From positions 1 to 64,000 of the IMG/VR virus record IMGVR_UViG_3300002071_000003: a stretch of 64,000 nt of DNA; one strand, given 5' to 3'. The notes under the pieces are model-generated. The model searched no databases. It had not been told where the DNA came from and saw only the letters and a program-made list of their open reading frames with translations. The stretch comes from an uncultured virus (IMG/VR IMGVR_UViG_3300002071_000003). Taxonomy: Duplodnaviria; Heunggongvirae; Uroviricota; Caudoviricetes. Shown piece by piece: positions 1 through 64,000 of this stretch; position 1 is the stretch's first letter; each line of letters begins with the position of its first letter. Both the position numbers and the translations under genes were made by a program.

Positions 1-44
1 CGCATGAGCCGGAAGCCCAAGCCGCATAAAACGCAGGAGGCGTA

Positions 45-320
45 GTGTATAATTATGGCGGGGATCGTGACTACAACAAGTACCAAATCTATTTTGCAAC
101 ACCCCCATCAATGGAGTCCGACCTGACAGTGGTTTGTTACCATTGTAGTACCTCCATTATTAGAGAGGAAAACGAGAAGTACATTATCGTAGCTGCTGCT
201 CTACAGCGTCCGCTTTACTTTCACCTAGCAGGTTGTTATGAGGATTTTCTTCATGGCATGGTAGTGTTTTATAAGGAAGTCCTAAACAAGGAGGATGACA
301 ATGGAGCCAATACTGGATAG
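45..320 (+). CDS. hypothetical phage protein
   Basis: 91-aa ORF with GTG start after a GGAGG SD; no recognisable motif. Confidence 0.55.
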   Translation: MYNYGGDRDYNKYQIYFATPPSMESDLTVVCYHCSTSIIREENEKYIIVAAALQRPLYFHLAGCYEDFLHGMVVFYKEVLNKEDDNGANTG

Positions 321-513
321 AAATGGAGAAAGGATTAAGGTTAAAATTGTAGGGGCCAACGGCAATGCCTTCTCCATCCTTGGCATCTGTGATAGAGCCA
401 TGAAGAGGGCAGGAGTAGACAAAGACATAAGGGATGATTTCTTTGTTGAGGCAACAGCCGGAAACTATGATGAGTTGCTGCAAAAAGTCATGGAACAATT
501 TGAGGTTGAGTAA
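301..513 (+). CDS. conserved small phage protein (GNAFxILG...GxYDxLL type)
   Basis: GGAGG SD at 291-295; motifs GANGNAFSILG and AGNYDELL are typical of a common small phage protein family. Confidence 0.7.
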   Translation: MEPILDRNGERIKVKIVGANGNAFSILGICDRAMKRAGVDKDIRDDFFVEATAGNYDELLQKVMEQFEVE

Positions 514-770
514 TGGGCACAGATATTAATTATAGCAACCTTCCCGAACATATGCAGAGTGCTGCACGGGAATATATTGAATTGGGAAGAGCCCCCGGAG
601 ACTTTCTTTATGCAGTTCTCTGTAATCAACTAGTAGAGGCATTCGGCAGAGCCGACCGGACTAATAAAGCAAACATGTATGTATGGGCTGAATGGCTTTT
701 CAATGAAGCCCCTCAGGGATGTTGGGGATCACCCGAGAAAGTAAAAGACTGGATTGAGCAATACAGGTAA
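513..770 (+). CDS. conserved hypothetical phage protein (PGxFLxAVLxN motif)
   Basis: Coupled to the upstream stop (TAATG); motif PGDFLYAVLCNQLVEAFGRAD. Confidence 0.7.
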   Translation: MGTDINYSNLPEHMQSAAREYIELGRAPGDFLYAVLCNQLVEAFGRADRTNKANMYVWAEWLFNEAPQGCWGSPEKVKDWIEQYR

Positions 771-774
771 ACAG

Positions 775-812
775 AAAGAGAGCCGGGGTTTTGATCCCGG
801 CTCTCTTTTTTT
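775..812. terminator. bidirectional rho-independent terminator between converging transcription units
   Basis: Inverted repeat AAAGAGAGCCGGG-gttttgat-CCCGGCTCTCTTT followed by a T-run; lies between the + strand and - strand gene blocks. Confidence 0.9.
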
Positions 813-1152
813 AATCTTCTAGCTTTTTAAGCGGTAGAAACGGTTCATCTAACATCCGTTTCAGATTAGTTGCTACTTTCTGTCCTAGTGCTTTGTCGTG
901 TAGGTCCAGTATTGTGAACACTACTTCCATCGCCTTCTCTAGGACCATTACTTTTTCCAATACATCCTTCTGGATATCAGCGTTGTGATTTATTGCGCCC
1001 TTGACAGTTTCAAAGGCCGCAATAAACTGCAAATTTGCTTCATTATAACGCACAACTATTTTCTTATGCTCGCTGTATTCTTTTGTCTCCACCAGGAGTA
1101 CACCAAGCAGTATAACAACCAATACAACTATGATAGCTATTCCTATTTCCAT
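811..1152 (-). CDS. membrane-anchored coiled-coil protein
   Basis: N-terminal hydrophobic helix IGIAIIVVLVVILLGVLLV followed by a helical region. Confidence 0.7.
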   Translation of the reverse strand: MEIGIAIIVVLVVILLGVLLVETKEYSEHKKIVVRYNEANLQFIAAFETVKGAINHNADIQKDVLEKVMVLEKAMEVVFTILDLHDKALGQKVATNLKRMLDEPFLPLKKLED

Positions 1153-1157
1153 ATAAT

Positions 1158-1919
1158 CTACCTATGTATGTTTGCGACTTGTGTTTTTAGTACATTAAAT
1201 ACATCGCGTGTTACAAGCACGTCTGCATAATTATGCTCTAAAATTAAGTTATAAGCTTCTTTATCCCCGCTCATTGCCTTGTCCCAATTACGAACGGTCA
1301 ATGGAGTCTTTCTGTTGGGTACATCAAAGTATTCACTTACCGACTGTAACGATCTGCGCCCTATTCTCATCGATCCGCCAGTAGCATAGTACATAGCATC
1401 GATATGCTTTACTAATGGAAGAGGCTGCAACCCATGATAACGGAGCCTACCATTCAACACAGGTACGTCAAAGAGCTTCCCATTCCAAGTAACCCAAACA
1501 TCATACTCTCCCAAAGCGGCAGCTATATCATGCACTAACTTTTTATCGTCAGTTATATCCTTACCTTTAGAAAACTGTTGTACATCCCCAAATTGGTTAG
1601 CAATCGCCCCACATAGAACGAGGGGCTGATTAGAAAACGTTGTCTCTAAATCCCAATAGCCCATTGTTAATCCTACAAAGGTTTGTAAGCTACCAAAACT
1701 AGCATTATAGAATACGGGTGCTAGTTGTTCAGGGGAAATAGCATATGCGGATGCTTTTATATTAGCAGGGGACTCCCCAACTACTCGTCTACGCTTTACT
1801 TCGAAAGCATTATAAGGCTTGCTGTAATCTGTTAGTGCGCCAAATCTATGATAGGACGCCATACTGGCATCTTCTACTTCATCTAGAGCGGCTAACTCCT
1901 TCTCTGTCCATTTTGACAT
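1158..1919 (-). CDS. RNase H-like DEDD 3'-5' exonuclease (RNase_H_2/YprB-like)
   Basis: Motifs WDLET, TWNGKLFDVPVL, HIDAM and HNYADV. Confidence 0.85.
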   Translation of the reverse strand: MSKWTEKELAALDEVEDASMASYHRFGALTDYSKPYNAFEVKRRRVVGESPANIKASAYAISPEQLAPVFYNASFGSLQTFVGLTMGYWDLETTFSNQPLVLCGAIANQFGDVQQFSKGKDITDDKKLVHDIAAALGEYDVWVTWNGKLFDVPVLNGRLRYHGLQPLPLVKHIDAMYYATGGSMRIGRRSLQSVSEYFDVPNRKTPLTVRNWDKAMSGDKEAYNLILEHNYADVLVTRDVFNVLKTQVANIHR

Positions 1920-2022
1920 AACTCATCCTTCTTAGTTCTTAGCTCTCTCTTATAATCCTTATGATTTCTAAGAGCCTTTTGTTTGACTTTAGTTTTATAT
2001 TTCTTTAAGTTATTTGTCATAA

Positions 2023-2244
2023 CTAATAATTATTTGTTTGGCTTTCAAGCATAGCATCGAGAGATACATCGCTGTATTCTTTATCTCTACGTCTACGCTC
2101 TCTTTGAGCCTCATTTTTTAGGGCCTTAACCCAAGGCTTCTTGTCTAAAATTTCTTCTTTGAACTCATTGTAATGATTCTTACAGAATTCTAATGATCCT
2201 GATGTTGGCCTTTCACAAACGACGCAGCGGCTAATTTTAATCAC
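2023..2244 (-). CDS. small Cys/His zinc-binding hypothetical protein
   Basis: CxxC...CxxH pattern; coupled to the upstream gene. Confidence 0.6.
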   Translation of the reverse strand: MIKISRCVVCERPTSGSLEFCKNHYNEFKEEILDKKPWVKALKNEAQRERRRRDKEYSDVSLDAMLESQTNNY

Positions 2245-2530
2245 CTTCCAGTTTTTTTCTTACTAACTCTATTACTCTTGATGCGTCATCTAGATGAAAC
2301 TTAGGCCCGCATCCGGGTATACCACAAAAATGAGATAGCATGTTTGATACTTCAAACTCTAAACTACCATTCCGTGGGACTTCTATTACGACTTTACGCG
2401 GTCTACCTCTTGGCTTACGCGCACTCTCTAGGGCCTCTTGCGCTCTAGCATTGGCACCCGATGGTCTTACACCACCCAACACTTTAAACTCCTTCTGTGC
2501 TGCGGGAGAGTATGTAAATTTACTAACCAT
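2237..2530 (-). CDS. hypothetical DNA-binding protein with an AT-hook-like motif
   Basis: RKPRGRPRK motif. Confidence 0.55.
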   Translation of the reverse strand: MVSKFTYSPAAQKEFKVLGGVRPSGANARAQEALESARKPRGRPRKVVIEVPRNGSLEFEVSNMLSHFCGIPGCGPKFHLDDASRVIELVRKKLEGD

Positions 2531-3003
2531 TAAACCCGCTCCATGATAGTCTGATACTTTTCAATTTCTTCATCAGATAACACGTAGGGTGGGGGATACC
2601 CCAATTTTCTTGCAACCATCTTAAAGACTCTACCATCGCTATAGTCGAAGCCAAGGAACCTTGATATTTTAAGGTAAGCAGATTCAAGCCTTCGACTAAT
2701 TGTTCGCTGGTCAACATAGAATCCCTCGTCCTTCTCGATCATAGCAGAAATATCTCTTCTACTTAATCTTCCATCGGACATTACATAGCGTAACATTTGT
2801 ATCTCTTGCTTACTTAATTCCCTGCGTTTATAGAGTATCTTTATGGCTCTTTCAATATCCATTTTCGTCGCTAGATCAATTTGAATCATTGGCTGCGAAT
2901 CATATTCTCTAACATACGATAAGCGGCCTCCCTTGAACGGCGAAAAGTTTGATATACCCTCTATTAAAACTCTGGTAAGATGCGCCGATCTTTTCTTAAC
3001 CAT
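2530..3003 (-). CDS. putative helix-turn-helix transcription regulator
   Basis: LSRRDISAMI...VDQRTISRRL HTH-like pattern. Confidence 0.6.
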   Translation of the reverse strand: MVKKRSAHLTRVLIEGISNFSPFKGGRLSYVREYDSQPMIQIDLATKMDIERAIKILYKRRELSKQEIQMLRYVMSDGRLSRRDISAMIEKDEGFYVDQRTISRRLESAYLKISRFLGFDYSDGRVFKMVARKLGYPPPYVLSDEEIEKYQTIMERV

Positions 3004-3400
3004 TTGCGTAAGCCTCCTTTTTCATATCAGATAGTTGCTGTTTAAAGGAGGCCGAAAGAAGTCTTTGCTTATCCGTCCATCGTTGATAAGGAGGAACACC
3101 CTCTCTAAATTTAAATGCTACGTCTGCTTCTTCTTTCTTAATCTGAAAGTATGGATACATAATTGTTAGAATACGGGCAGCCTTCGCGCCCTCAACTGAC
3201 CATTGATATACCCCTAAGGGACTTCTCCATATACTACCCCCATTCCCAAATAGTTTGGCGAAGTAAGTAAGGGGTGCTAACCTCTTTTGACTTATCTTTA
3301 TCTCTAAACTATAGTACTTTTCGTGGTGGTGGCTACGGATTAAGATACAGCCCTCTCCATCAAAGAAGCCCGCCGCCCACGCTATCTCCGTTTTCTTCAT
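2996..3400 (-). CDS. free-standing LAGLIDADG homing endonuclease (single motif)
   Basis: IAWAAGFFDGEGCI motif, ISQK, and LxPYFxIKK-type C-terminus. Confidence 0.9.
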   Translation of the reverse strand: MKKTEIAWAAGFFDGEGCILIRSHHHEKYYSLEIKISQKRLAPLTYFAKLFGNGGSIWRSPLGVYQWSVEGAKAARILTIMYPYFQIKKEEADVAFKFREGVPPYQRWTDKQRLLSASFKQQLSDMKKEAYANG

Positions 3401-3992
3401 GTATAACCTCCAAAATCGATTCCTCTTGGGAACCTTCCTTTGTATTATACATGTTAAGATTCCTTAACTTCAACTTTTCCATAAGGTCGTCTAACGCTAT
3501 GTATAATCCTTTACGATCTGATACAGAGATAGAATAGTCTACCTTGTATGCTATCTTCTCTCCCCCATAGTACTCCTGCAACAGAACAGTACCCGGTTCG
3601 GAATCCAATAAAGCCCTACCGATAGCGGGTTTCTTATCTGTGTCCACTGTTATTCGAACTACGACAAACCCTAACTTGTCAGCAAGGTAGTTAACTTCAT
3701 TGCTATAATGAGGATCGTCAACAGTAACCCCCCTATAAAGTTTCCGAAGCCTTCGTTCAAGATACTGCACCCAAACTTCGTGATCGTGTTTGTATAAAGC
3801 GTTGTAAACATTAAACCTTTTCTCCCACGGATACTTATAGTATCTGATATGACCGTAGATCAAATTCAAAATACGACCAACACCGTCTAGTAATCTCCAC
3901 CGCGCTAATTTGTGGCGACGATACAAGTAATTAGACGCCCACACTATGGTCTGCTTACGCTTTCCAACGAATACAATGCGCGTGTACGTCAT
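3360..3992 (-). CDS. dNMP-kinase-like P-loop protein with degenerate Walker A
   Basis: Aligns by eye to the neighbouring kinase (VTVDDPHYSNEVNYL..GFVVVRI vs IVVDDLRFKPEADAL..GFKIIKV); the P-loop reads GKRKQT. Confidence 0.6.
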   Translation of the reverse strand: MTYTRIVFVGKRKQTIVWASNYLYRRHKLARWRLLDGVGRILNLIYGHIRYYKYPWEKRFNVYNALYKHDHEVWVQYLERRLRKLYRGVTVDDPHYSNEVNYLADKLGFVVVRITVDTDKKPAIGRALLDSEPGTVLLQEYYGGEKIAYKVDYSISVSDRKGLYIALDDLMEKLKLRNLNMYNTKEGSQEESILEVIHEENGDSVGGGLL

Positions 3993-4537
3993 TCTAGCCC
4001 CAACATATCGATCATGTCAAATGTTGCATTGATGTTGTTGCTCACAAGTGAATAGTCCGCCGGTATGCTGGTCCACTCCTGTTCCGAACGGTGCTCCTGC
4101 GCGCTCTGTGGGGCCGTAGGGTAGAGGCGGGATATGCGTTCCTGCCGCAGTGAGTCCTCACAAGTGACCTTTATGATTTTGAAACCGTTATTGCGTAAAG
4201 CATCGGCTTCTGGTTTGAAACGAAGATCGTCTACTACAATAGACATATCTTCTTCCTTCTTAGCACGAAATAAAAGGTGTTTAATAAATAAATCTTTATC
4301 GTACTTTTTTAAATCGTCTGCTAACTCTTGAAGTATCCTACGGGAGTCGCCGTCCTTTCCCTTGATCCCGTACAGGTCATAGGCGATGGCCTTTAGCTTG
4401 CTGGCAAAGCCCATCTTGTAAAACCCGTAGTTTTCTACAAGATAGTCGGCGCAGTAGGACTTGCCTGAACACATTGGTCCCATGAAAGCATACCGTTTTA
4501 CATAGGTTGCCGGTGCCAGTTTAGGTGTTGCTAACAT
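3989..4537 (-). CDS. deoxynucleoside monophosphate kinase
   Basis: Walker A GPMCSGKS, FASKLK, RRILQ, DDLRF..E and HRSE motifs of phage dNMP kinases. Confidence 0.85.
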   Translation of the reverse strand: MLATPKLAPATYVKRYAFMGPMCSGKSYCADYLVENYGFYKMGFASKLKAIAYDLYGIKGKDGDSRRILQELADDLKKYDKDLFIKHLLFRAKKEEDMSIVVDDLRFKPEADALRNNGFKIIKVTCEDSLRQERISRLYPTAPQSAQEHRSEQEWTSIPADYSLVSNNINATFDMIDMLGLE

Positions 4538-4538
4538 A

Positions 4539-4991
4539 TCAAATATCTCGATACCAAAGTTGCTTAGGCCCCATCAAATGTTGCTCAACGGACCGAGCAG
4601 ATCGCGTAGGACCGTCATGGTGCCACCCAATCGGATGCGACATTCGATCAAACTTCCAGCCAGCCGCTTGTAAAGATGTCCCTCGCTCATCCGATAGGAT
4701 ATAGGTCTGAATGCGTTTATACCCCAAAACTTTGCCTGCTCGTGCTGCTGCGCCGTATAGAAAGGAGCAAGCGTTATGAGTACCGTCAGTACAAAGTCTC
4801 GTGATTTCAAGCCAATCGCCTTGGTGCTGCCCACCAACTGGTCGCCCAACAATGGCCACTCCAACAAGGTGATCTTCTTCATACGCACCCAACGAGAATC
4901 TATGGCCCTGAACACGCTGATGATGACGATGAAACTCTTCCACGAAGGCATTAGCTTCCTTAAGTTCGACATGTAGTAACCGAAGGCCCAT
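4539..4991 (-). CDS. XF1762-family / Mom-like GNAT-fold protein
   Basis: EANAFVEEFHRHH, GVAIVGRPV, LEITRLCTDGTHNACSFLYGAAARA, TYILSDERGTSLQAAGW. Confidence 0.8.
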   Translation of the reverse strand: MGLRLLHVELKEANAFVEEFHRHHQRVQGHRFSLGAYEEDHLVGVAIVGRPVGGQHQGDWLEITRLCTDGTHNACSFLYGAAARAGKVLGYKRIQTYILSDERGTSLQAAGWKFDRMSHPIGWHHDGPTRSARSVEQHLMGPKQLWYRDI

Positions 4992-5181
4992 CTTCCATCT
5001 CCTTTTTGGTATGCCTAGCAAATTTAAGGGACTGTTTCCGTAGGTAGTCAGCCATCTCTTTAAAGTTATTCTGGTCCATAAACTTGATTGCTATATCCAA
5101 ATCTTCTACCTTGCTGATCCCTAAAGTATTCCCTAGGTCAACCATACAATCGTAGAAACTTTCATACATCTTAGTAGTCAT
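4960..5181 (-). CDS. hypothetical protein
   Basis: Coupled ORF within the operon. Confidence 0.55.
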   Translation of the reverse strand: MTTKMYESFYDCMVDLGNTLGISKVEDLDIAIKFMDQNNFKEMADYLRKQSLKFARHTKKEMEDGPSVTTCRT

Positions 5182-5719
5182 TTGGAGCGTCTTTCCTGTA
5201 TGTGAAGTTACTTAACAAGGCGTCTGTCTCAGCTTCCCGATACTCGATAATGTCAGTAACGGAAATGGGACTAATTGCTCCGTTCTCATCCTTGTGATAG
5301 ATATACGTATATCCTGCCCACTTTAACATTACCGCACAAGCATGGCAAGGAAGATTATAATTACCAAGCAATTCCACTCCTTCCTTACCTATTCCTACAA
5401 CAAGAAAATAAGAATGAAGGTGGTGAATTCCTGCCTTGATCAGAGCGGCTTGCTCTGCATGGATTTCTGCTCCACGTTCCATATTTTGCCCATGAACAGT
5501 CGAGTAACGATCACGAATACAGTGATCCTTACATTGATTAGTTACTCCCTCATTATATGCTAGATGCCAAGGATTCCATTCAGTTCCCTCGTCACCAATG
5601 TCACCATACCAATCATAAACAATCATCGCTGCATACTTACGTCTTACGCAGGGAGACTTATCAGTTTCCTTTAGGGCTATCTTAAAGTAAGGCTCTAATC
5701 GCTTGGGTAGATTATCCAT
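5171..5719 (-). CDS. dCMP deaminase-like zinc deaminase
   Basis: SPCVRRK, HAEQAAL and PCHAC motifs. Confidence 0.85.
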   Translation of the reverse strand: MDNLPKRLEPYFKIALKETDKSPCVRRKYAAMIVYDWYGDIGDEGTEWNPWHLAYNEGVTNQCKDHCIRDRYSTVHGQNMERGAEIHAEQAALIKAGIHHLHSYFLVVGIGKEGVELLGNYNLPCHACAVMLKWAGYTYIYHKDENGAISPISVTDIIEYREAETDALLSNFTYRKDAPNDY

Positions 5720-5810
5720 TTATGTTCCACCACTTTCCGCATGTAACGCACCAACGAATGTAGCCATACTTCATAAGAGGTAGGGGATGGCTACACTTAA
5801 TCTTAGACAC
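5712..5810 (-). CDS. 32-aa zinc-knuckle microprotein (not in ORF track)
   Basis: GTG start; MSKIKCSHPLPLMKYGYIRWCVTCGKWWNING; overlaps both neighbours by 8 nt and fills the gap exactly. Confidence 0.55.
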   Translation of the reverse strand: MSKIKCSHPLPLMKYGYIRWCVTCGKWWNING

Positions 5811-6045
5811 ATCCAAACTTCTCTAGATATCCAATTGCTTGACGCAGGACAGTAGGACTTTCCCACAGAGTATATATAATACGAGAACAGCGATCACAAA
5901 GTAGACCTCTAACGATTTTGGCATCTGCGTCATAATCCGGGCGCAAAGGGTGTCCACATCTATACATTCTACAAATTGCACAATAGCCTTCCTGACTATC
6001 TAATATCCTTTGGTACTCATCGGCGGGTAGAAGTTTTCTGGCCAT
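5803..6045 (-). CDS. endonuclease VII-like protein (catalytic residues degenerate)
   Basis: EYQRILDSQEGYCAIC...VRGLLCDRC. Confidence 0.75.
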   Translation of the reverse strand: MARKLLPADEYQRILDSQEGYCAICRMYRCGHPLRPDYDADAKIVRGLLCDRCSRIIYTLWESPTVLRQAIGYLEKFGCV

Positions 6046-6802
6046 TTAGAATCTTCTTCTCTAGCTCTCTATCGTCACAGACTGGTCCCTTGAATTCACA
6101 CCACCCACATACCTGCTCGTGGTAGACACGGTAACGAATACCCTGCTCCCGCATATGTTGTGTGTCACGGATCATCTGCTTTAACTCTTCAATATCCTGT
6201 AGGGTTCTTGTAGTCTCTAGTAATTCTCCTGTACGTAGATGGTGCCACACTAATTTCTGTGGCAAATCCCCATAAGACAACAAACCAGCCCATGCGTAAG
6301 CGGTAAACTGTAGATTGTGATTTAGGAACCAAGGATCAGGCTTCTTACTTCCTGATTTGTAGTCCACGATACTATATCCTGAACCGTCTTCCGTTCCCTC
6401 AACTTTGTCGATCTTACCCACAATCTCAATACCCTCAAATGGAATAGCAAACTCTTTCTCTACATCAATGAGGATTGGATTAATCTTTCCTGTGTCTAGC
6501 CCATGCTGATACAGACCAAGCATCTCTGCACCTTCTGCATTGGCCTTGATCATATTAGGGTACGTAATGAATACTTCTTCATCCTGAATAATACGACTAA
6601 ACTCTGTCTTGAATGTTTTAATTGCTCCTGTTAGATTGAAGTCCTTTTCAGGTGTATGGCATAGCTCTAACGCCAAGTGTAATGCGCTTCCTAAGGCAAG
6701 GAATCTAGTGGTAGACCCACGAAATTTTCCGTCATACCTTAGGAAATTTGCATATGGACAAGCAAAAGTATGAAGCCAACTATAGCTTACATGTGTAACC
6801 AT
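6017..6802 (-). CDS. PD-(D/E)xK RecB/Cas4-like exonuclease
   Basis: SYSWL..CP, LGSALHLALE, EKEF, GKIDKV, IVDYKSG, QFTAY and CGWCEFKGPVC. Confidence 0.9.
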   Translation of the reverse strand: MVTHVSYSWLHTFACPYANFLRYDGKFRGSTTRFLALGSALHLALELCHTPEKDFNLTGAIKTFKTEFSRIIQDEEVFITYPNMIKANAEGAEMLGLYQHGLDTGKINPILIDVEKEFAIPFEGIEIVGKIDKVEGTEDGSGYSIVDYKSGSKKPDPWFLNHNLQFTAYAWAGLLSYGDLPQKLVWHHLRTGELLETTRTLQDIEELKQMIRDTQHMREQGIRYRVYHEQVCGWCEFKGPVCDDRELEKKILNGQKTSTRR

Positions 6803-6803
6803 C

Positions 6804-7238
6804 TTATAGTCTTCCTTTCATCTTAGAAAGGATTCGTTTTTGTTCCTCGAACCAAATTAAATCCTCTTCTGTCTTTACTTTAGCATGATAAGTACTGCAT
6901 ACATTAGCAAATTCTAGGGCAAATACAGCCTGATCATACTTCACCACCAAATATGGTAGTAGTAATTTTAATGTGTAAGCAGCCTTTTGTGAAACTTGGT
7001 TCCACGTATACTGATCATTCCATTTCGGCTGATTTTTATAAGTCCTTTTTCTAACTAGCCCCCCAAACTGTTGTTCTAATAGCAATATCGGTCTAGTATC
7101 TACTTGGGTAGCACCAATTCTTAATTCATAAGAGGCTCTACCTAACTTAGTTTTAGTTTTGGCTATAAGTATACAGCCCTCCCCATCAAAAAACCCTGCT
7201 AAATAGGCAATCTCTAACTGCTCATTAATAGCGAGCAT
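6804..7238 (-). CDS. free-standing LAGLIDADG homing endonuclease (single motif)
   Basis: IAYLAGFFDGEGCI, QFGG and LLPYLVVK. Confidence 0.9.
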   Translation of the reverse strand: MLAINEQLEIAYLAGFFDGEGCILIAKTKTKLGRASYELRIGATQVDTRPILLLEQQFGGLVRKRTYKNQPKWNDQYTWNQVSQKAAYTLKLLLPYLVVKYDQAVFALEFANVCSTYHAKVKTEEDLIWFEEQKRILSKMKGRL

Positions 7239-7244
7239 GTACCA

Positions 7245-7889
7245 TTAATCTCTCTCTAACGTTGCTAGTGCCTTAATTAAATCACCCTTAGGAATAACAA
7301 CATTAAAGGTATAAGGCTTTCCATTCGGAGTCTCAAATACAGAGGAAAACAATAGGCCCGGACCGCCGCTCTCATCGTTATTCCAATCATTAAGCTTCCA
7401 ACTCATTGCACGAGTTACCTTTAACTCGATAGGTTCCTCTTCGGGAGGACAACTATTCCAGTCACCTTTCCAAACCTCAACCTTAAATTTATACCTATCA
7501 GGGCCAACCAGTATACCGAATAGGTCCTGATCCTCTCTATCTGATAACATTTTTGCGTACTCCCATCCCTTTTCTACTAATGTTTTCTCTTGCATTTGTG
7601 GCTCCCACATTGTTTCCTTAGGCATTGGTTCTTCCTTAGCCTTAACTCCCTCCGGCCAAAATTTCTGAAGGTAAGCACATCCGAATTCCGGCCAGAGGCA
7701 TTCCTGCTGCTTCTTAATTTCTGCTGGCATCATCATATCCAATTCGTTAAGGGCACTTTGAATGCCTGATTTAAACCCCTTGCGCTCAGTATCATCGTCA
7801 ATCATTTGATCCGAGCCTTTGAGATACTGTTCGATGTGACTCCGCTCATACTTACTATCACAACCACAGATACAATGCTGGTAGCCCAT
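7245..7889 (-). CDS. hypothetical protein
   Basis: 214-aa ORF tightly packed in the operon. Confidence 0.65.
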   Translation of the reverse strand: MGYQHCICGCDSKYERSHIEQYLKGSDQMIDDDTERKGFKSGIQSALNELDMMMPAEIKKQQECLWPEFGCAYLQKFWPEGVKAKEEPMPKETMWEPQMQEKTLVEKGWEYAKMLSDREDQDLFGILVGPDRYKFKVEVWKGDWNSCPPEEEPIELKVTRAMSWKLNDWNNDESGGPGLLFSSVFETPNGKPYTFNVVIPKGDLIKALATLERD

Positions 7890-8186
7890 TTAAATCTCCC
7901 ACTCTACATTGAGAGCACGAACAGCAGTGATATCCGTGATCGAGGGCTTCAATAAATAGCTTCCCGTAATATCCCCACCAATAACAAGGAACACGTATGT
8001 AAGCGGATGCACGTTAAGCTTGTTTGCATTGAAGGAAAACTGCGCCTTCACCCTACTACCACTCTTATAAAGAGACTGCAAGGAATCAGAGATAACAGTC
8101 TCATACATGCTGTTGGCTGCAATCAACTGGATTTTACCGGGGGTGTCCGTCATAGCTTTATAATTAGCCTTGGTAATTTTTGACAC
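7890..8186 (-). CDS. hypothetical protein
   Basis: Tightly packed ORF. Confidence 0.6.
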   Translation of the reverse strand: MSKITKANYKAMTDTPGKIQLIAANSMYETVISDSLQSLYKSGSRVKAQFSFNANKLNVHPLTYVFLVIGGDITGSYLLKPSITDITAVRALNVEWEI

Positions 8187-8427
8187 GGTGTTTCTTCCTT
8201 CTCTTCAACTTCTGTGCTGTATGGATAACCTGATCAGCCTCACTGGCTGTTACCCTTTGCACCAAATTAAATACATCTTTAGGGGCGGCAGAGCTACCTT
8301 TCTTGCCTCCCGTCGAACTCTTTCTGATCTGATATGTGTTGTTTGGATTCTCCAACATTTCCTTGGTCTTGGCTGCTAGTGCCTCTCCAAAAATCGTAAA
8401 GAATCCAATGGGGAACCTTCTTTGCAT
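8164..8427 (-). CDS. basic hypothetical protein
   Basis: Coupled ORF, Lys-rich. Confidence 0.55.
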   Translation of the reverse strand: MQRRFPIGFFTIFGEALAAKTKEMLENPNNTYQIRKSSTGGKKGSSAAPKDVFNLVQRVTASEADQVIHTAQKLKRRKKHRVKNYQG

Positions 8428-8615
8428 TAGTTAGCCCTCGCCCTAGGCGTTCTTTTCTTCTTTGGACGAGGGGGCTTAGACGCCTTATCAAATAATTCCA
8501 CCGGCCCTTTTACCCCTTGGCGACCTAATTGGCCAGCCAAGCTTGTAAGTCTAAAAGCATTCATAGAATGCTTGCCAATCTTAGTCTTGGATAATTCCCT
8601 CGCCATAAACAGCAT
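8427..8615 (-). CDS. basic hypothetical protein
   Basis: Coupled ORF, Arg/Lys-rich tail. Confidence 0.5.
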   Translation of the reverse strand: MLFMARELSKTKIGKHSMNAFRLTSLAGQLGRQGVKGPVELFDKASKPPRPKKKRTPRARAN

Positions 8616-8618
8616 CTC

Positions 8619-8876
8619 CTAGTCTGTACTTCGCACTAAATACTTTTCCTGCTTACCACAAAGCCGCTTAGTTGCCCGTGTAGTAGCAAGGCTAATACCA
8701 AAATCTTCGTCCCAATCATCATCGGGAGTACACCGAGCATTACCATTAGCATGTAAACCTGTTTCTAGGTCTAAAATTTCTACCCGAACAACTGGCTTCT
8801 TGATAACATAGCTATAACGACTGGCGGTATCCATTTCAACAACTACTCGATCCGTGTTCCGCATGGCTGTTTGCAT
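8619..8876 (-). CDS. conserved small phage protein (ARCxPxDxF/W...G..LA..RA type)
   Basis: ARCTPDDDWDEDFGISLATTRA motif. Confidence 0.65.
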   Translation of the reverse strand: MQTAMRNTDRVVVEMDTASRYSYVIKKPVVRVEILDLETGLHANGNARCTPDDDWDEDFGISLATTRATKRLCGKQEKYLVRSTD

Positions 8877-8880
8877 TTCT

Positions 8881-9204
8881 TTACCTTTCTAACTGTGCTT
8901 CAATTGATTTGCCCGTCATTTTGCGGGACTCAAACGCTGCTACCTTTTCCAAACGTTCTATGGTTGGATCAACGATCATAGTGCGAAACCTTTTAATCTC
9001 TACAGTAGATTCACTCTTTACTTCCATTAGTGCTAGTTGATTGTGTATCTCCTGTAGGCGCATGATAATGGCTACCACGTTCTGGTAGTTAGTCCACACG
9101 TGTTCTCCATCCTCATGCACATTCACTTGCCTAAGATAAGTCTCTACCTCATCCCATAAGTCCGTGATATTCAAATGGTCCTTCCTCTTTCTCAATCTCC
9201 CCAT
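8881..9204 (-). CDS. hypothetical helical protein
   Basis: Packed ORF, alpha-helical character. Confidence 0.6.
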   Translation of the reverse strand: MGRLRKRKDHLNITDLWDEVETYLRQVNVHEDGEHVWTNYQNVVAIIMRLQEIHNQLALMEVKSESTVEIKRFRTMIVDPTIERLEKVAAFESRKMTGKSIEAQLER

Positions 9205-9357
9205 CGATCCGCTTTAGAAAGTTTACACCGTAGGGACTTGCACCCTGCTGGTGAGAGCGGATAAATTCGAATACGTCATAGACCTCTGCTTCCTTATCGA
9301 TGTAATACAGCATCTTCGCTGTAACAAGAAACTCATCCCAAAAGTCTTCGCAGATTT

Positions 9358-9678
9358 TCATACACACTCCGATGGGCTAAGAAATCTCTTTTCTGTAAGA
9401 TGTATTAGGGCTGCTAACTCTTGCTCCTTCTCCATACCATTACTAATTCTTTCCCCACAGAGCCAGATTTCTTCGCAGTTTGTAAGTTGCTTTAAATCTA
9501 ACTGCATCCCAAGGTTTCTATCCTGTATATCCGTGTCATCCAAAACGCCGTCCATAAGAATGTAGGGAGCAATAGGCATGTACCCAAGAACCGCTGCTCG
9601 TAAAGCATACTGCTTGGCTGCTAAAATACCTTCATCCCATGCTCCACTTAGGGCATGAGCAATATAAACTATCTTCAT
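9358..9678 (-). CDS. DUF4406 / nucleoside 2-deoxyribosyltransferase-like protein
   Basis: VYIAHALSG, PIAP, CEEIWLCGERISNGMEKE. Confidence 0.75.
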   Translation of the reverse strand: MKIVYIAHALSGAWDEGILAAKQYALRAAVLGYMPIAPYILMDGVLDDTDIQDRNLGMQLDLKQLTNCEEIWLCGERISNGMEKEQELAALIHLTEKRFLSPSECV

Positions 9679-10280
9679 TCATCATCCTTTCGTATCCAAT
9701 GAATAGCGCCAAAGCCCCACTTGCTTGTGATAACACCATAGAAACGGATATCCCCTTTGAAGTAGTGCAGCATTCTGCCAATATAGTCTCCGAACCTAAT
9801 GTGCTCCATTTATACCCCCCTCTTTAGTGGCTTGCTTTCCTCCACAAAAGGCATCTTCCAAAGGGCTTTGCATACACGATACCAAGATGCTACGTGCCAC
9901 CAACGTAGGGGGCGCTTACGTGCAAGAAAGTATCCATCATGAATAAGTATGTGATTTCCCTTCTTTATAAAGATCATGGGACGTTTTTCATCCGCCCAAC
10001 CAAATATATTTCCAACTTCAATATCAGCTTTGTATTTCATTTCACGTCCTTTCGTTAAGCGTAGCTAGAATATCTGCGAAAAAATTCTCCAGTGTTGAAA
10101 TTAGCCGGATCACATCGCCGCTATCGGCTGCATTGATCTGGTACCTCAGGTCGTGTAGCAAGTCATCAAGCAATACGATAACCCTGCTATCGTCTTCTTT
10201 CATTTGCTGCTCCTTTTCTTCTTTGCCCTTTCTGGCTCCCCCTATTCTAGCAGAACAGGGCGTACAATGCAACTCCCGAT

Positions 10281-10922
10281 TTATTTCTTTAGATGGTCGC
10301 TAGTTAATAGGTAGCCGGTGATCCTAGAGAACTTGTCGTTAAGTGAAGATGTTTCTTCCTGTAAAATCCCTATCACTGCTGCTAGTGCCTGTTCATGGTG
10401 TATTAATTCTTCATGATGCTCCTGAGTTATGATAGCCATATTTCCCATCTTTAGCTGCTGCCCATTAATGGGAACAGTTTTTGGAAGGTTAGGTGGCTCT
10501 ATATGTAGCAGAGCGTTCTTATTAAAATCGTGTGCCCGTTGTTGGATCAGTATCCATGCTTTAATTAGCCAGACAGGTAACTTCCTATTCTTATTCTCTG
10601 TTGCGTATGTCCTAGAAACAGTATCAAATCTAAGGCTTGTAATGTGCCCTACCCTTCCTGTAGAAGAGGCAATCTTAGAGAACATAGGATCAGGCCCATC
10701 GGCATCCAGCATTCTCTTACCAATATCACGCTCCGACTGCTTTGATCTTCGTATCAATGATCTTTGTGATGGAGATGCTTTAACTTTAGGAACAATCTGA
10801 TTATCAACTTCTAATGTTCCTGCCTTCTTACAAGCAGAACACATTGCTTGCCATCGGTAATATACCTTACTACATATACTGCACTTATACTGCTTCCTTA
10901 CCCTTTGATTTTTATTATACAT
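10281..10922 (-). CDS. zinc ribbon plus putative PD-(D/E)xK Holliday-junction-resolvase-like domain
   Basis: N-terminal YKCSICSKVYYRWQAMCSAC (RadA-like ribbon), then SERDIGK...FDTVS..ATENK. Confidence 0.55.
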   Translation of the reverse strand: MYNKNQRVRKQYKCSICSKVYYRWQAMCSACKKAGTLEVDNQIVPKVKASPSQRSLIRRSKQSERDIGKRMLDADGPDPMFSKIASSTGRVGHITSLRFDTVSRTYATENKNRKLPVWLIKAWILIQQRAHDFNKNALLHIEPPNLPKTVPINGQQLKMGNMAIITQEHHEELIHHEQALAAVIGILQEETSSLNDKFSRITGYLLTSDHLKK

Positions 10923-10933
10923 AATCTACCTCG

Positions 10934-12235
10934 TTAAAAGTCTTTAAACAAGACAAAGCGAGGAAGCCATCTAATTGTTGCTATACCTGTGCGTCCATTC
11001 CTATGCTTCTGCACGATGACTTCCATTGAGTCATCTTCTGGACCCATCCCTGCTAGATCATAGTAACTATCTCGATAGAGAAACATTACAATGTCTGCTG
11101 TCTGTTCGATTTCACCCGAAGCACGTAAGTCTGACAGTTGTGGCCGCTTATTAGGTTTCTTATTAACTTCCCGGTTCTCATTCTGACGTGATAACTGTGC
11201 AAGTAGCAAGACCGGACAACCTAGTTCCTTACCTAGATTGCGAAGGTCTTTAGTAGCCTCTCCAAGAGCCTCTACCGTGTTTAACTTATCGCTCATGCGC
11301 ATGATATGGAGATAGTCAACAATGATTAATCCTATCTCTCCCCACTCATACTTCTTTTGTCTAGCAACTGAGGCAATATACGCGGCGTTAACGCCGGGCT
11401 TATCGTCTACATGTATTCTTTCGAATACCTTTAGGAGCGCTTCCTGCGCCTTCTCTACCTTCTCTTTATCCTTCGGTTCAGCAATAAATGCACCAGTTCT
11501 AATGTCCTCATGATTTACTTCTGATTCCGCTGCCAGAATTCTTTCAAATATCTGGTCCCTAGACTGCTCTAATGAAAAGAACAGAACAGATTTACTTACT
11601 GCTACATTTCTAGCGATGTTGATTGCTAGTGCTGTTTTTCCCATTCCGGGCCGGGCTGCTAGGATTACTAAATCTTCTAGTCTGTTGATTAACAGGTCAA
11701 TCTGATTAAACCCTGTCTCAATACCCGTAGCCTTCTTCTTAATTCTTTCGTGAATCTCTTTTGTAAACTCGACAAACGCTTCCTTAGTAGACACTAAGTA
11801 GTCGCTAACTACCTGACGTGACAAGAATGATGAGAACATTTCCTCTAACTTGTGCATCGCCTCTTCGGATGATGCTTCCTCATAGCACAAGGTTGCTATC
11901 TGCCTACCCAATTCGATACCAGATCGTAACCTTGACTTGCCCCGGATTTCTTCTGCGTAATAGAAGATATTAGAAATATTGGGAAGCAACCTATCTGCAT
12001 TGTCTACTAACTTCTGAAAGTATTCTTTTGTCTCTGGCTTCAATGCGTTCTTTATGGTAAGAGAATCTATTGTTTCGCTATTTTCTATAGCCCGAAATAT
12101 TTCTCTGTGGACTTCTTTAAAGAAATCATCCGATGATACTACTGTTATAATCTTCGGGAGGATCAAAGGGTCTTGTAACACGCCTACAACTAATGCCCGC
12201 TCCATCTCTTCGTTAAATGGTATCTCGTTTATCAA
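10934..12235 (-). CDS. dnaB: replicative DNA helicase DnaB
   Basis: AARPGMGKT, FFSLE, IIVDYLH, AQLSR, RPQLSDLRASGEIEQTAD, KHRNG. Confidence 0.97.
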   Translation of the reverse strand: MINEIPFNEEMERALVVGVLQDPLILPKIITVVSSDDFFKEVHREIFRAIENSETIDSLTIKNALKPETKEYFQKLVDNADRLLPNISNIFYYAEEIRGKSRLRSGIELGRQIATLCYEEASSEEAMHKLEEMFSSFLSRQVVSDYLVSTKEAFVEFTKEIHERIKKKATGIETGFNQIDLLINRLEDLVILAARPGMGKTALAINIARNVAVSKSVLFFSLEQSRDQIFERILAAESEVNHEDIRTGAFIAEPKDKEKVEKAQEALLKVFERIHVDDKPGVNAAYIASVARQKKYEWGEIGLIIVDYLHIMRMSDKLNTVEALGEATKDLRNLGKELGCPVLLLAQLSRQNENREVNKKPNKRPQLSDLRASGEIEQTADIVMFLYRDSYYDLAGMGPEDDSMEVIVQKHRNGRTGIATIRWLPRFVLFKDF

Positions 12236-12443
12236 TTTTTACCCTCCACGGACCAACAAGCCCAAAGCCTGAACGCCAAATTACTACTCCACAATCAATA
12301 CACTTTGCGTCCATTGCTCCACCACGATCATCCTCTTCGGAAGCACGGTGCCCATGATAACCGCAATTAGCACAATCAGATTGTGGACCGTCACGCCAAT
12401 CACCACATTTGGGGCAATCCGATGGGTCATACTTATTTATCAC
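12213..12443 (-). CDS. Cys-rich zinc-finger protein
   Basis: Three CxxC pairs. Confidence 0.55.
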   Translation of the reverse strand: MINKYDPSDCPKCGDWRDGPQSDCANCGYHGHRASEEDDRGGAMDAKCIDCGVVIWRSGFGLVGPWRVKIDKRDTI

Positions 12444-12816
12444 TCTTCACTCTCCGCGCCTTCTCTAATCTCTTCTGTAATGCGTCACTTTGGCGACGGC
12501 TCTCTTTCTTTGCCTTGGTTATTTCCTCTTCGTATTCCTCACTAGCATCCGCCTCATCCTCTGCCTCTTTCCACTTATTAAACGCTACCTTTAGCACGTA
12601 GGCTAAAGGATCATTATCAAAGGTACGATCAGATGAAGATAGGATTGCCTCAAAGAGAATAGATTCCCCATAACGATTAAGAGCCTGATAGAATCTAGGA
12701 TAATTAGATACTGGAAAGCCTACTTGGGAAGTATAGAACTTACTCCAAATAGGCTTTCCAAATCTTTTTATCTCAAAGCGCCATTGTGACAGAGATTTTT
12801 TTGTATCCTCTGTCAT
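12433..12816 (-). CDS. putative replication initiator / helicase-loader-like protein
   Basis: DnaD-like PLAYVLKVAFNKW segment; lies between SSB and DnaB. Confidence 0.45.
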   Translation of the reverse strand: MTEDTKKSLSQWRFEIKRFGKPIWSKFYTSQVGFPVSNYPRFYQALNRYGESILFEAILSSSDRTFDNDPLAYVLKVAFNKWKEAEDEADASEEYEEEITKAKKESRRQSDALQKRLEKARRVKSDK

Positions 12817-12829
12817 GGCTAGCCTCTAA

Positions 12830-13582
12830 TTAGAAAGGAGTCGGTACCACTCCACGGAGAGCGTTTAGTTCGTCCATTGTTGCACCACGCAACATGGCTT
12901 CAATCTCTTCCACAGGAGTAGGCTCTGAAAGTAAATCAAGATCATAAATCTTCTGCGGCTCATCTGTCTCGGGATCATTTAATGCATCCTCTGACAATTC
13001 AGACGGACTTTGTGGCAGCGCGGCAATCTTTCGATCACGCAACTTACCAGTAGATGTGAAATTAATATCATAGCCGGTGATATCAACCTCAAAATCCTCA
13101 GCCTGAATCTTTTCAACAGCATTAAGTGTCTGGTTAAATAGGTTCGGTCCACCTTCAAGAATCTTGATCTTGTTCAGCGGAACAAAATCGTTCTTCTTAA
13201 GATTGGCTTGGCAGTTAGAGCAAACCTTTCCAGATACAACTGTATTACAGGAGGTACATACTGTGGTTGGAGTTCTGTCTAATGCGTTAACAATAAATCG
13301 ACGCTTTGCCTTACGCTCCATCTTGGTAGGATCATCATTTGATAGCCCATCAATCTGCTTACATACCGGACAGATACGGTTACTCGGAGTATTTGGGCAG
13401 TTTGCCATCATGCCCCTGCCACCATTGGCTTCTCCAATCCAATGCTTCCATACGGTTCTTGCATGTGTATCAAGAATACGTAGGACAGTACGGTGGTCTT
13501 CGGTAAACTTTACATACTGAGCGCCTGTGCGCTTTCTAGTTTCATCGAAAGATTTTGTTTGTAGTTCGTCTGAGAATGACAT
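12830..13582 (-). CDS. single-stranded DNA-binding protein (gp32-like)
   Basis: KHW...CP...CPVC, RFIVNALDR, GYDINF and an acidic C-terminal region; first gene of the replication module. Confidence 0.7.
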   Translation of the reverse strand: MSFSDELQTKSFDETRKRTGAQYVKFTEDHRTVLRILDTHARTVWKHWIGEANGGRGMMANCPNTPSNRICPVCKQIDGLSNDDPTKMERKAKRRFIVNALDRTPTTVCTSCNTVVSGKVCSNCQANLKKNDFVPLNKIKILEGGPNLFNQTLNAVEKIQAEDFEVDITGYDINFTSTGKLRDRKIAALPQSPSELSEDALNDPETDEPQKIYDLDLLSEPTPVEEIEAMLRGATMDELNALRGVVPTPF

Positions 13583-13645
13583 TACGCTGTCTCCTTTAGC
13601 TGATCATTTGGCCCACTAGCCGGGGCTTCCTTTGGATAGTACACT

Positions 13646-13675
13646 TTGCGCGGGGCGAGGTTCAAGTCAATCGCA
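13646..13675 (-). promoter_or_regulatory. possible second sigma70-type promoter upstream of SSB
   Basis: Minus strand TTGAAC-18 nt-TACTAT. Confidence 0.4.
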
Positions 13676-13786
13676 TCACCTTCTTTCACGGTCAGATTTG
13701 GAAAAAAGGAGGCCCCTATATATATTTATATATAAGAACCTCTCTTTATCCTGTACAGAGTAGTGTTACTCTGCTCTATATTGCAC

Positions 13787-13815
13787 AGTATAGCAATCTG
13801 TAGGGATTAGTTCAA
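13787..13815 (-). promoter_or_regulatory. sigma70-type promoter for the replication module
   Basis: Minus strand TTGAAC-17 nt-TATACT with an extended -10 TG. Confidence 0.8.
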
Positions 13816-13831
13816 CAATAATTAATTCCCC

Positions 13832-14164
13832 TTAGACTTTTGGTGTAACCACAGTAGCATCCGTGTTAACCACAGTATTCTCCCCCACTACGGGTCCCAA
13901 AGTCGAATCTGTTGCCTTAACCTCATTTACAACCTGTGTCTCTCGTAAGAATTTATCAATAGATTGTAGAACCATTGTAACAACTAAAACTATTAAAGGA
14001 CTATATGTTACAGGAAATAGTACTCCACCCGTTGCTGCTGCTAAAAGAATTCCTACAATTACTGATAGACCTGATTTTAGTGCCCTTAGTAGCGCACCCT
14101 TGACAGGATAAGATAAATCTCTCCACCACGGAATTGAATCTAACCAGCCAAATAAACTTGGCAT
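13832..14164 (-). CDS. putative holin
   Basis: Two hydrophobic segments; directly downstream of the C39 peptidase. Confidence 0.65.
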   Translation of the reverse strand: MPSLFGWLDSIPWWRDLSYPVKGALLRALKSGLSVIVGILLAAATGGVLFPVTYSPLIVLVVTMVLQSIDKFLRETQVVNEVKATDSTLGPVVGENTVVNTDATVVTPKV

Positions 14165-14178
14165 AATATATCACCACC

Positions 14179-14985
14179 TTATATTTTTACTATATTAGTT
14201 CCATTACCAATTCTTACATGCTTTCCTGCGAATACTCCCGCTGTTACGTAAGCTGTAGTGGCGCTACCAGATGAGCATCCTTTTCTAACTATAGGTGCTT
14301 GTGCTGGTGCAGCACTTGCAGTTGGTCCCCATTTATAATAAGACCACCCTGATATGCATCCTCCTGTACCTAAACTTGCAAACATTACATTTGTATTAGC
14401 AGCTATAGTTAACTTATAATTTGCTGCTGTAGCTACTGTAATTACCTTAGTATTATTAGGCCACACTGCTACATAATTAGAACCAGCAAATGCTGGTATC
14501 CAGATACTATCTGGCCAAAATACGTGGTCTACCTGTCCCGTACCCCATCTATCAGGATCACGAACAAACAACCCATATGTTGTTCCTGAGAGTGCCCTTT
14601 TACACGCGACTACTGAATGTAGTCCATAGAAACCTGTATCCTGTACATAGCTTCTTGGAATCTTGCTATACAGTACCGCTAAATCTACAGGAATATTTTG
14701 ATTAACCTTGGATATAACTTGTGCAGATGTTAATTGCCCCCATGAAGCAGTAACACCAAAATGCTGCAATCCTGCTACTCCGTGGACCGTATCTGTTCCG
14801 CCACAGCTAGAATAGCCCATAGCTTGTCGCATACTGTTAGGAGAAATATGTGTATCTTTATAGTACCCTGCTATCATAGCTTCTGAAGTAGGGCGACAAT
14901 TAGTGCTTTTACAATTAGAATCACTATCCCATTGAAACTGCGCCGATCTGTCTAAAATATTTTTTGCTTGAACCATACTTTTCAC
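14179..14985 (-). CDS. C39-like cysteine peptidase, probable endolysin
   Basis: Q...NCRPTSEAM (Cys), HSVV (His), RDPD (Asp); adjacent to the holin. Confidence 0.75.
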   Translation of the reverse strand: MKSMVQAKNILDRSAQFQWDSDSNCKSTNCRPTSEAMIAGYYKDTHISPNSMRQAMGYSSCGGTDTVHGVAGLQHFGVTASWGQLTSAQVISKVNQNIPVDLAVLYSKIPRSYVQDTGFYGLHSVVACKRALSGTTYGLFVRDPDRWGTGQVDHVFWPDSIWIPAFAGSNYVAVWPNNTKVITVATAANYKLTIAANTNVMFASLGTGGCISGWSYYKWGPTASAAPAQAPIVRKGCSSGSATTAYVTAGVFAGKHVRIGNGTNIVKI

Positions 14986-14988
14986 CCC

Positions 14989-16191
14989 CTAATTTATAAT
15001 GTGGAATAGATTCTTGATTATAGAATCGAATTTATCCCCTATTTCGTTCCAATTAAATTGATCTTTCATAATAAATTTGTACCCCTCTTCTCCGTACTTT
15101 CTCATAATATCTCTATGGCTATAAGCCCACTCTAACTTAGCCACAAGATCATCTTCATCTGTTACCCCACCCCAAGTATTTATTCCGGCAGTGTGGAGTA
15201 ACCAAGCAGCGTTCTTAACGGTAATTCCGCCATGACCCTCTACTAACTCTTTCAAACATGAATGGTCACTTACGATTTGTGGGCATCCAACGGCCATACT
15301 CTCGGCTACTGGAAGTCCAAAACCGTCTCCAAGACTGATCAGTGCGTTAGCATCGAAGGAATTATAGATAAGATTCAACTCGGTATCTGACACACCCTTA
15401 GCAGGAGAGTTCATACCTTGTGTAAGTATGACTTTACCCCCTATCTTAAACTGATTTATTAAGTCGTTGATATCATAACCTACATCTGATAGCACCGTAT
15501 GTAAGTATAGTCTAGCATCATCCTTGTCCTTGGCAAACTTTGCGAAGGCACTTATAAGGATATCAAACCTCTTGCGATACTGATTCCTTGCTACCATTCC
15601 AACAACCCACGAATCGAGGGGAATTCCTAACTCTTCTCTAACAGCTTGTTGATTAAGGGGGCGATAAACTTTGGTATCTACCCCATGATATACTTGATGA
15701 AGATTATCTGGACGCTTCCCATCATTTGCCTCTATGATAATTCTTTCGGCATAGTGGGAGTAACAGACCTGAGCATCTAATTCTTCGCTTAGTAAACGGG
15801 CTGTGTCAGGCTTTATTGGGCCAGCATCTACGGGATAGTAGCCCACGGTCTTCAAGTAGGGGGCAGAGATATTGTCAGGACGATGCTCTAAGTAACTACG
15901 AATAATCCAAGGGTCATTGAATAGGAATAGTAAATCTGGCTGAACTTGGGGCAGTATATGCCACAACCTGTTCATACCATATATCCCTTCTGGTCCCCCG
16001 CCACTCTCACATGGGTGAATATCATAAGGGAATTCTTCCCTATTGTATGGTTCTCCGTGGTGATTCACCGCGAGGCAGGTAATTTTGTATCCCCTATTAT
16101 GTAATTGTTTTAGTATATTTTTACTAACAACCCCAAAGCCTGTGTTGACTGTAGGCGAATCACCCACCCACAGAATTTTTAAACCACTCAT
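14989..16191 (-). CDS. GT4 (GT-B) glycosyltransferase
   Basis: GDSPTVNTGFG, HGVD, RNQYRK and DGFGLPVAESMAVGCP. Confidence 0.9.
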   Translation of the reverse strand: MSGLKILWVGDSPTVNTGFGVVSKNILKQLHNRGYKITCLAVNHHGEPYNREEFPYDIHPCESGGGPEGIYGMNRLWHILPQVQPDLLFLFNDPWIIRSYLEHRPDNISAPYLKTVGYYPVDAGPIKPDTARLLSEELDAQVCYSHYAERIIIEANDGKRPDNLHQVYHGVDTKVYRPLNQQAVREELGIPLDSWVVGMVARNQYRKRFDILISAFAKFAKDKDDARLYLHTVLSDVGYDINDLINQFKIGGKVILTQGMNSPAKGVSDTELNLIYNSFDANALISLGDGFGLPVAESMAVGCPQIVSDHSCLKELVEGHGGITVKNAAWLLHTAGINTWGGVTDEDDLVAKLEWAYSHRDIMRKYGEEGYKFIMKDQFNWNEIGDKFDSIIKNLFHIIN

Positions 16192-16382
16192 GCATAACTC
16201 CCCGGATAAACAAGATCAGGGCAGTTGCAGTCATCTTCATAAGGCTCTATTACCCACCATACTTCATCCATCCGTATCCTCTTTACCTGTACCCTAGGAG
16301 GCTGTTCAAGCCACCCCTTGGACTTTGCCAGTTCAAGTATATAGTCTCGGTCCATTGATGACGCTATTTGCCACTTAATCAT
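16188..16382 (-). CDS. hypothetical protein
   Basis: Coupled ORF. Confidence 0.55.
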   Translation of the reverse strand: MIKWQIASSMDRDYILELAKSKGWLEQPPRVQVKRIRMDEVWWVIEPYEDDCNCPDLVYPGSYA

Positions 16383-16395
16383 TGTATCACATTAC

Positions 16396-16671
16396 CTACC
16401 TAACTTCAACACGACATTCCACGCGGCCGTTTCCATCCTCAGCAGTAATCTCGATTGTGTGTACAGAGGAATTTCCAGCGTCCCCTTTATAATTACGATC
16501 CTTTATCTTCATAGGAGAAGTAGCCTTTCGTAAGAACGCGGTTATGTTTATATCACGAAGAATGTTTCTCTCTGATGTAGGATTAAACGTATTAGAATTA
16601 AAAAGGAAATAAGTTGCATCTTGACCATCAATGTATATTTTCAAGCCACTCGGATAGGCCAAATTAACCAC
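16396..16671 (-). CDS. small beta-rich tail-associated protein
   Basis: End of the tail-tip cluster; IYIDGQD...HTIEIT pattern. Confidence 0.5.
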   Translation of the reverse strand: MVNLAYPSGLKIYIDGQDATYFLFNSNTFNPTSERNILRDINITAFLRKATSPMKIKDRNYKGDAGNSSVHTIEITAEDGNGRVECRVEVR

Positions 16672-17764
16672 CCCCTGTAAGGTTATAATCTAACTCTGTT
16701 ATATTATTAAAACTAACTGTTGCTGACTGTGTTTGGGTTATGTAGCCATCATAAGTTGCTGTAACAGAGTACGTTCCGGGGGCTAGGCTATAAAAACCAT
16801 AACCTCCAAACTCATCTGTTGTAGCGTGACCACCAAACAGATTACTAAATGACATAGCTACCCCCGTTAATGGGGTACCACTAGCTATATCGTAAACATG
16901 CCCTATTAAATAACCATAACCTACTCCTAGCAAATTAATATGGGTATTATTTTGCTCGTCCCCCCAGCCGGAGCCAACAGAAAATCCAGCAATATCATTA
17001 ATTTCTACCCAGCCCGCTACTGTATCGCCTTGATAGAGATTAACGCACGTAGCGTATAGAATAGAGTTAGTAGGAAAAGAAAGCTTATTATTGGCTACCG
17101 AGTAAATCTTTTTTGATAAGGTTTCTATAAGGGGATAAGCATCTGAGCGATCTACCCTAATTGACTGAGTAAAGAAGGCTGCGTCACTCATAGCTGTTCC
17201 CCCTATGGTACACTGGAACAAAACTGAGTAGACACCATCAGTTGGTATTTTTATCCTTCCATTAGGGGCAATAGAGTAGCCTGCAATATCATCAAAAGGC
17301 TGATATATAGGAACAACAAAGGGACTTTGATACCCGTAGTTAAAATTAGCTCCTGTTTGAATTAGCCCCATATGAGTTCTAGTTGTTGTAGGCTCCCATA
17401 CGTTATATTCCCAAGCAGGAGTAGCATCCCCTTCGTATATAGCTGGATAGGGCTTATTAAACTCGTAATCCAGTGCATCAGGGGGTCCAAATGATTCCGC
17501 CTTAAAGTAACCTTCGCAATCTCTGCCCGTTGTTGCGGCTCCCGGCTCACACTCACAGCAATTATCTGGTTTTATATTTATGGTAAGAAGTGCGGAATGG
17601 TTGGTTTTGGTCAGAGGAAATTCTAAAGTATAGCTATTATTATTTGATAGTATGTCAAGTTTTCTTTCTACAAGTGGAAAATTAGTCTGATACTGCCTTG
17701 TATTTAAAGCTGCTTCTTTTCGTGTGTTAGAAATTCCTTTGGCTAATTGATCTAATCTTTTCAT
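16664..17764 (-). CDS. tail-tip protein: shared N-terminal module, C1q/TNF-like domain and carboxypeptidase-regulatory-like Ig domain
   Basis: IKIPTDGVYSV...LYQGDTV; GHVYD...TTDEFGGY.F..LAPGTYSVTATYDGY. Confidence 0.7.
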   Translation of the reverse strand: MKRLDQLAKGISNTRKEAALNTRQYQTNFPLVERKLDILSNNNSYTLEFPLTKTNHSALLTINIKPDNCCECEPGAATTGRDCEGYFKAESFGPPDALDYEFNKPYPAIYEGDATPAWEYNVWEPTTTRTHMGLIQTGANFNYGYQSPFVVPIYQPFDDIAGYSIAPNGRIKIPTDGVYSVLFQCTIGGTAMSDAAFFTQSIRVDRSDAYPLIETLSKKIYSVANNKLSFPTNSILYATCVNLYQGDTVAGWVEINDIAGFSVGSGWGDEQNNTHINLLGVGYGYLIGHVYDIASGTPLTGVAMSFSNLFGGHATTDEFGGYGFYSLAPGTYSVTATYDGYITQTQSATVSFNNITELDYNLTGGG

Positions 17765-18486
17765 TACGTTTCAAACTCCGCTATTAGAGTAATTAACATG
17801 TTACTATCGCCTAAACCGGCGCTGAAGAATCCCCCGAGTCCACCACCAATCCAAGGATACGTTTGGCCTATATCATTTTCTGTCAAGGCAGCAGAAATAA
17901 TATCCCCCGCCATGCACTCTACAACCGCCCATACTGGTGAGGCAGGGGCATAACAATAAATCCCCGGACCGAATAGAATAAGGACACCAGTAGGAGTTTG
18001 TCCTACTGTTCTAATGCCATATACGGAACCCCCACGTATTCTTGTTATTGTTACATTAACAACCTTATCATCAAAATATCCCATCCCCCACGCATTAGAA
18101 GTCCAAAACACACTATAACAACCATCTACAGGTACTTGTACCCCACCCCCTGCTAGTACAAAATCGTTATTAGGGGGGTCTATTAGGTTGCTACTAGCGA
18201 GACTTGTTACACTACCCGGATTAGAGTAGCTAAAGGCTGCGTCTGTAGAAATATGAAGAAGTGGAGGATTAACTGTGCAGAGTATAGGAAACTCTGTTAC
18301 TTTAAGGTTTAATATTGCAGATGAACCGGGGGTTGCAGTAAACGTAGTTAGATGAGGGGTAATTTTATTAAAGTTCTCTACTGTTCTGTGGGGCTGTAGA
18401 AAATTTTCAGATATACGCTTAGCATTAAGTCCCGATTCTTTACGTATCTTATCTATTTTCTGGCCTGTATCTTTTACTTTGTCCAT
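17764..18486 (-). CDS. tail-tip protein: shared N-terminal module and C1q/TNF-like domain
   Basis: VQVPVDGCYSV...CMAGDII; N-terminus paralogous to its neighbours. Confidence 0.65.
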   Translation of the reverse strand: MDKVKDTGQKIDKIRKESGLNAKRISENFLQPHRTVENFNKITPHLTTFTATPGSSAILNLKVTEFPILCTVNPPLLHISTDAAFSYSNPGSVTSLASSNLIDPPNNDFVLAGGGVQVPVDGCYSVFWTSNAWGMGYFDDKVVNVTITRIRGGSVYGIRTVGQTPTGVLILFGPGIYCYAPASPVWAVVECMAGDIISAALTENDIGQTYPWIGGGLGGFFSAGLGDSNMLITLIAEFET

Positions 18487-18737
18487 AGTACACCCGCAGG
18501 GTGAATTGCTCTAAGCGACCTAAATTTTTCGTAAAAGGTTAAAGTTAGATAGGCACTACCGCCCCCATATATTTTAAATTCCAGGGTATAAGGGTATAGA
18601 ACACCAAGTAAGTCGTTTGATTTTTCTATCAGGTTAAGATTTTCAGCAATGTAATTAGTGGTATCCCTTGTCTCATCCTGAAAGCGCCTTATCTTATTCC
18701 CAACTCTTATTATATGATCTGCGGCCATGTTATACAC
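18474..18737 (-). CDS. small tail-tip protein (shared N-terminal module only)
   Basis: ENL..IE...YTLEF...SAYLTL resembles the N-termini of 16664 and 17764. Confidence 0.6.
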   Translation of the reverse strand: MYNMAADHIIRVGNKIRRFQDETRDTTNYIAENLNLIEKSNDLLGVLYPYTLEFKIYGGGSAYLTLTFYEKFRSLRAIHPAGVLWTK

Positions 18738-21454
18738 TCCATTGAATAGTCTGTACCCGCACTGGAAGATTGATTCCTTGTAATTGTTATTGCTCTAACA
18801 CGAACTTCCAAATCAGTGTTCTTGACTATAAAACTATCACCTAAGTTTACAGGTAGGGGACCGGGGGCATAGGTAACTATAATTTTCTTCTGCGGTGTTC
18901 TACGCTTTAATAACTCTGCTCTAGATGCCCCAATAAGTGTAAAGTAATCTCCAATATTTCTAAAGTCATACAAACGCTGAATGGTTCTTCCAAACAGCTT
19001 TCTAGTTACCTTGTTCTCTACTACCGTTGTTAAGGGTAATCCATCAATATCTGAGCCTGAAGATATAAGCATAGTTGCTACTTGGCTAGAATCCTCATCA
19101 TCTTGGATACTAATCGTAGTTCCCCTGCCCTCTGCAAAGATTACATCTGTATCCGTTCCAATTCTTGGGACAACTAAAATACCGTTTTCCGTTACATCCC
19201 ACTCTAGTTGTAGTGCTTCACATGTATTTTTTAGTATCTCTAGATGTGTTGTGTTTACAAACTTAACGCTAAGTCCGCTTGTCTCATGAACCCCTAGGCC
19301 ATCTACATACATAGGAGCAGTATCATCCGGTTTCCAAATATAAAGTTGGTGATGTGCCCAAGGTAAGCCGGTATCAGTAAAGAAATCATTAGAATCAAAG
19401 ATGACCACTTGTGGAACCTCATAGGCACTCTGTAGGTCAACTATGAGTGAGCCATCTGCTTCCCCACCGGGAATGGGATACGTACCCGGTCCAAAGGGAT
19501 TCCATAAGAATACCTGAATCTTGCCAGAGTTCGGACCCTTCTTAGCATAAACAATAATCCTATCCCCTGTAAAGGTGAAGCCCATCTTCGCAACATGCCC
19601 TACATCCTTAAACTCATATACACTACCGAAGGAGTCTGCTGAATTAAAAAGCTGTGTTGCTTCAGTTAGCGCCGCTATTCCAAACCTATTATCATCCTCA
19701 TTAATTTCTGAGAAAGAGGCTGACCAATATCCTGCAAAGGCATCAATAGATACATAACCACCATTTAGATTGGTAATTTTTAATTCATAATTTGTGTCGT
19801 CTTGAAGTAGAGCAGACTCATAGGTTATCTCATAGACCTTTTCTGCTGAAACACCTACAGGAAGCGTAAGACCAGCTTCTAATGTGTCCCAGTCAGTCCA
19901 TATACCTGCACCATCCTTGGATCGCAATTCAATGGATACTCGACCTGCTGTAGAGCCTTCGGGTATGGTGGCAAACCATTTTAGTGAGACTCCCCTAAAG
20001 TGTAGAACAGCCGTATCATTCTGTACAATAGTGTGGGAGTAACTTCCCCCATAAGAAAAGGCATCTACAGTACTTATCCATGCGTCAGCTTGCGTTACTT
20101 GGGTAGAGGCATCGCTAAATAACAGCAGTCTAGAATAAGCGGGGCACGATAAGGTATAACTTCCACCTGTATATAAAATATTATTAAACTCACTCTTTAC
20201 TATATTTCCCCCACCAGATGTGTATGTAACCCTTCTAAAAAATCCACCCGGTTCAAACTTAGTACCGGAACCAGCACTAATCATTTCACTAGCGTCGGGT
20301 ACATGATAATAAGTAATCTGTCTATTATCATCTTGTATTTGGTGGTATGCTAGGTTAGGGATGTTATCCCTACCTAGAATTTTTCTATATACACCTAATT
20401 CTACTACCGAAGCATGGCAGTTACTTGATGGATTTAAGTCAGTTTTAGGAATAATTCCCCCACTTACTGTTGGGGAAATAGCACTATTTCCAAACAGCAC
20501 ATTACTTTCCCCACATTCCCAACCCCACTCATCAGAAGAGACACCAGCTAGGGCATTTCCATACCAAGCATGTGCATCCCTTATATTTACCTTCCAATAT
20601 TGTGCTTCTACTGCATCCCCATCTACCGCTATCTGATGATTATCAAATCCTGTTTCCCCCCCATAGTAAATAGGTGTCCCACCAATAGCCGGGTCCATCC
20701 AAGCACCATCATGAGGTCCAACAGTAGTAAAATCAGTAGTAAATCCGCTATCAGGACTATCTGAGTGTGACCAATCCCACTCGTATGTTCTAGTATTCCA
20801 AACTGTTGGCCCACCCCACCAAGGAAGTAACACTAGGGCTTTAGAAATGGTATACTTGTCCCCTAGATTAACTGTAAGATAATCTGCTTTGTCTATCCCT
20901 GTCCAGAAAGCATCGCTCTTTTTTGTTCCTCGCTCTGGCGTATCTCTACCAATAGAGATAAACCCTGTTTGCTCATCAATGGCAAAATCTTTGGTACGTA
21001 GACTTAAGCCGTAGTAATCAGAACTAGTAGCCTTGTTAATGATAGTTGAAGTACGAGGCTCACCAGCAATATTTTCGTAACGCAGGTCATCAAAGAACTG
21101 GTTAATTGGATAATAGAATGTTTGGGTGCTCTTATAAAACTCTTCCAGTAAGGCCGATCTACCGGGACCAGATATCTTTTTAGTTTGTCCACTAGTATAA
21201 CTAATTGCAGTAATTGGCCCATAATTTAGTCGCACGTTTGTATCTGTATCCCAACATTCCCACCAACGGATATAAGTAACATACTGCATCTTGGGATCAT
21301 TAAGGGGCATCTCAAATGTAATAGTTTCGTCACTAGAGCTTACTGTCTTAACTAGTGAAACATTTTCCGCCCGCTCAATAATTACCGGGTCTACAAAGCT
21401 TACCCCGCTGGCAAAATTTGGTAACGAAAGCCTAATCTGTAGAATCGTATTCAC
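18710..21454 (-). CDS. baseplate hub / Tal-like tail protein with inserted discoidin and CBM-like domains
   Basis: Position after Dit; ITFEMP..DPK N-terminus; PRIG..and GDSF.V..RAITITR C-terminus; internal jelly-roll repeats. Confidence 0.7.
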   Translation of the reverse strand: MNTILQIRLSLPNFASGVSFVDPVIIERAENVSLVKTVSSSDETITFEMPLNDPKMQYVTYIRWWECWDTDTNVRLNYGPITAISYTSGQTKKISGPGRSALLEEFYKSTQTFYYPINQFFDDLRYENIAGEPRTSTIINKATSSDYYGLSLRTKDFAIDEQTGFISIGRDTPERGTKKSDAFWTGIDKADYLTVNLGDKYTISKALVLLPWWGGPTVWNTRTYEWDWSHSDSPDSGFTTDFTTVGPHDGAWMDPAIGGTPIYYGGETGFDNHQIAVDGDAVEAQYWKVNIRDAHAWYGNALAGVSSDEWGWECGESNVLFGNSAISPTVSGGIIPKTDLNPSSNCHASVVELGVYRKILGRDNIPNLAYHQIQDDNRQITYYHVPDASEMISAGSGTKFEPGGFFRRVTYTSGGGNIVKSEFNNILYTGGSYTLSCPAYSRLLLFSDASTQVTQADAWISTVDAFSYGGSYSHTIVQNDTAVLHFRGVSLKWFATIPEGSTAGRVSIELRSKDGAGIWTDWDTLEAGLTLPVGVSAEKVYEITYESALLQDDTNYELKITNLNGGYVSIDAFAGYWSASFSEINEDDNRFGIAALTEATQLFNSADSFGSVYEFKDVGHVAKMGFTFTGDRIIVYAKKGPNSGKIQVFLWNPFGPGTYPIPGGEADGSLIVDLQSAYEVPQVVIFDSNDFFTDTGLPWAHHQLYIWKPDDTAPMYVDGLGVHETSGLSVKFVNTTHLEILKNTCEALQLEWDVTENGILVVPRIGTDTDVIFAEGRGTTISIQDDEDSSQVATMLISSGSDIDGLPLTTVVENKVTRKLFGRTIQRLYDFRNIGDYFTLIGASRAELLKRRTPQKKIIVTYAPGPLPVNLGDSFIVKNTDLEVRVRAITITRNQSSSAGTDYSMECITWPQII

Positions 21455-21461
21455 CCTTACC

Positions 21462-24400
21462 TTAACTATCTATTTTAACTGGACGTGCCTCGAATGTTAG
21501 AGTGTACTTTAGAATTGTAGAACTCTCTGGTACCTGCTTTGAAACAGCCAAAGAGTTTGCAATGGCTAAATAGTACTTATCTCTATGCTGTATATATAGC
21601 GGAGCAAATCCCCGTGCTGACCGCATAATTGTAGCTGCTAATCTAACCTTATCCTTACATGCTTCATAGGTTGGTTCCCATACAAGCATTTCTATTGTTA
21701 TTACAGTATTTTTAAGCCCTGTATCTTCAGATAATGCACCATCAATATATGGTGCAGGATATGAGTTAAGACTTACTTCATTTGAGTAGGATTCTGACTG
21801 GGCATACCCCGGCAAGTCGTGACCATTGAATCGCACAAGATATGTATAATAGTCACTAGTTGGCCCTATACCGGGGGGAATAGCCTGTCCCACTACTATA
21901 TAACCCGCTGCTAGGCCAAATTTAGGGACATTGAAGGCTATTATGCGTGCTTGGGCCTGACTAAACTTATGGTACCCTACCCAAACCATAGCTTGTCCTG
22001 TGACTTTGTATTGCTTGGATATCCGCGTTCTGGCTTGTGCCCCTACCCAATGTCTCTCAAACAACACTGCCAAGGCTTGTGCAATCGGAGAGTATACTTG
22101 TTTAATCCAAACTCGTGAATTACCCTCCGAATAATAGGTTTGCACCATATCTGCTTGTGCCTGCGCTGTTTCTAGACCTGTATTTAATAGTGCTACCGCC
22201 CCGCCAATTTCTCTATAGGTTTGCCTAATAGCTGCCTGTACTTGGGAACTAGGCCAAGGATAAATATATACAGTTGCCTGTGCGTATCTCTGTATACCTA
22301 CCCCTCTAATAAGAGCTTTTGCTTGCGCCCATTTCCAGTTCTTGGTAATGTATGCTTGGGTACTAGCAAATTGGAAGTGGCCTATATAAACTTTGGTTTG
22401 ACCATAGCTTTTACCGTGTCTCCTATCCAAAATAGTTACTAGGGCCTGTCCAGCCCATTGTGGCTTAGTAATCCATACCTTTGCATAACCTGTCTTTACA
22501 TATGTTTGCAATACCCTAGCCTTAGCCTGCCCAAATTGAGAAACATCATAAGCTATTATCCGTGCTTGCGCATTAGCAATAACAGTAGGGGGTATAATCC
22601 AAGTATTTGCTTGGTTATATGTATTAAATGTTTGTAAAATATCAACAGTGGTAAGTCCTGTTACTGTAGGTGGGATTACCCATGTATTGGATTGACTGCT
22701 CGTTTGGTACGTAGTGATAATAGTTACTAGGGCCTGTCCAAAGGCGGTAAGGCCAAAAGCGGGCCACAAGAGGGTTCCAGCTTGTCCTACAGCAAAGTGT
22801 CCAAAGGATGCTTGTGCCTGAGCAAATGTTCCAGATTTAACTGTAGCAAATCCTAACTCAAACGTTAGAATAGATACCCCATTATTTGTACCAAGATTAT
22901 CTACCAGTAATCTCCAAAGACTTGTTGTTATAGAAGGTAGCTCCCCTGCTATAGCTTTTGAAGCATCAATCGGATCGAAGATTCCTACGTTAAACGATAT
23001 ACCCTGTATAAGCTCCTGCCAAGCACCATCCCAATACTGTAAACTTACAGTAGCATCATACCTAACTGGAACTATTCGGTAATAGTTAACAGTTCTATCT
23101 TGCCCAAAGTCTATTTGTAGCCATTCATCATCCTGAATCCAGACACCGTTCTCGAAATAGGCTTGAGGACCAAAGATTTCCCACACTGGTCCGGCGTCAT
23201 TTCCATCTATAACGTTTATCGGGGTTAACTGCCCCATCGAATCTATTGCTGTAGCACCCATAGTAGTCAGGGCATAATTTGTATCCATACTCATTAACGG
23301 ATATGTTTGCTTAATCCGAGTCTGTGCTTGTCCCGTTACAACAGGGGTTAGGTACCAGAATTGTGCCTGACCAAACCCACTGTACGTTTGTGGAGGGCGC
23401 GTTGTTCGGGCTTGGAAGTGTGTGAGAATTTGACCGGCAGACAGTTCGTGATCGAAGATCGCAAATTCATCCAATCCACCATTCCATGAGTATTCGTCAT
23501 AACCTAACCACACATCTTGCCCAAAGGTTCTGGCAGTACGGGACCCTCTCACTTGCGATAGAGCTTGCGAAACCCCATTAATATAAATCTTGTTTGCTAT
23601 TGCTTCGTCTTGACCTGAGTACCATACCATTGCAACATGGAGCCATTTATTATCAAGACCTGTTGAGGCAAGACCGTAAATATCTCCACCATTTGAATTA
23701 AATCCGTAGTTGCCCCCATAGAAATAGAGACCTCCCCAAGGGGAGCCACTACTACCAAGATAATATGCCGCAACATCGTCTGTTCCGGTCCAGTACATCC
23801 AGAATTCAACAGTAATGGCACTTCCAACGGTTGTAGGAATCCATCCATAGTCGCTTCCTATTTGTTGAGCTAGTATCTTGTGTGCGTTTAATTGCCCTAC
23901 ACCCCACCCACCACCATAAGGCCAGAAGATTGATGTTCCTTGATTTGATAGGCTACCAGTTACACCAAAAGTGGCACCGCTTTTATTCCAAACAGCATCC
24001 CCTCTACCTACTAAGGTATGAAGAATACCTGCCTCTTGTCCTACTGAAACACCCAAAGCAAATCTAACAAGATTTGTTGCATCCCCATTATAGGCTTCTA
24101 CTTCTGAGAATCCAGGATCACCATTTCCATCCGAATCGCTTATTAAACGCATCCATGTAACATTTGTAGCAGGGGCAGTGTAGGTTGAAACCTCCCCACT
24201 AGTAGAAGGGAATGTTACATTATAAGAAGTACCATTGCTATATAAAATTCTACCAGACCCAAACGTATAGTCGGGCCTATTAGTTACTTTTACTGTTAGT
24301 ATGCTTTGTGGAGCACCCCAAGTTACTTGCCACCACTCACCTATAGTGTAGCCTGCACTTGCCCAACCATTATCGGTATTACCGTCTGCCGCAAATTCTG

Positions 24401-27251
24401 GTAAATAACCTCCGTCATAAAAGTTATAAGCACTATAAGCTACTTCTCCACCATAATATGTTTCATCTAGCGGATAATAGAGTATAGGTCTATCAGTAAG
24501 AACAGCCTTTCTATACCCTAGAACATTGTATCCAATTTGCGCAATTGCTTGGCCCGGTCTAAATCCACCGATCTGTAATTGTGCCTGACCAGATACAGCA
24601 ATATCTGTTACCTTTATGTATACTTGGGCTTGGCTGCGAGCAATGGTGGAACTTATCTCTGCATTAACCTGTGAATATTGTGAAAGCCCTAGATAATAGG
24701 GAGTCCACGGAGGATTGTTACTGGTTAATATGTTCCAATATGTGTCTGCTGGTCGCATATATTGTACAATCCAGCCATTTATTGTCCAATCCCCATACCA
24801 ATTTGTAGTGATTTGGTACGTAGTTCCCTCAGTAAGGGAGATAGAGCCGGTTGCATATCCACCATCAACTTCTGCACTTGCAGTTAGAACAGTGGTGGCA
24901 TCTATATTTAGATACCCTGAATAGTCGGCAAACATTTGGAATTGCCATGTACCCGATACATCAGCAACGAAGGTTCCTGTTGCCCACCACTGGGCATTAT
25001 CAGGCATTGAGTATTCAGGAAAGTTAGGCCATCCGGGTGTATTTACAATGTAATAGGTAGTATCATCCTGATTTACATACAACCCCATATTGAATGTTGG
25101 GACATAGAAAGGATTAAAAGCAGCTTGTGCCTGTGCAGACTTAGAAGTATCTTTATATATTACTTTTACTCTTGCTTGTGCATAGTGATTAGTGGTAGCA
25201 AATATAGCAACAGCAGCCTGACTAATCTGTTGGAAAATATTCATTGCTCCCGGTGTCAGGTTATATATATACCAAGAAGCACCAGCAAATCCCCAACGCC
25301 AAGTAATTAAGGCCCCTGCTTGGGCATAAGCCTGTAGCTTACCTGCAATATAGTGGTCGGCTACTTGAGCAGAAGTTAATACCGTATTATAAGCGGCTAT
25401 ACTGTCATATATAGGGTAATAGTTTTGAGAAACGTTTGAACCCTGATAAGGTGAGTAGTCTAAATAGAAATAATTACCGGCAACAGAAGACCCATTCCAT
25501 TGATTTGTTTGTACACCATTTACATAGAAAGTAACTGTTCCATTATCGTAAGTAAGAGCAAGATAGTACCAAGAAGACCATCCGTTACCAGCATCTACTG
25601 TAACATTAGAGTTATAAACGGTACTTCCCCACATAGTAGTAACATAGTTACCCAACGAGTTAGGGGTGGTTCCGCCCTGTCCAACAACAACACTAGAGCC
25701 TATTGAGAATATTGGAGCTTTACCTGAAATGCCATAACCCGTATAGAATTGTACCCACCCTTCAAACGTCCATTGGGTACCTTGGAACCTAGAATAAGTT
25801 GGGGAATAAAGATATCCGTAGTAATAATAGAAACTATGAGCCTGTCTATATGGGGGATTTATACCACCATAAGGGGAACCGTAATTAAAGTAGTTATCAT
25901 AGTATTTTGTTAGAGTATAATTACCAATAATATCTTGTGGGCCACTAGATTTAGGTCCCTCCATTGGCCAAAAGCTTACAGCACCGTCTTGCTTTACCTT
26001 ATATGCATAGCTGTTATAAGGGCCAATATCAAGCCATGCTTGTGCATTAGCATATCCTGCGCCCTTTTTAATGAATGCCTGTGTTTGGGAAAAAGTATTA
26101 TTATCAAATACTAGAATATCTGTTTGTGCCTGTCCAACCCACTGTGATTGATTTACTACGGCTAATGCTTGGGAAAATACACTAGATACGACAAGTATAT
26201 TAGCGTTAACCTGAGCATTAGATTGATTATATAAGAACGCGCCAACACCCTTAACAATAATATTATCAAACTTTGAAGCCTCATTAACACTAGACTCATA
26301 GATATCAAGAAGGCCGGGGCTATTGCTGCCTAATTGATTTACAGGCCATGAGGTCTGAATTACTGTCCACGTAACAGGTTCAGTATCTCCTACTTTCCAA
26401 AAATGTATCTTAACGTGATTGGAATCTGTAGTACTTATTACAACGTGTGTTGTGTACCAAGCACTTCTAGTTGAAATAGGCCATGATCCATTACTATTGG
26501 GGCCTGATATATTGTAGGAGGTTTCAGTATTAGTTGCACGAAAATACCAGTTACGATCATACCAATATGTATAAGCACCATTATCACCGGATGCAGGAAT
26601 CCATATATCCATAAAGAACTCGCCATCATTATTACCTGTAGTAGCACCAGTATTATATAGGGAGTCATAAGTTTGCCCACTAGGTATAGGCATAACCAGC
26701 ACAGAGCCATTAACATATATAGGGGTAGTACTTGCATTCCACCTAGTATCCCAACCTGACCAGACCCACGGTTGCCCTGTATCGGCATTACCTATAGCAA
26801 ATGGGGGCGCAGTTGTAGTACGACTAAACGTATCCTGAAATACAGTAGTATACCGCTGGATTGATATCCAAGCAGTTGCTTGGGCATAAACTTGTTGGGA
26901 AATTAATATACTAGTTTGTGACTGGGCATATTGGGGCACGTCAAAGGAGATGATCTGTGCCTGCGCCTGCCCCTTTCCATATGGAGCAGTATAAATATAA
27001 ATAATTTGGGAATTAGTTTGGGCATAAGATTGGAAAGTACTACTTACAGCTATTTTAACCCGAGACTGGCTACTATTTCGATATGTAACTAATATCTGCC
27101 CTTGGGATTGAGCATAATAGGATTGATTAGATAGTACTTGTACAGCAGTTTGTGCGTATACACTACTAATTACGGACTCTAGCAATAAAACGCCAGAACC
27201 ATCTTCAAGTAGATACCCACCAGAACTGTCTTCAAGAAGATATTTAGACAT
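21462..27251 (-). CDS. giant QAQ-repeat virion protein with LamG, PA14 and discoidin inserts and a C-terminal Dit-like domain
   Basis: 14-15-aa (Y/F)AQxQxxI repeats; LamG motifs (TFEGWV, LALTYD..YVNG, DEFAIF); C-terminus paralogous to 28120-28848. Confidence 0.8.
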   Translation of the reverse strand: MSKYLLEDSSGGYLLEDGSGVLLLESVISSVYAQTAVQVLSNQSYYAQSQGQILVTYRNSSQSRVKIAVSSTFQSYAQTNSQIIYIYTAPYGKGQAQAQIISFDVPQYAQSQTSILISQQVYAQATAWISIQRYTTVFQDTFSRTTTAPPFAIGNADTGQPWVWSGWDTRWNASTTPIYVNGSVLVMPIPSGQTYDSLYNTGATTGNNDGEFFMDIWIPASGDNGAYTYWYDRNWYFRATNTETSYNISGPNSNGSWPISTRSAWYTTHVVISTTDSNHVKIHFWKVGDTEPVTWTVIQTSWPVNQLGSNSPGLLDIYESSVNEASKFDNIIVKGVGAFLYNQSNAQVNANILVVSSVFSQALAVVNQSQWVGQAQTDILVFDNNTFSQTQAFIKKGAGYANAQAWLDIGPYNSYAYKVKQDGAVSFWPMEGPKSSGPQDIIGNYTLTKYYDNYFNYGSPYGGINPPYRQAHSFYYYYGYLYSPTYSRFQGTQWTFEGWVQFYTGYGISGKAPIFSIGSSVVVGQGGTTPNSLGNYVTTMWGSTVYNSNVTVDAGNGWSSWYYLALTYDNGTVTFYVNGVQTNQWNGSSVAGNYFYLDYSPYQGSNVSQNYYPIYDSIAAYNTVLTSAQVADHYIAGKLQAYAQAGALITWRWGFAGASWYIYNLTPGAMNIFQQISQAAVAIFATTNHYAQARVKVIYKDTSKSAQAQAAFNPFYVPTFNMGLYVNQDDTTYYIVNTPGWPNFPEYSMPDNAQWWATGTFVADVSGTWQFQMFADYSGYLNIDATTVLTASAEVDGGYATGSISLTEGTTYQITTNWYGDWTINGWIVQYMRPADTYWNILTSNNPPWTPYYLGLSQYSQVNAEISSTIARSQAQVYIKVTDIAVSGQAQLQIGGFRPGQAIAQIGYNVLGYRKAVLTDRPILYYPLDETYYGGEVAYSAYNFYDGGYLPEFAADGNTDNGWASAGYTIGEWWQVTWGAPQSILTVKVTNRPDYTFGSGRILYSNGTSYNVTFPSTSGEVSTYTAPATNVTWMRLISDSDGNGDPGFSEVEAYNGDATNLVRFALGVSVGQEAGILHTLVGRGDAVWNKSGATFGVTGSLSNQGTSIFWPYGGGWGVGQLNAHKILAQQIGSDYGWIPTTVGSAITVEFWMYWTGTDDVAAYYLGSSGSPWGGLYFYGGNYGFNSNGGDIYGLASTGLDNKWLHVAMVWYSGQDEAIANKIYINGVSQALSQVRGSRTARTFGQDVWLGYDEYSWNGGLDEFAIFDHELSAGQILTHFQARTTRPPQTYSGFGQAQFWYLTPVVTGQAQTRIKQTYPLMSMDTNYALTTMGATAIDSMGQLTPINVIDGNDAGPVWEIFGPQAYFENGVWIQDDEWLQIDFGQDRTVNYYRIVPVRYDATVSLQYWDGAWQELIQGISFNVGIFDPIDASKAIAGELPSITTSLWRLLVDNLGTNNGVSILTFELGFATVKSGTFAQAQASFGHFAVGQAGTLLWPAFGLTAFGQALVTIITTYQTSSQSNTWVIPPTVTGLTTVDILQTFNTYNQANTWIIPPTVIANAQARIIAYDVSQFGQAKARVLQTYVKTGYAKVWITKPQWAGQALVTILDRRHGKSYGQTKVYIGHFQFASTQAYITKNWKWAQAKALIRGVGIQRYAQATVYIYPWPSSQVQAAIRQTYREIGGAVALLNTGLETAQAQADMVQTYYSEGNSRVWIKQVYSPIAQALAVLFERHWVGAQARTRISKQYKVTGQAMVWVGYHKFSQAQARIIAFNVPKFGLAAGYIVVGQAIPPGIGPTSDYYTYLVRFNGHDLPGYAQSESYSNEVSLNSYPAPYIDGALSEDTGLKNTVITIEMLVWEPTYEACKDKVRLAATIMRSARGFAPLYIQHRDKYYLAIANSLAVSKQVPESSTILKYTLTFEARPVKIDS

Positions 27252-27274
27252 TACAAATCACCTGATTTGGGCAT

Positions 27275-27313
27275 AAAAATAGAAACCCCTGAATATCCTT
27301 CAAGGGTTTCTAT
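27275..27313 (-). terminator. rho-independent terminator
   Basis: Minus strand ATAGAAACCCTTGAA..TTCAGGGGTTTCTAT-TTTT. Confidence 0.75.
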
Positions 27314-27394
27314 CATGTTATTCAACCAAACCATCCCCATTGTATTGAGTTTTAGGCCATTAAATTGACCTTATTAACTTTGTTTATCAGGCTA

Positions 27395-28102
27395 CTACAC
27401 GAACCTGATCCAGTCGAAGGCAGCTTCGACCTTAGCGCCGTAGTAGTCACTCACGACGAAGCCGACACTGGCAAGGGTCATCTCCGGGTCGATTGTGGCG
27501 GCCCCCTCCGTCCAGAGGAAGCCGGTATAGGAGTATTGGCACACAACGTCAGTCGAGGACGTGACGATCATCCGCAGGTACAACGGCGGCCAACCCGCTG
27601 CAAAGGCGGCATTGTCTAATCGCGTTGTCGGGTCTGTCCATATCTGGCGACTCAATCCGCGGCCGGATTCCCAGTATTGGCCCCAAGTGAGCAGCTTGCC
27701 CGGCGACGCCTCCCCAACGAAGATGCCCGCGGACTGATAGTCGGCGCCCACCGTCGTGTCGCTGAGTTTGGCCGTCACCGTGTACGGCATCGTGGGCGCC
27801 GCCTTGTAGGTGCCGTCCAGTCGCCACTCCCCCGCCGTCCGCCCGATGTGGACGTGGCTCGGGAAGTCGGTGACGTTCGCCGTGTCGAGCGTGCCGAGCG
27901 TTGTCCAGCCCGAGAGCGTGTCGAACTCATTGTCATAGGCACTGGGCGATGACGGCCGGGTGTCCGGCGAGACGCCGCCAAAGAGCGTCTGAATCTGTGC
28001 AACTGTTAATTTCTTTGGTGTTCCACCCTCGTTGACAGGAATTTCCTGAGTACCAAGAGCAGAGGAAGCAGCAGTAAGAGCGCTAATTTTTGTATCAGCC
28101 AT
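27395..28102 (-). CDS. MADTKISAL-adaptor protein with a high-GC ConA/lectin-like C-terminal domain (putative receptor-binding module)
   Basis: Low-GC N-terminal ~37 aa followed by a GC-rich beta-sandwich (DNEFD...SAGIF...LYLRM...YS..G..W...FDWIRF). Confidence 0.7.
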   Translation of the reverse strand: MADTKISALTAASSALGTQEIPVNEGGTPKKLTVAQIQTLFGGVSPDTRPSSPSAYDNEFDTLSGWTTLGTLDTANVTDFPSHVHIGRTAGEWRLDGTYKAAPTMPYTVTAKLSDTTVGADYQSAGIFVGEASPGKLLTWGQYWESGRGLSRQIWTDPTTRLDNAAFAAGWPPLYLRMIVTSSTDVVCQYSYTGFLWTEGAATIDPEMTLASVGFVVSDYYGAKVEAAFDWIRFV

Positions 28103-28119
28103 TATATTTCTCCTTTATT

Positions 28120-28848
28120 TTATATGTACCAATGATCGTAGTAACTTATACTTGCTGATCCATCTACTGTAAAGGTTGTTCTTCCCGGCCCCACATATAA
28201 GCGGTAGTCCTTTGTAGTAACAAGCGCGTTCTTATTAACGCCCCCAATTGTAGCCGTGAAGGCTTCTGTATCCACAACCAATCCGGTAACGCCAGTTGTT
28301 ACAATACTGCCTGTAGACTGGCTATCCGCAGTCATACCGCTTATGCTATTCCCTGTTAGTGTTACGATAGTAGGTGTCCAGCCTCCACTATATATTGTGC
28401 GCCCTACTTCATCAGTGTCACTACTTATCACATGAAGTTCCTCACCAATTAACCAAGGGCGGCATTCAAAATCTACCTTATAAGTAAGCTGGCGCACAGA
28501 ACTTCCAGTAGCCTTATCCGTAGTAATAGATTTAACCATTGCAGAATAATGTTTATCCGCATATTGTACGTACAAATTTGCCCATCCGCCTCTATAACTT
28601 CGTAGATACGTAGCAGCTAACTCTACTTGTTGTTTACAGGTTAGGTAGTCTGTTTCCCACACCAGTAACGTCAAAGAAATAACTTTATTTGCTAACCCAG
28701 TCTCTTCTGAAGGGCTTCCGTCGATGTAAGCTCCATAATGTTGTACAACATTCATCATAGAGTCAAAGCTCTCTGATTGAACATAGCCGGGAAGTACGTA
28801 ATTGTTATAACGAGCAAGATATTGCTGCGCTGGACCTAAAGGACTCAT
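28120..28848 (-). CDS. distal tail protein (Dit)
   Basis: Immediately after the tape measure; FECRPW and LYVGPG..TF...YYDHW motifs. Confidence 0.75.
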   Translation of the reverse strand: MSPLGPAQQYLARYNNYVLPGYVQSESFDSMMNVVQHYGAYIDGSPSEETGLANKVISLTLLVWETDYLTCKQQVELAATYLRSYRGGWANLYVQYADKHYSAMVKSITTDKATGSSVRQLTYKVDFECRPWLIGEELHVISSDTDEVGRTIYSGGWTPTIVTLTGNSISGMTADSQSTGSIVTTGVTGLVVDTEAFTATIGGVNKNALVTTKDYRLYVGPGRTTFTVDGSASISYYDHWYI

Positions 28849-28862
28849 AATTATCTCTCTCC

Positions 28863-31800
28863 CTATCCGCCAGATATTTGACTGCCTAATCCAGCAGCAA
28901 CGGCATTACCTAGTTGTTCCATTTGTGCTTTGGTAAGAACCTGACCAGTTATGTTTAGGCTTACTGTGATTGGTCCCTGTGGACTACCCACGCTGACTCC
29001 ACTTGTCTTGTTGGTAGGAACATTTGCCAAAGCTGCAAAGTCTCCTGCTCCCACACGAATTCTACGAATGGTATCTGCCTTAGTAAGAACGTCAGTATTA
29101 GCTTTAATTGCGTCTGTTTGAGCAGCCATTCCCTTACTTAGAGCATCGGATGATAAGCCTACCTTTAGTAGAACTCTTGTGTTACCTTCCATTACTGCAA
29201 CTATGTCGTTTTTACTGGCGGCTGTTGCATTCGGGATAGCAGCCTCATACTTCGTAGCCCAAGCTATTGCTTTATTCATTGTATCCATAATATTCATCTT
29301 TGTATCTATCCACTGTTGGGGAATCTCGACCGTACTGGGAACAACTAATGCAGGAGCAGCAGCCTTAGGTGTGGTGGCAGCTTTAGATGCTTTAGTACTA
29401 ACATTCATCGGACCCCCACTCATTAACATCCCCTGAAGTGTTTTTTCGTAACTCGCTGCATCTGCTGCGGCTTTTTTACCAGCGGCTACCGCTGCTGCTT
29501 GCTTGTCCATAAGGGCCATTACGGTCGGGTCCCCGATCAGGAAGCCCGGTGAAGGATTATTCCCTGCTGCTGATCCTATCGTACTTACTTGTACCGTTAT
29601 AGTTTTAACTATATCTGGTGTATCTTTGATTAGCTGTAGAGCAGTAGATAGCTTTATAAGCATTGTTATAAGGTTATTTATTTGAGGCCCAGTCATTCCC
29701 ATCGTTCTAGCCATATCTAGTATTGCTATACCAGTATCCTCAGTCTTACCATATAATATGCTTTCCATCCCTGCTAGACTTCCAAGTTGCTCCTGTAAGA
29801 CAGGGACAATATCTGTATTTTCTTGAAAGGCAGCATCTAATTTAGCATAGCCAGTCTGCATGGCTGTTAATTGACTCAACTGTGATGCCCCCACAGATGG
29901 AGTTATTGCTTTACTAACTACTTGCGACTTTACGCTTAATATGTCCGCAGCTATTTTACCTTTTGCGGCGACTGTGGAATCATCAATAGCTTGTGCTAAT
30001 ACACTATAATCTACTGCGGCTTGATTGGTTGCTGTTCCTAAATAGTCAACTGTTGCGCCCAAGTTTCTAAGCATCATAACCTGTGTGGGTAAATCCATAT
30101 TACCAAATGCTGGACTTACTAAAGATTCGGCTGCTACTAAGTCTTTCCAAGCTTGGGTGTCTGTTTTAATTGGCTCACCATTTAACGTAGATACCGCTTT
30201 CATGTACTCCTGTACCATTTTTATTGAACTATTTGTTGTAGTTGCATCGACTCTACCGGCAGAGTCCGGCTTTATGGGTTGGGACTCTAGCTTGGTTAGC
30301 AAAGTACTTGCAAAACTAAGGTTGCCCATTACTAAGTTAACCTTATCCTGAGTCATACCGGAAACGCCAGCGATTACTTCCGTATTAAGATACGCTTTAG
30401 CCTTCGCTAAATACTCTGTTGCCGCTGTAAGATCACCAGTGGGTACCTTAGCATCAGTTAAAGCATTTGTATAGTCTTTCATATTAGAGATTTGATCTGC
30501 AAATTGAGTAGTTCCGCCCCAAAGTGAAGCGGCTGAACTCTTGTCTATAACTGTTCCGGGGTTTAATTTTAGGCCACCTGATCCATTATCTTGAAAACTA
30601 GATTTAAATGCTTCTAGCGGAGACTGTGAGGTTGCACCAGGATTCATGTGCTTTATAATATCTGCCCTTTGTGCATCAGTTAATCCTTGTATATCTCCCA
30701 AGTTATCGGTGGCCAGTTGGGGGCTGGTGCGTGCTGGCGTAGGAATAGCGTCAGGAAGACTAGATTGGAATGTGAGCGTTGGTGGCCCTTTACCTAACTC
30801 TGTTGGACTAACATACATGTTAGGATAAGCAGCCTTTAGATATAGCAATTGAAGCGTTGAATATACCTGAGAAATCTGTTCTGCGGTTGCTGTTCCTGCT
30901 GATACGGCTGCAATTAGATCGGCATACCCCGGACCCATTCCGGGGATATTTCCTCCCGATTCTGCCATAGCAGCACTAAGGTCACTATATGATTTGGTTA
31001 GATCATCATTGGCAACAGATAACTTAGCGGAAACATCCGCTAAATTGGTTTCAGCATCTATTTTAGCATACATAGAAGCTGTATCTTTAGCTGATCCTAA
31101 CTGACCAACCTGTGCTATTAGACTATTTTGCTCATCTATTAACAAGGTAGTATTAAGTTTAGCCGTAGTGTACGCTGTAGCGGCCGATAGAACAGCATCC
31201 GAAGTACCGTTTAAAGCATCCGAAGCCTTTTTGGAATCTCCTGCAAATAGTGCTAATGCCCCACCCGCTGCTATTAGTGCAATTCCAAGTGGAGATAGAA
31301 CACCAGTTGCCGTAAGTGCCGCACCAGTCATTGCGATACCAGCAGCGCCTATTCCTCCACCAATTGTTTGAAGCATATTTCCGCCTACTGCTTGTACTGC
31401 TGTTGCACCAATCATTGCAGGCATTATTGCTTTAGATGCCATACCTACTAATCCTGATACTGAGAATCCTGCACCTGTATTTTTTGTTGCTAACTGCGCT
31501 GCGGTTCTTGTTCCTGCTGCTGCGCCCATTGCTCCACCAGCAAGAAAGCCTTCTGTATCCATAGCTGCTGCTGCAACAGCTTTTTGAGTTACACCCCACT
31601 CTGCTGTCTTTGCTATTATGCCTGTTAGCATTCCACTAAGGCCATTATATGTACTTGTTATTAAGCTTACTGCTATTTGGGCTATCTTAATAGCCGCTAT
31701 AAAGGCAACAACTTTTACTGCGCCCTCTATCCATCCCGAAGGAATGCCCTGAATAACATTAATAAGTTTTATTATTGCAGATGAAACACTTGTAATAGCA

Positions 31801-33818
31801 TCCCTAATAGCAGGGCCAAAGGTATCGAACATAAGGGAATCTAACTTAGTCTTTAGTTGGACTATTTTAGCACTGTTTGTTTCAAGTATCTTAGCATTTG
31901 CAAGCAAGGCATTGTTTTGAGCATTGGCAGCAATTGTCGTTGAATCCGCTATTGGTGCAAAGTTTGATAGAATAGCTGCTAAATCAGGTGCTCGTCTAGG
32001 TCCACCGGCCATAGCCTTTTCAACTGCTTTTACTTGTCCCGCAGGTATTTCTCCTGTTTGTATAGCGGTATAAACATCCTGTAGAATAGATAGGAAGTCT
32101 CTAGCATTTCCCTGTGCATCCTTTACCTGAATCTTAAATTTATCTAGCATCTTAATAGATGCAGTAGAGTCAATTGATCCAACAAGGTTCTTGAAAGAAA
32201 CCGCAACTTCTGATGCAGACTTGCCTGTTACCTGACCTAATACCTGTAGGAAGCCAATCATTTGATCAAGGCTTAATCCTGCTGTTGAAGCAGTTTCACC
32301 CATTACTGATAGGCCCTTCATAATTTCTGCAATAGCGTTGGCCTGACCACTAGCAACCGCTGAAACTTTATTTAGAACGTTTATCATATCATCAGCATGT
32401 AAGCCTAACTGCTTCATAGCAGCAGTTAAATCGTCTGTCGCTGCAACAGTATCGACACCAGCAATATTAGTATAAACACCTACAGCAAACATCAAGTTAT
32501 TCATTTGAGCACGCCATTCATCAGTTGATTGCCCGGCTCTCTTGGTTGCTAAGGCTATATCGTCAACAGAAGACAACATCTCATTTAATGGGGTTGCTGT
32601 TTCATATGCCACTTGTGCTACGGTATCAAAATATGTTCTAGCTTGTGCGGTACTCATTTGGGAAGTAATTCCAAGCTTCTGAACTAACTGATCTATCAGG
32701 TTGATATTTTTAAGGCCACCCATTGCAGCACCTAATGCACCGATAACAAAGGTTGTAGCAATAGTCCACTCAATAACCTTTACAAAGTCTCTCTGTATCT
32801 GAGCTAAGAAGTTGCTCATACCAGATAACTGACCACCAAATCTTGTAATAACTTGTCCATTAGCCCCAATTTCTGCTCCGAAACTCTTTACCTTTCCTGC
32901 CGTATCTGTGAACGATCCACCAACCTTAGTTACGTTTCTAACTAAGTCTTCATATGGTTGGTTGAAGTTGGCAGTGCCGGAAAGGTTTCCCATTTGTAAG
33001 CCAGCCTTTTGCAGCATGGTGGATAGTTGCGGAGAGGCTGCAAGAGTGGATGAAACATTTGCAGGGGTAGGTGCGGGATTAGCAGCCGTTATATATGCAG
33101 ACTTCATCTGTGCTTCTGCTAACCTTATTTTTTCTGCTTGCGCTTTAATAGCATCAGCTTGTTCTGTACCACCAACCTCGATTGCTCCTGCAACTTTTGC
33201 TGCCGATTCTGTCTGTAAGGCAACTAATTGAGCAGTTTCGGCATTTTGGAAGGTTGTAAGTCCTCCCACTCTGCCTTTCATCGCTGCGGTAACTTCTTTT
33301 CCACTTGCTTGATAAGCGGCTACCTCAGCTTTAGAGCCTGCTAATATACTGGCTCTTGCAGTGGTTGATTGCTGAAGTGCAGCAATCTGTGACTGGTATG
33401 GCGCAGCAGTCGATGCAGCAACAGTTTTCTGCACTCTTTCCATTTCTAGAGAAGCGTCAGAAACACCTTTCATTGCCCCAATTACTTTTTCACTGTTTAC
33501 AGTCGCAGTTTGTACCCAACCAGTGGACATGAAATCAAATACTCCCGCCTTAGTAGTTGGAAGATTTATTCCTGTCTCTTGAAAAACTTTGGCCGACTTG
33601 TTAAGGGCATCAAACTCTACTCTAGCACTTCTGATTGTGGGTCCAAGAGCCTGTACCTGACTACCTAAACCACTAATCCCCATTCCCGCCCCAAACATCG
33701 ATTTAGCTGAAGCCTGTAAAGCCTCATTCTGTGTTCTAACAAACGTAGCAACATCGCCCACGCTAGACAATACCGCTGATGCTCCTGCTGATGTTAACCT
33801 AAACGCAATATCAGGCAC
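28863..33818 (-). CDS. tape measure protein
   Basis: 1651 aa, Ala/Gly/Thr-rich, TP901-type core (GLSLDQMIG...GKSASEVAVSFK); follows the tail chaperones. Confidence 0.92.
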   Translation of the reverse strand: MPDIAFRLTSAGASAVLSSVGDVATFVRTQNEALQASAKSMFGAGMGISGLGSQVQALGPTIRSARVEFDALNKSAKVFQETGINLPTTKAGVFDFMSTGWVQTATVNSEKVIGAMKGVSDASLEMERVQKTVAASTAAPYQSQIAALQQSTTARASILAGSKAEVAAYQASGKEVTAAMKGRVGGLTTFQNAETAQLVALQTESAAKVAGAIEVGGTEQADAIKAQAEKIRLAEAQMKSAYITAANPAPTPANVSSTLAASPQLSTMLQKAGLQMGNLSGTANFNQPYEDLVRNVTKVGGSFTDTAGKVKSFGAEIGANGQVITRFGGQLSGMSNFLAQIQRDFVKVIEWTIATTFVIGALGAAMGGLKNINLIDQLVQKLGITSQMSTAQARTYFDTVAQVAYETATPLNEMLSSVDDIALATKRAGQSTDEWRAQMNNLMFAVGVYTNIAGVDTVAATDDLTAAMKQLGLHADDMINVLNKVSAVASGQANAIAEIMKGLSVMGETASTAGLSLDQMIGFLQVLGQVTGKSASEVAVSFKNLVGSIDSTASIKMLDKFKIQVKDAQGNARDFLSILQDVYTAIQTGEIPAGQVKAVEKAMAGGPRRAPDLAAILSNFAPIADSTTIAANAQNNALLANAKILETNSAKIVQLKTKLDSLMFDTFGPAIRDAITSVSSAIIKLINVIQGIPSGWIEGAVKVVAFIAAIKIAQIAVSLITSTYNGLSGMLTGIIAKTAEWGVTQKAVAAAAMDTEGFLAGGAMGAAAGTRTAAQLATKNTGAGFSVSGLVGMASKAIMPAMIGATAVQAVGGNMLQTIGGGIGAAGIAMTGAALTATGVLSPLGIALIAAGGALALFAGDSKKASDALNGTSDAVLSAATAYTTAKLNTTLLIDEQNSLIAQVGQLGSAKDTASMYAKIDAETNLADVSAKLSVANDDLTKSYSDLSAAMAESGGNIPGMGPGYADLIAAVSAGTATAEQISQVYSTLQLLYLKAAYPNMYVSPTELGKGPPTLTFQSSLPDAIPTPARTSPQLATDNLGDIQGLTDAQRADIIKHMNPGATSQSPLEAFKSSFQDNGSGGLKLNPGTVIDKSSAASLWGGTTQFADQISNMKDYTNALTDAKVPTGDLTAATEYLAKAKAYLNTEVIAGVSGMTQDKVNLVMGNLSFASTLLTKLESQPIKPDSAGRVDATTTNSSIKMVQEYMKAVSTLNGEPIKTDTQAWKDLVAAESLVSPAFGNMDLPTQVMMLRNLGATVDYLGTATNQAAVDYSVLAQAIDDSTVAAKGKIAADILSVKSQVVSKAITPSVGASQLSQLTAMQTGYAKLDAAFQENTDIVPVLQEQLGSLAGMESILYGKTEDTGIAILDMARTMGMTGPQINNLITMLIKLSTALQLIKDTPDIVKTITVQVSTIGSAAGNNPSPGFLIGDPTVMALMDKQAAAVAAGKKAAADAASYEKTLQGMLMSGGPMNVSTKASKAATTPKAAAPALVVPSTVEIPQQWIDTKMNIMDTMNKAIAWATKYEAAIPNATAASKNDIVAVMEGNTRVLLKVGLSSDALSKGMAAQTDAIKANTDVLTKADTIRRIRVGAGDFAALANVPTNKTSGVSVGSPQGPITVSLNITGQVLTKAQMEQLGNAVAAGLGSQISGG

Positions 33819-33821
33819 AGA

Positions 33822-34091
33822 TTATTCCACCTCATTTGGATCAAATTCAATCGATGTGTTCTCCTTTTCTCTAGGATTTTTATTGTCAAATACCTCATCA
33901 AACCACTGCTCTAACCTATATGGCTTATCATAAATTCCTCTAGGGGGCTGCTTATCTTTGGGCAACTCGTTAAAAGAATTTAATTTGGCAGCAAACATTA
34001 TAGCAAAAGAAATAGTGTGGGGTAACTCGGAAGTTGTCTCAATATCTTTTATGAACGGCAACCCTGTTTCTTTATGAGTGGTAATAGCCAT
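33822..34091 (-). CDS. tail assembly chaperone T (C-terminal part of the frameshift fusion)
   Basis: In the -1 frame of the upstream chaperone; ELPKDKQPP motif. Confidence 0.8.
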   Translation of the reverse strand: MAITTHKETGLPFIKDIETTSELPHTISFAIMFAAKLNSFNELPKDKQPPRGIYDKPYRLEQWFDEVFDNKNPREKENTSIEFDPNEVE

Positions 34092-34111
34092 ATTAAGTAT
34101 ACCACCCTCTG

Positions 34112-34822
34112 CTAGTTTTTTAATTCGTCCGGGCTAACTTCTAGGTCTTGGTATGCAGCCTCAATTTGTGTCTTCAAGGAAGAATGCTGATTAAGATAAT
34201 CATCATAATCTTGGAAGGCTCTCTTTTTACATTCCTTATCTAAATAAGTTCCTCGAAATGATTTTTGATTTACTACTTCTTGAATAAATGTAGTTAAGGC
34301 CCTTAAATTTGACATGGCCTTTCGAGATTCGTCTATTAACTGCCCTCTATCCATAGCCTGTAGTCTTTCAACTATCTCTAAATTTCTGGTATCTATATAC
34401 TCACGAACCTTATTCTGGTAATCTAACTCATTCTGTAACTCTTCTATATCTCTTTTCTCCTGTTCTTCAAGAGTGGGAGCGTCAGGATCAGTAGCAAAAT
34501 TTTCTATCTTAGGAATATCCTCTCGATCTATGGCTGAGGAAGCCTGTGTTACTACATCAGATTGTTGAGATTGTTTAATTAACTCGATTAAATCTTTAGA
34601 TGCTCCTTCCTCTATAAGTGATACCTCAGCAATATACTCGTCGGATTCAGTATTACGTAATTCCCTTCTTGTCCTTGCTGAAGCGAGGCGTCCCATTCTA
34701 TAGGACTCAGTTAAATCATGATCACCAAGGAGTCTTACCCATAACGTCATTACGGTATTTCCTTTTGGGTCCTTTATTTCTACTGGTCTTTTATATTTAA
34801 ATAGGTCTTGAATACTTCCCAT
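34112..34822 (-). CDS. tail assembly chaperone G
   Basis: Between the tail tube and TMP; ends in a slippery site. Confidence 0.8.
   Translation of the reverse strand: MGSIQDLFKYKRPVEIKDPKGNTVMTLWVRLLGDHDLTESYRMGRLASARTRRELRNTESDEYIAEVSLIEEGASKDLIELIKQSQQSDVVTQASSAIDREDIPKIENFATDPDAPTLEEQEKRDIEELQNELDYQNKVREYIDTRNLEIVERLQAMDRGQLIDESRKAMSNLRALTTFIQEVVNQKSFRGTYLDKECKKRAFQDYDDYLNQHSSLKTQIEAAYQDLEVSPDELKN
34115..34121 (-). other. programmed -1 ribosomal frameshift site A AAA AAC
   Basis: TTA AAA AAC TAG; the -1 frame reads CTA GCA GAG GGT GGT ATA CTT AAT ATG GCT into ORF 33822-34091 with no stop. Confidence 0.85.
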
Positions 34823-34835
34823 GCCTTTTCCTCCT

Positions 34836-34879
34836 AAAAATAATAAAGGGTAGTTAGGCTCACGCCCAACTACCCTTTA
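34836..34879 (-). terminator. rho-independent terminator after the tail tube gene
   Basis: Minus strand TAAAGGGTAGTTGGGC-GTGA-GCCTAACTACCCTTTA-TTATTTTT. Confidence 0.8.
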
Positions 34880-34921
34880 AAGTTTAGTAACCTAAACTAT
34901 CCAATTAGCTGCTAATAAATC

Positions 34922-36100
34922 TTACCAAGGACCAACACCGGATACTACGAATAGCTCTCCTGTTGTTGATTCCCATGCGAATGTTTCCATTACCGATGCG
35001 TTAACCTGAGATGTATCGCTCTCACTTACTACTGTGATTGAAGGCACGTAGTAAGTAAGTAATACGTTTGCAGTATTTCTTGGGTCTTTCAACTGAACCT
35101 TTAATGGAAGGTCCATTCTAGCAAACTCCATATTTGTTTCTACTGCTGATGGTGTGCCGGTTAGAATATTAACAAGATCGTTATCTGTCTTGAATACGGA
35201 TACGTCACCTGTTACATTGGGTACTCCTAGCTCATTACCAATTGGCTTTCCTAGTCCACCCATTTCGTAGAGTGTTTCTACTGCGTAGGCTAGTTTAATA
35301 GTTGCAGTCTGCACTCTAGGAATGCTACTTACGGAAATAGATAGCGGTACGTACTTGCCCTGAACAGCAGCAGTATCAGTATCATTAAGAGGCTGGAACA
35401 GTACTGTTGGATTTGCTGTGCTTGTGTAAGTAACCCAAGTAACATCCCCTGCTGCGCCGCCTATGAAGTTAACATTGCTTCCTGTTACAGTATAGTCTAT
35501 TTCATTGTCTAGATAAACTCCCTGTCCATTTGTTGATGTTCTAAATGCACTTAGAAGATATCCAGATGTGACGGGCAACCATGATGGTGCTCTGGTTAGT
35601 GCTGCTGTACCCGATCCTGTAGTAAGTAACTCATAGTATACGGGGTTCTTTAATTCTTTCTTAGCGTTTGCTGAAACTGTATAAGTAACCGTAGAGTTTG
35701 TTGTAACTCCGAATGAAGCATCCATGCCTGTTACTGTTCCTCTTGGAACATACAAAGCATTAACAATACCTAGGGTACTTGAATCTCTAATCTGTCCTAT
35801 AACATCAACATTCTTTAACTGGGTAATTGATACACCAGATGCCGGAAATGTTGAGGGAGTGTATCCAGTAAGATACGAAACTGTATTATGGGAAACGTCA
35901 AACGCTTCCACTGTTACTGTTACGGTTGGTGTTTCCTGTGTCTTTCCTACGTGTAACTTTCGACCTAACTCATCGATAGTTGTGGTAGGTAGAGTTAGTG
36001 GCCAATCGAATCGCTGCACTCTTGCAACTGCTACCATACCTTGTGGTGTAGCCAAAAGCGGCTGAATGTCTCTACTATGTATTCTTGGGCGTCTTGCCAT
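34922..36100 (-). CDS. major tail tube protein
   Basis: Strong SD; Thr/Val-rich with duplicated RVQ..ELG modules; upstream of the chaperones. Confidence 0.8.
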   Translation of the reverse strand: MARRPRIHSRDIQPLLATPQGMVAVARVQRFDWPLTLPTTTIDELGRKLHVGKTQETPTVTVTVEAFDVSHNTVSYLTGYTPSTFPASGVSITQLKNVDVIGQIRDSSTLGIVNALYVPRGTVTGMDASFGVTTNSTVTYTVSANAKKELKNPVYYELLTTGSGTAALTRAPSWLPVTSGYLLSAFRTSTNGQGVYLDNEIDYTVTGSNVNFIGGAAGDVTWVTYTSTANPTVLFQPLNDTDTAAVQGKYVPLSISVSSIPRVQTATIKLAYAVETLYEMGGLGKPIGNELGVPNVTGDVSVFKTDNDLVNILTGTPSAVETNMEFARMDLPLKVQLKDPRNTANVLLTYYVPSITVVSESDTSQVNASVMETFAWESTTGELFVVSGVGPW

Positions 36101-36175
36101 GTGACTCTTCCTCCTTTAAAATTCTAAATAAGACCTTTCCTTTCCTAAAGAGTCCGCCCAATTAAGTGTATCGGA

Positions 36176-36616
36176 CTACTCATAATAATAAGCATGAAAT
36201 GTAGCTCTAATTATAGATCGCCATCTAATAATCTTCGGATTAGTTAAAATCGGGGGCACGGTTTGCCAAGTTATTGATTCTGTATCAGAAGAGAGCACTC
36301 CTACCTCATTTTCATTTTGATCTTTGATAGAGATGGGGTTAGCTTCTATATAGGTTGCTATTGCTTCTGAGATAGCGTCTGCTCTTGGTTCGCTCTCCAT
36401 ATAGCAATCTATCTGCACTATACGGGTAACGCTATTAGTACTATCGTGCCCCATTTGTAGTGCCTTAAAGTTAGAGGGTAGAAAGAATACAGATACACAC
36501 GGCACAACGATTTCAGCGTCTTTGAGAAAGCCTTCCCTGTAATTTATTCCAGTCCAGCCTAGATTGCTCTCTAGTTTGTTTCTAATGGAACGCCGTTCCA
36601 TGTACTTACTTGGCAT
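36176..36616 (-). CDS. tail terminator protein
   Basis: P.VSV...LQMG...VQIDCY motif; position upstream of the tube gene. Confidence 0.7.
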   Translation of the reverse strand: MPSKYMERRSIRNKLESNLGWTGINYREGFLKDAEIVVPCVSVFFLPSNFKALQMGHDSTNSVTRIVQIDCYMESEPRADAISEAIATYIEANPISIKDQNENEVGVLSSDTESITWQTVPPILTNPKIIRWRSIIRATFHAYYYE

Positions 36617-36622
36617 AATTTA

Positions 36623-37318
36623 TTACCCCCTTGGTGAAAACTGTCCAGTATTCTGAGCAAACCCACCACGGATATTGTGGTATGTTCCACCGCCGGGTCT
36701 AACCCCCAATCCCTGATCTGCTAAGTTAACTGCTTCTTGTAGCATTTCTTCATACAACGCGGGTAATTCGTACGCTGCCTTAGCAGCAATTAATTCTGCT
36801 AATGGTTGTGGGTCTACGTTAGGCTCATACTCTGACCCGTTTTGAAGCACCCACCATTCAGGTGCTAAAGCACCCCACACTTCTATTCTATTATATAGCG
36901 TATCATCATAAAGAAATGTAGGAGCAACTTCATCTTCCCAATAAGTTGCTCTTGTAGTAACATCGTTTTTTAATCCCTGACCTGCATAAGGAAGTTCTAT
37001 TCTCTGTTTTTCTGTATCAATAGCATGTCTGTGGAATCCCTTGGTGTAATCTTCATAAGAGCCCAACAGCATAAGATCAACATCAACCCCTGCACTTGTT
37101 AGCACAATGGGTGGAGTAGCATTGATAACCTCTATTAAATGATCTTTATATATTGGTGGAAATCCATCTTGTGTTACTTCCATAACAGTTTCTATAAGAA
37201 GTTCTTTTAGACGCCCGGCAGCGCTTGCAAAAAATAGTCTGGTAGCTGCCTCGGATTCAAGAGCAAGCTTACTTAGAAACATCGCTGTATCTGAATAATC
37301 GATTGTATACGATAGCAT
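36623..37318 (-). CDS. neck / tail-completion protein
   Basis: Synteny; APEWWVLQNGS resembles the AP.W..LE.G neck motif. Confidence 0.55.
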   Translation of the reverse strand: MLSYTIDYSDTAMFLSKLALESEAATRLFFASAAGRLKELLIETVMEVTQDGFPPIYKDHLIEVINATPPIVLTSAGVDVDLMLLGSYEDYTKGFHRHAIDTEKQRIELPYAGQGLKNDVTTRATYWEDEVAPTFLYDDTLYNRIEVWGALAPEWWVLQNGSEYEPNVDPQPLAELIAAKAAYELPALYEEMLQEAVNLADQGLGVRPGGGTYHNIRGGFAQNTGQFSPRG

Positions 37319-37329
37319 ACGATCATCTC

Positions 37330-37587
37330 CTATTCAGCATCTACACCGAAGCCCAAGATTGTGTGAACGTCACGAATCATATCATTGAAATGATCCAGAA
37401 CAATCTTCTTGATTGCCGGAAAGGCTTTAGCATCTGTTCTACTCTCTAGCATGTCAAGCATTAACTTTATATATACTCGTTTTCTTGCTTCTATATCTTG
37501 TGCCCCCTGGATTAAAGAAATTCCATTTACTTTATTATGAACAAACTCTTTATCACAATGGGGACAAACTACTATGTTTGCTTGCAT
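37330..37587 (-). CDS. hypothetical protein (CxxC)
   Basis: ORF in the neck module. Confidence 0.6.
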   Translation of the reverse strand: MQANIVVCPHCDKEFVHNKVNGISLIQGAQDIEARKRVYIKLMLDMLESRTDAKAFPAIKKIVLDHFNDMIRDVHTILGFGVDAE

Positions 37588-37601
37588 ATCCTTACCTCAC
37601 C

Positions 37602-38069
37602 TTATTTATCTCCGTAACCTTTCAAGATTACTTTGTATCTGTTAATAGCCATAGCGCCTTCGGGAATGATTTTGATGATTTGCATCTCCTTATCATCCAC
37701 GACTACCTTGCCCGTTTCTGCAAATGCCTTTTCTGCTATGGGTAAATATTTATCTTCTATTGTTGCAGTAGCATCTCCTAAATAGTATCTCCCGCCCGGA
37801 GTTGCTGTAATTGCCTGATCGCTGGACCATCTAACTCTGGCTAAAACCTCTGTCCCAACCTCTGTATTAATCCAGTACTGGCCACTGCATATAGGACAAT
37901 TAAAAAAGAAAGTGGTGTCATTAGTCACGTCATAGTATCCAGAGGCCGTACAGAGGCCGCAGGACGCTCTGGCAACATTGTAGAAGGTAACGTTACGCCC
38001 TATGGTTTCCCGTACAGCAACGATGGTTCTCTCCATCCATGCCTTGTTTATCTTAAATGTGTAGGGCAC
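37602..38069 (-). CDS. head-closure protein with a zinc-finger insert
   Basis: Synteny; CGLC...CPICSG; VVVDDKEMQI. Confidence 0.6.
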   Translation of the reverse strand: MPYTFKINKAWMERTIVAVRETIGRNVTFYNVARASCGLCTASGYYDVTNDTTFFFNCPICSGQYWINTEVGTEVLARVRWSSDQAITATPGGRYYLGDATATIEDKYLPIAEKAFAETGKVVVDDKEMQIIKIIPEGAMAINRYKVILKGYGDK

Positions 38070-38070
38070 A

Positions 38071-39051
38071 CTAATCGCCTCTTACTTTGGCTAAGAAGTC
38101 CATAAACTTCTTCTTACTTGGTACATAGTCATAGTTCGCTACTAGAGTATCATGCGCAATCTGCGAATAGAAATCTGCTGATACTTGATCCTTTAAAATA
38201 CACCGCGCCGATTCAAAAGCCGGTTCAAGATCAAAGGGACTCCAAGAATAATTAGGATACAACTCATTTTGTAACTCTAATCTATTAGACCCAACAACAG
38301 GAATTTTAAAAAACGCTGCTTCACCCTGTACCCTGCCGGGGGAGTTTCTATCTGTCATACTGATGACGAGTTTGCATCTTGATAGCATCTCCATATATGA
38401 ATCCATGCTCTCTCGCTTATGGATATAAACACCGTCAAAGTGGTCGGCCATGTAAGTACAATAAGCCATCAACTTATCTGGAACGGATAAAAATACCCCA
38501 ACAAGATTTGGATTTTCCTTTCTCAAAGCTCTAAAGATTAGGAGGTTAGAGATAAAGTTTCTATCATTGTCTGCCGCACCCACACCTAGCCCTACGTACT
38601 CTTTCTTGGAGTCCTGTAGATGGCTATACTTTATAGTATATTTCTCTACAGGGAAGGGTAGACCAACTTTGATTACTGGAATACTGGGAACGGCACTTGC
38701 ATACCAGCTTCGTTCCTCTTCGGTCAAAGCCATTAGCCCATTTAAATACTGTAAATCTGTAATGTAATCAAACTGTTTATCGGCTGGCAGCCGACTTATA
38801 TGAGAAGATAGTGGATGATCTGATAACCCTATCTGTACCATTTCGGGATATCTGGCACGTAATTCCTTACTCCACCCACTCGCGTCAATCCACAGCGTTC
38901 GGATGACGGTATTATAATCTCGTGCTTCGTCAATTTTTTGTATGAATGGAACCTGTAAAATGTCAAGCCACACACCATTGTCATAGCTGCCATTGTTCGG
39001 CATATCACCATAAAACATGGCTAAATCACCCTTAACTGGAACCTTGCCCAT
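38071..39051 (-). CDS. GT-B-fold glycosyltransferase-like protein
   Basis: YMEMLSRCKLVI...PGRVQGEAAFFKIPVVGS nucleotide-sugar-binding segment. Confidence 0.7.
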   Translation of the reverse strand: MGKVPVKGDLAMFYGDMPNNGSYDNGVWLDILQVPFIQKIDEARDYNTVIRTLWIDASGWSKELRARYPEMVQIGLSDHPLSSHISRLPADKQFDYITDLQYLNGLMALTEEERSWYASAVPSIPVIKVGLPFPVEKYTIKYSHLQDSKKEYVGLGVGAADNDRNFISNLLIFRALRKENPNLVGVFLSVPDKLMAYCTYMADHFDGVYIHKRESMDSYMEMLSRCKLVISMTDRNSPGRVQGEAAFFKIPVVGSNRLELQNELYPNYSWSPFDLEPAFESARCILKDQVSADFYSQIAHDTLVANYDYVPSKKKFMDFLAKVRGD

Positions 39052-39060
39052 TTCCTTCTC

Positions 39061-39714
39061 CTATATTTTTCCAGTGGCGAGTTTATCGCCCCATTTTGAC
39101 ATGAAGTACTCGTGCTTATTGCTCCATATACCGAGTCTTGCAGAGGTTTGTCCAACCAAGTGTATGTACTCAGCGGTGGGACAGGATACAACGTCATACC
39201 CTTTCTCTCTAGCTCTATAGCAATAATCAATTTCTTCCCGATAGCCCATACCAAAGTTCTCATCGAACAGTCCTATATCATTGATTACCTGCCGTTTTAT
39301 ATACATGCAGGAACCCTCTACAGACTTTTGAGTAACAACTTCGGTAACATTGCTTTTATCTTCCCCGTAATATTTATGGGCAGTATTACCGTCAGGTGCT
39401 ATGAATATCCCATAATTATTTACGTGCTGCCCGTCAGGAGAGATAGACTTTCCCCCAACAATTCCAATTTTGGGATCGGAATAAGCTAGGGTTCTCATCT
39501 CTTGCACAATATCAGAAAGAATAATAGTATCATCGTTTAATACAATAACATCCGTTAAAGTCGAAGACATTAGTTCGTTACATGCTTTCAACCATCCAAT
39601 ATCGTTTTTATAGACTAGAATGCGCGGATTTATGACTTGCTGCATTATCGAATTAACACAGTTAGTAACTAGGGGCGCTCCAAAATATGTTGGAACTAGA
39701 ATTGTAACATCCAT
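39061..39714 (-). CDS. GT2 glycosyltransferase
   Basis: ILVPTY, GWLKACN, LNDD, GSCMYI, FDENFGMGYREEIDYCYRA. Confidence 0.9.
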   Translation of the reverse strand: MDVTILVPTYFGAPLVTNCVNSIMQQVINPRILVYKNDIGWLKACNELMSSTLTDVIVLNDDTIILSDIVQEMRTLAYSDPKIGIVGGKSISPDGQHVNNYGIFIAPDGNTAHKYYGEDKSNVTEVVTQKSVEGSCMYIKRQVINDIGLFDENFGMGYREEIDYCYRAREKGYDVVSCPTAEYIHLVGQTSARLGIWSNKHEYFMSKWGDKLATGKI

Positions 39715-39729
39715 ACCTTTACCTCATTT

Positions 39730-40221
39730 TTAGAATAGGCTGTAGTTATCCCAAATCGCTCCACCATCGCTCATTAGGCCAGCGATAAAACTGTTATAAC
39801 TTTCTGACGAGTATATGTTGCTGTAGCCATTTAGTGGGGCAGTAACGGCTTTTGCCAGTCTATATATTGGTAGATATCGTGCCAATTCCTCAACGTCTAC
39901 TTGGATAGGGTTCTGTCGGCCCTGTTGTGGGTTATACGAGAAATCCTGATCACGGAAGTTGGCAAGTTGAAGATTACCCATCTTATAGATAACTGATCCC
40001 ATCAATATGATAGGCCGCTTATCCTTACTTGCAATCATCGGTTCTACCGAATACGAGTTAGGTGGAATAAAAGTAATTGCATACGTTCGTGACCATCTAA
40101 ACTGTAGTGCCTCTACAGCGTCGGAAAGATAGGCGGCTAAAGTAGAATCAGTATCCTTAGCCTCTTGGTATACCCCAAGGTGCCGCTTAAAGGGCGGAAC
40201 TATATCTAGCATATTTTCCAA
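39730..40221 (-). CDS. head-tail adaptor protein
   Basis: Synteny after the capsid genes; helical N-terminus followed by a D.DFSY beta segment. Confidence 0.6.
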   Translation of the reverse strand: MENMLDIVPPFKRHLGVYQEAKDTDSTLAAYLSDAVEALQFRWSRTYAITFIPPNSYSVEPMIASKDKRPIILMGSVIYKMGNLQLANFRDQDFSYNPQQGRQNPIQVDVEELARYLPIYRLAKAVTAPLNGYSNIYSSESYNSFIAGLMSDGGAIWDNYSLF

Positions 40222-40223
40222 AT

Positions 40224-40652
40224 TTACTCCACTCCTGCGCCCTGCATTAGTATGGGCGATACTTCCGCTAAACGATTCTCAATCATTTCTAACACTTGGC
40301 TAGAACGCTTCGCGGCCTTAGCCGCTGTGTAAAGTTTAAGCAAAGCAGTATCAGATGATATCTCAGTCAGCTTCTTTTTAAGAACAAATACGTTCTTAAC
40401 AATTACTGCTGCCTGTTCGTCATCAATGGTGTTAGCATTTTCTATATTCATTGCGGGTTCTTTAGACTCAAGAATTAATCCTTTTTCAATGGCATGTCTA
40501 TTAGCCATCTTAAAGTCGCGTAACTTGGTGTTCTCAATTGCAACATAGGAGTTGGCATTTGATAATACCATTCCAGTTGAGTCCTGTATATTAAATCTGA
40601 TACCCACGTTGAAAGGTACGTTCTTCTTATAAAATGTAAGTTCCTCACTCAT
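40224..40652 (-). CDS. hypothetical protein following the MCP
   Basis: SD-preceded ORF. Confidence 0.65.
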   Translation of the reverse strand: MSEELTFYKKNVPFNVGIRFNIQDSTGMVLSNANSYVAIENTKLRDFKMANRHAIEKGLILESKEPAMNIENANTIDDEQAAVIVKNVFVLKKKLTEISSDTALLKLYTAAKAAKRSSQVLEMIENRLAEVSPILMQGAGVE

Positions 40653-40711
40653 CTCAAAAATCTCCCTAGCACCCTAAAGATGCATCCAAGCCGGTCTACC
40701 GGCACATAAAG

Positions 40712-40753
40712 AAAGTAAAGGGCCATCCGGCCATAACTGACCGAATGGCCCCC
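40712..40753 (-). terminator. probable terminator after the major capsid gene
   Basis: Minus strand GGGGCCATTCGG...CCGGATGGCCC-TTTACTTT. Confidence 0.55.
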
Positions 40754-40791
40754 ATCTACTAATATTCAATTACCACATACTGTGGGACTGC

Positions 40792-41802
40792 TTACGGAAC
40801 CTGAGATGTAACCTTAACCTTGGTTATTCCTCTAGCATTCCAAAGGATCATTCCAAACTGAATCCATGTCTCATAGTTCCAGTACGGAGGGGTAGGTCGA
40901 TTATCGACATATTCCTTATACTGTGGGCCACCATAAGTTATGAATTCTCCGATATTGTCTCCTACTACCAGCACAAAATCTGACGGTAGAAGAGGAAGTG
41001 GCGGATACTCAGTCTGATCGAAAATCTGCTTTAGTCGTACAATATTGCTTACGCCTCTGTATGACTCGACACCCTTAGTGCCATTGCCAAATGGTGAAAC
41101 ATTATTGAATGAAAGTGGGGGCTGACCATTAATTGTTACATACTGATCGCCTGTTCCCGTTACTCCGTTAACGTTTCCTGCAAATATCTTATACTGTCCG
41201 AATGTTGTTAGTGGTGCTAACGCTGCCTCTGTCCCTATAATTGCCTTTACTCCACCAGACCAGTAGTTAACATGGTCAATAGCGTTGTCAAGAGCAGTAG
41301 AAGTTAGTGGTCCTGCGGCATCTATAAAGTTAGAAAACGCGGAACCCGGTAGTGTTAGTGCTGCTGCATTTCCGGCATTCCAGATATTTCCTAAAGCGTT
41401 CCATGTTCGTAGGATCAACTTTTCGTTGAGCGCCTTCTGAATGTCGCTTCGGACTGTTTCCGGTGTGAATGACGGTCCACCGTGCTCTAATTCTAGTGTG
41501 TTATATTCTGCCTTTGCTGACAAGATATCGAGGTTAATGCTAAAAGCCTTGTCTCGTACCTGAATCTGCTGACCTAGCGTGATCTGGCCGGGAACGATTT
41601 GCTGTACATTGTACTTGCCCTTAAATCGCTTAACCAAGATATCGCCAAATTGCATTTCTCTAGTGCCCATGAACTGGGCCAAAAGATCAAATGACAAATA
41701 CACGGGGTCTACATACTCTGTAATAATTGCCGCAAAAGCGTTCTTATCCTTCTTTGCTAGTTCAGCTAATGCTGTTCGCAATTCGGGAGTTAATTTCTTC
41801 AT
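40792..41802 (-). CDS. major capsid protein
   Basis: 336 aa, perfect AAAGGAGG SD; position after scaffold and decoration genes; HK97-like layout. Confidence 0.8.
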   Translation of the reverse strand: MKKLTPELRTALAELAKKDKNAFAAIITEYVDPVYLSFDLLAQFMGTREMQFGDILVKRFKGKYNVQQIVPGQITLGQQIQVRDKAFSINLDILSAKAEYNTLELEHGGPSFTPETVRSDIQKALNEKLILRTWNALGNIWNAGNAAALTLPGSAFSNFIDAAGPLTSTALDNAIDHVNYWSGGVKAIIGTEAALAPLTTFGQYKIFAGNVNGVTGTGDQYVTINGQPPLSFNNVSPFGNGTKGVESYRGVSNIVRLKQIFDQTEYPPLPLLPSDFVLVVGDNIGEFITYGGPQYKEYVDNRPTPPYWNYETWIQFGMILWNARGITKVKVTSQVP

Positions 41803-41835
41803 CTAGTCTTCGCCTCCTTTTTTAGATTTATATTA

Positions 41836-42468
41836 TTATAAACCATTTGTTCCCTTAGTCTTAACAGTAACGGTCTTTGCGCCGAAAATTTCTAGCCCAA
41901 CAACTACTCCAACTGTTACGGAAGCGCCGTTTGCTGTATATGAAAGTTTTCCGCCGTCTGTAGCTCCGTTTCCTGCGTATACGACTGATCCTATTGCATA
42001 GTCACCAATGTAACCAGTATAGTTTCCAGAGCCGTATGTGAACGTACCTTCGTCGTACACCAAGCACTTGTTACCAGATGTTACTGGAATACCATAAAGT
42101 GCTGGCGGCAACTCGTACACCTTGATTGCTGCTGGCCAAGGTGTCTGATACGCCAAATCAGGGTCCATTAGGAACGTTGACTCAGATGAATCCTTTGAAC
42201 CATCATCAAATGGATATAGTGTTTCTCCGTTAAGTCCGGCTCCATCGAAATACGGTGGGGGATTTAGCGGCTTTGCCCAATCTACGGGGTACATAGACAA
42301 GTCTGCCTCTCCTGCACTTGCAGGAAGATGCATTCGCCCATCCGCTCCCCTAAAGCAGAATCGGCCTCTTGGTGTTTCCTGTGCTACTCGGCTGCCATCG
42401 ATATCATCGTACTTATTTACTACGAATAGTGTCTGTACTCGATTAACAGTGTTAATTGCGTCTACCAT
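41836..42468 (-). CDS. capsid decoration / cement protein
   Basis: Between scaffold and MCP; G..VY...GKL...VGVV beta-tulip-like C-terminus. Confidence 0.65.
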   Translation of the reverse strand: MVDAINTVNRVQTLFVVNKYDDIDGSRVAQETPRGRFCFRGADGRMHLPASAGEADLSMYPVDWAKPLNPPPYFDGAGLNGETLYPFDDGSKDSSESTFLMDPDLAYQTPWPAAIKVYELPPALYGIPVTSGNKCLVYDEGTFTYGSGNYTGYIGDYAIGSVVYAGNGATDGGKLSYTANGASVTVGVVVGLEIFGAKTVTVKTKGTNGL

Positions 42469-42491
42469 TTATACTTCAACCTCCTTTGAAT

Positions 42492-43556
42492 TTAGTCATT
42501 TGATCTTGCTGCTTCTCTTACCTGAGCACGTAGATCATCAAATGTAATTTCCTTGTCCCCATCTACTAGAGTAGGCTTAGGAATCAGAAGCTTTAATGAA
42601 GCAGCCGCAGACGAACCGGGTTTAGCCGATGCCTTTGCTGTTACAAGATCAGCAACATACTCTGTAAATACTTCCTCTGAGAGATTTGCAAGAAATTCCT
42701 TCTTTGCTGCGGCCTTAGGCGCATCCTCATCAAATGTAAATCCAGCCTCAATGTACTTTCTTGATCTTTCTTCTGCCTGTGCACTTTTTTCACTGGCCGC
42801 TACTTTTTCTTTTAGCGTAGTGTTTTCCTCTACTACCGAACTGTGAGTAGTCTGCAATGTTGTTAAATCTGCTGACTTCGTAGCCAACTCTATTTCTTTT
42901 GCAGCCAGAACTCCCTTTAGTCTTTCAACTTCTACCTTTAGTTCTTCTTCGTTCACTGTTTTACCTCCCGTTTTTTCTTTAGGTACAGATACTTCGGCAA
43001 GTTTTAGTATCTCAATATCCAATTCTTCGTTAGTTAGCTTTTGATCGGAAGCCAAAGCAAGTAATGCTGTTCGCTTTCCGTATGCTGGCTGTCTAACAAA
43101 TGTGGCTGCCATTGTAATTATGCCTTTAAGCCACTGTATTCCATTTTTTAAAATACTGTCCTCATATCCTAACTCCCAAGATATACCGGGAGCGTCACCA
43201 GCATTAAATGCATCCGTAAGATAACTTATTTCGTCTGGATATTCTTCTGCATAAAGTGCTGCTGTGCCTATTAATTTCTTTACTTCCCCAGTAGCATCAA
43301 TACTCATATGAGTGATATGCCCAATAGGGATTGAGCCAGCGTGGTTTCCAACACCCTCCCCAAGATATCTCATCTTAACAGGCATGTTGATTGCGCTAGC
43401 CGCTACTGTAGAGAAATCATCAAACTCAATTCCCATGTTATTTTCATTCGGTTGATCATCTGCAAAAATAAATCTGGCAGTAACCAAGAATGGGTTATTC
43501 ATAGCTGGTGTAGCATCAATAGACGCAAGCACAACCTTAAAAATTGAACTCTTCAT
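42492..43556 (-). CDS. prohead protease / scaffold fusion
   Basis: N.N...H..SIPIG...GISWEL...PAY protease region followed by a coiled coil. Confidence 0.75.
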   Translation of the reverse strand: MKSSIFKVVLASIDATPAMNNPFLVTARFIFADDQPNENNMGIEFDDFSTVAASAINMPVKMRYLGEGVGNHAGSIPIGHITHMSIDATGEVKKLIGTAALYAEEYPDEISYLTDAFNAGDAPGISWELGYEDSILKNGIQWLKGIITMAATFVRQPAYGKRTALLALASDQKLTNEELDIEILKLAEVSVPKEKTGGKTVNEEELKVEVERLKGVLAAKEIELATKSADLTTLQTTHSSVVEENTTLKEKVAASEKSAQAEERSRKYIEAGFTFDEDAPKAAAKKEFLANLSEEVFTEYVADLVTAKASAKPGSSAAASLKLLIPKPTLVDGDKEITFDDLRAQVREAARSND

Positions 43557-43636
43557 TGAATCACCCCTTAAAGATGGTTACCTGTGAGTGCCACCCACTA
43601 TTAATATTCTTTAATACATCGTAAACTTGGGCGATT

Positions 43637-43900
43637 TTATCGTAAAGACTTTATTTTGACCTTACCAAAAACCTTGGTAGCGATTATAGCGTTCTTTAAT
43701 ATGACTGTGTATGATGCATCGTCATACTCCTGGTATCGCTCAATATCGGATACAACTATGATTGCTTTCTTATCCTCTTTATATAAAATACCTGCTGTCA
43801 GAACAGGTGTTGTGAATGCCGCACTAGGGCTTTCTAATATTGGGGTTCGATCAAAGTGAATGTGATCCTCCCATAATACTACAACTACTGGATATTTCAC
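43637..43900 (-). CDS. conserved small phage protein (W.D...G.L type)
   Basis: VVVLWEDH...TAGILYKED pattern. Confidence 0.6.
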   Translation of the reverse strand: MKYPVVVVLWEDHIHFDRTPILESPSAAFTTPVLTAGILYKEDKKAIIVVSDIERYQEYDDASYTVILKNAIIATKVFGKVKIKSLR

Positions 43901-45597
43901 TCTTCTAATATTCCGCCTATAGCTTCTAGCTTCTCATCTGTAATCTCGATCCCCGTAGATAAGGCTATCTTGTTTATTAAGTTTAGTACTTCCTCATCTT
44001 CCATTAGCTCTGCACCAATTTTAGGTGTGCCTGTAGACCTTGGACTGACCGCAGGATTCTGCTTCCCTACTGGTCTACCATTAATTGTTTTTGCTCCCGG
44101 TCCCTGTCCCGGTGGGGGTTGCCCAAACGCGCCTCCCGGTGGAAGTGGGCTATAAGGCATTGGTGGGAATGGGGGCATGTTTTTCATACTGACTAACTCG
44201 TCCTTCATTAATTCAATTTCAGAAGTGAAGTTAAGTCCTAACATATCATCTCTGGTTGATCTACTGATGTTACCCTCTTTAAATGCCTGAGCAAATACCG
44301 CTGCTGTCTTTACAGCATCTTGTAGTTTGATGGGCCTAAACTCAGGAACAGGGATGTTTCTAAATCCATTCATATCCCCAACAAGTTCATACTCCGTTGT
44401 AACCCAGTCTATTAACTCAACACGTAACTGGTCCATCATTGGGAGTATTCCCCACGTACTTACCTCTGCTGCTGCTCCCCTCGCTGAACCTCCCGAGCCG
44501 CCGCCGCCTAGAATTCCTGCGAACCCTAATCCTTCGGATAGTTCCTCATTAACCTGACGATACTTGTCCTGATTTAACATCGCAGAAACGTCTGGATGAA
44601 TCCACGTTAGTTGTGTGGTATGGTTAGAGAATAAGATGAATAGTCTTTCCATGAGTTTAGGATTATTGGCACGCGCCAAAATTTGAGCCTTCAACTCATC
44701 AAGATTCTCTCTTGTCTCTTCTGTAAGGGGGAACATATCCGATCCTTCCTGAACAAGAAGGATGGCATTGATAACTCGGGATGCAACTGCAAAGTCCATC
44801 CGTCTAAGTTGCTGCTTATATGTAAGCGGCTCTAGAACGTTGTAAAGATATGGGGTAGGATAGGGACTATAAGATGTTTCCTTTCTCATTATATAGTTAA
44901 CAGGTTCAGGAATCTGAATCTTATCTGCACCGTTTCTAATATCCTCTACCCACATAGGAAACTGCGTTTCATACATACTCAATCGTTGTTTAAGCTGCTG
45001 ATTTTTTATGTCCTTTCCGCGTATCAATTTAATATCTGTGGAAGGTACCTTTACAAAGAAGGCTCGCTTTCCCCACCCAATCCACTCTACGTATGTAAGT
45101 AAGGGTGGATACCAATCAAAGGTCGGCATCTTGTAGGTCTTGTTAGGCTTTAGATCAGGAGAAAGGTCACGTCCCTTTATTTCTTGATAATCAGTTCTAG
45201 GAAGTAGCAGCCCTGATAGGTAATATTCCAAGGCCATGTTACTAAGAAATCTAGACATTTTAGAAGGGTTACGAGTAAGAATAGTCTTATAGAAAACATT
45301 AGCCTCGTCAGTCGTCTTTCTAACTTGACCGTTTCTAATATCTGTTATTGAGAATTCCTGTAAACGGTTTATAACTGTTCCAACCGATCCCCCACGTTGA
45401 TAGAAATCATAACACATCTTTATTACGGAGTGATAGTTTCGTGGAATAATCAGCTTCTCAGGGGATAGTCCTGCTATCTGAAACTGCTGATCTACCATAC
45501 CACCGGGCATATAAAATGAATCTCCCCCCTCGAAAGGAGAGGTAGCGCCATTTAGTACCGACGCTTTGGCCAGTTTAACTACTGCTTTCTCTTCCAC
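43897..45597 (-). CDS. portal protein
   Basis: 566 aa directly after the terminase; G.ISRST...LG C-terminal motif; Pro/Gly-rich tail. Confidence 0.85.
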   Translation of the reverse strand: MEEKAVVKLAKASVLNGATSPFEGGDSFYMPGGMVDQQFQIAGLSPEKLIIPRNYHSVIKMCYDFYQRGGSVGTVINRLQEFSITDIRNGQVRKTTDEANVFYKTILTRNPSKMSRFLSNMALEYYLSGLLLPRTDYQEIKGRDLSPDLKPNKTYKMPTFDWYPPLLTYVEWIGWGKRAFFVKVPSTDIKLIRGKDIKNQQLKQRLSMYETQFPMWVEDIRNGADKIQIPEPVNYIMRKETSYSPYPTPYLYNVLEPLTYKQQLRRMDFAVASRVINAILLVQEGSDMFPLTEETRENLDELKAQILARANNPKLMERLFILFSNHTTQLTWIHPDVSAMLNQDKYRQVNEELSEGLGFAGILGGGGSGGSARGAAAEVSTWGILPMMDQLRVELIDWVTTEYELVGDMNGFRNIPVPEFRPIKLQDAVKTAAVFAQAFKEGNISRSTRDDMLGLNFTSEIELMKDELVSMKNMPPFPPMPYSPLPPGGAFGQPPPGQGPGAKTINGRPVGKQNPAVSPRSTGTPKIGAELMEDEEVLNLINKIALSTGIEITDEKLEAIGGILEE

Positions 45598-45615
45598 TAT
45601 ATAACACTCCTATTA

Positions 45616-47190
45616 TTAAGCCACTAACCACTTAGCAGGTATGAGCCTAATTTTGACTTCTTCCTTTAAATGTAACACGGGAACACCGTATGAGTTTTCA
45701 TATGCCATAACAGCGCACATCATTGCGGCCATTTGGTGGTCATCGTCTGTGAAATAGACCGGCTCTCCTGTAATAGTTCGTCGGAATTTTGTTCTTTCCA
45801 GTTCCGCCATCAGGTTATCGTCATCCTTTGAGAATACGAAAGACCTGTCTTGCTGTACCCATCTAGATAATGTCTCAACAGAGTGCTTCTTCATCTGCTC
45901 CTTTTTCTCTACGCCGTCTTCATCAACAGCAACAACAATAAAGGAACCAAACTCTACAGGGTATAGTCTTTGAATATAGTTATATTCTCCATACTGGGTT
46001 AGATCACCGGCTAGGTCTTGATACTGAACCTTGCCCGGTCCACCCATATCAATACCGATGAATTCAAATTTATATATTCTATCTAGCCAGATTAATACCT
46101 CTCTCTGTAAAGCATACTCTACACGTTGCATAACTATTCGGGCAAGATTCCTCCATTTACCTGTCTGTAAATCTTCATACATGATAAAAAAGACACCGGG
46201 ATCAGGAGAGAACCCTACATCATATCCCAATCCGACTCTCGGTATAGCGCCTCTGTAAGGCTCTATAGGCGGTGGTGCGAGGATTTCCTCTAGGTGGTAG
46301 CGTACCTGCCCATCAATATCCTTTCTCTTGCACCCTTCAAACATATGGTGATTAAGTACTATTAGCTGTACTTCGTAATCATCGGTTAGGAATCGTGTTC
46401 TATCGAATACAGAGAATGTAGGTACTCCGTGCTGACCAAGAACGTAGTGCTTGAAATCTTCTGAATCTTCTTGGAGTGAGAAATATTCTTTTCGTCTTGT
46501 ATATTCTAGTTCGGGGGTCCACCAACTCATAATAGTTTGGGGAGCATTAAACTTAATATACTTCTCATCTAACTGGTCTGTTGTATAGAGAACGTTTTCT
46601 CTTCGTTCACCATTAGGTACACCAGAAGTTAGCATCTGGTAGCCATCTATTTCAGGCTTTAGACAGTTTTGTAGGGAGAGCCATGTTCTCCACGGCAAGT
46701 CCTGAGCCTCGTCTACCCATATACGGAATGTGTGTACACCAATAACGTTTGCTTCCGATCCTGCTGAACCCGCAATACGCATCAATAGCTGGAACCCGTT
46801 GGCGAAGTCTATCTTTCCTTCGGATACATTTATTGAGGAACCATACTGTTTTATAAGCCAGTGTGTAAGGCACGCTGATCGAATTCTAAAGAACGCCAAA
46901 TCCTTCTGTGCCTTATTAGGAACCAAAACAAAAAGCCCCGGATCACCGGGGATAAACATCTTATTAACCATCCAATAATAAAGTAACTCTATCATGGTGG
47001 TTGTTTTGTGCACAGATCGCCCACAGCACATTGAAACATAGCTAGATGTACAGGTTGACCAAGCCCTTTCGTGTAACTCTAGGCCGTGCCAGTTAGGATC
47101 ATCCTGATTTATAAATTCTCTAAATAGGACTGGGTGCGCAAGGATTTGTGCCAGCGCCCACTCCTGTTCGAATACTTCTTCGTCTTCCAT
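45616..47190 (-). CDS. terL: terminase large subunit
   Basis: GRSVHKTT (variant Walker A), WVDEAQ (Walker B), SGVPNG, nuclease GYDVG..D, GIDMGG and DDH. Confidence 0.9.
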   Translation of the reverse strand: MEDEEVFEQEWALAQILAHPVLFREFINQDDPNWHGLELHERAWSTCTSSYVSMCCGRSVHKTTTMIELLYYWMVNKMFIPGDPGLFVLVPNKAQKDLAFFRIRSACLTHWLIKQYGSSINVSEGKIDFANGFQLLMRIAGSAGSEANVIGVHTFRIWVDEAQDLPWRTWLSLQNCLKPEIDGYQMLTSGVPNGERRENVLYTTDQLDEKYIKFNAPQTIMSWWTPELEYTRRKEYFSLQEDSEDFKHYVLGQHGVPTFSVFDRTRFLTDDYEVQLIVLNHHMFEGCKRKDIDGQVRYHLEEILAPPPIEPYRGAIPRVGLGYDVGFSPDPGVFFIMYEDLQTGKWRNLARIVMQRVEYALQREVLIWLDRIYKFEFIGIDMGGPGKVQYQDLAGDLTQYGEYNYIQRLYPVEFGSFIVVAVDEDGVEKKEQMKKHSVETLSRWVQQDRSFVFSKDDDNLMAELERTKFRRTITGEPVYFTDDDHQMAAMMCAVMAYENSYGVPVLHLKEEVKIRLIPAKWLVA

Positions 47191-47853
47191 CTATCTCACA
47201 AATATTACCTGTTCACTACATTTCCAGCAGACAAGATTAATATTAATACTGCTTTCTTGGTCTGGAAAATTGAGCCAGTATCGTGCCAACTCTATATTGC
47301 AACTAGGGCAAGTAATTCCTGTCGTTGTTCGTTTCCAATACTCTAGCGCCCTTGTTCTGATAGAGTCTATATACTGGGGAATATCATCTACTTGCTTTTC
47401 CTTTCGCGCCTTCCGTGTAATACCGAGTCTATCCTGTAATTCATTGATAGACATTGTTAGGCTGCGCTGTAGGTCGCCGTAAGATTTTAACGTTCTAGAA
47501 AGATTAACAGGATCGGCTTTGAGTGTTTCTTTAACACTTGTCATATCCTTATCAAAGTCTTCTTGCTGGATAAGGTATCTAACTAACTGTTTTAGTGCTT
47601 CTGAGTCATTGGATTCGTTCATATCGATTCCATACTCTGTTTGTAGTTTAGCAAGTTTCTGCTCAAATCTCTTATCGAGTTTAGCAGAAGGTTCACTAAG
47701 AGTAACTAACTTCTGTTCTTCCTTGATCTGCTCTTTACGTAAGATCATCTGAAACAGTTGCCAGTCAGTAAAATCTTTGAACCTAGGAATGTTTCTAAGT
47801 CTTTTTATCTTCCCTTCATACCCTGCCGGTATTTTGTGCTGTTCTTCTTCCAT
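47191..47853 (-). CDS. probable terminase small subunit
   Basis: Directly upstream of TerL; helical with LGITRKAR and a C-terminal Zn ribbon; start trimmed to the ATG downstream of the terminator. Confidence 0.55.
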   Translation of the reverse strand: MEEEQHKIPAGYEGKIKRLRNIPRFKDFTDWQLFQMILRKEQIKEEQKLVTLSEPSAKLDKRFEQKLAKLQTEYGIDMNESNDSEALKQLVRYLIQQEDFDKDMTSVKETLKADPVNLSRTLKSYGDLQRSLTMSINELQDRLGITRKARKEKQVDDIPQYIDSIRTRALEYWKRTTTGITCPSCNIELARYWLNFPDQESSININLVCWKCSEQVIFVR

Positions 47854-47862
47854 TTCAAACCC

Positions 47863-47893
47863 CAAATAAAAAAGCCCTGATTTCTCAGGGCTT
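47863..47893 (-). terminator. rho-independent terminator ending the tRNA-array transcript
   Basis: Minus strand AAGCCCTGA-GAAA-TCAGGGCTT-TTTTTATTT. Confidence 0.85.
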
Positions 47894-47897
47894 ATGT

Positions 47898-48155
47898 TTA
47901 CCAACCGTTCTGTATTATTCTCTTCTCTAATGTTGCGTAATCTTGATCGTATAAAGCACGACGCCAATCAAACTTAGGTCTTATATATCTTGGGCTCTTA
48001 CACATATCACAACTACAATCTGAGAAGTGGTGCTTGGAATACCAGTTATCGTAAGGGACATTAAAGAACTCCGCGATGGGATTCTGCTTTCGCTTTTTAA
48101 TCATTCTGTCTCTTTGAAATCTAGTAATATCTCTACTGTGTCTAAGTTCTGTCAT
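47898..48155 (-). CDS. hypothetical protein (CSCxxC)
   Basis: GAGG SD; CSCDMC motif. Confidence 0.55.
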   Translation of the reverse strand: MTELRHSRDITRFQRDRMIKKRKQNPIAEFFNVPYDNWYSKHHFSDCSCDMCKSPRYIRPKFDWRRALYDQDYATLEKRIIQNGW

Positions 48156-48180
48156 CGTATGACCTCACTACTAGAAAGAG

Positions 48181-48257
48181 TGGTTGCGGGAGTGGGATTC
48201 GGACCCACGATTAGCTGCTTATGAAACAGATGAGATAGACCACTTCTCTATCCCGCA
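48181..48257 (-). tRNA. trnM: tRNA-Met(CAU), initiator-like
   Basis: TGCGGGA/TCCCGCA-A-CCA acceptor; loop TTCATAA. Confidence 0.85.
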
Positions 48258-48258
48258 A

Positions 48259-48342
48259 TGGTGGAGTTGTCGGGGCGCTGCCCCCCGAGTTTTTCCTTTG
48301 GCAAGAACTTAATCCCCCCGTGGGAACTTCTAAGTCAACCCC
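48259..48342 (-). ncRNA. Ala-identity tRNA-like / mini-tmRNA-like RNA (84 nt)
   Basis: GGGGTTG/CAACTCC-A-CCA acceptor with G3:U70; T-arm TCGGGG-GGCAGCG-CCCCGA; no canonical D stem or anticodon loop. Confidence 0.7.
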
Positions 48343-48344
48343 AT

Positions 48345-48430
48345 TGGTGGACCGGATAGGACTTGAACCTACACGCCCTAAAGGGACCTGATTTACAGTC
48401 AGGCGAGCCAGCCAATTGCTCAACCGATCC
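48345..48430 (-). tRNA. trnY: tRNA-Tyr(GUA)
   Basis: Cloverleaf with long variable arm; loop CTGTAAA; encoded CCA. Confidence 0.95.
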
Positions 48431-48439
48431 TAATTTTAT

Positions 48440-48557
48440 TGGGGCGACTAACCAGCCTAAGATAGTCATTACTGTTGACAGTTGTTGTACACCCGGCTCG
48501 TTCTAGTATAAGTCCTGACTAGACTCTACGGAGGAAGTTATTAGCTTCGCACACCCC
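48440..48557 (-). ncRNA. candidate structured ncRNA
   Basis: GGGGTG/CGCCCC closing stem ending in CCCCA; internal hairpins GAAG/CTTC, TCTAGT/ACTAGA and GACTA/TAGTC. Confidence 0.4.
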
Positions 48558-48562
48558 TATGA

Positions 48563-49423
48563 TTATTTACCTTTTCGATTAAATCTAGAATGACCACGTT
48601 TACTATATCTACACCCTACTTCTACTAGCGCCCTCATCTGATCGGGCTTTCTTGTAGCTCTATGATAAGCCATTGCTAAGTTACTATTAGGTTGCGACCC
48701 TTTCTGGCCTTTCCAAATTCGGGTCTTATAACTATCCCCAATAACAGGATGCCAGAGATGAATTATATCAGTATTAACAGTCTTGTGTTTTCCATATAGG
48801 GTATCTAGTGCCCTAAGTAATGCTACATCCTCCCCGCCCCATCCTTTGAATCGTTCATCAAAGCATCCACCTACCGCGTCAAGCGCCTCTCTAGGAAAGA
48901 TCATAATCATTGCGCCATAACGATGACCATAATTACTCTGTTTACCATTTTCAACATCTTCCATCAATGGGGGTGAAGGTAATCTAAGAGGGTGCTCTGG
49001 ATCAGAAGCTATAATCTTTTTACTCGCTTCCCTTTTTAAACGGTATAAATGACGGTATGGAACATACCATAGATGGTCTTGCATCTCTTCAAGAATTCGG
49101 TTAGCACATCGTTCAATAACTCTTCCCGATATATAGGCATCGGCATCAAGAATTACTAGAACTTTTCCAGTTGATTTTCTAGCTGCTTGATTTAATGCTT
49201 CGCCTTTACAGAATACTTTATTGTGGGATTCGCCAACTATAATCTCTGCATCTGGAAGTTCGTGCCTCCAATATTTAAGAAGCCATTTAAATTCGGCTTT
49301 TCTCTCAGCACTTTTAGTAGTAAAGGGTATAAGTAAACTTATCTTGGGACGTTCATAATGCTTATGGGGTTCCTCATGACGCCAGTCCCCAAACCTAAAA
49401 AACTCTAAAAATCTTCTAAACAT
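48563..49423 (-). CDS. GT2 glycosyltransferase with a GT7-type C-terminus
   Basis: SLLIPF, KGEALNQAA, ILDAD, FDERFKGWGGED and HLWH. Confidence 0.9.
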   Translation of the reverse strand: MFRRFLEFFRFGDWRHEEPHKHYERPKISLLIPFTTKSAERKAEFKWLLKYWRHELPDAEIIVGESHNKVFCKGEALNQAARKSTGKVLVILDADAYISGRVIERCANRILEEMQDHLWYVPYRHLYRLKREASKKIIASDPEHPLRLPSPPLMEDVENGKQSNYGHRYGAMIMIFPREALDAVGGCFDERFKGWGGEDVALLRALDTLYGKHKTVNTDIIHLWHPVIGDSYKTRIWKGQKGSQPNSNLAMAYHRATRKPDQMRALVEVGCRYSKRGHSRFNRKGK

Positions 49424-49424
49424 C

Positions 49425-50150
49425 CTAACCAAGTATCCCTTTAACTTCTTCCATAACATCAAACAACTCATACTCCTTTTCCATTACTATATTCCTATCT
49501 ACCTCTTGTGTCAAGCCTATTTCTAGGGGCATATTCAAGGAGGCTGAGTAGTCATACCATTTAAATAAGCCACCCTCTTGATGTGCATGGCTTAATATTC
49601 TAGGAGCAATTTCAATTCTTCTCGGTATACCAAAGGCGTCTGCTAAAATAATTCCGTGTAAAGATGAACTAACTATCTTTTTACATTCCCCTATCTCTCT
49701 TATAACATCTAGAGGATCGTCTGCAACGCGGATGATCTTAGGATTAAACTTAATAAATCTAGGATCATGTTCTAATACATTATCTGTCCAATGTGGAACA
49801 AGTCCAAGGTTATATTTCTTTTCTCCCCTTGGTACTAGCTCATCTGCTAATAAACCGATATCAGCTAGAACAAAATTTCCCTTTAGCCCCTTTGCCGAAA
49901 GGGGTCCGCGTGCTGCTAGAATTTTAGCATTTGGAAAGGTACGTTCTGTTTTCTCGTGTAACTTTCCGGCCCCTGCAATAACCCCTTCCCACTCATTGGG
50001 AAGTCTGTCCATTACAGAACCAGCCATAACCAATTCTGCATACTCAGGTTCAGACCACTCGGAATCTAAATGTGCAAATCTAGTTAATAATAAGGAGGTT
50101 AAAAGATCGCCAAAATTTTTTCTATTCTTCCAGTAATATACCTTTACCAT
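49425..50150 (-). CDS. polysaccharide pyruvyltransferase family protein
   Basis: NFGDLL, GSV, RGPLS, D.GLL, VPHW and SSSLHGIILADAFGIP. Confidence 0.9.
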   Translation of the reverse strand: MVKVYYWKNRKNFGDLLTSLLLTRFAHLDSEWSEPEYAELVMAGSVMDRLPNEWEGVIAGAGKLHEKTERTFPNAKILAARGPLSAKGLKGNFVLADIGLLADELVPRGEKKYNLGLVPHWTDNVLEHDPRFIKFNPKIIRVADDPLDVIREIGECKKIVSSSLHGIILADAFGIPRRIEIAPRILSHAHQEGGLFKWYDYSASLNMPLEIGLTQEVDRNIVMEKEYELFDVMEEVKGILG

Positions 50151-50186
50151 TTGTCATTAGCAACCCCCTGTGCCTTACTAAAAGTT

Positions 50187-50263
50187 TGGCGCGCTTGGCA
50201 GGATTCGAACCCGCATCAAGAGGATCGAACTCTCTTACACTAAATCCATTGTGCTACAAGCGC
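50187..50263 (-). tRNA. trnR: tRNA-Arg(UCG)
   Basis: GCGCTTG/CAAGCGC-G-CCA; loop GTTCGAT. Confidence 0.8.
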
Positions 50264-50347
50264 ATTATGTGGGTGTGTGACAAGGCCCCCGCTACCTTAT
50301 AGCCATCTTTCAAGAGCTTTCATACAGACTATCTTCGGCATAATTTT

Positions 50348-50421
50348 TGGCTGGCCTACAAGGATTCGAACCTCAATTTATTGGTCCAGAGCCAATCGTC
50401 CTACCATTAAACGATGGGCCA
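50348..50421 (-). tRNA. trnQ: tRNA-Gln(CUG)
   Basis: Loop CTCTGGA; TTCGAAT T-loop; CCA. Confidence 0.92.
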
Positions 50422-50425
50422 GCGA

Positions 50426-50500
50426 TGGTCCGCTCACAGAGAATTGAACTCTGATTTGCTGCCTGAGAAGCAACCGTCCTCACCATTAGACGATAAGCGG
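50426..50500 (-). tRNA. trnE: tRNA-Glu(CUC)
   Basis: Loop TTCTCAG; CCA. Confidence 0.88.
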
Positions 50501-50504
50501 AAGG

Positions 50505-50579
50505 TGGTAGCCCCAACGAGAATCGAACTTGTATTTTTACTTTATCAGAGTAGCGTTCTAACCGTTAAACTACAGGGCT
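50505..50579 (-). tRNA. trnI: tRNA-Ile(GAU)
   Basis: Loop CTGATAA; CCA. Confidence 0.9.
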
Positions 50580-50784
50580 ATAATAATTCATCTGGTATAG
50601 TTACAACGGATAAGATTTCTTCTATCCTATCAAAAATAGGAAGGACTTCCTCTATTTTAGCCCAAAGGGGCGATAACTCTTCATCCGCTATATCACTCGA
50701 TTTAAGACCCCACTGCAAAGCTGAGTAAACTCCACCTTCCCAGTCTACTTTTGCAGTGACTTCTTCTAAAGACCATTTAGCCAT
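50578..50784 (-). CDS. small acidic hypothetical protein
   Basis: GAGG SD; lies between tRNA genes. Confidence 0.6.
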   Translation of the reverse strand: MAKWSLEEVTAKVDWEGGVYSALQWGLKSSDIADEELSPLWAKIEEVLPIFDRIEEILSVVTIPDELL

Positions 50785-50804
50785 TTTAATCCTCTATAAA
50801 AATT

Positions 50805-50880
50805 TGGTCCCACTGACCGGAGTCGAACCGGCGCTTTATGATCGACAGTCAAACGTACTAGACCGTTATACTACAGCGGG
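50805..50880 (-). tRNA. trnD: tRNA-Asp(GUC)
   Basis: Loop CTGTCGA; CCA. Confidence 0.9.
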
Positions 50881-50884
50881 ATAT

Positions 50885-50960
50885 TGGGGTGATCTACGGG
50901 ACTTGAACCCGTACTGTTAGTGCCACAGACTAAAGTGCTAACCATTACACTAAGAACACC
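50885..50960 (-). tRNA. trnH: tRNA-His(GUG)
   Basis: Loop CTGTGGC; encoded G-1 opposite C73; CCA. Confidence 0.9.
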
Positions 50961-50966
50961 AAGTTA

Positions 50967-51035
50967 TTATCTTCGTGAAATTCCAAATCCACCGAAGACA
51001 AGTAAGAGAATTAAGACTATTACTAATAGCTCCAT
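50967..51035 (-). CDS. 22-aa single-TM microprotein (not in ORF track)
   Basis: GGAGGTA SD; MELLVIVLILLLVFGGFGISRR. Confidence 0.7.
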   Translation of the reverse strand: MELLVIVLILLLVFGGFGISRR

Positions 51036-51055
51036 TTTGTTACCTCCAAGAAGTT

Positions 51056-51132
51056 TGGTGAGCCAGAAGGGACTTGAACCCTCATGCGCACGGATTAAGA
51101 GTCCGTCGTTCATCCATTTGAACTACTGGCCC
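51056..51132 (-). tRNA. trnK: tRNA-Lys(CUU)
   Basis: Loop CTCTTAA; CCA. Confidence 0.93.
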
Positions 51133-51223
51133 AATAGTTGGTAGACCCTATTTACATCTTTCTTCTACCCGATAGGCGTGGCACCCTTATCGTCTCTTTC
51201 GCATGTAAACCTAATAAAGTTTT

Positions 51224-51298
51224 TGGTGAGCCGCGGGAGAATCGAACTCCCAACTTATGGATTAAAAGTCCCTTACTCTGCCATTGAGTTACCGGCCC
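51224..51298 (-). tRNA. trnK: tRNA-Lys(UUU)
   Basis: Loop CTTTTAA; CCA. Confidence 0.93.
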
Positions 51299-51383
51299 AT
51301 AATTACTGGCCCCTATCCAGAGCACGTCGGACTGTCTACCGCTATGCCGATAAATGTTACGGACTTTCTACACGCCAGCGCTT

Positions 51384-51716
51384 TTACTTTGTAACTGCTA
51401 CCTCATAATCACTTTCTTTATCTGTTACCTTAATTCTAGACTTGCAGACTGGGCAAGCTTTAACTTCATTTAATTCGGCCCAAAACTTTCCAGGGCATAA
51501 CGGCTTGGGGCAAAAGATTTGATATAAATACTTAGTAGTAGGGGTAGTATAACCATAAGTATATGGATACCAATAATGCCATCCAGTACAACCACACCCA
51601 TAAACGGTACAACTAGTTGAAGTGCCAGAGGTACTATCTACTGTAAGACTATTTGTAACCAGTGTTTCTTTTCCACTATCACTATTTATTGTATAGCTAT
51701 AATCATAGTTTCCCAT
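51384..51716 (-). CDS. hypothetical zinc-ribbon protein
   Basis: GAGG SD; CPKPLC...CPVC. Confidence 0.6.
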   Translation of the reverse strand: MGNYDYSYTINSDSGKETLVTNSLTVDSTSGTSTSCTVYGCGCTGWHYWYPYTYGYTTPTTKYLYQIFCPKPLCPGKFWAELNEVKACPVCKSRIKVTDKESDYEVAVTK

Positions 51717-51737
51717 TTCCTTACCTCGCTTTAAATT

Positions 51738-51812
51738 TGGTGCCAAGAGTCAGAATCGAACTGACTACGCGCGGACCTTCAAACCACCGCTCTACCAATG
51801 AGCTACCTCGGC
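51738..51812 (-). tRNA. trnF: tRNA-Phe(GAA)
   Basis: GCCGAGG acceptor; loop TTGAAGG; CCA. Confidence 0.88.
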
Positions 51813-51837
51813 ATATAACTGTTCGCTTTCTATAGTT

Positions 51838-51911
51838 TGGCATGGCGACAGAGACTCGAACTCTGATCAATAGTTTTGGAGACTATCATGTTTCCATTAC
51901 ACCATCACCAT
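51838..51911 (-). tRNA. trnW: tRNA-Trp(CCA)
   Basis: Loop CTCCAAA; G73; CCA. Confidence 0.92.
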
Positions 51912-51918
51912 GCGGGTT

Positions 51919-51993
51919 TGGTACTGTAACGGGGAGTCGAACCCCGATCTTCGACTTGGCAAGCCAATATAATAACCGTTATATTACTACAGT
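51919..51993 (-). tRNA. trnG: tRNA-Gly(GCC)
   Basis: Loop TTGCCAA; atypical A1-U72 and A73. Confidence 0.88.
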
Positions 51994-51995
51994 AT

Positions 51996-52071
51996 TGGTG
52001 CGCCATGCCGGATTCGAACCGACACATTCAATTTGGAAGACTGACATGCTGCCGTTAGACATTAATGGCGC
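51996..52071 (-). tRNA. trnG: tRNA-Gly(UCC)
   Basis: Loop CTTCCAA; GCG acceptor; A73. Confidence 0.92.
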
Positions 52072-52408
52072 TTTGTTGTTCTTGTTCCCTTTTTATTCTG
52101 CTTTTAGATACCCATACCTTTCCAAACGCAATCCCATTCTCTGTTGCAAATACCGCCCATTCTATAGGCAATTTATTCTCCTTGGCAATATTGCAGGGAT
52201 TACAACTCGGTGTTGTATACGTACCTTCCAAACTCTTAGGGTATACATGATCCCTCGTTACCTCATCCTGCGGAAGGAATCTTCCACAATATGAGCATTG
52301 AATCTGATTGGTCCGTTCATCCCACATGAAATGAAAGTCGAAGGGAAAGTTCCCGGTTATCTTTGCCGCGAATAACCACGAAGTACGCATTCTTCGTTTC
52401 TTTACCAT
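52055..52408 (-). CDS. HNH endonuclease
   Basis: CSYCG...TRDHVYPKS.G...SCNPCNIAK; true start may be the ATG at 52327. Confidence 0.85.
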   Translation of the reverse strand: MVKKRRMRTSWLFAAKITGNFPFDFHFMWDERTNQIQCSYCGRFLPQDEVTRDHVYPKSLEGTYTTPSCNPCNIAKENKLPIEWAVFATENGIAFGKVWVSKSRIKREQEQQSAINV

Positions 52409-52474
52409 AATTATTACTGCTGATTTGCACCCAATATTGGGCTAAATTCAGGTTACAACCTCCTTATATTAAAA

Positions 52475-52549
52475 TGGTCAAGGTGAAAGGAATCGAACCT
52501 TCTCTGTAACGCCCCAAACGTCATGTGCAGTCCTTTACACTACACCCTG
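52475..52549 (-). tRNA. trnP: tRNA-Pro(UGG)
   Basis: CAGGGTG acceptor; loop TTTGGGG; CCA. Confidence 0.92.
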
Positions 52550-52738
52550 ATATATTGAGTCTGTTTCAACCCATGCAGTTTCCAAAATCTTATTGCACAT
52601 ATGGCCTCTTGGGTCTACAAGGCCACGTCCATAATGCATTAACCAAGTCCACTCATCCATTACCCTAAAGTCTAATCTACAACCACACTCTACGCAGTAG
52701 GGCCAAACAAGCCTTCCATCCCTTACTAGACTAACCAT
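52535..52738 (-). CDS. small Cys/His hypothetical protein
   Basis: CVECGC...H...HMC; 3' end overlaps tRNA-Pro. Confidence 0.55.
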   Translation of the reverse strand: MVSLVRDGRLVWPYCVECGCRLDFRVMDEWTWLMHYGRGLVDPRGHMCNKILETAWVETDSIYQGVV

Positions 52739-52925
52739 TATGGCTCCTATACTTAGATTTAATCTGCATTGCTAATCCTGCTCTCACTAAATTCTGATAG
52801 GACTTACCAAAACGTATCTCTGCTGCTGATCCACCATTATCCTTGGCTTTACATTCCCGTATCTCTTTACAAGCAAGGTCATACCTATTTAACAGGAGTT
52901 GATTATTAACTGTATCTAGTATCAT
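52731..52925 (-). CDS. hypothetical protein
   Basis: GGGGG SD upstream of ATG 52925. Confidence 0.55.
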   Translation of the reverse strand: MILDTVNNQLLLNRYDLACKEIRECKAKDNGGSAAEIRFGKSYQNLVRAGLAMQIKSKYRSHNG

Positions 52926-52943
52926 TTTATACCCCCGAAGGTT

Positions 52944-53021
52944 TGGCGCGCCTGAAAGGATTCGAACCTTCAAACCTTGACGTTAGAACCGTCCTGCTCT
53001 AGTCCGTTGAGCTACAGGCGC
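52944..53021 (-). tRNA. trnR: tRNA-Arg(UCU)
   Basis: GCGCCTG/CAGGCGC-G-CCA; loop GTTCTAA. Confidence 0.9.
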
Positions 53022-53026
53022 ATATA

Positions 53027-53581
53027 TTAAACTCCCGCAAATATCTTTATCACAGCAACCAAAAGACCAGCAAGTGATATAGCTGTAGCGATAGATAAAC
53101 CAATTAGCCAACGGCTATTAACAGCAAGTTTATCTAATAATTGTTGCGTAGCGTCCTGTCTAATTGTAACCTTTTCTTCATTTAAAAGTTTACTATCATA
53201 AACCTCAAACTTACTCTCTATTTTTTCTATTAAAGCTTTATGCGACTGATCAAATCTCTCAACGGTCATATATTTATTAGAGTCTTTACTTAAAGTATCT
53301 ATTTCAAGTTCTACACTAGTAAGCTTAGCTTCTACAGCATCTTTTGTTATAAAAGTAGCTGCTTGATCCTTAAGTTGTCCACGAAACTCATTCATAGTAT
53401 CGAGTCTACGATCTTGCTCTATTTTAGCAAGACGACGGGCCTCTTCAATAGAGCTAAGTTTCTCGTCTATAAACTTATCCCTTGCATCAGTAAGCTCCCT
53501 TTCGTGAATTATTCTTCTATCTACGTAATTTTGTGTATCAACTGTGTCTTCTTTGTAATCTTTATTGTTCTCAATGGGCAC
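53027..53581 (-). CDS. coiled-coil protein with a C-terminal TM helix
   Basis: RRLDTMNEFRGQLKDQAATF; C-terminal WLIGLSIATAISLAGLLVAVI. Confidence 0.7.
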   Translation of the reverse strand: MPIENNKDYKEDTVDTQNYVDRRIIHERELTDARDKFIDEKLSSIEEARRLAKIEQDRRLDTMNEFRGQLKDQAATFITKDAVEAKLTSVELEIDTLSKDSNKYMTVERFDQSHKALIEKIESKFEVYDSKLLNEEKVTIRQDATQQLLDKLAVNSRWLIGLSIATAISLAGLLVAVIKIFAGV

Positions 53582-53607
53582 TTACCTCAACTCCGAGCAT
53601 GGTAAAA

Positions 53608-53684
53608 TGGTGGTTTCGGAGAGATTCGAACTCTCACTAACTTGCTCCTAAGGCAAGCGCCTCTACCAGTTGGGCTACGAAACC
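53608..53684 (-). tRNA. trnL: tRNA-Leu(UAG), short variable arm
   Basis: Loop CTTAGGA; 77 nt; CCA. Confidence 0.9.
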
Positions 53685-53897
53685 ACAGTTTAAGTTACTC
53701 CTTGACCTTTTGGTTAGCCACAATGGGCTAAGTATGCTCTACTACGTTCCTCTCCTAAGATCAGGCCAAACTTTCAGTTGCTTTTTAACAACTCTTTTTT
53801 TCTTTGGCTGAATTTCTGCTTTTGTTACCGATGTTACTACCGACTTTAGGTTAAACATTGATAACTGCTGAAACTCCATTTTATCATCCTCTAATTT

Positions 53898-53982
53898 TGG
53901 TAGTCCGAGAGAGATTCGAACTCTCATGCATTTTAAGCGCCTGATTTTGAATCAGGTGTGTATACCATTCCACCACCGGACC
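53898..53982 (-). tRNA. trnL: tRNA-Leu(CAA)
   Basis: Loop TTCAAAA; long variable arm; CCA. Confidence 0.92.
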
Positions 53983-53997
53983 GTCTTTCAACTGTTT

Positions 53998-54549
53998 TTA
54001 TTCTGTAACCCTTAATATCTCAAAATCAAAGCATCTTTGTGTCACTCTTATAAAGCTTTCAGGATATCCATCCTGTGGACCAAGTGCTGGAAACGTATCA
54101 TTCATGATATCTGCTACAGTAGTACCCATGTACTTGATATCCTTGATTTCAAATCCCCGGCACACTTCCAAATACTGGTGCATGATATCAACAGTAAAAC
54201 CTGTCTTATGAAACTCTCCCTCATGACGCTGATTACCAAAGAGAATATCCATACTCCAATCAGTTTGCTGGTGCTTTAACCACCAAGCACAGGCCCATTC
54301 TAAATCAGGAACAACTATCTCTAACTTGCCCCCTACTTTTAATACCCGTTTCCACTCACGTAAAGTGGGCACAATCTCAAACTTAGATACGTGCTCTAGT
54401 GCATTATCACAATATATAACATCAACTTCCCCATCTTTATAGGGTAAATCCCACATAAGAGCATTTACATCTGCTTCGGTAAATGCATCAATACCTATAA
54501 AAGAGGAATCTGATGATTTACCCCCGCTTCCTATGTCTAACTTGATCAT
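53998..54549 (-). CDS. class I SAM-dependent methyltransferase (Methyltransf_11-like)
   Basis: LDIGSG, LEHV, EWKRVLKVGG..VPD. Confidence 0.9.
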   Translation of the reverse strand: MIKLDIGSGGKSSDSSFIGIDAFTEADVNALMWDLPYKDGEVDVIYCDNALEHVSKFEIVPTLREWKRVLKVGGKLEIVVPDLEWACAWWLKHQQTDWSMDILFGNQRHEGEFHKTGFTVDIMHQYLEVCRGFEIKDIKYMGTTVADIMNDTFPALGPQDGYPESFIRVTQRCFDFEILRVTE

Positions 54550-54732
54550 TTACGGATTATTCCTTGGCCCCCCTTGGGGATTGCCTTGTTGATGCTGATA
54601 TGGGCTAGTTTCTGCTAATACCTTTAGTCTTATTTCATCCTCAATTGCGATAATTCTATCTCGCATTTGCTTTTCTGAGCCTTGAAAATCTTTTAGCCAT
54701 TTCTTACCAGCTTCGGTTTGTACATTAGCCAT
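54550..54732 (-). CDS. hypothetical protein
   Basis: GGAGG SD. Confidence 0.6.
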   Translation of the reverse strand: MANVQTEAGKKWLKDFQGSEKQMRDRIIAIEDEIRLKVLAETSPYQHQQGNPQGGPRNNP

Positions 54733-54751
54733 TTAAATTACCTCCAAAATT

Positions 54752-54828
54752 TGGTAGCCTCGGACAGATTCGAACTGTCACTGTGCAGATTTTAAGTCTG
54801 GTTCCTCTACCGATTGGGATACGAGGCC
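54752..54828 (-). tRNA. trnL: tRNA-Leu(UAA), short variable arm
   Basis: Loop CTTAAAA; 77 nt; CCA. Confidence 0.9.
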
Positions 54829-54937
54829 ATAAAGCCATACCCTCGCCCGTTGAAAAACAAACAAAAGATATGGCATCTAGTTGTGGAAGAAAGGCACTCA
54901 ACCATTTGCAACTGCGGCTCTCTCATCCCACATACAT

Positions 54938-54967
54938 ACTATAACATAAACAGAGTGAGCACTTCAA
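54938..54967 (-). promoter_or_regulatory. sigma70-type promoter for the tRNA array
   Basis: Minus strand TTGAAG-18 nt-TATAGT with an extended -10 TG. Confidence 0.65.
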
Positions 54968-55015
54968 CTCACTTTTATCTCTTATTTTGAAGCGCACGAT
55001 AACCTCCAAGAGCGC

Positions 55016-56176
55016 CTATGCGCTTACGTTGTTCACGACGGTGTTGGTCATGCCNGCCTTNTCGNCATAGCCACCCGCCGTGTTTCCGTAGTACATATTG
55101 CCGATGACCAAATTATCGTTGGTCTGCGTGCCGCTGTATGAGCCAAGGTAGATGCCATACTGCTGCGTGGGCGAGTCCTGTGTATCGTAACACTGGTTGT
55201 TGCTCAGGATGTTGCGGACGCTTGCGCCCGGAGCGGAGTCGATGTAAATGCCGCTAAACGCCCCGGCGCTAGACCTGGAGTTCTGCTTGACGATGTTCAT
55301 GGCGAGCACGTTGCCAACCATCAACTCCCCGAAATACATCCCGTGCTTGTCGCAATCTTCAACATGGTTAGCGATAAGGGTGCAACCCTTCAACCCCAAG
55401 CCCGTAATGCCGAATTCGGACGCATTGTAGATGTGGTTTTCGTGGATGCGGTGCCCGAAGCCCATGTACAATTCGATGCCATACTTCATAAACGCGCCGA
55501 TATCGTTGTTCTTGGCGGTCAGGGAGTTTGTGTTCCCGGTGCAGATGCCGCAATAAGAGAAACGGTTGTCTACAACCCTAAGTTCCTCGCCGTATTCGAA
55601 GTAGATACCCCGCTTGTTTGTCGTCCCGGTCGAGCCCACGATATCGTTGTCGTGGAACGACGACCGCCAGAGATAGGCGAGGTGAAACACGTCATGGTCG
55701 CCCGTGACGCCGCGCTGGTCGATCCGCAGATGATCGACTTCGATGCCGGTGTTGCCGTTCGTAAGGTCGGAGTTCTCAAACATGTTGAAATCCAGCCCGC
55801 CGCCCGCCGCGATATCCGCCCCGAAGTACCCGCTCGGGTCGCCGTAGGAACCCTGCTCGCTGGTATGCATCGGCCGACCGGGACCTGTCAGGCGGACGAA
55901 ATTGGGGATGTTCAACGTGGCCGTGGTGATATAACACCCGCGTGGGAGCCAGACCGTACCGCCCCGATGGTTGGCATCCACAGCCGCTCCGGCCGCCGTG
56001 ATCGCCGCCTGAATGGCCGTCGTCTGGTCAGTCGCGTCGCCGGGGGCTCCATAGTCGGCCACGTTGAAGTAGCCGAGGGAGTTGCCGACGTGGGCAGCAT
56101 TCCATTCAGAAGGTAAAACTTCGCTCGTATCTCCACCATCTGACTTAGCAGAAACCTTAGCATGTGTAATTGGCAT
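55016..56176 (-). CDS. adaptor-fused pectate-lyase-like right-handed beta-helix (tailspike/depolymerase-like), high-GC body
   Basis: FNVADYGA.GD..DQTTAIQAAI...GGTVWLPRG.Y pectate_lyase_3 start and N..I..N..GI repeats; low-GC N-terminal MPITHAKVS..PSEWNAAH. Confidence 0.85.
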   Translation of the reverse strand: MPITHAKVSAKSDGGDTSEVLPSEWNAAHVGNSLGYFNVADYGAPGDATDQTTAIQAAITAAGAAVDANHRGGTVWLPRGCYITTATLNIPNFVRLTGPGRPMHTSEQGSYGDPSGYFGADIAAGGGLDFNMFENSDLTNGNTGIEVDHLRIDQRGVTGDHDVFHLAYLWRSSFHDNDIVGSTGTTNKRGIYFEYGEELRVVDNRFSYCGICTGNTNSLTAKNNDIGAFMKYGIELYMGFGHRIHENHIYNASEFGITGLGLKGCTLIANHVEDCDKHGMYFGELMVGNVLAMNIVKQNSRSSAGAFSGIYIDSAPGASVRNILSNNQCYDTQDSPTQQYGIYLGSYSGTQTNDNLVIGNMYYGNTAGGYXXKXGMTNTVVNNVSA

Positions 56177-56189
56177 TTTATCCCCTTCC

Positions 56190-56486
56190 CTAATAAACTC
56201 TATCTATTACTTCAAAGCCATTTGTCTGAGCTATTTCACGCCCCATTCCGTCTATTCCCCATCCCTCATACTCATACCAGCCGATTGTATTGGGGTGATA
56301 TATATAGGATAAATATCCTGAGTTTGTAGTTAAGTCTGTACCGGATACTGTTACGATATTTCCTTGGGGACTCTTAACACTTAACTTATAATAGATAGGA
56401 ACCATAGGCTGCTCGTTTAAGTCAAAGAACTCCATACGGATTTCTGGTGCTCCACCAAGTACATATACGTTTGGATTTATTGCCAT
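56190..56486 (-). CDS. small Ig/BppU-like virion adaptor protein
   Basis: F.D....P....VKSP.G...G...Y.Y.P...G.Y.Y pattern. Confidence 0.6.
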   Translation of the reverse strand: MAINPNVYVLGGAPEIRMEFFDLNEQPMVPIYYKLSVKSPQGNIVTVSGTDLTTNSGYLSYIYHPNTIGWYEYEGWGIDGMGREIAQTNGFEVIDRVY

Positions 56487-56497
56487 TCTATCACCCC

Positions 56498-59400
56498 TTA
56501 GTAATCTCTATCACTGAGTACTAATAACAGAGTTCTCTCTGATAATCTAAGTATAATTTCCTGTGGTTCTGTTTCTACTATCTTTATTACTATATCATCT
56601 AATCTTTCCTGTGGAACTATTAGATCACTTAATACTAATCCTAATGCCACGTCACTTATTATTAGTGTCTTTAGTATGTATTCAAATATTATGTAAACTT
56701 GGGCCTGTCCATATCCAGCAGACTTGCTGAATACTGCCTGAGCCTGTGCATAGCCTTCATAAGTTGCCTGAACCCAAACAGCAGATTGGCCGTATACCCA
56801 ATCGTAGGTTTGAACCAATGTTTGTGTAGATGCTGCCTGATTAATACCTGACAGTATAACGCTGGCTTCGGCCTGTCCGTATATATTAATAGTTGTCTTA
56901 ACTAATCCTTGGGCGTTAGCTTGTGTCTGATTAATATACAGTCCAAGGATTTGAGTCTGTGCTTGTGCATAACCGCTAGAAACTTGCTTAATTGCTACGC
57001 CACTGTTAGCATATCCCATACCAACAAGGTAAATCTTAGCCTGAGCCTGAGCAACAGCAGGGAACGTTGATCTTATGTGAACGCTGACCTGTGCATAAAC
57101 CTGGCTTATTTGTTTGATTTGTGCTATTGCCTGTGAATATGTCTTATATGTAGTTTTTACTTGCGCCTGTGCTTGTGCAGATGCTTGATAATTCTGCTCT
57201 ATGCTGGTTCGTGCATTAGCACATACTGTGTATGACTGTTTAATATCAGCCAATACCTGTGCTGGCTGAACACTTGATCCGCCGATCCACGCAGATGCTT
57301 GTGTAAATACTAAACTCTTAGCCTTTATATCAGTTTGTGACTGCGTAAATATCTGGCTAATAGCCTTAATTTTAGTCTGCGCCTGTGCATAAGCTGTGTA
57401 GGTAGTTTCTATATCTACCTTTGCTTGTGCAAATACATTATAGGTATGCTCTATATCAGTCTGAGATTGAGCATAAACTGTCTGACCCCAATCTTTAATA
57501 TCGGCCTGTGATTGACCATATCCCTTAACAGCAATGCCCTTAATCTTTGCTTGGATACTTGCTACAACTTGCTTTGTTGTTGTAACTCTTACCCTTGCCT
57601 GAGCAGAAACGTTTTTGCCCCAATCTAGGATACCTGCTTGGCTTTGTGCATAAGTAGTTTGTCCCCAATCCTTAACATCGGCTTGTACCTGAGCATATGT
57701 TGTAATACCAAGAGTCTTTACTCTTGCTTGTGCTTGCGCTAGTCCTAATGCAGAACCACCAATCCACACTGTAGCCTGTGCGTAATGTTGTATAATACTC
57801 TTTATGTATGCTTGTACCTGAGCGTATGCTTTAATTCCAGATACGATATACGCCTGCGTTTGGGCACTAACAACTATATTACTTACTTCAATATAGCCAG
57901 TAGCCTGTCCATAAGATTGATAACTATTTTGGACATTTACCATAGATTGCGCAAATGTATAATATGTTTGACTTATATCAGTTTGTGACTGAGCATATGC
58001 CTGATAAGTTTGTGTAATATCAGCATTAGATTGTGCATAAGACTGATACTGAGTCAAAATAGCTGCCTGTGCTTGACCGCTGCAAACTATATCATTTATG
58101 ACCACTAACGCAGTAGTTTGCCCTGTTTGAGCCGCTGTAACCTTTATATCTGCTTCTGCCTGTCCGTATACCTGTAGACCTGACAGTTGAATGTAGGCAT
58201 TTACTTGCGCCCCAACTAACGAGGATTGCTTGATACTTGTCTGTGCTTGGGACACGGAATAATAACTCTTTTTGATATCTGCCATTGCTTGCGCAACTGT
58301 TTGATATTTTTGATTTACCCATGCTTGTGCTTGAGCTACTACTTGGAAGGTTCTCTTAACATCAGTTTGTGCCTGCGCCCATTGAGGATAATTGAAGGCA
58401 TAAATCTTTACTTGCGCCTGAGCCGATACAGTGGTTCCACTAAAGCGGATATTTGTTATAGCCTGAGCAAATTGTGAAACATTAAATCCAACGATACGAG
58501 AGTTTGTCTGTGCCTGTACTAAGTATGTAGTCTTAACGTCCGCTTGTGCCTGACCAAGTGCTACCGTATTCGTAAACTTGATCCAAGTAGCTGCCTGTGC
58601 ATATACGCGACTTGTAACCTTGATATCGGTTTGGGATAGTCCAGACTGCATATAGTAGGACTTAATATCCGTTTGTGCGTTTGCAGATACCCTACTCTTT
58701 TGTAGGATAGTAGCTAACGCTTGACCGAAGACCTGTTCTGTTACTTTAATGTCAGTTTGAGCAATAGCAAATCCTTGCCCGATTTGCTTTATATCGGCCT
58801 GTGGTTGTGCATATTCCTGTCTACCGGATAAGATAATTTGTGCTTGTGCCTGAGAATTGGCAAATGAAACTGCCTTGATATCTGTTTGGCCCTGTGCAAA
58901 GGCAGTAGATTTAGCCTTAACGTCTACTTGGGTTTGAGCATAAACTGTTTGGCCCCAATTTTTAATGTCGGCCTGAGATTGTGCAAATCCGCCAACACCA
59001 GTACCCTTAATATTTGTAGCTGCCTGAGCATAAACTTGAACACCAAAAGCGTTTATATCAACTTGTGCTTGGGCATATCCAAGAGATGTGGCCTTTATAT
59101 TAACCTGTGTTTGTGCAGATACTAGTGAAGTCTGCTTAATATCAGTCTGAGTTTGAGCAAAGCCTTGACTAAATTGCTTGATATTGGCCTGTACTTGGGC
59201 ATAAGATAATCTACCAGAAAGAATGATTTGGGCATTAGCCTGACCATACCCTATGCCAACTTGCTTAATATCTGCCTGTGTTTGACCGTAAGTTGTTTGC
59301 CCCCAGTCTAGGATATTAGCATTAGATTGGGCATAAATAGTTGTAGTAGTTGCAGCACCCACTATCTGTACTTGTGCTTGGGCGCAAGAAACTAGCCCAA

Positions 59401-62155
59401 CAGTTTTAATCCAAGCAGTAGATTGGGCATAAGACTGTCTACTAGAAAGGATTATCTGTGATTGTACCTGAGCAAATCCTGTAGAAGTAACCTCAATATC
59501 TGTCTGAGTCTGAGCGTATACTGTATTATTGATAACCTTTATCCAAGAATTACCTTGCGCCCAAACCTGACTTGCTACCTTTACATCGGCTTGTGCATTT
59601 ACACTTGCTGTATAAGTTTGCGTGATATCTGTCTGAGTGTCTGCATATCCTTGGTAGGTCTGCTTTATATCTGTTTGCGCCTGAGCGTAAGCGCGTGAAG
59701 CAGCCTTGATATCCACTTGAGACTGTGCAAATACTTGACTGAACTGCTTTACGTCTACTTGGGCCTGTGCAAAGGAAGGTGTATAGCTCTTAATATCAGC
59801 ACAAGTTTGCCCCAACGTTGAGTAAGTAGCCTTAATCTTTGACTGTGTTTGGCCCCAAACTGTAATACTAGTTACCCTGATCCAAGAATTAGGCTGTGCA
59901 TACCCAGTAGAAGTTTGTTTAATATCAGTTTGTACCTGAGCAGATACCAAGGATACTTGCTTGATATCAGACTGTGCTTGAGCGTATGTAACAGCATACT
60001 GCTTTACATCAGTTTGCGTTTGGACAAACGCTTTCTGTACTGTTTTGATATCAGTCTGTGTCTGAGCTTCTGCTTCAATTAGTGTTATCTTTATCCATGC
60101 ATTAACTTGGGCAAATTGCTGTTTAGTAGATAACGCTGCTACAACCTGTGTCTGTGCCTGAGCATTTGCCCGATAGACTGTCTTAATATCAGTTTGGGCT
60201 TGTCCATAGACCTTAGATATAGCCTTAACATCTACATCTACTTGAGTTTGTGCAAAAGCGCCTTCGCAGTAGTCTGTCTGGAAGGCACCATTTTGGAAGG
60301 CATCACTTTGAAATGCACCAGAAATACAAAGTGGATATGTCTGTTTTATATCTGCCTGAGACTGCCCAAAGGTCTGAATGGATGTTCCTCTAATATTAAC
60401 CATAGACTGCGCATAAAACTGTACAGCAAAGGCATTGATCCTAGTTAATGTCTGTCCATAAGTTGTCTGCCCCGTATCCTTGATCCAAGCATTGGCTTGT
60501 GCAAATACTTGAATGCCCCAATCTTTTATGTCCGCTTGTGTCTGTGCATAAACTGTTTGTCCCCAGTCCTTAATATCTGACTGAGTTTGTCCATAAGTAT
60601 AACGTGTAGTCGCAGTAGCAATGGTAATCTGTGCCTGTACCTGAGCAAATGTTGGACTTTGTATTCCACCTATGGCCCCTGCCGTGTAGTGGGCGGCTAC
60701 TGCGGTCGATGATAGGGCCGTGTCGTAGATCGCAACCTCGTCTACGACCCCGTTCATCGGGTTTGCGCCAGCTACCTGAGCCGCGATTGTGACGGCCGTC
60801 TTGGACGGGAAGGTCCTCGCGACGCTGGTGCTATAGGTGCATTCCGCCCCGTCGAAATACATGTGCCGGGCGGCGCCATTCTTGGTGACAACGATGTGAT
60901 GGAAGAACGTCGTATCCATCCAGAAGCCCGCCACGGTATCGAGGCAGGACCCGGTGTATCCGAGGTCGAACACCAGACTGTTGTTGTACGAATAGATTTG
61001 CGCGCCGTGGTCATAGGACAGATAGACGTGGGTTCCACTGCTCGTGGAGTCACGCTTGACCCACATCTCCAGCGTGAACGTGTCCACGATCGCTGGCAGG
61101 GTCGCGACGGTTGCATACTGGGTTGATGCAGCCGCGAACCGGACCGCCGTATCCGAATCGCCAGTTAGGGCTCCGGCCACTCCGAGGGTCGGTGAGTTGA
61201 CATAGGTTCCGGTGGCCGTGGCGATGGCATCGGCCATGCTGGTCCCCGACAACTCACCTTGGCGCCAGTAGGCGATTGGTGAGTCTGCGAGGACCGTGGC
61301 AGAATAAGACGTACCGCCTCTTGGATATGTTTGTTTTATATCTGCTTGGGATTGGGCATAAGTCGTAATATTCCAATCTTTTATGTCTGATTGTGCTTGT
61401 GCTTCTACTTGTCTAGTAGTGGCCACTGCTACTACCGTTGCTTGTGCTTGTGCCCTTACTTCCATATTTTCTAACAGGGTTATCCAAGCAATAGCCCAGG
61501 TAGCAGATGTTCCTAAGGTAACGTTATAGGTTTGGGCGCCAGGTGCAGTAAGTATTTTTGCTTGTGAAGATATACTTTGCCCCGAGGTTGTTGTTCCATT
61601 TGTAGCAGTTTGTGCTGTAGTCCAAGAGCCGTTTGCAGTATCAGAATCATTAGTAAAGGTTTGAGCAGTGCCATACTGATCACCAACTGCACCAATTACT
61701 ATCTGAGCCTTATCAATAGAACTTGTTGTAATAGTTGGTGCAGTTGAGGAACCTGTTGCTGTAGCCCCTGTTTCATAAGCAACATTATTTCCTGCCGCGC
61801 TATCAACTTCTGTTAAGGCCCAAGCTGTAGACCCGACCGTCTTACCTCCGTAAGCTACAGTAATAGTATTTCCTGTAGTTAATGCCCCAACAGACATATT
61901 GGAAGTGAAAATACGCAGTACATTACCAGCACTAGCAGCACCCGGATCATTTAATGCATTCTGTCTAGGTGTCCAAGTATTACCTACAGAGTCGCTTATT
62001 GCTGAATAGGGATCAGCACCACTCGATCCTGCGTTGTCATAACTAATTTCTAGAACAGCCCATGACCCTGCTGTAAAGTTTGATGCCGGTGTTACAACTG
62101 CGGAAGTACCGCTACCTATCCCACCGCTACCCCTATTCGCTGTTGTTAATGCCAT
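56498..62155 (-). CDS. giant QAQ-repeat protein with a high-GC LamG insert, an AFQ motif and an L.LSD C-terminal tail
   Basis: Roughly 90 (eye estimate) 14-15-aa (Y/F)AQxQ(A/T)xI repeats; LamG motifs AYWR.GE, FTLEMWV, HHIVVT, VDEVAIY. Confidence 0.85.
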   Translation of the reverse strand: MALTTANRGSGGIGSGTSAVVTPASNFTAGSWAVLEISYDNAGSSGADPYSAISDSVGNTWTPRQNALNDPGAASAGNVLRIFTSNMSVGALTTGNTITVAYGGKTVGSTAWALTEVDSAAGNNVAYETGATATGSSTAPTITTSSIDKAQIVIGAVGDQYGTAQTFTNDSDTANGSWTTAQTATNGTTTSGQSISSQAKILTAPGAQTYNVTLGTSATWAIAWITLLENMEVRAQAQATVVAVATTRQVEAQAQSDIKDWNITTYAQSQADIKQTYPRGGTSYSATVLADSPIAYWRQGELSGTSMADAIATATGTYVNSPTLGVAGALTGDSDTAVRFAAASTQYATVATLPAIVDTFTLEMWVKRDSTSSGTHVYLSYDHGAQIYSYNNSLVFDLGYTGSCLDTVAGFWMDTTFFHHIVVTKNGAARHMYFDGAECTYSTSVARTFPSKTAVTIAAQVAGANPMNGVVDEVAIYDTALSSTAVAAHYTAGAIGGIQSPTFAQVQAQITIATATTRYTYGQTQSDIKDWGQTVYAQTQADIKDWGIQVFAQANAWIKDTGQTTYGQTLTRINAFAVQFYAQSMVNIRGTSIQTFGQSQADIKQTYPLCISGAFQSDAFQNGAFQTDYCEGAFAQTQVDVDVKAISKVYGQAQTDIKTVYRANAQAQTQVVAALSTKQQFAQVNAWIKITLIEAEAQTQTDIKTVQKAFVQTQTDVKQYAVTYAQAQSDIKQVSLVSAQVQTDIKQTSTGYAQPNSWIRVTSITVWGQTQSKIKATYSTLGQTCADIKSYTPSFAQAQVDVKQFSQVFAQSQVDIKAASRAYAQAQTDIKQTYQGYADTQTDITQTYTASVNAQADVKVASQVWAQGNSWIKVINNTVYAQTQTDIEVTSTGFAQVQSQIILSSRQSYAQSTAWIKTVGLVSCAQAQVQIVGAATTTTIYAQSNANILDWGQTTYGQTQADIKQVGIGYGQANAQIILSGRLSYAQVQANIKQFSQGFAQTQTDIKQTSLVSAQTQVNIKATSLGYAQAQVDINAFGVQVYAQAATNIKGTGVGGFAQSQADIKNWGQTVYAQTQVDVKAKSTAFAQGQTDIKAVSFANSQAQAQIILSGRQEYAQPQADIKQIGQGFAIAQTDIKVTEQVFGQALATILQKSRVSANAQTDIKSYYMQSGLSQTDIKVTSRVYAQAATWIKFTNTVALGQAQADVKTTYLVQAQTNSRIVGFNVSQFAQAITNIRFSGTTVSAQAQVKIYAFNYPQWAQAQTDVKRTFQVVAQAQAWVNQKYQTVAQAMADIKKSYYSVSQAQTSIKQSSLVGAQVNAYIQLSGLQVYGQAEADIKVTAAQTGQTTALVVINDIVCSGQAQAAILTQYQSYAQSNADITQTYQAYAQSQTDISQTYYTFAQSMVNVQNSYQSYGQATGYIEVSNIVVSAQTQAYIVSGIKAYAQVQAYIKSIIQHYAQATVWIGGSALGLAQAQARVKTLGITTYAQVQADVKDWGQTTYAQSQAGILDWGKNVSAQARVRVTTTKQVVASIQAKIKGIAVKGYGQSQADIKDWGQTVYAQSQTDIEHTYNVFAQAKVDIETTYTAYAQAQTKIKAISQIFTQSQTDIKAKSLVFTQASAWIGGSSVQPAQVLADIKQSYTVCANARTSIEQNYQASAQAQAQVKTTYKTYSQAIAQIKQISQVYAQVSVHIRSTFPAVAQAQAKIYLVGMGYANSGVAIKQVSSGYAQAQTQILGLYINQTQANAQGLVKTTINIYGQAEASVILSGINQAASTQTLVQTYDWVYGQSAVWVQATYEGYAQAQAVFSKSAGYGQAQVYIIFEYILKTLIISDVALGLVLSDLIVPQERLDDIVIKIVETEPQEIILRLSERTLLLVLSDRDY

Positions 62156-62187
62156 TGTCTCTCACCACACTTATTTGGCGTTAGAGA

Positions 62188-62229
62188 CAAAAAAATAACC
62201 GGAGCAAGAATGTTTGTTCTTGCTCCGGT
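62188..62229 (-). terminator. rho-independent terminator
   Basis: Minus strand ACCGGAGCAAGAAC...TTCTTGCTCCGGT-TATTTTTTT. Confidence 0.85.
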
Positions 62230-62293
62230 GTTTCTTATCAACTAGATCATCCCCTTGTATGGGTTAAAGCATTGAATTGCTCCTAATTTTTTT

Positions 62294-62767
62294 CTATCCG
62301 CTTATTCCCATTCTTCCATCAGAGAATAAGGAAATTAGCATTTTTACGTTACGCCCACCATATTCTTCGGGGGTTGTAGTTTGTAGGCCAATAATCTTAG
62401 CTGGAACCCCTGCCGTAACCCTAGTAAACCAAATAGGTCTAAACTGTAAAGGAATAAAAGTATTAACATAATCCCCCTTAGCATCAGCCTCAGAAGGCTC
62501 TATGTTCATTAATTCCCCCACTACGTTTGTTTCCTCGCACAAATAGAGCACCGTTCTTGGGTTCTGTATCTCTACAGTACCGTTCTGAATGTTCCAAGCA
62601 TCATAACCAATAATAACGACACCATTGAGCAAATCAACAGCGACTTTTTGATTAAAGTCCTCCTGAAGTATGAACTTCAGGTTTCCCTCTTCGCCTTGTT
62701 GTACGGGTCTTCCGTCCTGATCCTCGTGGAGTATCTGATCCTGCTTCGTTATCGCTGTCCATCCCAT
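62294..62767 (-). CDS. hypothetical protein
   Basis: 157-aa ORF with an SD-like purine run; RPIWF.R motif. Confidence 0.65.
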   Translation of the reverse strand: MGWTAITKQDQILHEDQDGRPVQQGEEGNLKFILQEDFNQKVAVDLLNGVVIIGYDAWNIQNGTVEIQNPRTVLYLCEETNVVGELMNIEPSEADAKGDYVNTFIPLQFRPIWFTRVTAGVPAKIIGLQTTTPEEYGGRNVKMLISLFSDGRMGISG

Positions 62768-64000
62768 CTACCTTTTCCTCCGGTTTCTTCTCTTCCCACT
62801 CTTGGGGAATTGGTCCCCATATTCTTTCTTCTGGCTTACCTATGAAGTTAAACTTAGGTGATTCCCTACCAGCGGCCACTAATTGGATATCCTTAACAAC
62901 TTCTTCTTCTGTCATAGGGCGTTCCTTAGGGTCGGGATATATTGCCATTGGCCACCAGTTAGGTGATTGAGGTCCAGATTCCATACCCTCAGGGGTTATG
63001 TTATCTATCTCTGGATGACTTACTTTCTTGGCGCGAAGTTGAATACTCCAAGCATCAGGGCTAGGATTTCCAAATACTTCTGCCCCTTCGCTTACCTCTA
63101 TATCTTCAAAACATCCTAAGCTTTCAACTAGCATTCGAAGAGATTTAGGAGTAAATCCTGCTGCGTGGAAGTTCTTAGCATAATCCTGCTCACCATATAG
63201 CACCCAGTAGTCTGTAGGATACATTTGGTCTATAGCCATCCTATATCCGACATGCCTTAGGTTGGGAACAATTAGTCTTAATTCCCCACCAACTTTTAGG
63301 ATTCTAACCCACTCTTTAAGAACTTTTTGAACGTCATTGAATCCAAAATGTTCAAGTGTGTGAGAACTATATACAATATCAAACGTTTGATTTGGTACTG
63401 GTAGATGACGAACATCGCAAACTACGGTTGGGTTTAATTCCTCTCTAATATCAAATGAAACTACATTTCCCTCATCCCGCATATACGGGGAGACTGGGCC
63501 AGCCCCAATATCAGCAATTAGCTTTTCCCCTGCTGGTAGGATTTCCCATCCAGCATGAGCCTGTGGAGCATTAGCAGGAATTCCAAACATGACCTTCGAA
63601 TTCTTTTCAAAGTGAAATGCCTGGACCGCTGTATCTGCCCAAACCTTATATCCAGCTTTCTTAGCCTTCCAATAAAAGTACAAGTCTTCTGTATTATTAA
63701 CAGGTGTTTCCTTTACCCCCGCAAAAGAAGCGTAGTCTACAGAGTACCAAGGTCCCCCCAGTTCTTTCTGTATCTTTCGATAAACATCTGTCTTGACTAA
63801 AGTTAGCCCACTACCAGCAGCATCTATCTCAATTAAATCCCCTACGTGCCAGTTATAATAAGGGCCATCAAAATGTCCTCTAAAAAGAAGAGGCATTGGA
63901 GGATTAGACTTAGACCAATATACCCCATTTATAATATCCTTGTGCTGATTGAACAGTCTTAAAAACGAATCAGGGGGCGCAATTACATCATCGTCTAACC
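62652..64000 (-). CDS. GT2-like glycosyltransferase fused to a SAM methyltransferase (5'-truncated by the window edge)
   Basis: The frame stays open to 64000 (LDDDVIAPPD DxD); GSGLTLVK..V and TEDLYF..K (GT); DIGAG, SHTLEH, EWVRILKVGG (MTase). Confidence 0.88.
   Translation of the reverse strand, partial: LDDDVIAPPDSFLRLFNQHKDIINGVYWSKSNPPMPLLFRGHFDGPYYNWHVGDLIEIDAAGSGLTLVKTDVYRKIQKELGGPWYSVDYASFAGVKETPVNNTEDLYFYWKAKKAGYKVWADTAVQAFHFEKNSKVMFGIPANAPQAHAGWEILPAGEKLIADIGAGPVSPYMRDEGNVVSFDIREELNPTVVCDVRHLPVPNQTFDIVYSSHTLEHFGFNDVQKVLKEWVRILKVGGELRLIVPNLRHVGYRMAIDQMYPTDYWVLYGEQDYAKNFHAAGFTPKSLRMLVESLGCFEDIEVSEGAEVFGNPSPDAWSIQLRAKKVSHPEIDNITPEGMESGPQSPNWWPMAIYPDPKERPMTEEEVVKDIQLVAAGRESPKFNFIGKPEERIWGPIPQEWEEKKPEEKVDGMDSDNEAGSDTPRGSGRKTRTTRRRGKPEVHTSGGL

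Follow-up and report, generated by a model that had tools for sequence, protein, structure and literature searches.

Structural region of the phage

The source of the window (the whole stretch of 64,000 nucleotides analysed here, from the IMG/VR record IMGVR_UViG_3300002071_000003) is an uncultured siphovirus-type phage of about 117 kb, and the window, with a mean GC content of 0.425, is its structural region. This phage (G001) was compared with clade relatives, including G002, G056, G059 and G061. A DNA search against cultured phages returned no match to it, a protein search against cultured phages gave only a LamG-level match for the giant protein P0002, in Burkholderia phage FLC9, and the best match of TerL in a protein search, at 23%, was to one uncultured record. 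Two Dit peptide patterns run against GTDB species genomes produced 46 pattern matches, none of which was confirmed as a prophage relative. The genes considered here are the following:

18710..21454, minus strand: Tal-like protein of 914 aa, encoded after P0001; identified from its position and from a weak match to Prophage_tail (E 0.0017, below cut-off)
21462..27251, minus strand: P0001, a class B giant of 1929 aa, with an LLED head, six QAQ blocks, five inserted globular domains and a C-terminal Dit ring
27395..28102, minus strand: tag1 gene, 235 aa, with an N-terminal KISAL module and a high-GC C-domain
28120..28848, minus strand: canonical Dit of 242 aa, directly after the TMP gene; shares 39–51% identity with the Dit parts of 25 giants of class B
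28863..33818, minus strand: tape measure protein (TMP) of 1651 aa, from domain/PHROG search
55016..56176, minus strand: tag2 gene, 386 aa, with a THAKVS..PSEWNAAH module and a high-GC right-handed beta-helix (pectate-lyase-like)
56190..56486, minus strand: conserved 98-aa gene after the LSD-tailed giant, present in 5/5 genomes examined with 55–59% identity
56498..62155, minus strand: P0002, a class A giant of 1885 aa, with an N-terminal head, a LamG insert, an AFQ loop, about 85 QAQ repeats and an LxLSD tail
62294..62767, minus strand: conserved 157-aa gene upstream of class A giants, 45–47% identical in G061 and G056

The genes of the tail block run in the order TMP, Dit, slot gene (tag1), P0001 and Tal-like gene. 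G002, G056 and G059 keep the order TMP, Dit, variable slot, giant, Tal, and the place equivalent to that of the Tal-like gene is occupied in G002 by a conserved gene of 913 aa. The gene of P0002 is found not in the tail block but among transferase genes. Both small tag genes are lineage-specific insertions that are absent from the nearest relatives.

A repeat shared by two giant proteins

P0001 and P0002 have in common an AQAQAxIKxTY (QAQ) repeat of 14–15 aa. With no score threshold, an HMM built from the P0002 repeats (consensus YAQAQADIKQTSQT) matches P0002 88 times and P0001 32 times; at ≥3 bits the numbers are 73 and 13, respectively, and at this threshold there were no matches in the 46 other ORFs of the window (13,529 aa), none when P0001 was shuffled 20 times and no more than one in 20 shuffles of P0002. 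The ORFs and the HMM, set against the shuffled controls, agree with the first-pass annotation, which had placed two giant genes sharing a Gln/Ala repeat at these coordinates. The only families matched by the repeat were coiled-coil ones, below threshold, which is read as a composition effect; PF24161, listed by a source on some class A relatives, had no match in the Pfam search.

In two AF2 models of moderate confidence (mean pLDDT 68–73), each repeat is predicted to form one strand of about 10 residues followed by a turn. The best structural matches of the modelled shaft are the self-associating autotransporter adhesins TibA (4q1q_B) and Ag43 (7kob_A) and SufD-type beta-helices, long single-chain beta-solenoids and adhesin stalks: the predicted model aligns with TibA at VIA Z 16.9 (rmsd 3.6, 208 residues aligned) and with Ag43 at VIA Z 16.5, and the modelled P0001 repeats align with the beta-helix 5awg_F of SufB-SufC-SufD at Z 15.7 (rmsd 3.5, 218 aligned). 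A Foldseek search with the P0002 shaft model gave no significant match (best E 0.35). TibA and Ag43 have no sequence similarity to the giants, are bacterial, and are attached through a beta-barrel and not via a Dit ring; the repeat length of 14–15 aa also sets the QAQ shaft apart from them. The QAQ repeat models as a single-chain beta-solenoid shaft, with lectin-type domains inserted between the repeat blocks. The suggestion that the phage builds long stalks is supported by the AF2 models and the domain search, according to which the giants would be fibre-like shafts with binding domains between repeat blocks.

The giant family is rare: a word-indexed search yielded 123 matches, and 167 were found at E≤1e-3 among 1.84 billion representatives. 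It has been seen only on virus-sized metagenomic contigs, and none of its members bears an informative name, most being labelled “hypothetical protein” and one carrying the JGI label “CwlO-like”. A Dit domain is present in 58 of 122 family members, and a Dit C-part of 92–143 residues continues in 50 of these 58. P0001 and P0002 are paralogues of this one family, P0002 being the ring-less one. The heads vary, with 46 of the 58 Dit-bearing members having heads other than AFQ or LLED; “LGxxQLGDxxLG” heads (21/58 class B proteins) were examined as the possible partner of a slot-gene tag in a third pair, and no pattern emerged in 12 clade loci.

P0001, a giant with a Dit ring at its C-terminus

The following features can be distinguished in P0001:

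27174..27242, minus strand: LLED peptide repeat, residues 4–26, YLLEDSSGGYLLEDGSGVLLLES
26217..26861, minus strand: first inserted (“DTFSR”) domain, residues 131–345, with no Pfam family, conserved in class B relatives (consensus DTFTR...)
25359..25820, minus strand: LamG (Laminin_G_3), residues 478–631, E 8e-7
24786..25034, minus strand: PA14-like domain, residues 740–822, E 9e-4, below the Pfam cut-off (19.5 bits vs 24)
24090..24425, minus strand: F5/8 type C / DUF7402 (discoidin-like) domain, residues 943–1054, E ~1e-8 to 1e-9
23427..23825, minus strand: LamG, residues 1143–1275, E 1.4e-14
23004..23252, minus strand: second F5/8C-like domain, residues 1334–1416, E 5.5e-4, below the Pfam cut-off
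21465..21839, minus strand: Dit/tube-fold ring domain, residues ~1805–1929, AF2 pLDDT ~90

The LamG and discoidin domains and the Dit end that had been proposed for P0001 were recovered by domain search or by fold; the proposed PA14 domain stays below the cut-off in P0001 itself and reaches E 1.6e-9 in its orthologue P0120. The model of the ring domain shows the split-barrel fold that Dit proteins have in common with tail tube proteins and Hcp: it aligns with the SPP1 Dit (2x8k_C) at Z 11.2 (rmsd 3.3, 111 aligned), with the Dit proteins of TP901-1, 80alpha and p2 at Z 8.5–10.2 and with tube and Hcp chains at Z 7–8; in Foldseek, the probability of the matches is 1.0, with E from 2e-4 to 5e-3. 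The N-part of the canonical Dit encoded at 28120–28848 is homologous to this domain. Curated Dit models (Pfam Sipho_tail, PHROG Dit) matched neither P0001 nor the ORF at 28120–28848 at E≤0.01 to 1, a profile of six clade Dits found nothing among PDB sequences at E≤1, and a solved-structure sequence search with the Tal-like protein gave no match. The Dit assignment rests on modelled fold and on position. P0001 ends in a Dit ring fold and its gene sits between the TMP and Dit genes on one side and the Tal gene on the other, and it is therefore probably a tail-tip protein with a giant lectin-bearing arm.

The closest known counterpart is the “evolved Dit” of lactic-acid-bacteria siphophages, a single Dit described as carrying one or two carbohydrate-binding modules (CBMs) in loops of its C-terminal galectin domain (PMC7291167). 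P0001 resembles this protein, according to the same description, in combining a ring with carbohydrate-binding modules and in being encoded after the TMP and before the Tal; the evolved Dit acts there as an auxiliary adhesin. It differs in having its ring at the C-terminus of 1929 aa, with five lectin-type domains set in a repeat arm, about 1800 aa long, on its N-terminal side, and in having no peripheral Dit domain, a separate ordinary Dit being kept next door. P0001 stops a few residues past the ring domain and all of its lectin-type domains are N-terminal to the ring. By analogy, P0001 probably works like an evolved Dit, although it is not built like one, there being no CBM in the loops of a galectin-type C-domain. 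It would form part of the tail tip, next to the ordinary Dit, with the N-terminal arm of about 1800 residues projecting outward, and this arm may serve as a multivalent carbohydrate adhesin, an extreme form of the evolved Dit.

P0002, the ring-less paralogue

P0002 has three features outside its repeats:

60695..61123, minus strand: LamG insert, residues 345–487, E 2.7e-16, in a stretch with a GC content of 0.58–0.63
60236..60325, minus strand: AFQ peptide loop, residues 611–640, with two flanking Cys, modelled as disordered (AF2)
56501..56674, minus strand: LxLSD repeat tail, residues 1828–1885

The peptide GAFQSDAFQNGAFQ is located at about residue 613. The LamG domain and the L.LSD tail next to a small gene, both noted in the first-pass annotation, were seen again, by domain search and in the sequence, respectively. 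For the 98-aa protein, which had been proposed to be Ig-like, and for the P0002 head, the ESM Atlas returned only unnamed viral clusters, and its leads are weak (MG2 on 15% of the members of one cluster, BppU_N on 27% of those of another). P0002 may be a second virion fibre, held via its conserved LxLSD tail and the conserved 98-aa protein of the adjoining gene.

Small genes with variable C-terminal domains

The N-terminal modules of the two small genes are as follows:

27977..28102, minus strand: tag1 module, residues 1–42, MADTKISALTAA...NEGGTPKKLTVAQI
56081..56176, minus strand: tag2 module, residues 1–32

In each gene, a short native-like tag is followed by a payload of high GC, and the jumps in GC are those that had been claimed: 0.47 for the tag and 0.635 for the remainder in the tag1 gene, and 0.47 and 0.58, respectively, in the tag2 gene, with the breakpoints falling exactly at the tag/payload junction and the gene end. 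The GC of the P0002 LamG cassette and of both small-gene payloads is foreign, as had also been proposed. The C-domain of the tag1 gene (27395–28102), which had been proposed to be lectin-like, has no Pfam match; that of tag2 has two above the cut-off, to Beta_helix (E 2.3e-17, 64 bits vs 27) and to Pect-lyase_RHGA_epim (E 9e-16, 58 bits vs 25.9).

Tag1 was found on 45 proteins, which over about 40 aa are 60–88% identical and of which 43–44 have unrelated C-termini (the exceptions being P0154 and perhaps P0134, which aligns to residue 102), and it is carried by at least 198 viral stretches; tandem arrays of two to three tag1 genes occur. Tag2 was found on 17 other viral contigs. Where tag loci are annotated, they belong to structural modules, following genes for TMP, Dit, portal or head proteins, and show matches to tail fibre, tailspike or Gp10_C families, Gp10_C being found on one tag1 protein elsewhere. 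A solved-structure sequence search with the tag1 profile gave no match, and no homologue of the Dit, Tal or TMP of the window was found near the tags in other phages. Among 57 DNA versions of tag1, amino-acid identity averages 0.52; where residues are identical, third-position identity is 0.39, and GC3 values run from 0.08 to 0.89. For LLED, the corresponding identities are 0.72 and 0.36. Codon-level comparison indicates that tag1 and LLED are conserved by selection on the protein.

Tags are paired with peptide repeats

The co-occurrence of tags and motifs, which the first-pass annotation had put forward for checking across viral databases, proved positive and pair-specific, KISAL going with LLED and PSxWNAAH with AFQ. 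Among loci selected on tag1, LLED was found in 27/79 and AFQ in 0/79; among those selected on tag2, AFQ was found in 6/17 by HMM (10/17 by regex) and LLED in 0/17. Selection on LLED gave tag1 in 40/42 loci, upstream on the same strand in 38 of the 42, and tag2 in 0/42; the two loci lacking tag1 have less than 1.1 kb of upstream DNA each, and 10 of the 42 are on contigs already in the tag1 set or belong to the phage under study itself. Selection on AFQ gave tag2 (PSxWNAAH) in 10/20 loci and tag1 in 0/20. No cross pair was present in 158 loci. Fisher p-values for the pairing are overstated, because the loci are phylogenetically non-independent and several are near-duplicates (L106/L107, L111/L112, L136/L137, L142/L143, L152/L153).

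In unrelated phages, tag1 genes are likewise followed by a gene that begins with the LLED motif, the usual layout being tag, variable domain, stop and a following gene with the peptide at its head, with the order reversed at L035, L084, L155 and L163. Among whole records of the clade, tag1 with an LLED head was found in G001 only, and tag2 with AFQ in G001 and G059 only; in G059, an AFQ-headed QAQ giant comes immediately after a tag2-like slot gene, and in G001 the tag2 gene is not beside an AFQ-headed gene, an internal AFQ loop lying 4 kb upstream of it. LLED follows only about one third of tag1 genes and tag2 is found at half of the AFQ loci, so the tags probably also work without these peptides, or with variants missed by the models. 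An early reading in which the tags had no connection with the peptides of the giants was dropped in view of the co-occurrence of tag and peptide.

The repeat itself, which had been thought to take part in the coupling of the tags, does not travel with them. None of 50 tag1-bearing viral records (from 50 of the 79 loci; 6/50 at least 90% complete) and none of 17 tag2-bearing records (7 at least 90% complete) holds a QAQ repeat, the query used having matched 12/13 clade records.

Known systems and competing explanations

Separately encoded receptor-binding proteins (RBPs) with conserved docking peptides have already been published for the Klebsiella phages KP32, K11 and KP34 (PMC6872550, PMC13352976). 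As described in those articles, the branched RBPs resemble the tag proteins in being encoded separately, in keeping a short, conserved peptide at the N-terminus, in having a binding or enzymatic domain that can be exchanged, and in being swapped horizontally. As far as the same descriptions go, the systems differ in that the coupled partner here is a peptide repeat of about 25 residues, the sequences are unrelated, and there are two orthogonal, genetically coupled pairs. No Gp10-type family, such as the T4gp10-like branching domain that takes up the docking peptide in a primary RBP, was found in P0001 or P0002 (Pfam). The only match of tag1 in a cultured phage is gp53, a “putative fiber protein” of Roseobacter phage CRP-4 (MK613346.1, Zobellviridae), at 60.5% over 43 aa (E 2e-3). 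The adjoining gp54 starts with a short peptide repeat, RISESGDSRVSELGDSRITEE, which is only LLED-like; unlike G001, CRP-4 is a podovirus of 40.8 kb without QAQ giants, and its peptide-headed gene is upstream, not downstream. The likeness to a cellulosome scaffoldin is conceptual only, consisting of a long scaffold with short docking elements, and the coupling here excludes the repeat scaffold; no Pfam match to cohesin or dockerin was obtained in the 16 proteins scanned.

The first-pass annotation had treated the QAQ stalks as a dedicated scaffoldin-like display system, in which repeat, peptides and tagged effectors form one co-evolving unit. All of the parts do occur together in the phage under study, the cassettes and payloads are of foreign GC, the tag-peptide pairing is real, and G059 has its tag2-like gene before an AFQ-headed QAQ giant; such a unit is nevertheless at odds with the lack of QAQ repeats in the 50 tag1-bearing and 17 tag2-bearing records (0/50 and 0/17), with the distribution of the tags in 12 clade relatives (tag1 in none, tag2 in only one, weakly), with the heads other than AFQ or LLED on 46/58 Dit-bearing family members, and with the lack of a cohesin or dockerin family. 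As a unit, it is largely refuted and we regard it as improbable. It is even harder to see the giants as secreted or cell-surface proteins of infection or lysogeny, active in exclusion or biofilm adhesion, and not as virion parts, despite their structural likeness to bacterial autotransporter adhesins and the position of P0002 outside the tail block among transferase genes: the Dit ring domain of P0001 and its place between Dit and Tal, the restriction of the family to virus-sized metagenomic contigs and the scan of species genomes, which confirmed no prophage relative, make this explanation barely credible.

Two further explanations concern the pairing. The tag and the peptide might never touch, being independent modules for the same virion socket, such as a small upstream-encoded protein of about 140 aa. 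Directly upstream of the tag genes there is very often a gene for 120–180 aa, three upstream PHROGs are common to tag1 and tag2 loci (phrog_644 at 7 loci, phrog_5417 at 4, phrog_240 at 2), and tag1 stands without LLED in 52/79 loci. A shared socket does not, however, predict strict pair specificity (0 cross pairs in 158 loci), and the same upstream PHROGs accompany both tags; moreover, no Dit, Tal or TMP homologue of the type in the window lies near the tags elsewhere, and the upstream gene in G001 is the 242-aa Dit, not one of the recurring PHROGs, so that we hold this explanation to be unlikely. The tag and peptide might alternatively be conserved recombination flanks for swapping the C-domain, with no role as protein, as could be imagined from the layout of tag, variable domain, stop and peptide at the start of the next gene, from the GC breaks exactly at the tag/payload junction and gene end, and from the tandem arrays of two to three tag1 genes. 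The conservation is nevertheless at the amino-acid level (third-position identity 0.39 for tag1 and 0.36 for LLED, GC3 0.08–0.89), there is little DNA homology between distant carriers, the order is reversed in L035, L084, L155 and L163, and AFQ is internal in G001, 4 kb from the tag2 gene; a role solely in recombination seems very improbable.

The explanation that we favour, and consider rather probable, is that P0001 and P0002 are paralogous solenoid fibres, the former at the tail tip and the latter a second fibre, with exchangeable heads coupled via tag-peptide pairs and the shaft outside the coupling. The two small high-GC genes would encode exchangeable receptor-binding or depolymerase heads, with N-terminal modules of 30–40 residues, each of which is genetically coupled, across many unrelated phages, to a single short peptide repeat on another structural protein. 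The most likely mechanism would be an assembly joint between tag and peptide, made by binding directly or by folding together; through it the small head would be suspended from the fibre that bears the peptide, in P0001 at its distal N-terminal tip and in P0002 at its AFQ loop. More tentatively, tailed phages may in general use at least two orthogonal plug-and-socket codes to hang small heads non-covalently on larger fibres, with both sockets grafted, in this phage, onto solenoid arms of a new kind, one of them fused to a Dit ring, which would make a programmable tail tip with several lectins; we put this forward as a possibility that is still open to considerable doubt. Candidate code 1 would combine a tag of about 40 residues, MADTKISALTAA...NEAGTxKKLTVAQ, with a (Y)LLE(D/S)G x3 peptide, and in candidate code 2 an AFQxD x3 peptide would be matched by the tag HAKVSxKxDGxD...PSDWNAAH, some 30 residues long. 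Such codes are not in print as far as searches show; string searches of the literature for the tag and peptide motifs found nothing relevant, which is weak evidence for their being unpublished, as motif strings are rarely printed.

Implications for phage adhesion

Should the tag-peptide pairs prove to be true assembly joints, hundreds of uncultured phages that differ widely in base composition would already be using them as connectors that are short, portable and orthogonal to one another. The pairs would then provide ready-made adaptors for phage engineers swapping receptor-binding heads, and would allow annotators to recognise receptor-binding genes that today have no family. CRP-4, a cultured phage with a tag1-like fibre gene, could be used for tests. 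The QAQ family would, on its predicted structure, represent a new type of phage-fibre shaft, a single-chain beta-solenoid with defined exit points for lectin inserts, and a Dit ring able to carry an N-terminal arm of about 1800 residues would widen the known range of siphophage adhesion devices.

Gene layout of the phage

The window takes in bases 1-64000 of an IMG/VR viral contig of 75.9 kb, 63% complete by CheckV; a fuller contig of 117,070 bp (G001, 98% complete) represents the same phage, being 100% identical over the parts compared. Every long ORF of the window is carried by the minus strand, and family scans identified a siphovirus-type structural block. No DNA-level relatives were found for the window among cultured phages, and searches with the giant protein P0002 and with TerL retrieved no related cultured phage.

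Main features of the window (terminase, portal, TMP, Tal-like, replication and transferase genes from family scans)
Below 14 kb, minus strand, replication genes
18710-21454, minus strand, Tal-like gene
21462-27251, minus strand, giant P0001 (1929 aa)
27395-28102, minus strand, gene headed by the KISAL module (tag1)
28120-28848, minus strand, Dit gene
28863-33818, minus strand, tape measure protein (TMP)
43897-45597, minus strand, portal
45616-47190, minus strand, terminase large subunit
55016-56176, minus strand, β-helix gene headed by the THAKVS..PSEWNAAH module (tag2)
56498-62155, minus strand, giant P0002 (1885 aa)
Across the window, minus strand, several glycosyl- and methyltransferase genes

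A Peptidase_C39_2-like ORF lies at 14179-14985 and an HNH endonuclease at 52055-52408, roughly 5 kb upstream of the genes for terminase. Downstream of the Tal-like gene, after a 240-aa ORF and at a distance of some 0.9 kb, comes a 366-aa ORF (16664-17764) with a C-terminal CarboxypepD_reg-like domain. It has a 368-aa counterpart at the same place in the relative G002 and is probably another adhesin of the tail tip. The 3' end of the β-helix gene contains three N bases at 55055-55065. G001 ends within this gene and its first 54 bases repeat the end of the same gene, which places the assembly break, or a point of circular permutation, at this site.

The QAQ repeat and its protein family

The first-pass annotation had described two giant genes sharing a 14-15-aa Gln/Ala repeat (the QAQ repeat), and both ORFs were confirmed. 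An HMM of the P0002 repeats (consensus YAQAQADIKQTSQT) recognized 88 units in P0002 and 32 in P0001, or 73 and 13, respectively, at ≥3 bits; at this threshold there were no units in 46 other ORFs of the window (13,529 aa), none in shuffles of P0001 and at most one in shuffles of P0002 (n=20 each). The P0001 repeats form six blocks with globular domains in between. The repeat region of P0002 led to 123 proteins out of 7,998 scored candidates with lengths of 1036-3299 aa. Among 1.84 billion cluster representatives, filter-only HMMER scanning gave 167 matches at E≤1e-3, of which 125 reached ≤1e-10 and 58 reached ≤1e-30. No source provided an informative name for this family, and the repeat falls outside all Pfam and PHROG families. 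The longest contigs encoding such proteins are 100-128 kb, and several carry two or three of these genes.

A Dit-like domain is present in 58 of the 122 proteins P0001-P0122 (class B, including P0001) and absent from the other 64 (ring-less class A, including P0002). Four class B members, P0001 among them, stop 0-4 residues past the end of the domain, 50 run on for 92-143 residues, ending like ORF 28120-28848 (...YVGPGxTxFxxTGAxxxxIxYxxRWYL), and four are longer still. By regex, 32 class A proteins end in LxLSD repeats closing ...NY and 14 in ...YIPQIARPIADISNDGWVRVVI; several of the remaining 18 resemble one ending type or the other by eye.

In the AlphaFold2 model of P0001, each repeat forms one strand of about 10 residues and a short turn, and the repeat part aligns with the SufB-SufC-SufD β-helix (5awg_F; Z 15.7, rmsd 3.5, 218 aligned). 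Residues 596-900 of P0002 were modelled with a mean pLDDT of 68 (<50 in the AFQ stretch); Foldseek found no significant match to this model, and all-against-representatives alignment placed TibA (Z 16.9, rmsd 3.6, 208 aligned) and Ag43 (Z 16.5) at the top, with trimeric autotransporter heads, curli CsgA and phage tailspike β-helices among the further ranked matches. From these models, the QAQ-repeat shaft is read as a probable β-solenoid, monomeric or oligomeric, with one or two repeats to a coil.

Inserted domains and base composition

Binding-type domains had been proposed for both giants. Pfam identified LamG in both, and F5/8C together with DUF7402 in P0001. Two more stretches of P0001, one PA14-like and the other a second F5/8C-like one, stay under the Pfam cut-offs. 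Each giant also carries, as previously noted, a short repeated peptide: LLED at residues 4-26 of P0001 and AFQ near residue 613 of P0002. The short sequence KQTYP is common where the shaft gives way to an inserted element, preceding LamG (KQTYPRGG, ~277) and AFQ (KQTYPLCISG, ~605) in P0002 and the second F5/8C in P0001 (KQTYPLMSM, ~1310), and the related protein P0074 starts with ...IKQTYPLCSG followed by an LG-type peptide; KQTYP may mark a preferred insertion point.

The small genes next to the giants had been described as native-GC tags fused to foreign high-GC domains, and GC does jump directly past each tag, from 0.47 to 0.635 in the tag1 gene and from 0.47 to 0.58 in the tag2 gene (window mean 0.425). 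The LamG insert of P0002 (60698-61297), with a GC of 0.58-0.63 within a gene of ~0.41, is an in-frame cassette of foreign composition, like the payloads of both small genes. P0001 has native GC along its whole length (0.36-0.48).

A Dit domain and its probable place at the tail tip

Residues 1560-1929 of P0001 (33 aligned sequences) were modelled by AlphaFold2 with a mean pLDDT of 73, rising to ~90 over the last 125 residues. The C-terminal domain matches Dit/tube proteins in Foldseek (probability 1.0), aligns equally well with SPP1 Dit (Z 11.2, rmsd 3.3, 111 aligned) and a phage Milano baseplate chain (Z 11.2), then with the Dit of TP901-1, 80alpha and p2 (Z 10.2, 10.1 and 8.5), and at about Z 7 with lambda tail tip, tube proteins and Hcp; the earlier assignment of a Dit domain to this end is thus upheld. 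Classical Dit rings are described as hexamers (PMC7291167). ORF 28120-28848 directly follows the TMP gene and shares 39-51% identity with the C-terminal parts of 25 class B giants. It is therefore the ordinary Dit, and the class B giants are Dits hugely extended at the N-terminus. In complete or near-complete relatives the tail-tip order runs from TMP and Dit (241-256 aa) through a variable slot gene, which is optional, to the class B giant and Tal. The slot is empty in G002, holds genes of 355 aa in G056 and 574 aa in G059, and is occupied by the tag1 gene in the window phage. P0001 would work like an evolved Dit, although it lacks the CBM-in-galectin-loop architecture that defines these proteins.

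Genetic pairing of tags and peptides

Tag1 (~40 aa) was found on 45 small proteins at 60-88% identity; only P0154 resembles the window tag1 protein over its full length, and P0134 aligns up to residue 102. At least 598 stretches in IMG/VR matched tag1 patterns, at least 198 of which were confirmed. Tag2 occurs in P0169, where the C-domain is a different one, and on 17 further viral contigs. A motif scan detected LLED-type repeats in 15/79 tag1 loci and 0/17 tag2 loci, and AFQ repeats in 10/17 tag2 loci and 0/79 tag1 loci. Most of these peptides head the next gene downstream of the tag gene, at its extreme N-terminus (for example MADRYLLESGAPDGYLLEDGSGVLLLE, vs MSKYLLEDSSGGYLLEDGSGVLLLES in P0001; MAFQADAFQADAFQ is a further example). 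In the reverse test, loci were chosen by peptide alone (LLED n=42, AFQ n=20). In 38 of the 42 LLED loci, tag1 lay no more than 3 kb upstream and on the same strand, and in two it lay just downstream; at the two loci lacking it, the DNA reaches only 296 and 1,095 nt upstream. Ten of the 42 belong to the window phage or to contigs that the tag1 set already contained, and tag1 was found in 30 of the 32 others. Tag2 was found at half of the AFQ loci, always upstream on the same strand and within 3.4 kb in nine cases; none of the 20 had tag1.

Elements detected by HMM at loci chosen in different ways (loci are not independent, some are near-duplicates, and Fisher values overstate significance)
Chosen by tag1, n=79: tag1 79, tag2 0, LLED 27, AFQ 0
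Chosen by tag2, n=17: tag1 0, tag2 17, LLED 0, AFQ 6
Chosen by LLED, n=42: tag1 40, tag2 0, LLED 42, AFQ 0
Chosen by AFQ, n=20: tag1 0, tag2 10, LLED 0, AFQ 20
Clade relatives, n=17: tag1 0, tag2 1, LLED 0, AFQ 1

The co-occurrence check proposed in the first-pass annotation therefore came out positive, with tag1 in 40/42 LLED loci, tag2 in 10/20 AFQ loci and no cross pairs, demonstrating a pair-specific genetic coupling of tag and peptide. Two thirds of tag1 loci have no recognisable LLED head, and half of the AFQ loci have no tag2 in reach. The two matches among clade relatives come from one locus (L097). In whole clade records, only the window phage has tag1 and the LLED head, and the AFQ motif and tag2 are confined to this phage and G059, in which a tag2-like slot gene directly precedes a giant starting MVFQSNAFQSNAFQ. 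Across 57 distinct DNA versions of tag1 (GC3 0.08-0.89), mean amino-acid identity is 0.52 and third-position identity at identical residues 0.39; the corresponding values for LLED are 0.72 and 0.36. Both elements are conserved at the protein level.

The tags are real modules that are not tied to the QAQ repeat. The repeat was found in 0/50 tag1 records (6 of them ≥90% complete), the test covering 50 of 79 non-self loci and leaving out 29, mostly on short contigs, and in 0/17 tag2 records (7 ≥90% complete); the same query matched 12/13 clade records. Conversely, tag1 was absent from all 12 clade relatives, and a tag2-like motif was weakly detected in one (G059, E 0.0026). The proposal that the QAQ scaffold forms part of the tag system was thus not borne out. 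No homologues of the window structural proteins were found within 6 kb of tags elsewhere. Where neighbours could be named by PHROG, tag genes come after tape measure, Dit, portal or head genes, with domains of the tail fibre, tailspike or T4 Gp10_C type present in some of them. A 34-kb contig (G003, locus L010) encodes the sole full-length homologue of the window tag1 protein (39% identity). It lies between two ORFs, of 1993 aa and 1904 aa, the latter with an LLED-type peptide at its start and no QAQ repeats; here a different giant uses the same pair. In other phages (L018, L019, L021), two or three tag1 genes (~205-240 aa) in tandem precede an LLED-headed gene, which looks like a set of alternative heads with one common connector. 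The gene immediately upstream of tag genes is often 120-180 aa long and, at tag1 and tag2 loci alike, belongs to phrog_644 (L134, L140, L156, L159, L162, L165, L177) or phrog_5417 (L139, L160, L021, L118), both of unknown function; it is a candidate third component.

The class A locus and sugar-modifying genes

Class A giants lie in a recurrent gene order: a glycosyl/methyltransferase fusion, a ~160-aa protein, one to three giants, a ~98-aa protein and, farther on, a methyltransferase. The 98-aa gene (55-59% identity) follows the LSD-tailed giant in 5/5 genomes. In four relatives nothing corresponds to the β-helix tag2 gene at this position, and homologues of neither tag gene were found in G002; both small genes are therefore lineage-specific insertions.

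Many genes for sugar modification are found within and near the structural block (39061-39714, 48563-49471, 49425-50150, 14989-16191, 62652-63998, 53998-54549). They include GT2 genes, one of which lies between those for the head and those for the tail, as well as a polysaccharide pyruvyl transferase and a GT4; the others are a GT/methyltransferase fusion, immediately upstream of the locus of class A giants, and another methyltransferase. This fusion and the methyltransferase are conserved beside class A giants in relatives, and the top structural match is to TibA, which is glycosylated by TibC; these points raise the idea that the phage might glycosylate its own fibres.

Proposed arrangement and known systems

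P0001 would join the tail tip via its ring domain, beside the ordinary Dit, with its arm pointing outward; the N-terminus and its LLED peptide would therefore be distal, and the tag1 protein could hang on this tip. The β-helix protein, a likely glycan depolymerase, may be hung on the AFQ loop of P0002. The 98-aa protein would anchor P0002 in turn, together with the LSD tail of P0002 itself.

In its proposed mode of action the tag system resembles the branched receptor-binding proteins described for Klebsiella phages, with their conserved docking peptide (PMC6872550, PMC13352976). The receiving element differs, being putatively a short peptide repeat here and a T4gp10-like domain in the cited accounts of the Klebsiella branched systems. 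The only cultured-phage match to tag1 is gp53 of Roseobacter phage CRP-4, annotated 'putative fiber protein'; its neighbour, gp54, starts with a similar short repeat. A literature search for the motif strings of tags and peptides retrieved nothing relevant, and the pairs may be unpublished. The first-pass annotation thus holds as an observation and in part as an interpretation: the QAQ scaffold is a separate novelty and no required part of the pairing, and the tag-motif pairing itself is real and more general than first proposed.

Follow-up and report, generated by a model that had tools for sequence, protein, structure and literature searches.

Whole protein domains are plugged into the repeat shaft of two giant phage genes at a defined socket, which exists as a protein-level junction and is conserved in protein rather than in DNA. 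On balance we favor the reading that this is a structural socket under protein-level constraint, whose domains turn over by recombination that is then sorted by selection. The DNA comes from an uncultivated phage from peat with a genome of at least 117 kb; the window, that is the whole stretch that was analyzed, comprises 64,000 nt of a genome of about 117 kb, so that about 53 kb lie outside of it, including about 12 kb in G000.

The two genes, here called A and B, are listed with their parts in Table 1. Gene A belongs to the tail module, in which the tape-measure gene (28863..33818) lies three genes upstream of it, and has Pfam matches to Laminin_G_3 (twice), to DUF7402/F5_F8_type_C and, weakly, to PA14. 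The DUF7402/F5_F8_type_C match that passes its cut-off belongs to residues 943-1054, which are not the socket insert, and the C-terminal 163 aa match DNA_circ_N weakly (E 0.012; 16.5 bits against a cut-off of 21). In gene B, the repeat array is interrupted by two socket inserts. Both genes probably encode giant fibre- or adhesin-like proteins that would be placed on the virion, and their inserts may bind sugars. A PHROGs profile search at E ≤ 0.001 matched zero families for either gene, and zero matches were returned among 50,697 GenBank phage records when gene B was searched by blastn or the shaft by tblastn. The putative terminase of the source phage found a single match in GenBank phages, at 23%. 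Full-text literature searches found neither the repeat family nor the junction described; judged by these comparisons the protein family appears to be undescribed, with a shaft that has no Pfam or PHROG model. Among the Pfam matches of the 39 window ORFs of at least 150 aa there was no dedicated recombinase.

Table 1. Positions in the window of genes A and B, their sockets and inserts, and two neighbouring genes
Feature	Position	Strand	Description
Gene A	21462..27251	minus	1929 aa; repeat stretches, six long non-repeat inserts, C-terminal domain of ~160 aa
Gene A socket entry	23298..23315	minus	IKQTYP, residues 1313-1318
Gene A socket insert	22830..23297	minus	discoidin-like, residues 1319-1474; native composition, GC 0.41, GC3 0.30
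Gene A socket exit	22818..22829	minus	TFAQ, residues 1475-1478; T is repeat position 14, FAQ opens the next core
Tailspike-like gene P0005/P0271	55016..56176	minus	pectate-lyase-type beta-helix; N-terminal 27 residues native, 28-383 foreign (GC3 0.787)
P0004	27395..28102	minus	neighbour gene, 235 aa; N-terminal 37 residues native (GC3 0.22), 38-235 foreign (GC3 0.825)
Gene B	56498..62155	minus	1885 aa; N-terminal domain of ~230 aa, ~92 cores of the 14-aa unit (count at the PSSM threshold used), short C-terminal tail
Gene B socket 1 entry	61322..61339	minus	IKQTYP, residues 273-278
Gene B socket 1 insert	60653..61321	minus	LamG/concanavalin-like domain and linkers, residues 279-501
Foreign tract in gene B socket 1	60674..61300	minus	residues 286-494; GC3 0.761 against 0.286 in the rest of the gene
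Gene B socket 1 exit	60641..60652	minus	(P)TFAQ, residues 502-505
Gene B socket 2 entry	60332..60349	minus	IKQTYP, residues 603-608
Gene B socket 2 insert (AFQ mini-insert)	60260..60331	minus	residues 609-632, LCISGAFQSDAFQNGAFQTDYCEG; native, GC3 0.36
Ten consecutive repeats of gene B	58814..59248	minus	residues 970-1114; query for the shaft model

The shaft of the two giant proteins is built of about a hundred repeats of 14 residues with the consensus [YF][AG]-Q-A-Q-A-[DQ]-I-K / Q-T-Y-x-x. A position-specific matrix of the 9-residue core recovered 1370 cores in 20 family proteins compared to 32 in shuffled copies. Successive cores are spaced by 14 residues in 2582 cases, by 15 in 510 and by 13 in 197, while 246 gaps measure at least 60 aa; at the linker positions 10-12 the consensus residues are Q (827), T (1495) and Y (1393). 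We employed AlphaFold2 on ten consecutive repeats, modelled as a single chain with a shallow in-register alignment of 24 non-overlapping repeat windows, and obtained ten strands of about 11 residues separated by turns of 2-4 residues (pLDDT 80.6, pTM 0.71). A prediction of gene B residues 240-700 made without an alignment was unusable (pLDDT 31.7). Each repeat unit is thus predicted to form one beta-strand and a tight turn, and its alternating Ala/Ile residues may plausibly point inward. In the structural comparison the CsgA fibril 8enq_A ranked first (Z 12.6, rmsd 7.4 over 108 residues, 7% identity), followed by the Rhagium antifreeze protein (Z 12.1) and the SufD beta-helix (Z 8.5, rmsd 3.3 over 137), values that for repeats may reflect merely a common arrangement, as the comparison tool warns for Z under about 13. 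Foldseek against the PDB returned nothing for this model at E ≤ 0.001 (E 7.8e-3). In the model, the shaft resembles a curli-type flat beta-solenoid or beta-sandwich.

An earlier note on this DNA had described three inserts that start after IKQTYP and return to the repeat at TFAQ or AFAQ, and this description holds. IKQTYP occurs three times, at residue 1313 of gene A and at residues 273 and 603 of gene B, each time followed by a non-repeat stretch; the return to the repeat is at TFAQ (A 1475, B 502) or AFAQ (B 633). The three inserts share IKQTY and FAQ because both are the repeat consensus. The first insert of gene B is GC-rich and a LamG domain, as the note had stated: Laminin_G_3 (PF13385) matches with 66.7 bits against a cut-off of 27.6, over residues 71-213 of the 228-aa insert query (60.5 bits in the whole gene B protein), and GC reaches 0.59 over 60623-61335 compared to a window mean of 0.425. 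For the insert of gene A, which the note had called a discoidin domain, the position was correct but the match to F5_F8_type_C (PF00754) stays below the cut-off of 28.2 (20.4 bits, E 5.9e-4); the equivalent insert in L023 scores similarly (19.9 bits against the same cut-off). The AFQ mini-insert of the second gene B socket is flanked by two cysteines and followed by AFAQ at 60248-60259. The two socket entry units of gene B are 81% identical to each other, which is not special: the value merely ties the maximum of the 4186 within-gene pairs and is reached by four of them, one involving a non-socket repeat.

Across 72 homologues, the junction QTY-P...(G)P-T-[FY]AQ is found at 46 of the 246 large inserts. 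The entry motif [QAT][TI]YP precedes the same number of inserts, compared to 4 of 3338 ordinary junctions, and the exit motif PT[YF][AG]Q follows 30 of the 246, 26 of which have the entry motif too, again compared to 4 of 3338. Where QTY is present, the next residue is proline in 40/40 inserts and in only 3/521 ordinary junctions of these homologues. What marks the socket is solely the proline on entry and (G)PT on exit. Of the 51 xTYP junctions in the family, 46 hold a large insert, 1 holds a short insert and 4 are empty, and the AFQ mini-insert is the sole one of intermediate length. The socket is not universal, since the other 200 of the 246 large inserts sit at other junction types. Every insert runs from directly after one 9-residue core to directly before the next. 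The socket can be described as a turn in which the residue at position 13 is swapped for P-[domain]-(G)P and the remaining repeat is left unchanged (...IK-QTY-P...(G)P-T-[FY]AQ...). The prolines would serve as linkers through which the chain leaves the shaft and returns to it, and globular domains of sugar-binding type (LamG/concanavalin-like, discoidin-like, PA14-like and several without a name) would be presented from the turns.

Module turnover at a socket can be seen directly within the window, in the foreign tract in socket 1 of gene B. The LamG core is a recent replacement by foreign high-GC DNA, while the linkers next to it, RGGTSYS and IGGIQS, have native composition. Change-point analysis places the ends of the tract within support intervals of residues 285-288 and 490-495. 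Among 44 inserts in the loci of 8 contigs, this LamG domain is the sole outlier (GC 0.596, GC3 0.706), the others ranging from 0.32 to 0.50 in GC and from 0.14 to 0.44 in GC3. Both joints are bridged with zero differences by contigs from the peat runs X3, X4 and X5, and an IMG/VR contig has the identical sequence. In the latest event, donor DNA of high GC would have replaced the LamG core while the resident linkers stayed.

Two neighbouring genes show the same contrast in composition. P0004 has zero Pfam or PHROG matches. P0005 matches Pect-lyase_RHGA_epim with 64.2 bits, besides NosD and Beta_helix, and has relatives of 53-63% identity in a word-indexed search. Both are receptor-binding-type genes of the same phage, and they appear to have acquired high-GC C-terminal modules behind native N-terminal anchors. 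Together with the internal LamG replacement, these two tip replacements, all of high GC, hint at a recent change in what the phage binds. The high-GC donor was not found in a library of 1.84 billion representatives, in which the best of 22,459 matches reached about 43% identity; of the ten top matches two had a source name, and the sole informative one was Solirubrobacterales, at 41%. Scans of genome contigs with the tailspike alignment and with P0004 were both empty.

Across the family, socket inserts are found in 18 of the 97 sequence communities. When profiles are compared, the larger communities merge into two superfamilies, one of communities 0/2/3/9/11 and a LamG set of 1/6/7/13/14/15, to which communities 8 and 10 are unrelated (probabilities 0-11%), and sockets occur in all four groups. 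Judged by these profiles, the sockets appear to host at least four unrelated domain classes. Both superfamilies are also found at junctions of other types; communities 3, 8 and 10 are almost always in sockets, and 0 and 4-7 never. Since the socket is not universal and communities are biased in this way, part of the pattern could reflect modules that are inherited together with their own linkers.

The strongest competing explanation is that no exchange took place at all, and that duplication within and between these genes multiplied an ancestral unit made up of repeat, P-linker, domain and PT-linker, after which the domains diverged in place, some so far that their kinship can no longer be recognized. 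The common junction would then be a mark of descent rather than a socket that is used again. Several observations agree with it: most socket inserts are alike in length (about 210-240 aa), 32 of 46 fall in one single-linkage cluster, and some communities, as stated above, are nearly always in sockets. In P0043, two internal copies have flanks that are 86% and 83% identical around inserts with 33% identity, and fast domain divergence could explain such pairs, in which flanks of more than 80% identity surround inserts of the same superfamily with about 30% identity. The lineage of gene A likewise retains its content, as the same discoidin-like domain is found at the equivalent junction in all four other copies (P0089, P0093, P0101 and the L023 ORF); socket content is constant within this lineage. 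However, the LamG and the discoidin-like domain match different Pfam families, the four socket-using groups are as unrelated by profile as stated, and both large superfamilies are found with and without the socket junction. Divergence in place, moreover, cannot yield a LamG core with a GC3 of 0.76 between native linkers. We therefore regard an origin without exchange as unlikely, albeit as the alternative that survives best.

The earlier note had suggested that homologues be compared for different domains between the same flanks. Family-wide, the socket hosts four or more domain classes, but at close range no two near relatives were found to differ in the domain class of one socket, and none did in the gene A lineage. 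A search for conserved flanks on both sides of differing inserts brought up only the internal pair of P0043 and near-identical proteins. P0006 has four inserts, all with a QTYP entry, two of which fall in separate sequence clusters; P0089 and P0101 are near-identical downstream of one insert end and diverged upstream of it. This mosaicism at a junction, like that between P0045 and P0069 (see below) and that of the two internal copies in P0043, speaks for turnover. Candidate empty orthologous sites, sought by comparing insert flanks with ordinary junctions, were discarded, as the best (0.76, 0.70 and 0.70) matched several repeats equally and orthology could not be assigned. In contigs of four peat runs, which cannot reveal rare variants and in which uncovered bins of X4 and X5 are uninformative, no deletion, replacement or alternative joint was seen at the sockets, the listed joints being repeat artefacts. 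In the structural reading that we prefer, domain content would turn over by recombination, with selection keeping those joints that lie at domain or linker boundaries. The repeat period of 42 nt is a multiple of three, and in-register exchanges hence stay in frame.

The earlier note had gone further and proposed that a defined socket allows cassette swapping by short-homology recombination. Spelled out, this is a socket at the level of DNA, in which identical words of 11-14 nt would serve as micro-homology arms for swapping cassettes between genes A and B and between phages. The words themselves are as it described. The 11-mer GGATATGTTTG is present only at 23299 and 61323, and the 14-mer CCTGAGCAAATGTT only at 22817 and 60640, so that both are unique in the window to equivalent positions relative to the two inserts; the corresponding word at the third socket, GGATATGTCTG, is present only at 60333. 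In gene A, the 11-mer (23299-23309) consists of the QTY codons together with CC from the codon of the proline, and the 14-mer (22817-22830) of the TFAQ codons plus one base on either side. Given the amino acids, the chance of the 11-mer is about 0.10-0.13 and that of the 14-mer about 0.013-0.03. Both words together at the pair formed by gene A and socket 1 of gene B (A/B1) were seen in 0/300 shuffles (nominally about 0.002), a rarity that speaks for the DNA-level proposal but that we put down to the after-the-fact choice from three sockets. Protein identity between P0045 and P0069, which is complete over the roughly 28 aa that lead up to QTYP, drops to about 35% at exactly that point, and this would fit the proposal as well.

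Against this proposal stands, first, the background of such words. Between genes A and B there are 154 maximal exact matches of at least 10 nt, 71 of at least 11, 30 of at least 12 and 5 of at least 14, and the longest, of 17 nt, is at a different place from the two words. When synonymous codons were shuffled with the proteins kept fixed (n = 300), 45.5 +/- 6.6 words of at least 11 nt and 3.5 +/- 1.8 of at least 14 nt were expected, and the observed 14-mer count was equalled or exceeded in 27% of the shuffles. Identities of this length thus turn up between arbitrary repeat copies about as often as these shuffles lead one to expect, with a match to expectation for the 14-mers, and this is the outcome that the note itself had named as refuting its idea. 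Of the tetrapeptides common to A and B, 22/455 are identical in DNA. Beyond the words, the I, K and P codons differ between the A and B1 sockets. Whole flanking units of A and B1 are 58% (entry, 0.946 quantile) and 67% (exit, 0.991 quantile) identical when ranked among all 42 x 92 pairs, and stay under the null maxima. The DNA identity of the socket flanks is not special, and the words do not speak for recombination sites, since shared amino acids and codon bias predict them; the data leave room for a shared origin of the A and B1 socket units.

Second, the DNA of the junction is not conserved. In 14 sockets on 8 IMG/VR viral contigs, IKQTYP and PTFAQ show variation at all of their synonymous sites (ATT/ATC/ATA, AAG/AAA, CAG/CAA, ACT/ACC/ACA, TAT/TAC, CCA/CCG/CCT). 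As these sites vary freely, the constraint is structural and does not mark a recombination site. Third, the only datable exchange, the high-GC tract, does not end at the words but 23 nt and 21 nt inside them, and 6-7 codons separate it from the motif at either end; when the joints are constrained to lie at the motifs, the log-likelihood falls by 3.4 units for the N-side joint, 7.3 for the C-side joint and 10.3 for both. The third socket, in addition, has a different word and an AFAQ exit. Neither conserved DNA nor joints at the site, as expected of a DNA-level cassette site of integron attC-like, shufflon-like or micro-homology type, were found. Hence, from the idea of a socket with cassette swapping, the socket stands at the protein level, and the short-homology mechanism gives way before the word counts, the free synonymous sites and the joints off the motifs; we consider exchange through such DNA arms very unlikely.

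It is hardly credible that the pattern is trivial, a product of repeat consensus and common P/PT linker residues with an assembly chimera as high-GC segment: IKQTY and FAQ are indeed consensus and the window is indeed a metagenome assembly with three N bases where contig ends join, but the proline follows QTY in 40/40 inserts as against 3/521, entry and exit co-occur in 26 inserts with one or both absent in 200 others, and the tract is in frame, has limits that match the domain, is bridged without differences in the separately assembled X3, X4 and X5 contigs and is the same in the IMG/VR contig.

The preferred reading, a structural socket with turnover by selected recombination, can be carried one step further, and here we are tentative. 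The QTY-P...GP-T turn may be a natural plug-in site at which an uncultivated lineage of soil and peat phages repeatedly replaces lectin-type domains, even from donors of very different composition; we see this as possible, with the greater weight against it. If true, the giant proteins would be multivalent, re-programmable adhesin scaffolds that drive changes in host range, and scaffold plus socket would be a new and transferable display principle. More immediately, the junction signature can be read from sequence and offers a simple rule for domain boundaries in these giant ORFs; it also hints at a natural scaffold on which folded domains could be displayed. The window contains a dated internal domain replacement with two joints. 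The negative outcome is also useful, as 11-14-nt identity between copies of a coding repeat should not be taken for recombination sites.

Among known proteins, curli CsgA and the Rhagium antifreeze protein resemble the shaft model in that each unit contributes a single short strand, the turns are tight and the core residues are small. The units of CsgA are longer than the 14-residue repeat. The identity is 7-13% at high rmsd, CsgA has no inserted domains, and amyloid behaviour is not implied here. Phages switch hosts chiefly through the exchange of receptor-binding parts, which is well described for C-terminal tips and for the loops of gp38. Here, the logic of modular exchange would operate in a family that appears undescribed, in which one protein has as many as six or more entire domains in its repeat turns.

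In tailspikes and tail fibres, receptor-binding modules are swapped behind conserved N-terminal anchors (e.g. PMC10408124). P0004 and P0005, whose first 37 and 27 residues are native and whose remainder is foreign, fit this classical pattern. In contrast to such anchor swaps, the module of gene B lies within the shaft, so that its replacement requires two joints that are both in frame. In the gp38 adhesins of T2/T6-type phages, hypervariable segments lie between conserved glycine-rich motifs, and it is discussed there what phages gain in evolution by keeping the core and swapping its determinants with ease (Trojet et al. 2011, PMC3157838). The likeness to gp38 is that of a conserved scaffold motif around interchangeable specificity segments in a host-recognition protein. 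Yet gp38 is small, with short loops as variable parts; what is inserted here are entire domains of 160-240 aa, in a shaft of about 100 units. Moreover, PHROGs gave no sequence kinship with genes A and B (E ≤ 0.001), and the conserved junction varies here at synonymous sites.

The 'evolved' Dit and Tal baseplate proteins of siphophages contain inserted carbohydrate-binding modules (Lavelle et al. 2020, PMC7533335). Like these structural tail proteins, which are encoded beside the tape-measure gene, gene A lies near a tape-measure gene and has inserts of LamG, discoidin-like and PA14-like type. Neither Pfam nor PHROGs matched gene A or B to a Dit or Tal family, and their inserts differ in that several occur per protein, in the turns of a 14-aa repeat and with a shared proline-bracketed junction. 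A parallel in architecture is an engineered beta-solenoid scaffold, which is reported to display carbohydrate-binding module and enzyme domains inserted at its vertices (PMC7890094). Both carry globular domains off the turns of a tandem repeat; that scaffold is designed and a left-handed triangular prism, whereas the present one is natural and its fold is predicted.

The shafts of the two giant minus-strand proteins, encoded by gene A (P0001) and gene B (P0002), are built from a repeat unit of 14 residues rather than a longer one. A position matrix built for the 9-residue repeat core [YF][AG]QAQA[DQ]IK detects 1370 cores in 20 family proteins compared to 32 in shuffled copies. The core-to-core spacing is 14 (2582 cases), 15 (510), 13 (197) or 12 (121), and the five linker positions follow the consensus Q (827), T (1495), Y (1393), N/Q/R and G/V/A. 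The three inserts of the window have IKQTY and FAQ in common because both are the repeat consensus of the family. A shaft model of ten repeats, based on a 24-row in-register alignment, contains ten strands of about 11 residues connected by turns of 2-4 residues (pLDDT 80.6, pTM 0.71). Foldseek returned no significant match for this model; an exhaustive structural aligner ranked the CsgA curli fibril first (Z 12.6, rmsd 7.4, 108 residues) and the Rhagium antifreeze protein second (Z 12.1), with the SufD beta-helix at Z 8.5 (rmsd 3.3, 137 residues). We take the predicted shaft as 'flat beta-solenoid-like' and nothing beyond that.

A search with gene B yielded 174 proteins at E <= 0.001. Taking the best 120 of these 174 matches, we assembled 125 proteins, 72 of which possess at least 10 repeat anchors and form the family set; many of these are encoded on contigs of 60-130 kb. 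They contain 246 gaps of at least 60 aa alongside 3338 ordinary junctions, and every gap begins directly after a core and stops directly before the next. Of the 246 gaps, 46 show the entry motif [QAT][TI]YP and 30 the exit motif PT[YF][AG]Q (26 of these with the entry motif as well), compared to 4 of the 3338 ordinary junctions for each motif. Where a junction begins with QTY, the following residue is proline in 40/40 inserts, but in only 3/521 ordinary junctions. The socket, a proline-marked junction, therefore keeps the ordinary repeat except at turn position 13, where P-[domain]-(G)P takes its place. Gene B also carries the sole insert of intermediate length at the 51 xTYP junctions of the family, the AFQ peptide, which consists of three AFQ-containing hexads flanked by two cysteines and could form a loop closed by a disulfide or be what is left of a former domain. 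Four further xTYP junctions contain no insert (e.g. QTYPQ-FAQAQ). On the DNA level, a degenerate pattern for Q-x4-IKQTYP matched 65 IMG/VR loci, with repeat-rich ORFs (at least 10 cores) in loci from 8 contigs including the window's own. Among the 14 sockets with available DNA, no synonymous position of IKQTYP or PTFAQ is invariant. Since a DNA site would not behave in this way, the constraint acts on the protein. The defined socket proposed in the earlier note is valid at the protein level across a large uncharacterised family, but not as a DNA site.

The proposal had drawn on DNA words that are identical between the gene A socket and gene B socket 1 (11 nt at the entry, 14 nt at the exit). 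The three IKQTYP motifs, the TFAQ or AFAQ returns and the three DNA words are all located as described there, and both longer words are unique within the window. The weight placed on their identity is, however, unjustified. Between genes A and B there are 154 maximal exact matches of at least 10 nt, 71 of at least 11, 30 of at least 12 and 5 of at least 14, the longest of which (17 nt) lies away from the claimed words. In 300 shuffles of synonymous codons within each gene, with both proteins kept fixed, 45.5 +/- 6.6, 18.8 +/- 4.1 and 3.5 +/- 1.8 words of at least 11, 12 and 14 nt were obtained, and the longest word measured 15.7 +/- 1.6. The observed 14-mer count is reached by 27% of the shuffles and the 71 words of at least 11 nt by none; this mild excess of short words is distributed over the whole repeat without concentration at the inserts. 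Of 455 tetrapeptides common to A and B, 22 are identical in DNA. Codon usage gives a chance of identity of P = 0.10 for the three codons of QTY and P = 0.03 for the four of TFAQ, and in the shuffles the full 11-mer coincides in 13%, the 14-mer in 1.3% and both together never. Both words at a single socket pair are thus nominally unlikely, but this pair was picked post hoc from three sockets. The third (gene B socket 2) differs, with CAG and AFAQ, and the I, K and P codons flanking the word are not identical between A and B. Over their full length, the flanking units show 58% and 67% identity, which does not exceed what 42 x 92 arbitrary pairings of A with B repeats yield (quantiles 0.946 and 0.991; null maxima 0.72 and 0.76).

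Socket inserts belong to 18 of the 97 sequence communities. When the 16 communities with at least three members were compared profile against profile (120 pairs), communities 0, 2, 3, 9 and 11 formed a superfamily without a Pfam name (15 socket inserts) and communities 1, 6, 7, 13, 14 and 15 a LamG superfamily (11 socket inserts). Community 8 and the discoidin-like community 10, with 5 and 3 socket inserts, are unrelated to both and to each other (probabilities 0-11%); a further 12 socket inserts belong to smaller communities (11 singletons, one pair). Both superfamilies also occur behind non-socket junctions. Junction and domain are associated, however: communities 3, 8 and 10 sit in sockets in nearly all cases, whereas communities 0 and 4-7 hardly ever do. 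This leaves room for modules being inherited together with their linkers. Gene B socket 1 holds a Laminin_G_3 domain (66.7 bits) and the gene A socket a weak F5/8 type C match (20.4 bits, cut-off 28.2); the other gene A inserts are Laminin_G_3, DUF7402/F5_F8 plus Laminin_G_3, a weak PA14 and one of the unnamed superfamily. The gene A socket carries the same domain in 4/4 other copies seen. Close relatives that hold different domain classes in the same socket were not found in the family set.

Exchange at a socket is documented once, in gene B. In the IMG/VR loci, 43 of 44 inserts match their own shafts (GC 0.32-0.50, GC3 0.14-0.44), and the gene B LamG insert is the sole outlier (GC 0.596, GC3 0.706). 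A two-change-point fit places the foreign tract at residues 286-494 (GC3 0.761 versus 0.286), with support intervals of residues 285-288 and 490-495. Forcing the joints to just past QTYP or just ahead of TFAQ costs 3.4 and 7.3 log-likelihood units. Between the last GC-rich codon and TTT there is a run of eight consecutive A/T-ending codons (ATA GGT GGA ATA CAA AGT CCA ACA), and the resident linkers RGGTSYS and IGGIQS were therefore retained. Since the N-side linker is similar to that of the family LamG in protein P0006 (QTYPLSEGGSYSSTVL), we infer that a resident LamG core was replaced. Separately assembled contigs from the peat metagenome runs X3, X4 and X5 span both joints with zero differences, and the tract is therefore not an assembly artefact; no alternative form was seen at the joints in the peat-run contigs, which cannot show rare variants. 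No donor was found among 22,459 hits (best identity about 43%); the sole informatively named of ten hits looked up is from Solirubrobacterales (41%). The joints of the sole documented exchange thus lie outside the DNA words, which speaks against swapping via short identical flanks.

The tract is one of three high-GC modules in the phage, together with the compositionally foreign bodies of P0004 and P0005, whose native N-termini have a GC3 of about 0.22-0.26. Both proteins, judged by composition, display the classical anchor-plus-swapped-tip pattern and would be of receptor-binding type. A 257-aa plus-strand ORF antisense to the tailspike gene is most likely a by-product of GC-rich composition and no gene.

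Mosaicism is also apparent among relatives. Proteins P0089 and P0101 are nearly identical over ~2200 residues downstream of an insert's end and diverged upstream, and P0045 and P0069 share ~28 identical residues up to QTYP, followed by about 35% identity. P0043 contains an internal duplication of ~320 residues (within residues 600-1270), in which the flanks are 86% and 83% identical and the inserts 33%. Replacement of the module, gene conversion acting on the flanks or rapid divergence of the domain could be the cause. Overall, five pairs combine flanks of at least 82% with inserts of ~30% identity, mostly at non-socket junctions. These cases are compatible with joints retained at domain boundaries, and also with fast divergence of the domains.

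The window belongs to a phage genome with a GC content of 42.5% and a record of 75.9 kb, and its minus strand carries all large ORFs except two. The same sequence is present in an IMG/VR contig of 117,070 nt, the two ends of which join inside the window at about 55,000 (overlap about 116 nt). This suggests a circular or terminally redundant genome, with the window spanning the join. Three N bases near this join fall within the P0005 gene, where IMG/VR locus L001 supplies real bases. The same phage sequence, with zero differences in the compared region, occurs in several peat metagenome runs (X1-X5) of different study codes, and the phage is therefore recurrent in this habitat, although the runs may come from one sampling campaign. 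Gene A is located three genes downstream of the tape-measure gene. Its C-terminal 163 residues match DNA_circ_N (Mu gp43-like family) weakly and below threshold (E 0.012) and, given this gene position, could anchor the giant protein to the tail tip. Glycosyltransferases (GT1, GT2 and GT4 families), a polysaccharide pyruvyl transferase and methyltransferases lie scattered among the structural genes, an unusual mix that might point to modification of virion proteins or of a polymer on the host surface. DNA base modification is suggested by a protein of the Mom family (37.3 bits against a cut-off of 27.1), which adjoins dNMP kinase-like and dCMP deaminase-like proteins.

Features of the window and their positions
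Feature	Position	Strand	Remarks
Mom-family protein	4539-5021		
Glycosyltransferase, pyruvyl transferase and methyltransferase genes	14989-16191, 39061-39714, 48563-50150, 53998-54549, 62652-63896		
Gene A (P0001)	21462..27251	-	1929 aa
Gene A C-terminal 163 residues	21465-21953		
P0004	27395..28102		37 native N-terminal residues, then GC3 0.825
Tape-measure protein (PhageMin_Tail)	28863..33818		1651 aa
P0005, pectate-lyase-type beta-helix tailspike	55016..56176		27 native N-terminal residues, then GC3 0.787
Three N bases	55055-55065		
Antisense ORF	55343-56116	+	257 aa
Gene B (P0002)	56498..62155	-	1885 aa
AFQ peptide	60260-60331		
Foreign tract	60674-61300		

The shaft family is without a Pfam or PHROG model, has no relatives among 50,697 GenBank phage records and yielded no published description in a full-text literature search. 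By their sequences, genes A and B would encode modular phage adhesins with domain insertion, a known principle in an uncharacterised large family. Pfam, PHROG and the GenBank phage records do not support their membership in the gp38 or Dit/Tal families, which provide the nearest analogues. The nearest functional analogue is the gp38 adhesin, in which conserved glycine-rich motifs lie between interchangeable segments (PMC3157838); the CBM-bearing 'evolved' Dit and Tal proteins (PMC7533335) are also near.

Follow-up and report, generated by a model that had tools for sequence, protein, structure and literature searches.

The window analyzed here, a stretch of 64,000 nucleotides from an uncultured virus of the Caudoviricetes (IMG/VR record IMGVR_UViG_3300002071_000003), carries a group of tail genes on its minus strand. 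The tape measure protein (TMP; 1651 aa, 28863..33818) was recognized by its matches to PHROG 14917 (E 3.3e-13) and PHROG 4211 (E 3.5e-11). The tape measure gene is immediately followed by that of the standalone Dit, P0002 (242 aa, 28120..28848), and further downstream are P0003 (235 aa, 27395..28102), the giant protein P0001 (1929 aa; 21462..27251, stop codon included) and the Tal-like P0004 (914 aa, 18710..21454). The gene order is thus TMP-Dit-giant-Tal, with P0003 between Dit and giant.

In siphophages, adhesion devices are universally organized around the Dit. Its N-domain is tail-tube-like and, in known siphophages, forms a hexameric ring between the tail tube and the tail tip. P0002 was modeled with AF2 at a pLDDT of 82.6, as an N-terminal ring domain (residues 1-135) followed by a galectin-like domain (residues 136-242) that carries no insert. 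When the model was searched with Foldseek, SPP1 Dit (2x8k) was matched over both domains (E 3.6e-10, TM 0.64, about 250 columns). Fourteen PDB chains were matched at E<=1e-3, the top ones all being siphophage or tailocin Dits covered over both domains, and NF5, monocin, TP901-1, 80alpha, p2 and Douge were among the further Dits with this fold. At the sequence level, neither P0002 nor the C terminus of P0001 matched a Dit family in Pfam (above cutoff), PHROGs or NCBIfam, and phmmer of P0002 against PDB sequences returned nothing (best E 0.88). The Dit membership of P0002 therefore holds at the level of the fold, and by its modeled fold P0002 is a true Dit. The initial annotation had made its reading of the locus depend on the 28120 protein having a Dit fold, and on this point it was right.

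The two other neighbors were less readily classified. No Pfam, PHROG or NCBIfam match was found for P0003, and only one relative of it was present among the ORFs of the related loci (in L007); the slot between Dit and giant gene is therefore variable and holds an accessory gene. For P0004, a probable Tal (tail-associated hub protein), residues 727-897 matched Prophage_tail PF06605 below the family cutoff (E 0.0017, 18.5 bits against 31.3), a match obtained in one of eight orthologues. The nearest named atlas clusters were also Prophage_tail (0.83-0.84, a lead only), and a profile of the orthologues matched no PDB chain. The position of P0004 after the giant gene is conserved in related loci. 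A Tal-like domain that is simply C-terminal, like the Dit of the giant, was considered as well; we consider it more likely that P0004 is a predicted Tal with a large internal insert interrupting its hub domains.

Architecture of the giant protein

P0001 is encoded by a frame of 1929 codons without interruption. Its residues 1804-1924 align with residues 10-131 of P0002 in BLASTP; 57 of 122 columns are identical (47%) and 65% positive, with a single gap, a score of 113 bits and an E value of 2e-32. The initial annotation had reported this resemblance for the last ~130 aa and had confined it to the N-terminal half of the Dit; both statements are accurate, since P0002 has 242 residues and is matched no further than residue 131, and the motifs it had listed (LPGYAQSES, YIDG..SE.TGL, LVWE, CK, LAAT.MRS and FEARP) are all present in the translation. 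The interval it gave, 21462-21851, runs over the final ~130 codons and includes the stop; the Dit-like domain itself spans 21477..21842 on the minus strand (residues 1804-1925). When P0002 was used as a six-frame query of its own 75.9-kb record, exactly two places were found, namely P0002 itself and 21471-21863 (E 3.0e-32, 45% identity, P0002 residues 3-134), the latter within an open frame of 1931 codons.

The same domain was recognized by an HMM built on standalone Dit N-domains (i-E 6e-44) and by structure. In a model of the last 470 residues of P0001, the part from 341 to 467 matched SPP1 Dit with a VIA Z of 10.5 (rmsd 3.9, 106 aligned) and a Foldseek E of 3e-3, and Dit and tube-fold proteins were among the structural matches of this C-terminal part. 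P0001 is therefore an N-terminally extended Dit paralogue, since its C terminus matches P0002, itself a Dit by fold; more precisely, this C terminus is a paralogue of the ring-forming N-domain of P0002. The N-terminal ring domain of a Dit is present and the galectin-like C-terminal domain is missing: an HMM of the C-domain found no match in P0001, and the protein ends 4 residues past the N-domain.

Upstream of the Dit domain, P0001 consists of six lectin-type modules spaced by beta-strand repeat rods, and all of these modules are N-terminal to the Dit module. The chain begins with a triple 'LLED/LLLE' motif (residues 1-27, 27171..27251) and a block of seven repeats (residues 28-135, 26847..27170). 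Two Laminin_G_3 matches (PF13385) were obtained, at residues 478-631 (25359..25820, E 5.8e-7) and, as a ConA-like lectin, at residues 1143-1275 (23427..23825, E 2.3e-15). An F5/8-type-C or DUF7402 galactose-binding-like module lies at residues 943-1054 (24090..24425; PF24135 E 2.9e-10, PF22633 E 7.2e-9, PF00754 E 1.3e-8). Weaker matches were to PA14 at residues 740-822 (24786..25034; PF07691 E 0.001, 19.4 bits against a cutoff of 24) and to an F5/8-type-C-like module at residues 1334-1416 (23004..23252; PF00754 E 6.8e-4, 20.2 bits against a cutoff of 28.2). PA14 was also annotated on the relatives P0128, P0129, P0130 and P0144. The adhesin-like character that had been ascribed to the ~1800 N-terminal residues is thus supported by LamG, F5/8-type-C and PA14-like modules set on repeat rods. 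To judge from the names of the Pfam families, with two of the six modules below their cutoffs, these modules probably bind carbohydrates.

A motif scan placed shorter repeat blocks at about residues 341-400, 643-715, 856-900 and 1295-1315, and a long rod of ~20 repeats of 14-15 aa at residues 1471-1786 (21894..22841). The consensus in the rod is 'x-Y/F-A/G-Q-A-x-A-x-I' ('YAQAQAxI'), and this Q/A-rich repeat matched no Pfam, PHROG or NCBIfam family. AF2 modeled the long rod as a single chain of 21 consecutive beta strands with pLDDT of about 60-84, in a model of moderate confidence built from 11 sequences (mean pLDDT 66.8). Foldseek of the 470-aa model gave no match to the rod, every match being confined to the Dit part. 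In the wide VIA search, which returned curli and beta-helix structures, the best match of the rod was curli CsgA 8c50_A (Z 24.3, rmsd 7.6, 273 aligned) and the next best had a Z of 16.0. The rod is thus predicted to be a monomeric, curli-like beta-solenoid shaft. Short Q-rich strand repeats are common to it and to the CsgA beta-solenoid of Pontibacter korlensis (8C50); the repeat length differs (14-15 aa per strand here), sequence identity is 3%, and neither homology nor amyloid formation is claimed. A second protein of the same phage, of 1885 aa (56498-62155), reuses the 14-15-aa repeat rod. Between the rod and the Dit domain of P0001 lies a Pro/Gly-rich linker (residues 1787-1803, 21843..21893), where pLDDT falls below 50 (model residues 328-344). 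In several relatives this linker is missing, and the last repeat directly adjoins the Dit domain.

Distribution of the fused Dit in related phages

A plain Dit was present in all 14 related viral loci, and the synteny from Dit to Tal is conserved among them. In 11 of these loci, an ORF of 1000-3047 aa with a Dit module at its end was found downstream of the plain Dit, complete in nine. Two of the other three loci are cut by the contig end, and one distant locus is without a long ORF. Here, the arm before the Dit module measures about 1800 residues; in relatives it ranges from 250 to 3500.

For a wider survey, a Dit profile was run against 1.84 billion protein-cluster representatives, and 167 of them matched at E<=1e-3. 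Among the best 150 of these 167 matches, 91 were long forms with the Dit module after residue 150 (294-3747 aa), and 86 of these 91 start with M. A C-terminal Dit module on a long protein is therefore the signature of at least 91 clusters at 50% identity. Among the matches listed, 80 of the 91 long representatives end in a complete Dit, with the galectin-like domain following the N domain. Thus, the fusion of a Dit domain at the C terminus, as first described, is real, but the N-domain-only form seen in the window is the minority. Nor is the fusion confined to this phage, given at least 91 long representatives.

Residue conservation was compared between 45 plain and 95 fused copies. Twenty-five positions were conserved at >=80% in both sets; a further 10, W64 and E65 among them, reached this level in the plain set alone, and the fused set had no such positions of its own. 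The core motifs LPGY, E..GL.NK, AAT.LRS and F.E.KPW were fully kept in the fused copies. The fused copies evolve faster, with a mean identity of 42% compared with 59%, and no fused copy is sister to the plain Dit of its own phage. The Dit duplication is old and the paralogue is widespread. As origins of the giant ORF, a tandem duplication of recent date and an artefact of gene fusion were considered and rejected, because no sister pairs exist and the fusion recurs in at least 91 representatives.

In principle, the giant ORF might be a decaying duplicate, an artefact of assembly or annotation, or a nonstructural protein, and all of the evidence does come from metagenomic contigs. Cultured relatives were not found: none of 50,697 phage records was matched by P0002 in tblastn, the Dit alignment detected no relative in the representative genomes scanned for 185,579 species, and the TerL search returned one record only, at 23% identity. 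However, the uninterrupted frame of 1929 codons, the recurrence of the same architecture in 91 of the best 150 of the 167 representatives, the conserved Dit-Tal synteny and the conserved core residues of the Dit domain all speak against this explanation, which we regard as extremely improbable.

A proposed Dit-type ring as the root of adhesin arms

The giant is interpreted here as a Dit paralogue that anchors long adhesin arms covalently via a Dit-type ring, be it a ring of its own, which is our first choice, or a mixed one; we give this interpretation a modest edge over its being wrong. Its basis is the fold and the gene order, plus one weak co-fold pass. What we infer is that a ring forms, where it sits, how many copies there are, that glycans are bound and that the protein belongs to the virion. 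According to the proposed mechanism, the C-terminal domain of the giant would enter a Dit-type ring at the tail tip, in line with the tube. In the preferred arrangement, the giant would form a separate ring, with the ordinary Dit ring on one side of it and the Tal hub on the other, since the gene order TMP-Dit-giant-Tal suggests such a placement. Stacking of this kind would require an interface of Dit on Dit. A long flexible arm would grow covalently out of each ring subunit, and the modeling of the rod as a single chain agrees with a single arm for every subunit. A virion would thus have up to six arms, with which glycans on the host surface could be scanned and bound before the tip is engaged.

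Three copies of P0002(1-135) and three copies of the C-terminal domain of the giant were co-folded, together with three controls. The median ipSAE of 0.38 (runs 0.18, 0.64 and 0.38; best control 0.00) was a pass, but passes at 0.60 or under are wrong more often than right unless the complex was likely beforehand. The contacts of the runs agreed to >=73%, and partner pLDDT was >=66. When the tool was calibrated, 116 of 157 solved complexes attained the mark, as did 2 of 215 mismatched pairs. The pass may reflect the resemblance to solved Dit hexamers.

If plain Dit and giant instead alternated in one hetero-hexamer, for example as 3+3, three arms would be present and not six. The weak 3+3 pass, above the best control, counts in favor of such a mixed ring. 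In addition, the shared conserved positions, with none specific to the fused copies, imply that the lateral interfaces may still be compatible, and the missing galectin-like domain would be easier to tolerate if plain neighbors supplied it. An alternating ring of Hcp/Dit-like paralogues has also been predicted for the lactococcal phages c2 and bIL67 (PMC12474359). However, any pair of ring paralogues with 47% identity is expected to pass the co-fold, which therefore favors neither mixing nor separate rings; the mixed-ring modeling suggested in the initial annotation thus yielded a weak pass that does not distinguish the two. Furthermore, the paralogues have diverged to about 42% identity at unequal rates, which is more typical of separate assemblies, and 80 of the 91 listed long relatives have a complete Dit of their own, as expected of a self-sufficient ring. 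In our judgment, a mixed ring is unlikely, but it deserves to be kept in view.

In another arrangement, the Dit-like module would stay out of any ring on the tail axis and act as a monomeric adaptor, docked externally on the tube, the Tal hub or the ring of plain Dit. The 10 positions conserved in plain copies and relaxed in fused ones, W64 and E65 included, could mark a lost interface, as peripheral docking would lead one to expect. One of the three co-fold runs reached only 0.18, and the loss of the galectin-like domain in the copy of the window indicates that the module can be trimmed. On the other hand, the fused copies retain the core motifs of the ring-former fold. Ring formation is a known property of the tube/Hcp/Dit N-fold, and we know of no case in which it serves as a lateral adaptor. 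Docking of this kind is therefore judged improbable, and a ring formed by the giant itself is still preferred.

For the clade as a whole, a bolder picture can be drawn, in which uncultured long-tailed phages of ~105-120 kb would all have arms in the form of curli-like cross-beta rods. Each rod would be a single chain that bears lectin modules and passes covalently into one subunit of a second Dit ring. This picture is put forward tentatively, with the odds against it. The pairing of Dit and giant in the clade points to a mode of attachment of host-binding arms to the tail that has not been described. Trimeric fibers dominate phage biology, and the functionalization of Dits is known in the form of small CBM inserts in the galectin domain or of arms to which separate receptor-binding proteins are attached. 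If true, a second Dit paralogue that is conserved and roots an arm of 250-3500 residues would be a new building plan of the tail tip. It would bring with it a new principle of fiber attachment, in which the ring subunit is the fiber and no separate trimeric fibers are docked on a baseplate, and a new, nontrimeric fiber shaft. The C-terminal Dit module on a giant repeat protein would then be a simple sequence signature for receptor-binding proteins in uncultured phages, and the choice between two stacked rings and one mixed ring would become a testable structural question. If the rod is truly a single-chain beta-solenoid, it might also serve as a modular spacer for engineered binders.

Comparison with known tail-tip systems

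Different tube-fold rings are stacked between tube and hub in T5, where p140 lies above the Dit pb9, and in T4, with gp48 and gp54. To our knowledge, these stacked ring proteins are not Dit paralogues with fiber-length extensions. A search of the literature on Dit paralogues, second Dits and fused Dits found no N-terminally extended Dit. With the classical Dits (SPP1 gp19.1, 2X8K; also TP901-1, p2 and 80alpha), P0002 shares the two-domain fold and the place after the tape measure. The C-terminal domain of the giant has the N-domain fold of these proteins as well, but ~1800 residues precede the Dit module, and here it is without the galectin-like domain.

Phages p2, c2 and bIL67 offer precedents for a Dit-type ring or paralogue beyond the first (PMC7472080, PMC12474359). 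For lactococcal phage p2, the first of these describes a further hexamer of Dit (Dit-2), the two rings in the baseplate being joined via their N-domain rings (PMC7472080). There, the rings are back to back and made of one gene product, whereas here two diverged paralogues are found, one of them giant-armed. The ceduoviruses c2 (L15/L16) and bIL67 (ORF35/36) have side-by-side Hcp-like and Dit-like paralogues, each decorated with CBMs, whose alternation in a Dit-like ring is a prediction only (PMC12474359). In the part of that paper drawn on here, the decorations are small and C-terminal, with neither a giant N-terminal arm nor a repeat rod.

There is a functional likeness to the evolved Dits of Lactobacillus phage J-1, the lactococcal 936 group and Streptococcus thermophilus phages, in which the Dit doubles as a carrier of carbohydrate-binding modules, with one or two CBMs in galectin-domain loops of the only Dit (PMC7291167). 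CBMs in such loops are found in neither P0001 nor P0002. Here too, a Dit subunit carries modules of carbohydrate-binding type, but six of them, together with rods, precede the Dit module of a second paralogue, in addition to which the phage retains its plain Dit.

The standalone Dit and its genomic setting

The 64-kb window is the beginning of a 75.9-kb IMG/VR record with an estimated completeness of 63%, and the contigs of its relatives span 105 to 121 kb. Almost all genes of the window lie on the minus strand. PHROG matches identified the large terminase (45616-47190), the portal (43897-45597), and a 1,651-aa tape measure protein (28863-33818; PHROG 14917, E 3.3e-13). For a 392-aa protein (34922-36100), the nearest named atlas cluster was "phage tail tube protein" (score 0.93), which serves as a lead only. 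In transcription order, the tape measure gene is followed by the genes for P0002 (242 aa; 28120-28848, minus), P0003 (235 aa; 27395-28102, minus), the giant protein P0001 (1,929 aa; 21462-27251, minus), and P0004 (914 aa; 18710-21454, minus). With no sheath gene recognised and a tape measure of such great length, a long-tailed siphovirus is the most likely identity of this phage. Nineteen tRNA genes (48181-54828, minus) are clustered between the packaging genes and the gene for a second giant protein, P0152. Three glycosyltransferase-like genes were found on the minus strand, at 14989-16191 (PHROG 2170, E 3.2e-48), 48563-49471 (PHROG 1721, E 6.9e-17), and 39061-39714 (PHROG 2456, E 2.3e-6); one of them is contained in the head-tail module.

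P0002 had no family in Pfam, PHROG, or NCBIfam and no match among PDB sequences or 50,697 phage records. A total of 127 homologues (133 to 424 aa) were collected, and 45 of these were aligned. The model of P0002 (pLDDT 82.6, pTM 0.74) was matched by 14 PDB chains at an E value of ≤1e-3 in Foldseek. The top matches were all distal tail proteins (Dits), aligned over both domains. Matches were obtained to SPP1 gp19.1 (2x8k; E 3.6e-10, TM 0.64), the phage NF5 baseplate, the monocin tip, TP901-1 (4v96), 80alpha (6v8i), p2 (2wzp), and mycobacteriophage Douge, while weaker matches to tube, Hcp, and baseplate-hub proteins were confined to the N-domain. These matches, together with a gene position immediately behind the tape measure, make P0002 a classical two-domain Dit at the level of its modelled fold, as the initial annotation had assumed.

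The C-terminal Dit domain, modules, and rods of the giant protein

Residues 1804-1924 of P0001 aligned with residues 10-131 of P0002 (BLASTP; 57/122 identities, 47%, one gap, E 2e-32). In a six-frame search of the whole record, only two P0002-like places were found, the second at an E value of 3.0e-32. The similarity is far beyond chance, and the coordinates and motifs from which a second Dit domain had first been proposed here were correct. In the model of the last 470 residues of P0001 (pLDDT 66.8), the C-terminal part again matched Dit and tube-fold proteins and, like P0002, was matched to the SPP1 Dit (VIA Z 10.5, rmsd 3.9, 106 aligned; Foldseek E 3e-3). The C-terminal domain of P0001 is paralogous to the N-domain, which is the tube-like and ring-forming half of Dit. 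P0001 stops 4 residues past this domain; the galectin-like half is therefore missing.

In the remainder of P0001, Pfam recognized two Laminin_G_3 modules (residues 478-631 and 1143-1275) and an F5/8-type-C/DUF7402 module (residues 943-1054), together with weaker, below-cutoff PA14-like (residues 740-822) and F5/8C-like (residues 1334-1416) stretches. A globular region at residues about 136-340 had no family. The modules are separated by blocks of a 14-15-residue repeat with a consensus near "x-Y-A-Q-A-Q-A-x-I" (37 loose motif matches; dominant spacing, 14-15). The longest block comprises about 20 repeats (residues 1471-1786) and runs into the Dit domain. The repeat had no match in Pfam, PHROGs, or NCBIfam. 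The long block was modelled by AlphaFold as 21 consecutive beta strands, for which Foldseek gave no match. In an exhaustive VIA search, curli CsgA of Pontibacter korlensis ranked first (8c50_A; Z 24.3, rmsd 7.6, 273 aligned), well ahead of a series of beta-helices with a Z of 16 or less. Small residues (A, A, A, I) alternate in the repeat with Q, Q, and polar residues, a pattern that would fit a narrow two-sheet solenoid, and a curli-like solenoid rod is predicted with moderate confidence from 11 aligned sequences only.

The plain Dit starts with ~12 residues (28807-28848, minus), "MSPLGPAQQYLARY" (consensus MPLGPxQQYLA), that look like the final part of a single "GQAQAxI" repeat, and the giants of several relatives have their last repeat adjoining the Dit domain at that same place. 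Together, these observations hint at structural continuity between the repeat and the first strand of Dit.

The second giant, P0152 (1,885 aa; 56498-62155, minus), consists almost entirely of the same 14-15-aa repeat ("YAQAQTDIKQ"; 39 strict and 76-82 loose motif matches). It carries one Laminin_G_3 module (residues 345-487) as well as an internal "AFQSDAFQNGAFQ" motif and ends in a unique, hydrophobic stretch of ~65 residues; no Dit module is present. Short tandem motifs were observed at the ends of the giant proteins: "YLLED..YLLED..LLLES" at the P0001 N-terminus (27171-27251, minus), the similar strings "LVLSD / LLLVLSD" at the P0152 C-terminus (56498-56700, minus), and "LG..(I/V)LG" or "AFQ..AFQ" at the start of relatives (P0131-P0151). 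These may be docking strands.

Among the neighbouring genes, P0004 showed its sole Prophage_tail (Tal) similarity at residues 727-897 (profile positions 46-228), and its N-terminal ~110 residues were strongly conserved across 8 orthologues, which points to a Tal hub interrupted by an insert of ~600 residues with F5/8C-like pieces. P0003 had no family, and its only relative among the 14 loci described below was a 489-aa protein of L007 (33% identity); in the other relatives, this slot between Dit and the giant holds 0-3 unrelated genes. Downstream of the Tal-like gene, a 366-aa protein (16664-17764, minus) with a CarboxypepD_reg-like beta-sandwich end (Pfam E 4.7e-11) may be a further tail-tip accessory protein. 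Just downstream of P0152, a 386-aa pectate-lyase-like right-handed beta-helix protein (55016-56176, minus; Pfam Pect-lyase_RHGA_epim E 2.3e-17, Beta_helix E 9e-16; weak PHROG "tail spike" match) is likely a depolymerase or tailspike.

Distribution and constraint of the fusion

An IMG/VR scan with the Dit alignment yielded 14 loci, including the window's own phage (L003), and HMMs of the Dit N and C domains built from the 45 aligned homologues were run over all their ORFs. A plain Dit (241-257 aa) was present in 14/14 loci, and a downstream ORF of 1,000-3,047 aa with a Dit module at its end was present in 11. This module was complete (N plus galectin-like) in nine loci (L004, L007, L008, L009, L010, L011, L013, L014, and L015) and consisted of the N-domain only in L003 and L012. 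The contig end cuts off the giant ORF of L005 and that of L006, and L016, the most distant locus (35% identity), had no giant Dit fusion within its available sequence. Gene order did not vary: a tube-like protein came first, then a ~237-aa protein, the tape measure, Dit, 0-3 variable genes, the giant Dit fusion, and a P0004 homologue of ~910-1,078 aa.

Protein searches added 9 proteins of 1,261-3,162 aa and 25 among those of 497-2,000 aa that share the Dit-module end. Of the 28 distinct proteins obtained in this way, 24 had the complete module and 4 the N-domain only, with 130-346 extra residues beyond it in 5. In the closest N-domain-only relatives (L012 at 19495-19911, P0125, and P0126), a Pro-rich linker replaces the galectin-like domain and is followed by 4-5 more "GQA..I" repeats and a "LPGAPYNLVA.PGD...LSWSPPPY" end; the ring domain is therefore internal there and flanked by two arms.

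Of 1.84 billion cluster representatives searched exhaustively, 167 matched the Dit profile at E≤1e-3 (109 at E≤1e-30). When the best 150 of the 167 were sorted with local HMMs, 91 were long forms, defined by a Dit N-domain start after residue 150 (294-3,747 aa, median 1,177; median of 28 repeat motifs): 73 with the complete module at the very C-terminus, 7 with >15 residues after it, and 11 with the N-domain only. The others were plain-Dit-like or fragments of 300 aa or less (28, an under-count of plain Dits, whose conservation merges them into few clusters at 50% identity), N-terminal Dits with a C-terminal extension (8; 301-607 aa), and other proteins or fragments (23).

In a maximum-likelihood tree of 14 plain and 11 fused Dit N-domains (25 in total; L001-L003 omitted as copies of the window), no fused copy had the plain Dit from the same locus as its sister, and the window's fused copy grouped with that of L012 (support, 100/99). 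The plain and fused labels require two changes on the tree, and the well-supported branches are compatible with a single origin; the grouping of the L010 fused row with the long-branched L016 plain copy was judged unreliable. Mean identity was 59% within the plain class and 42% both within the fused class and between the classes. Comparison of 45 plain with 95 fused domains (numbering, P0002 minus 2, judged against the alignment of plain homologues) revealed 25 positions conserved at ≥80% in both classes, including the LPGY.Q.E motif, E48, G51, L52, N54, K55, Y68, K72, A78, T80, R83, L92, Y101, A103, Y123, F127, E128, P131, and W132. Ten positions, including W64 and E65, were conserved in plain copies only and none in fused copies only. 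Judged from these patterns, the fused domain is a relaxed yet clearly constrained copy of the ring domain.

Proposed ring arrangement and comparison with known systems

Proteins with the Dit N-fold form rings that continue the line of the tail tube. Given its Dit N-fold end, its gene between those of Dit and the Tal-like protein, and its lectin-type modules on rods, P0001 is best explained as an adhesin arm that would be rooted in a ring subunit. We infer that P0001 is in the virion, as well as its copy number, glycan binding, and single-chain rods.

The giant's Dit domains would, in the arrangement we favour, form a separate ring stacked beside the plain Dit ring, because the Dit module is still complete and self-sufficient in most relatives, the two paralogues have diverged and differ in evolutionary rate, and multi-ring stacks are established, as in T5 p140/pb9 and T4 gp48/gp54. 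Phage p2 likewise has a second Dit hexamer (PMC7472080). A serious rival is a mixed 3+3 ring of plain Dit and the giant paralogue, of the kind predicted for c2 and bIL67 (PMC12474359). Co-folding three copies of P0002(1-135) with three of the giant's C-terminal domain gave a median ipSAE of 0.38 (runs, 0.18, 0.64, and 0.38; best of three controls, 0.00; tool verdict, "weak support"), a range (≤0.60) in which most passes prove wrong unless the proposed complex was likely to begin with. The runs shared ≥73% of contacts, with a partner pLDDT of ≥66, and the mark was reached by 116/157 solved complexes and 2/215 mismatched pairs in calibration. This pass may also stem from likeness to solved Dit rings; the co-fold would at best indicate compatibility and does not tell separate from mixed rings. 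The first reading of the fusion, as a second or mixed ring projecting long fibres, is partly supported: its Dit identity and conservation are confirmed, and its ring arrangement is what we infer.

Searches of freely accessible full texts turned up no account of a giant protein with a C-terminal Dit module. In evolved Dits, as described in PMC7291167, one or two CBMs are inserted in the galectin-domain loops of the sole Dit. P0001 lacks this defining feature; its decoration lies N-terminal to the Dit module, exceeds theirs in size by an order of magnitude, and is carried on a second paralogue. The principle is the same: Dit as adhesin carrier.
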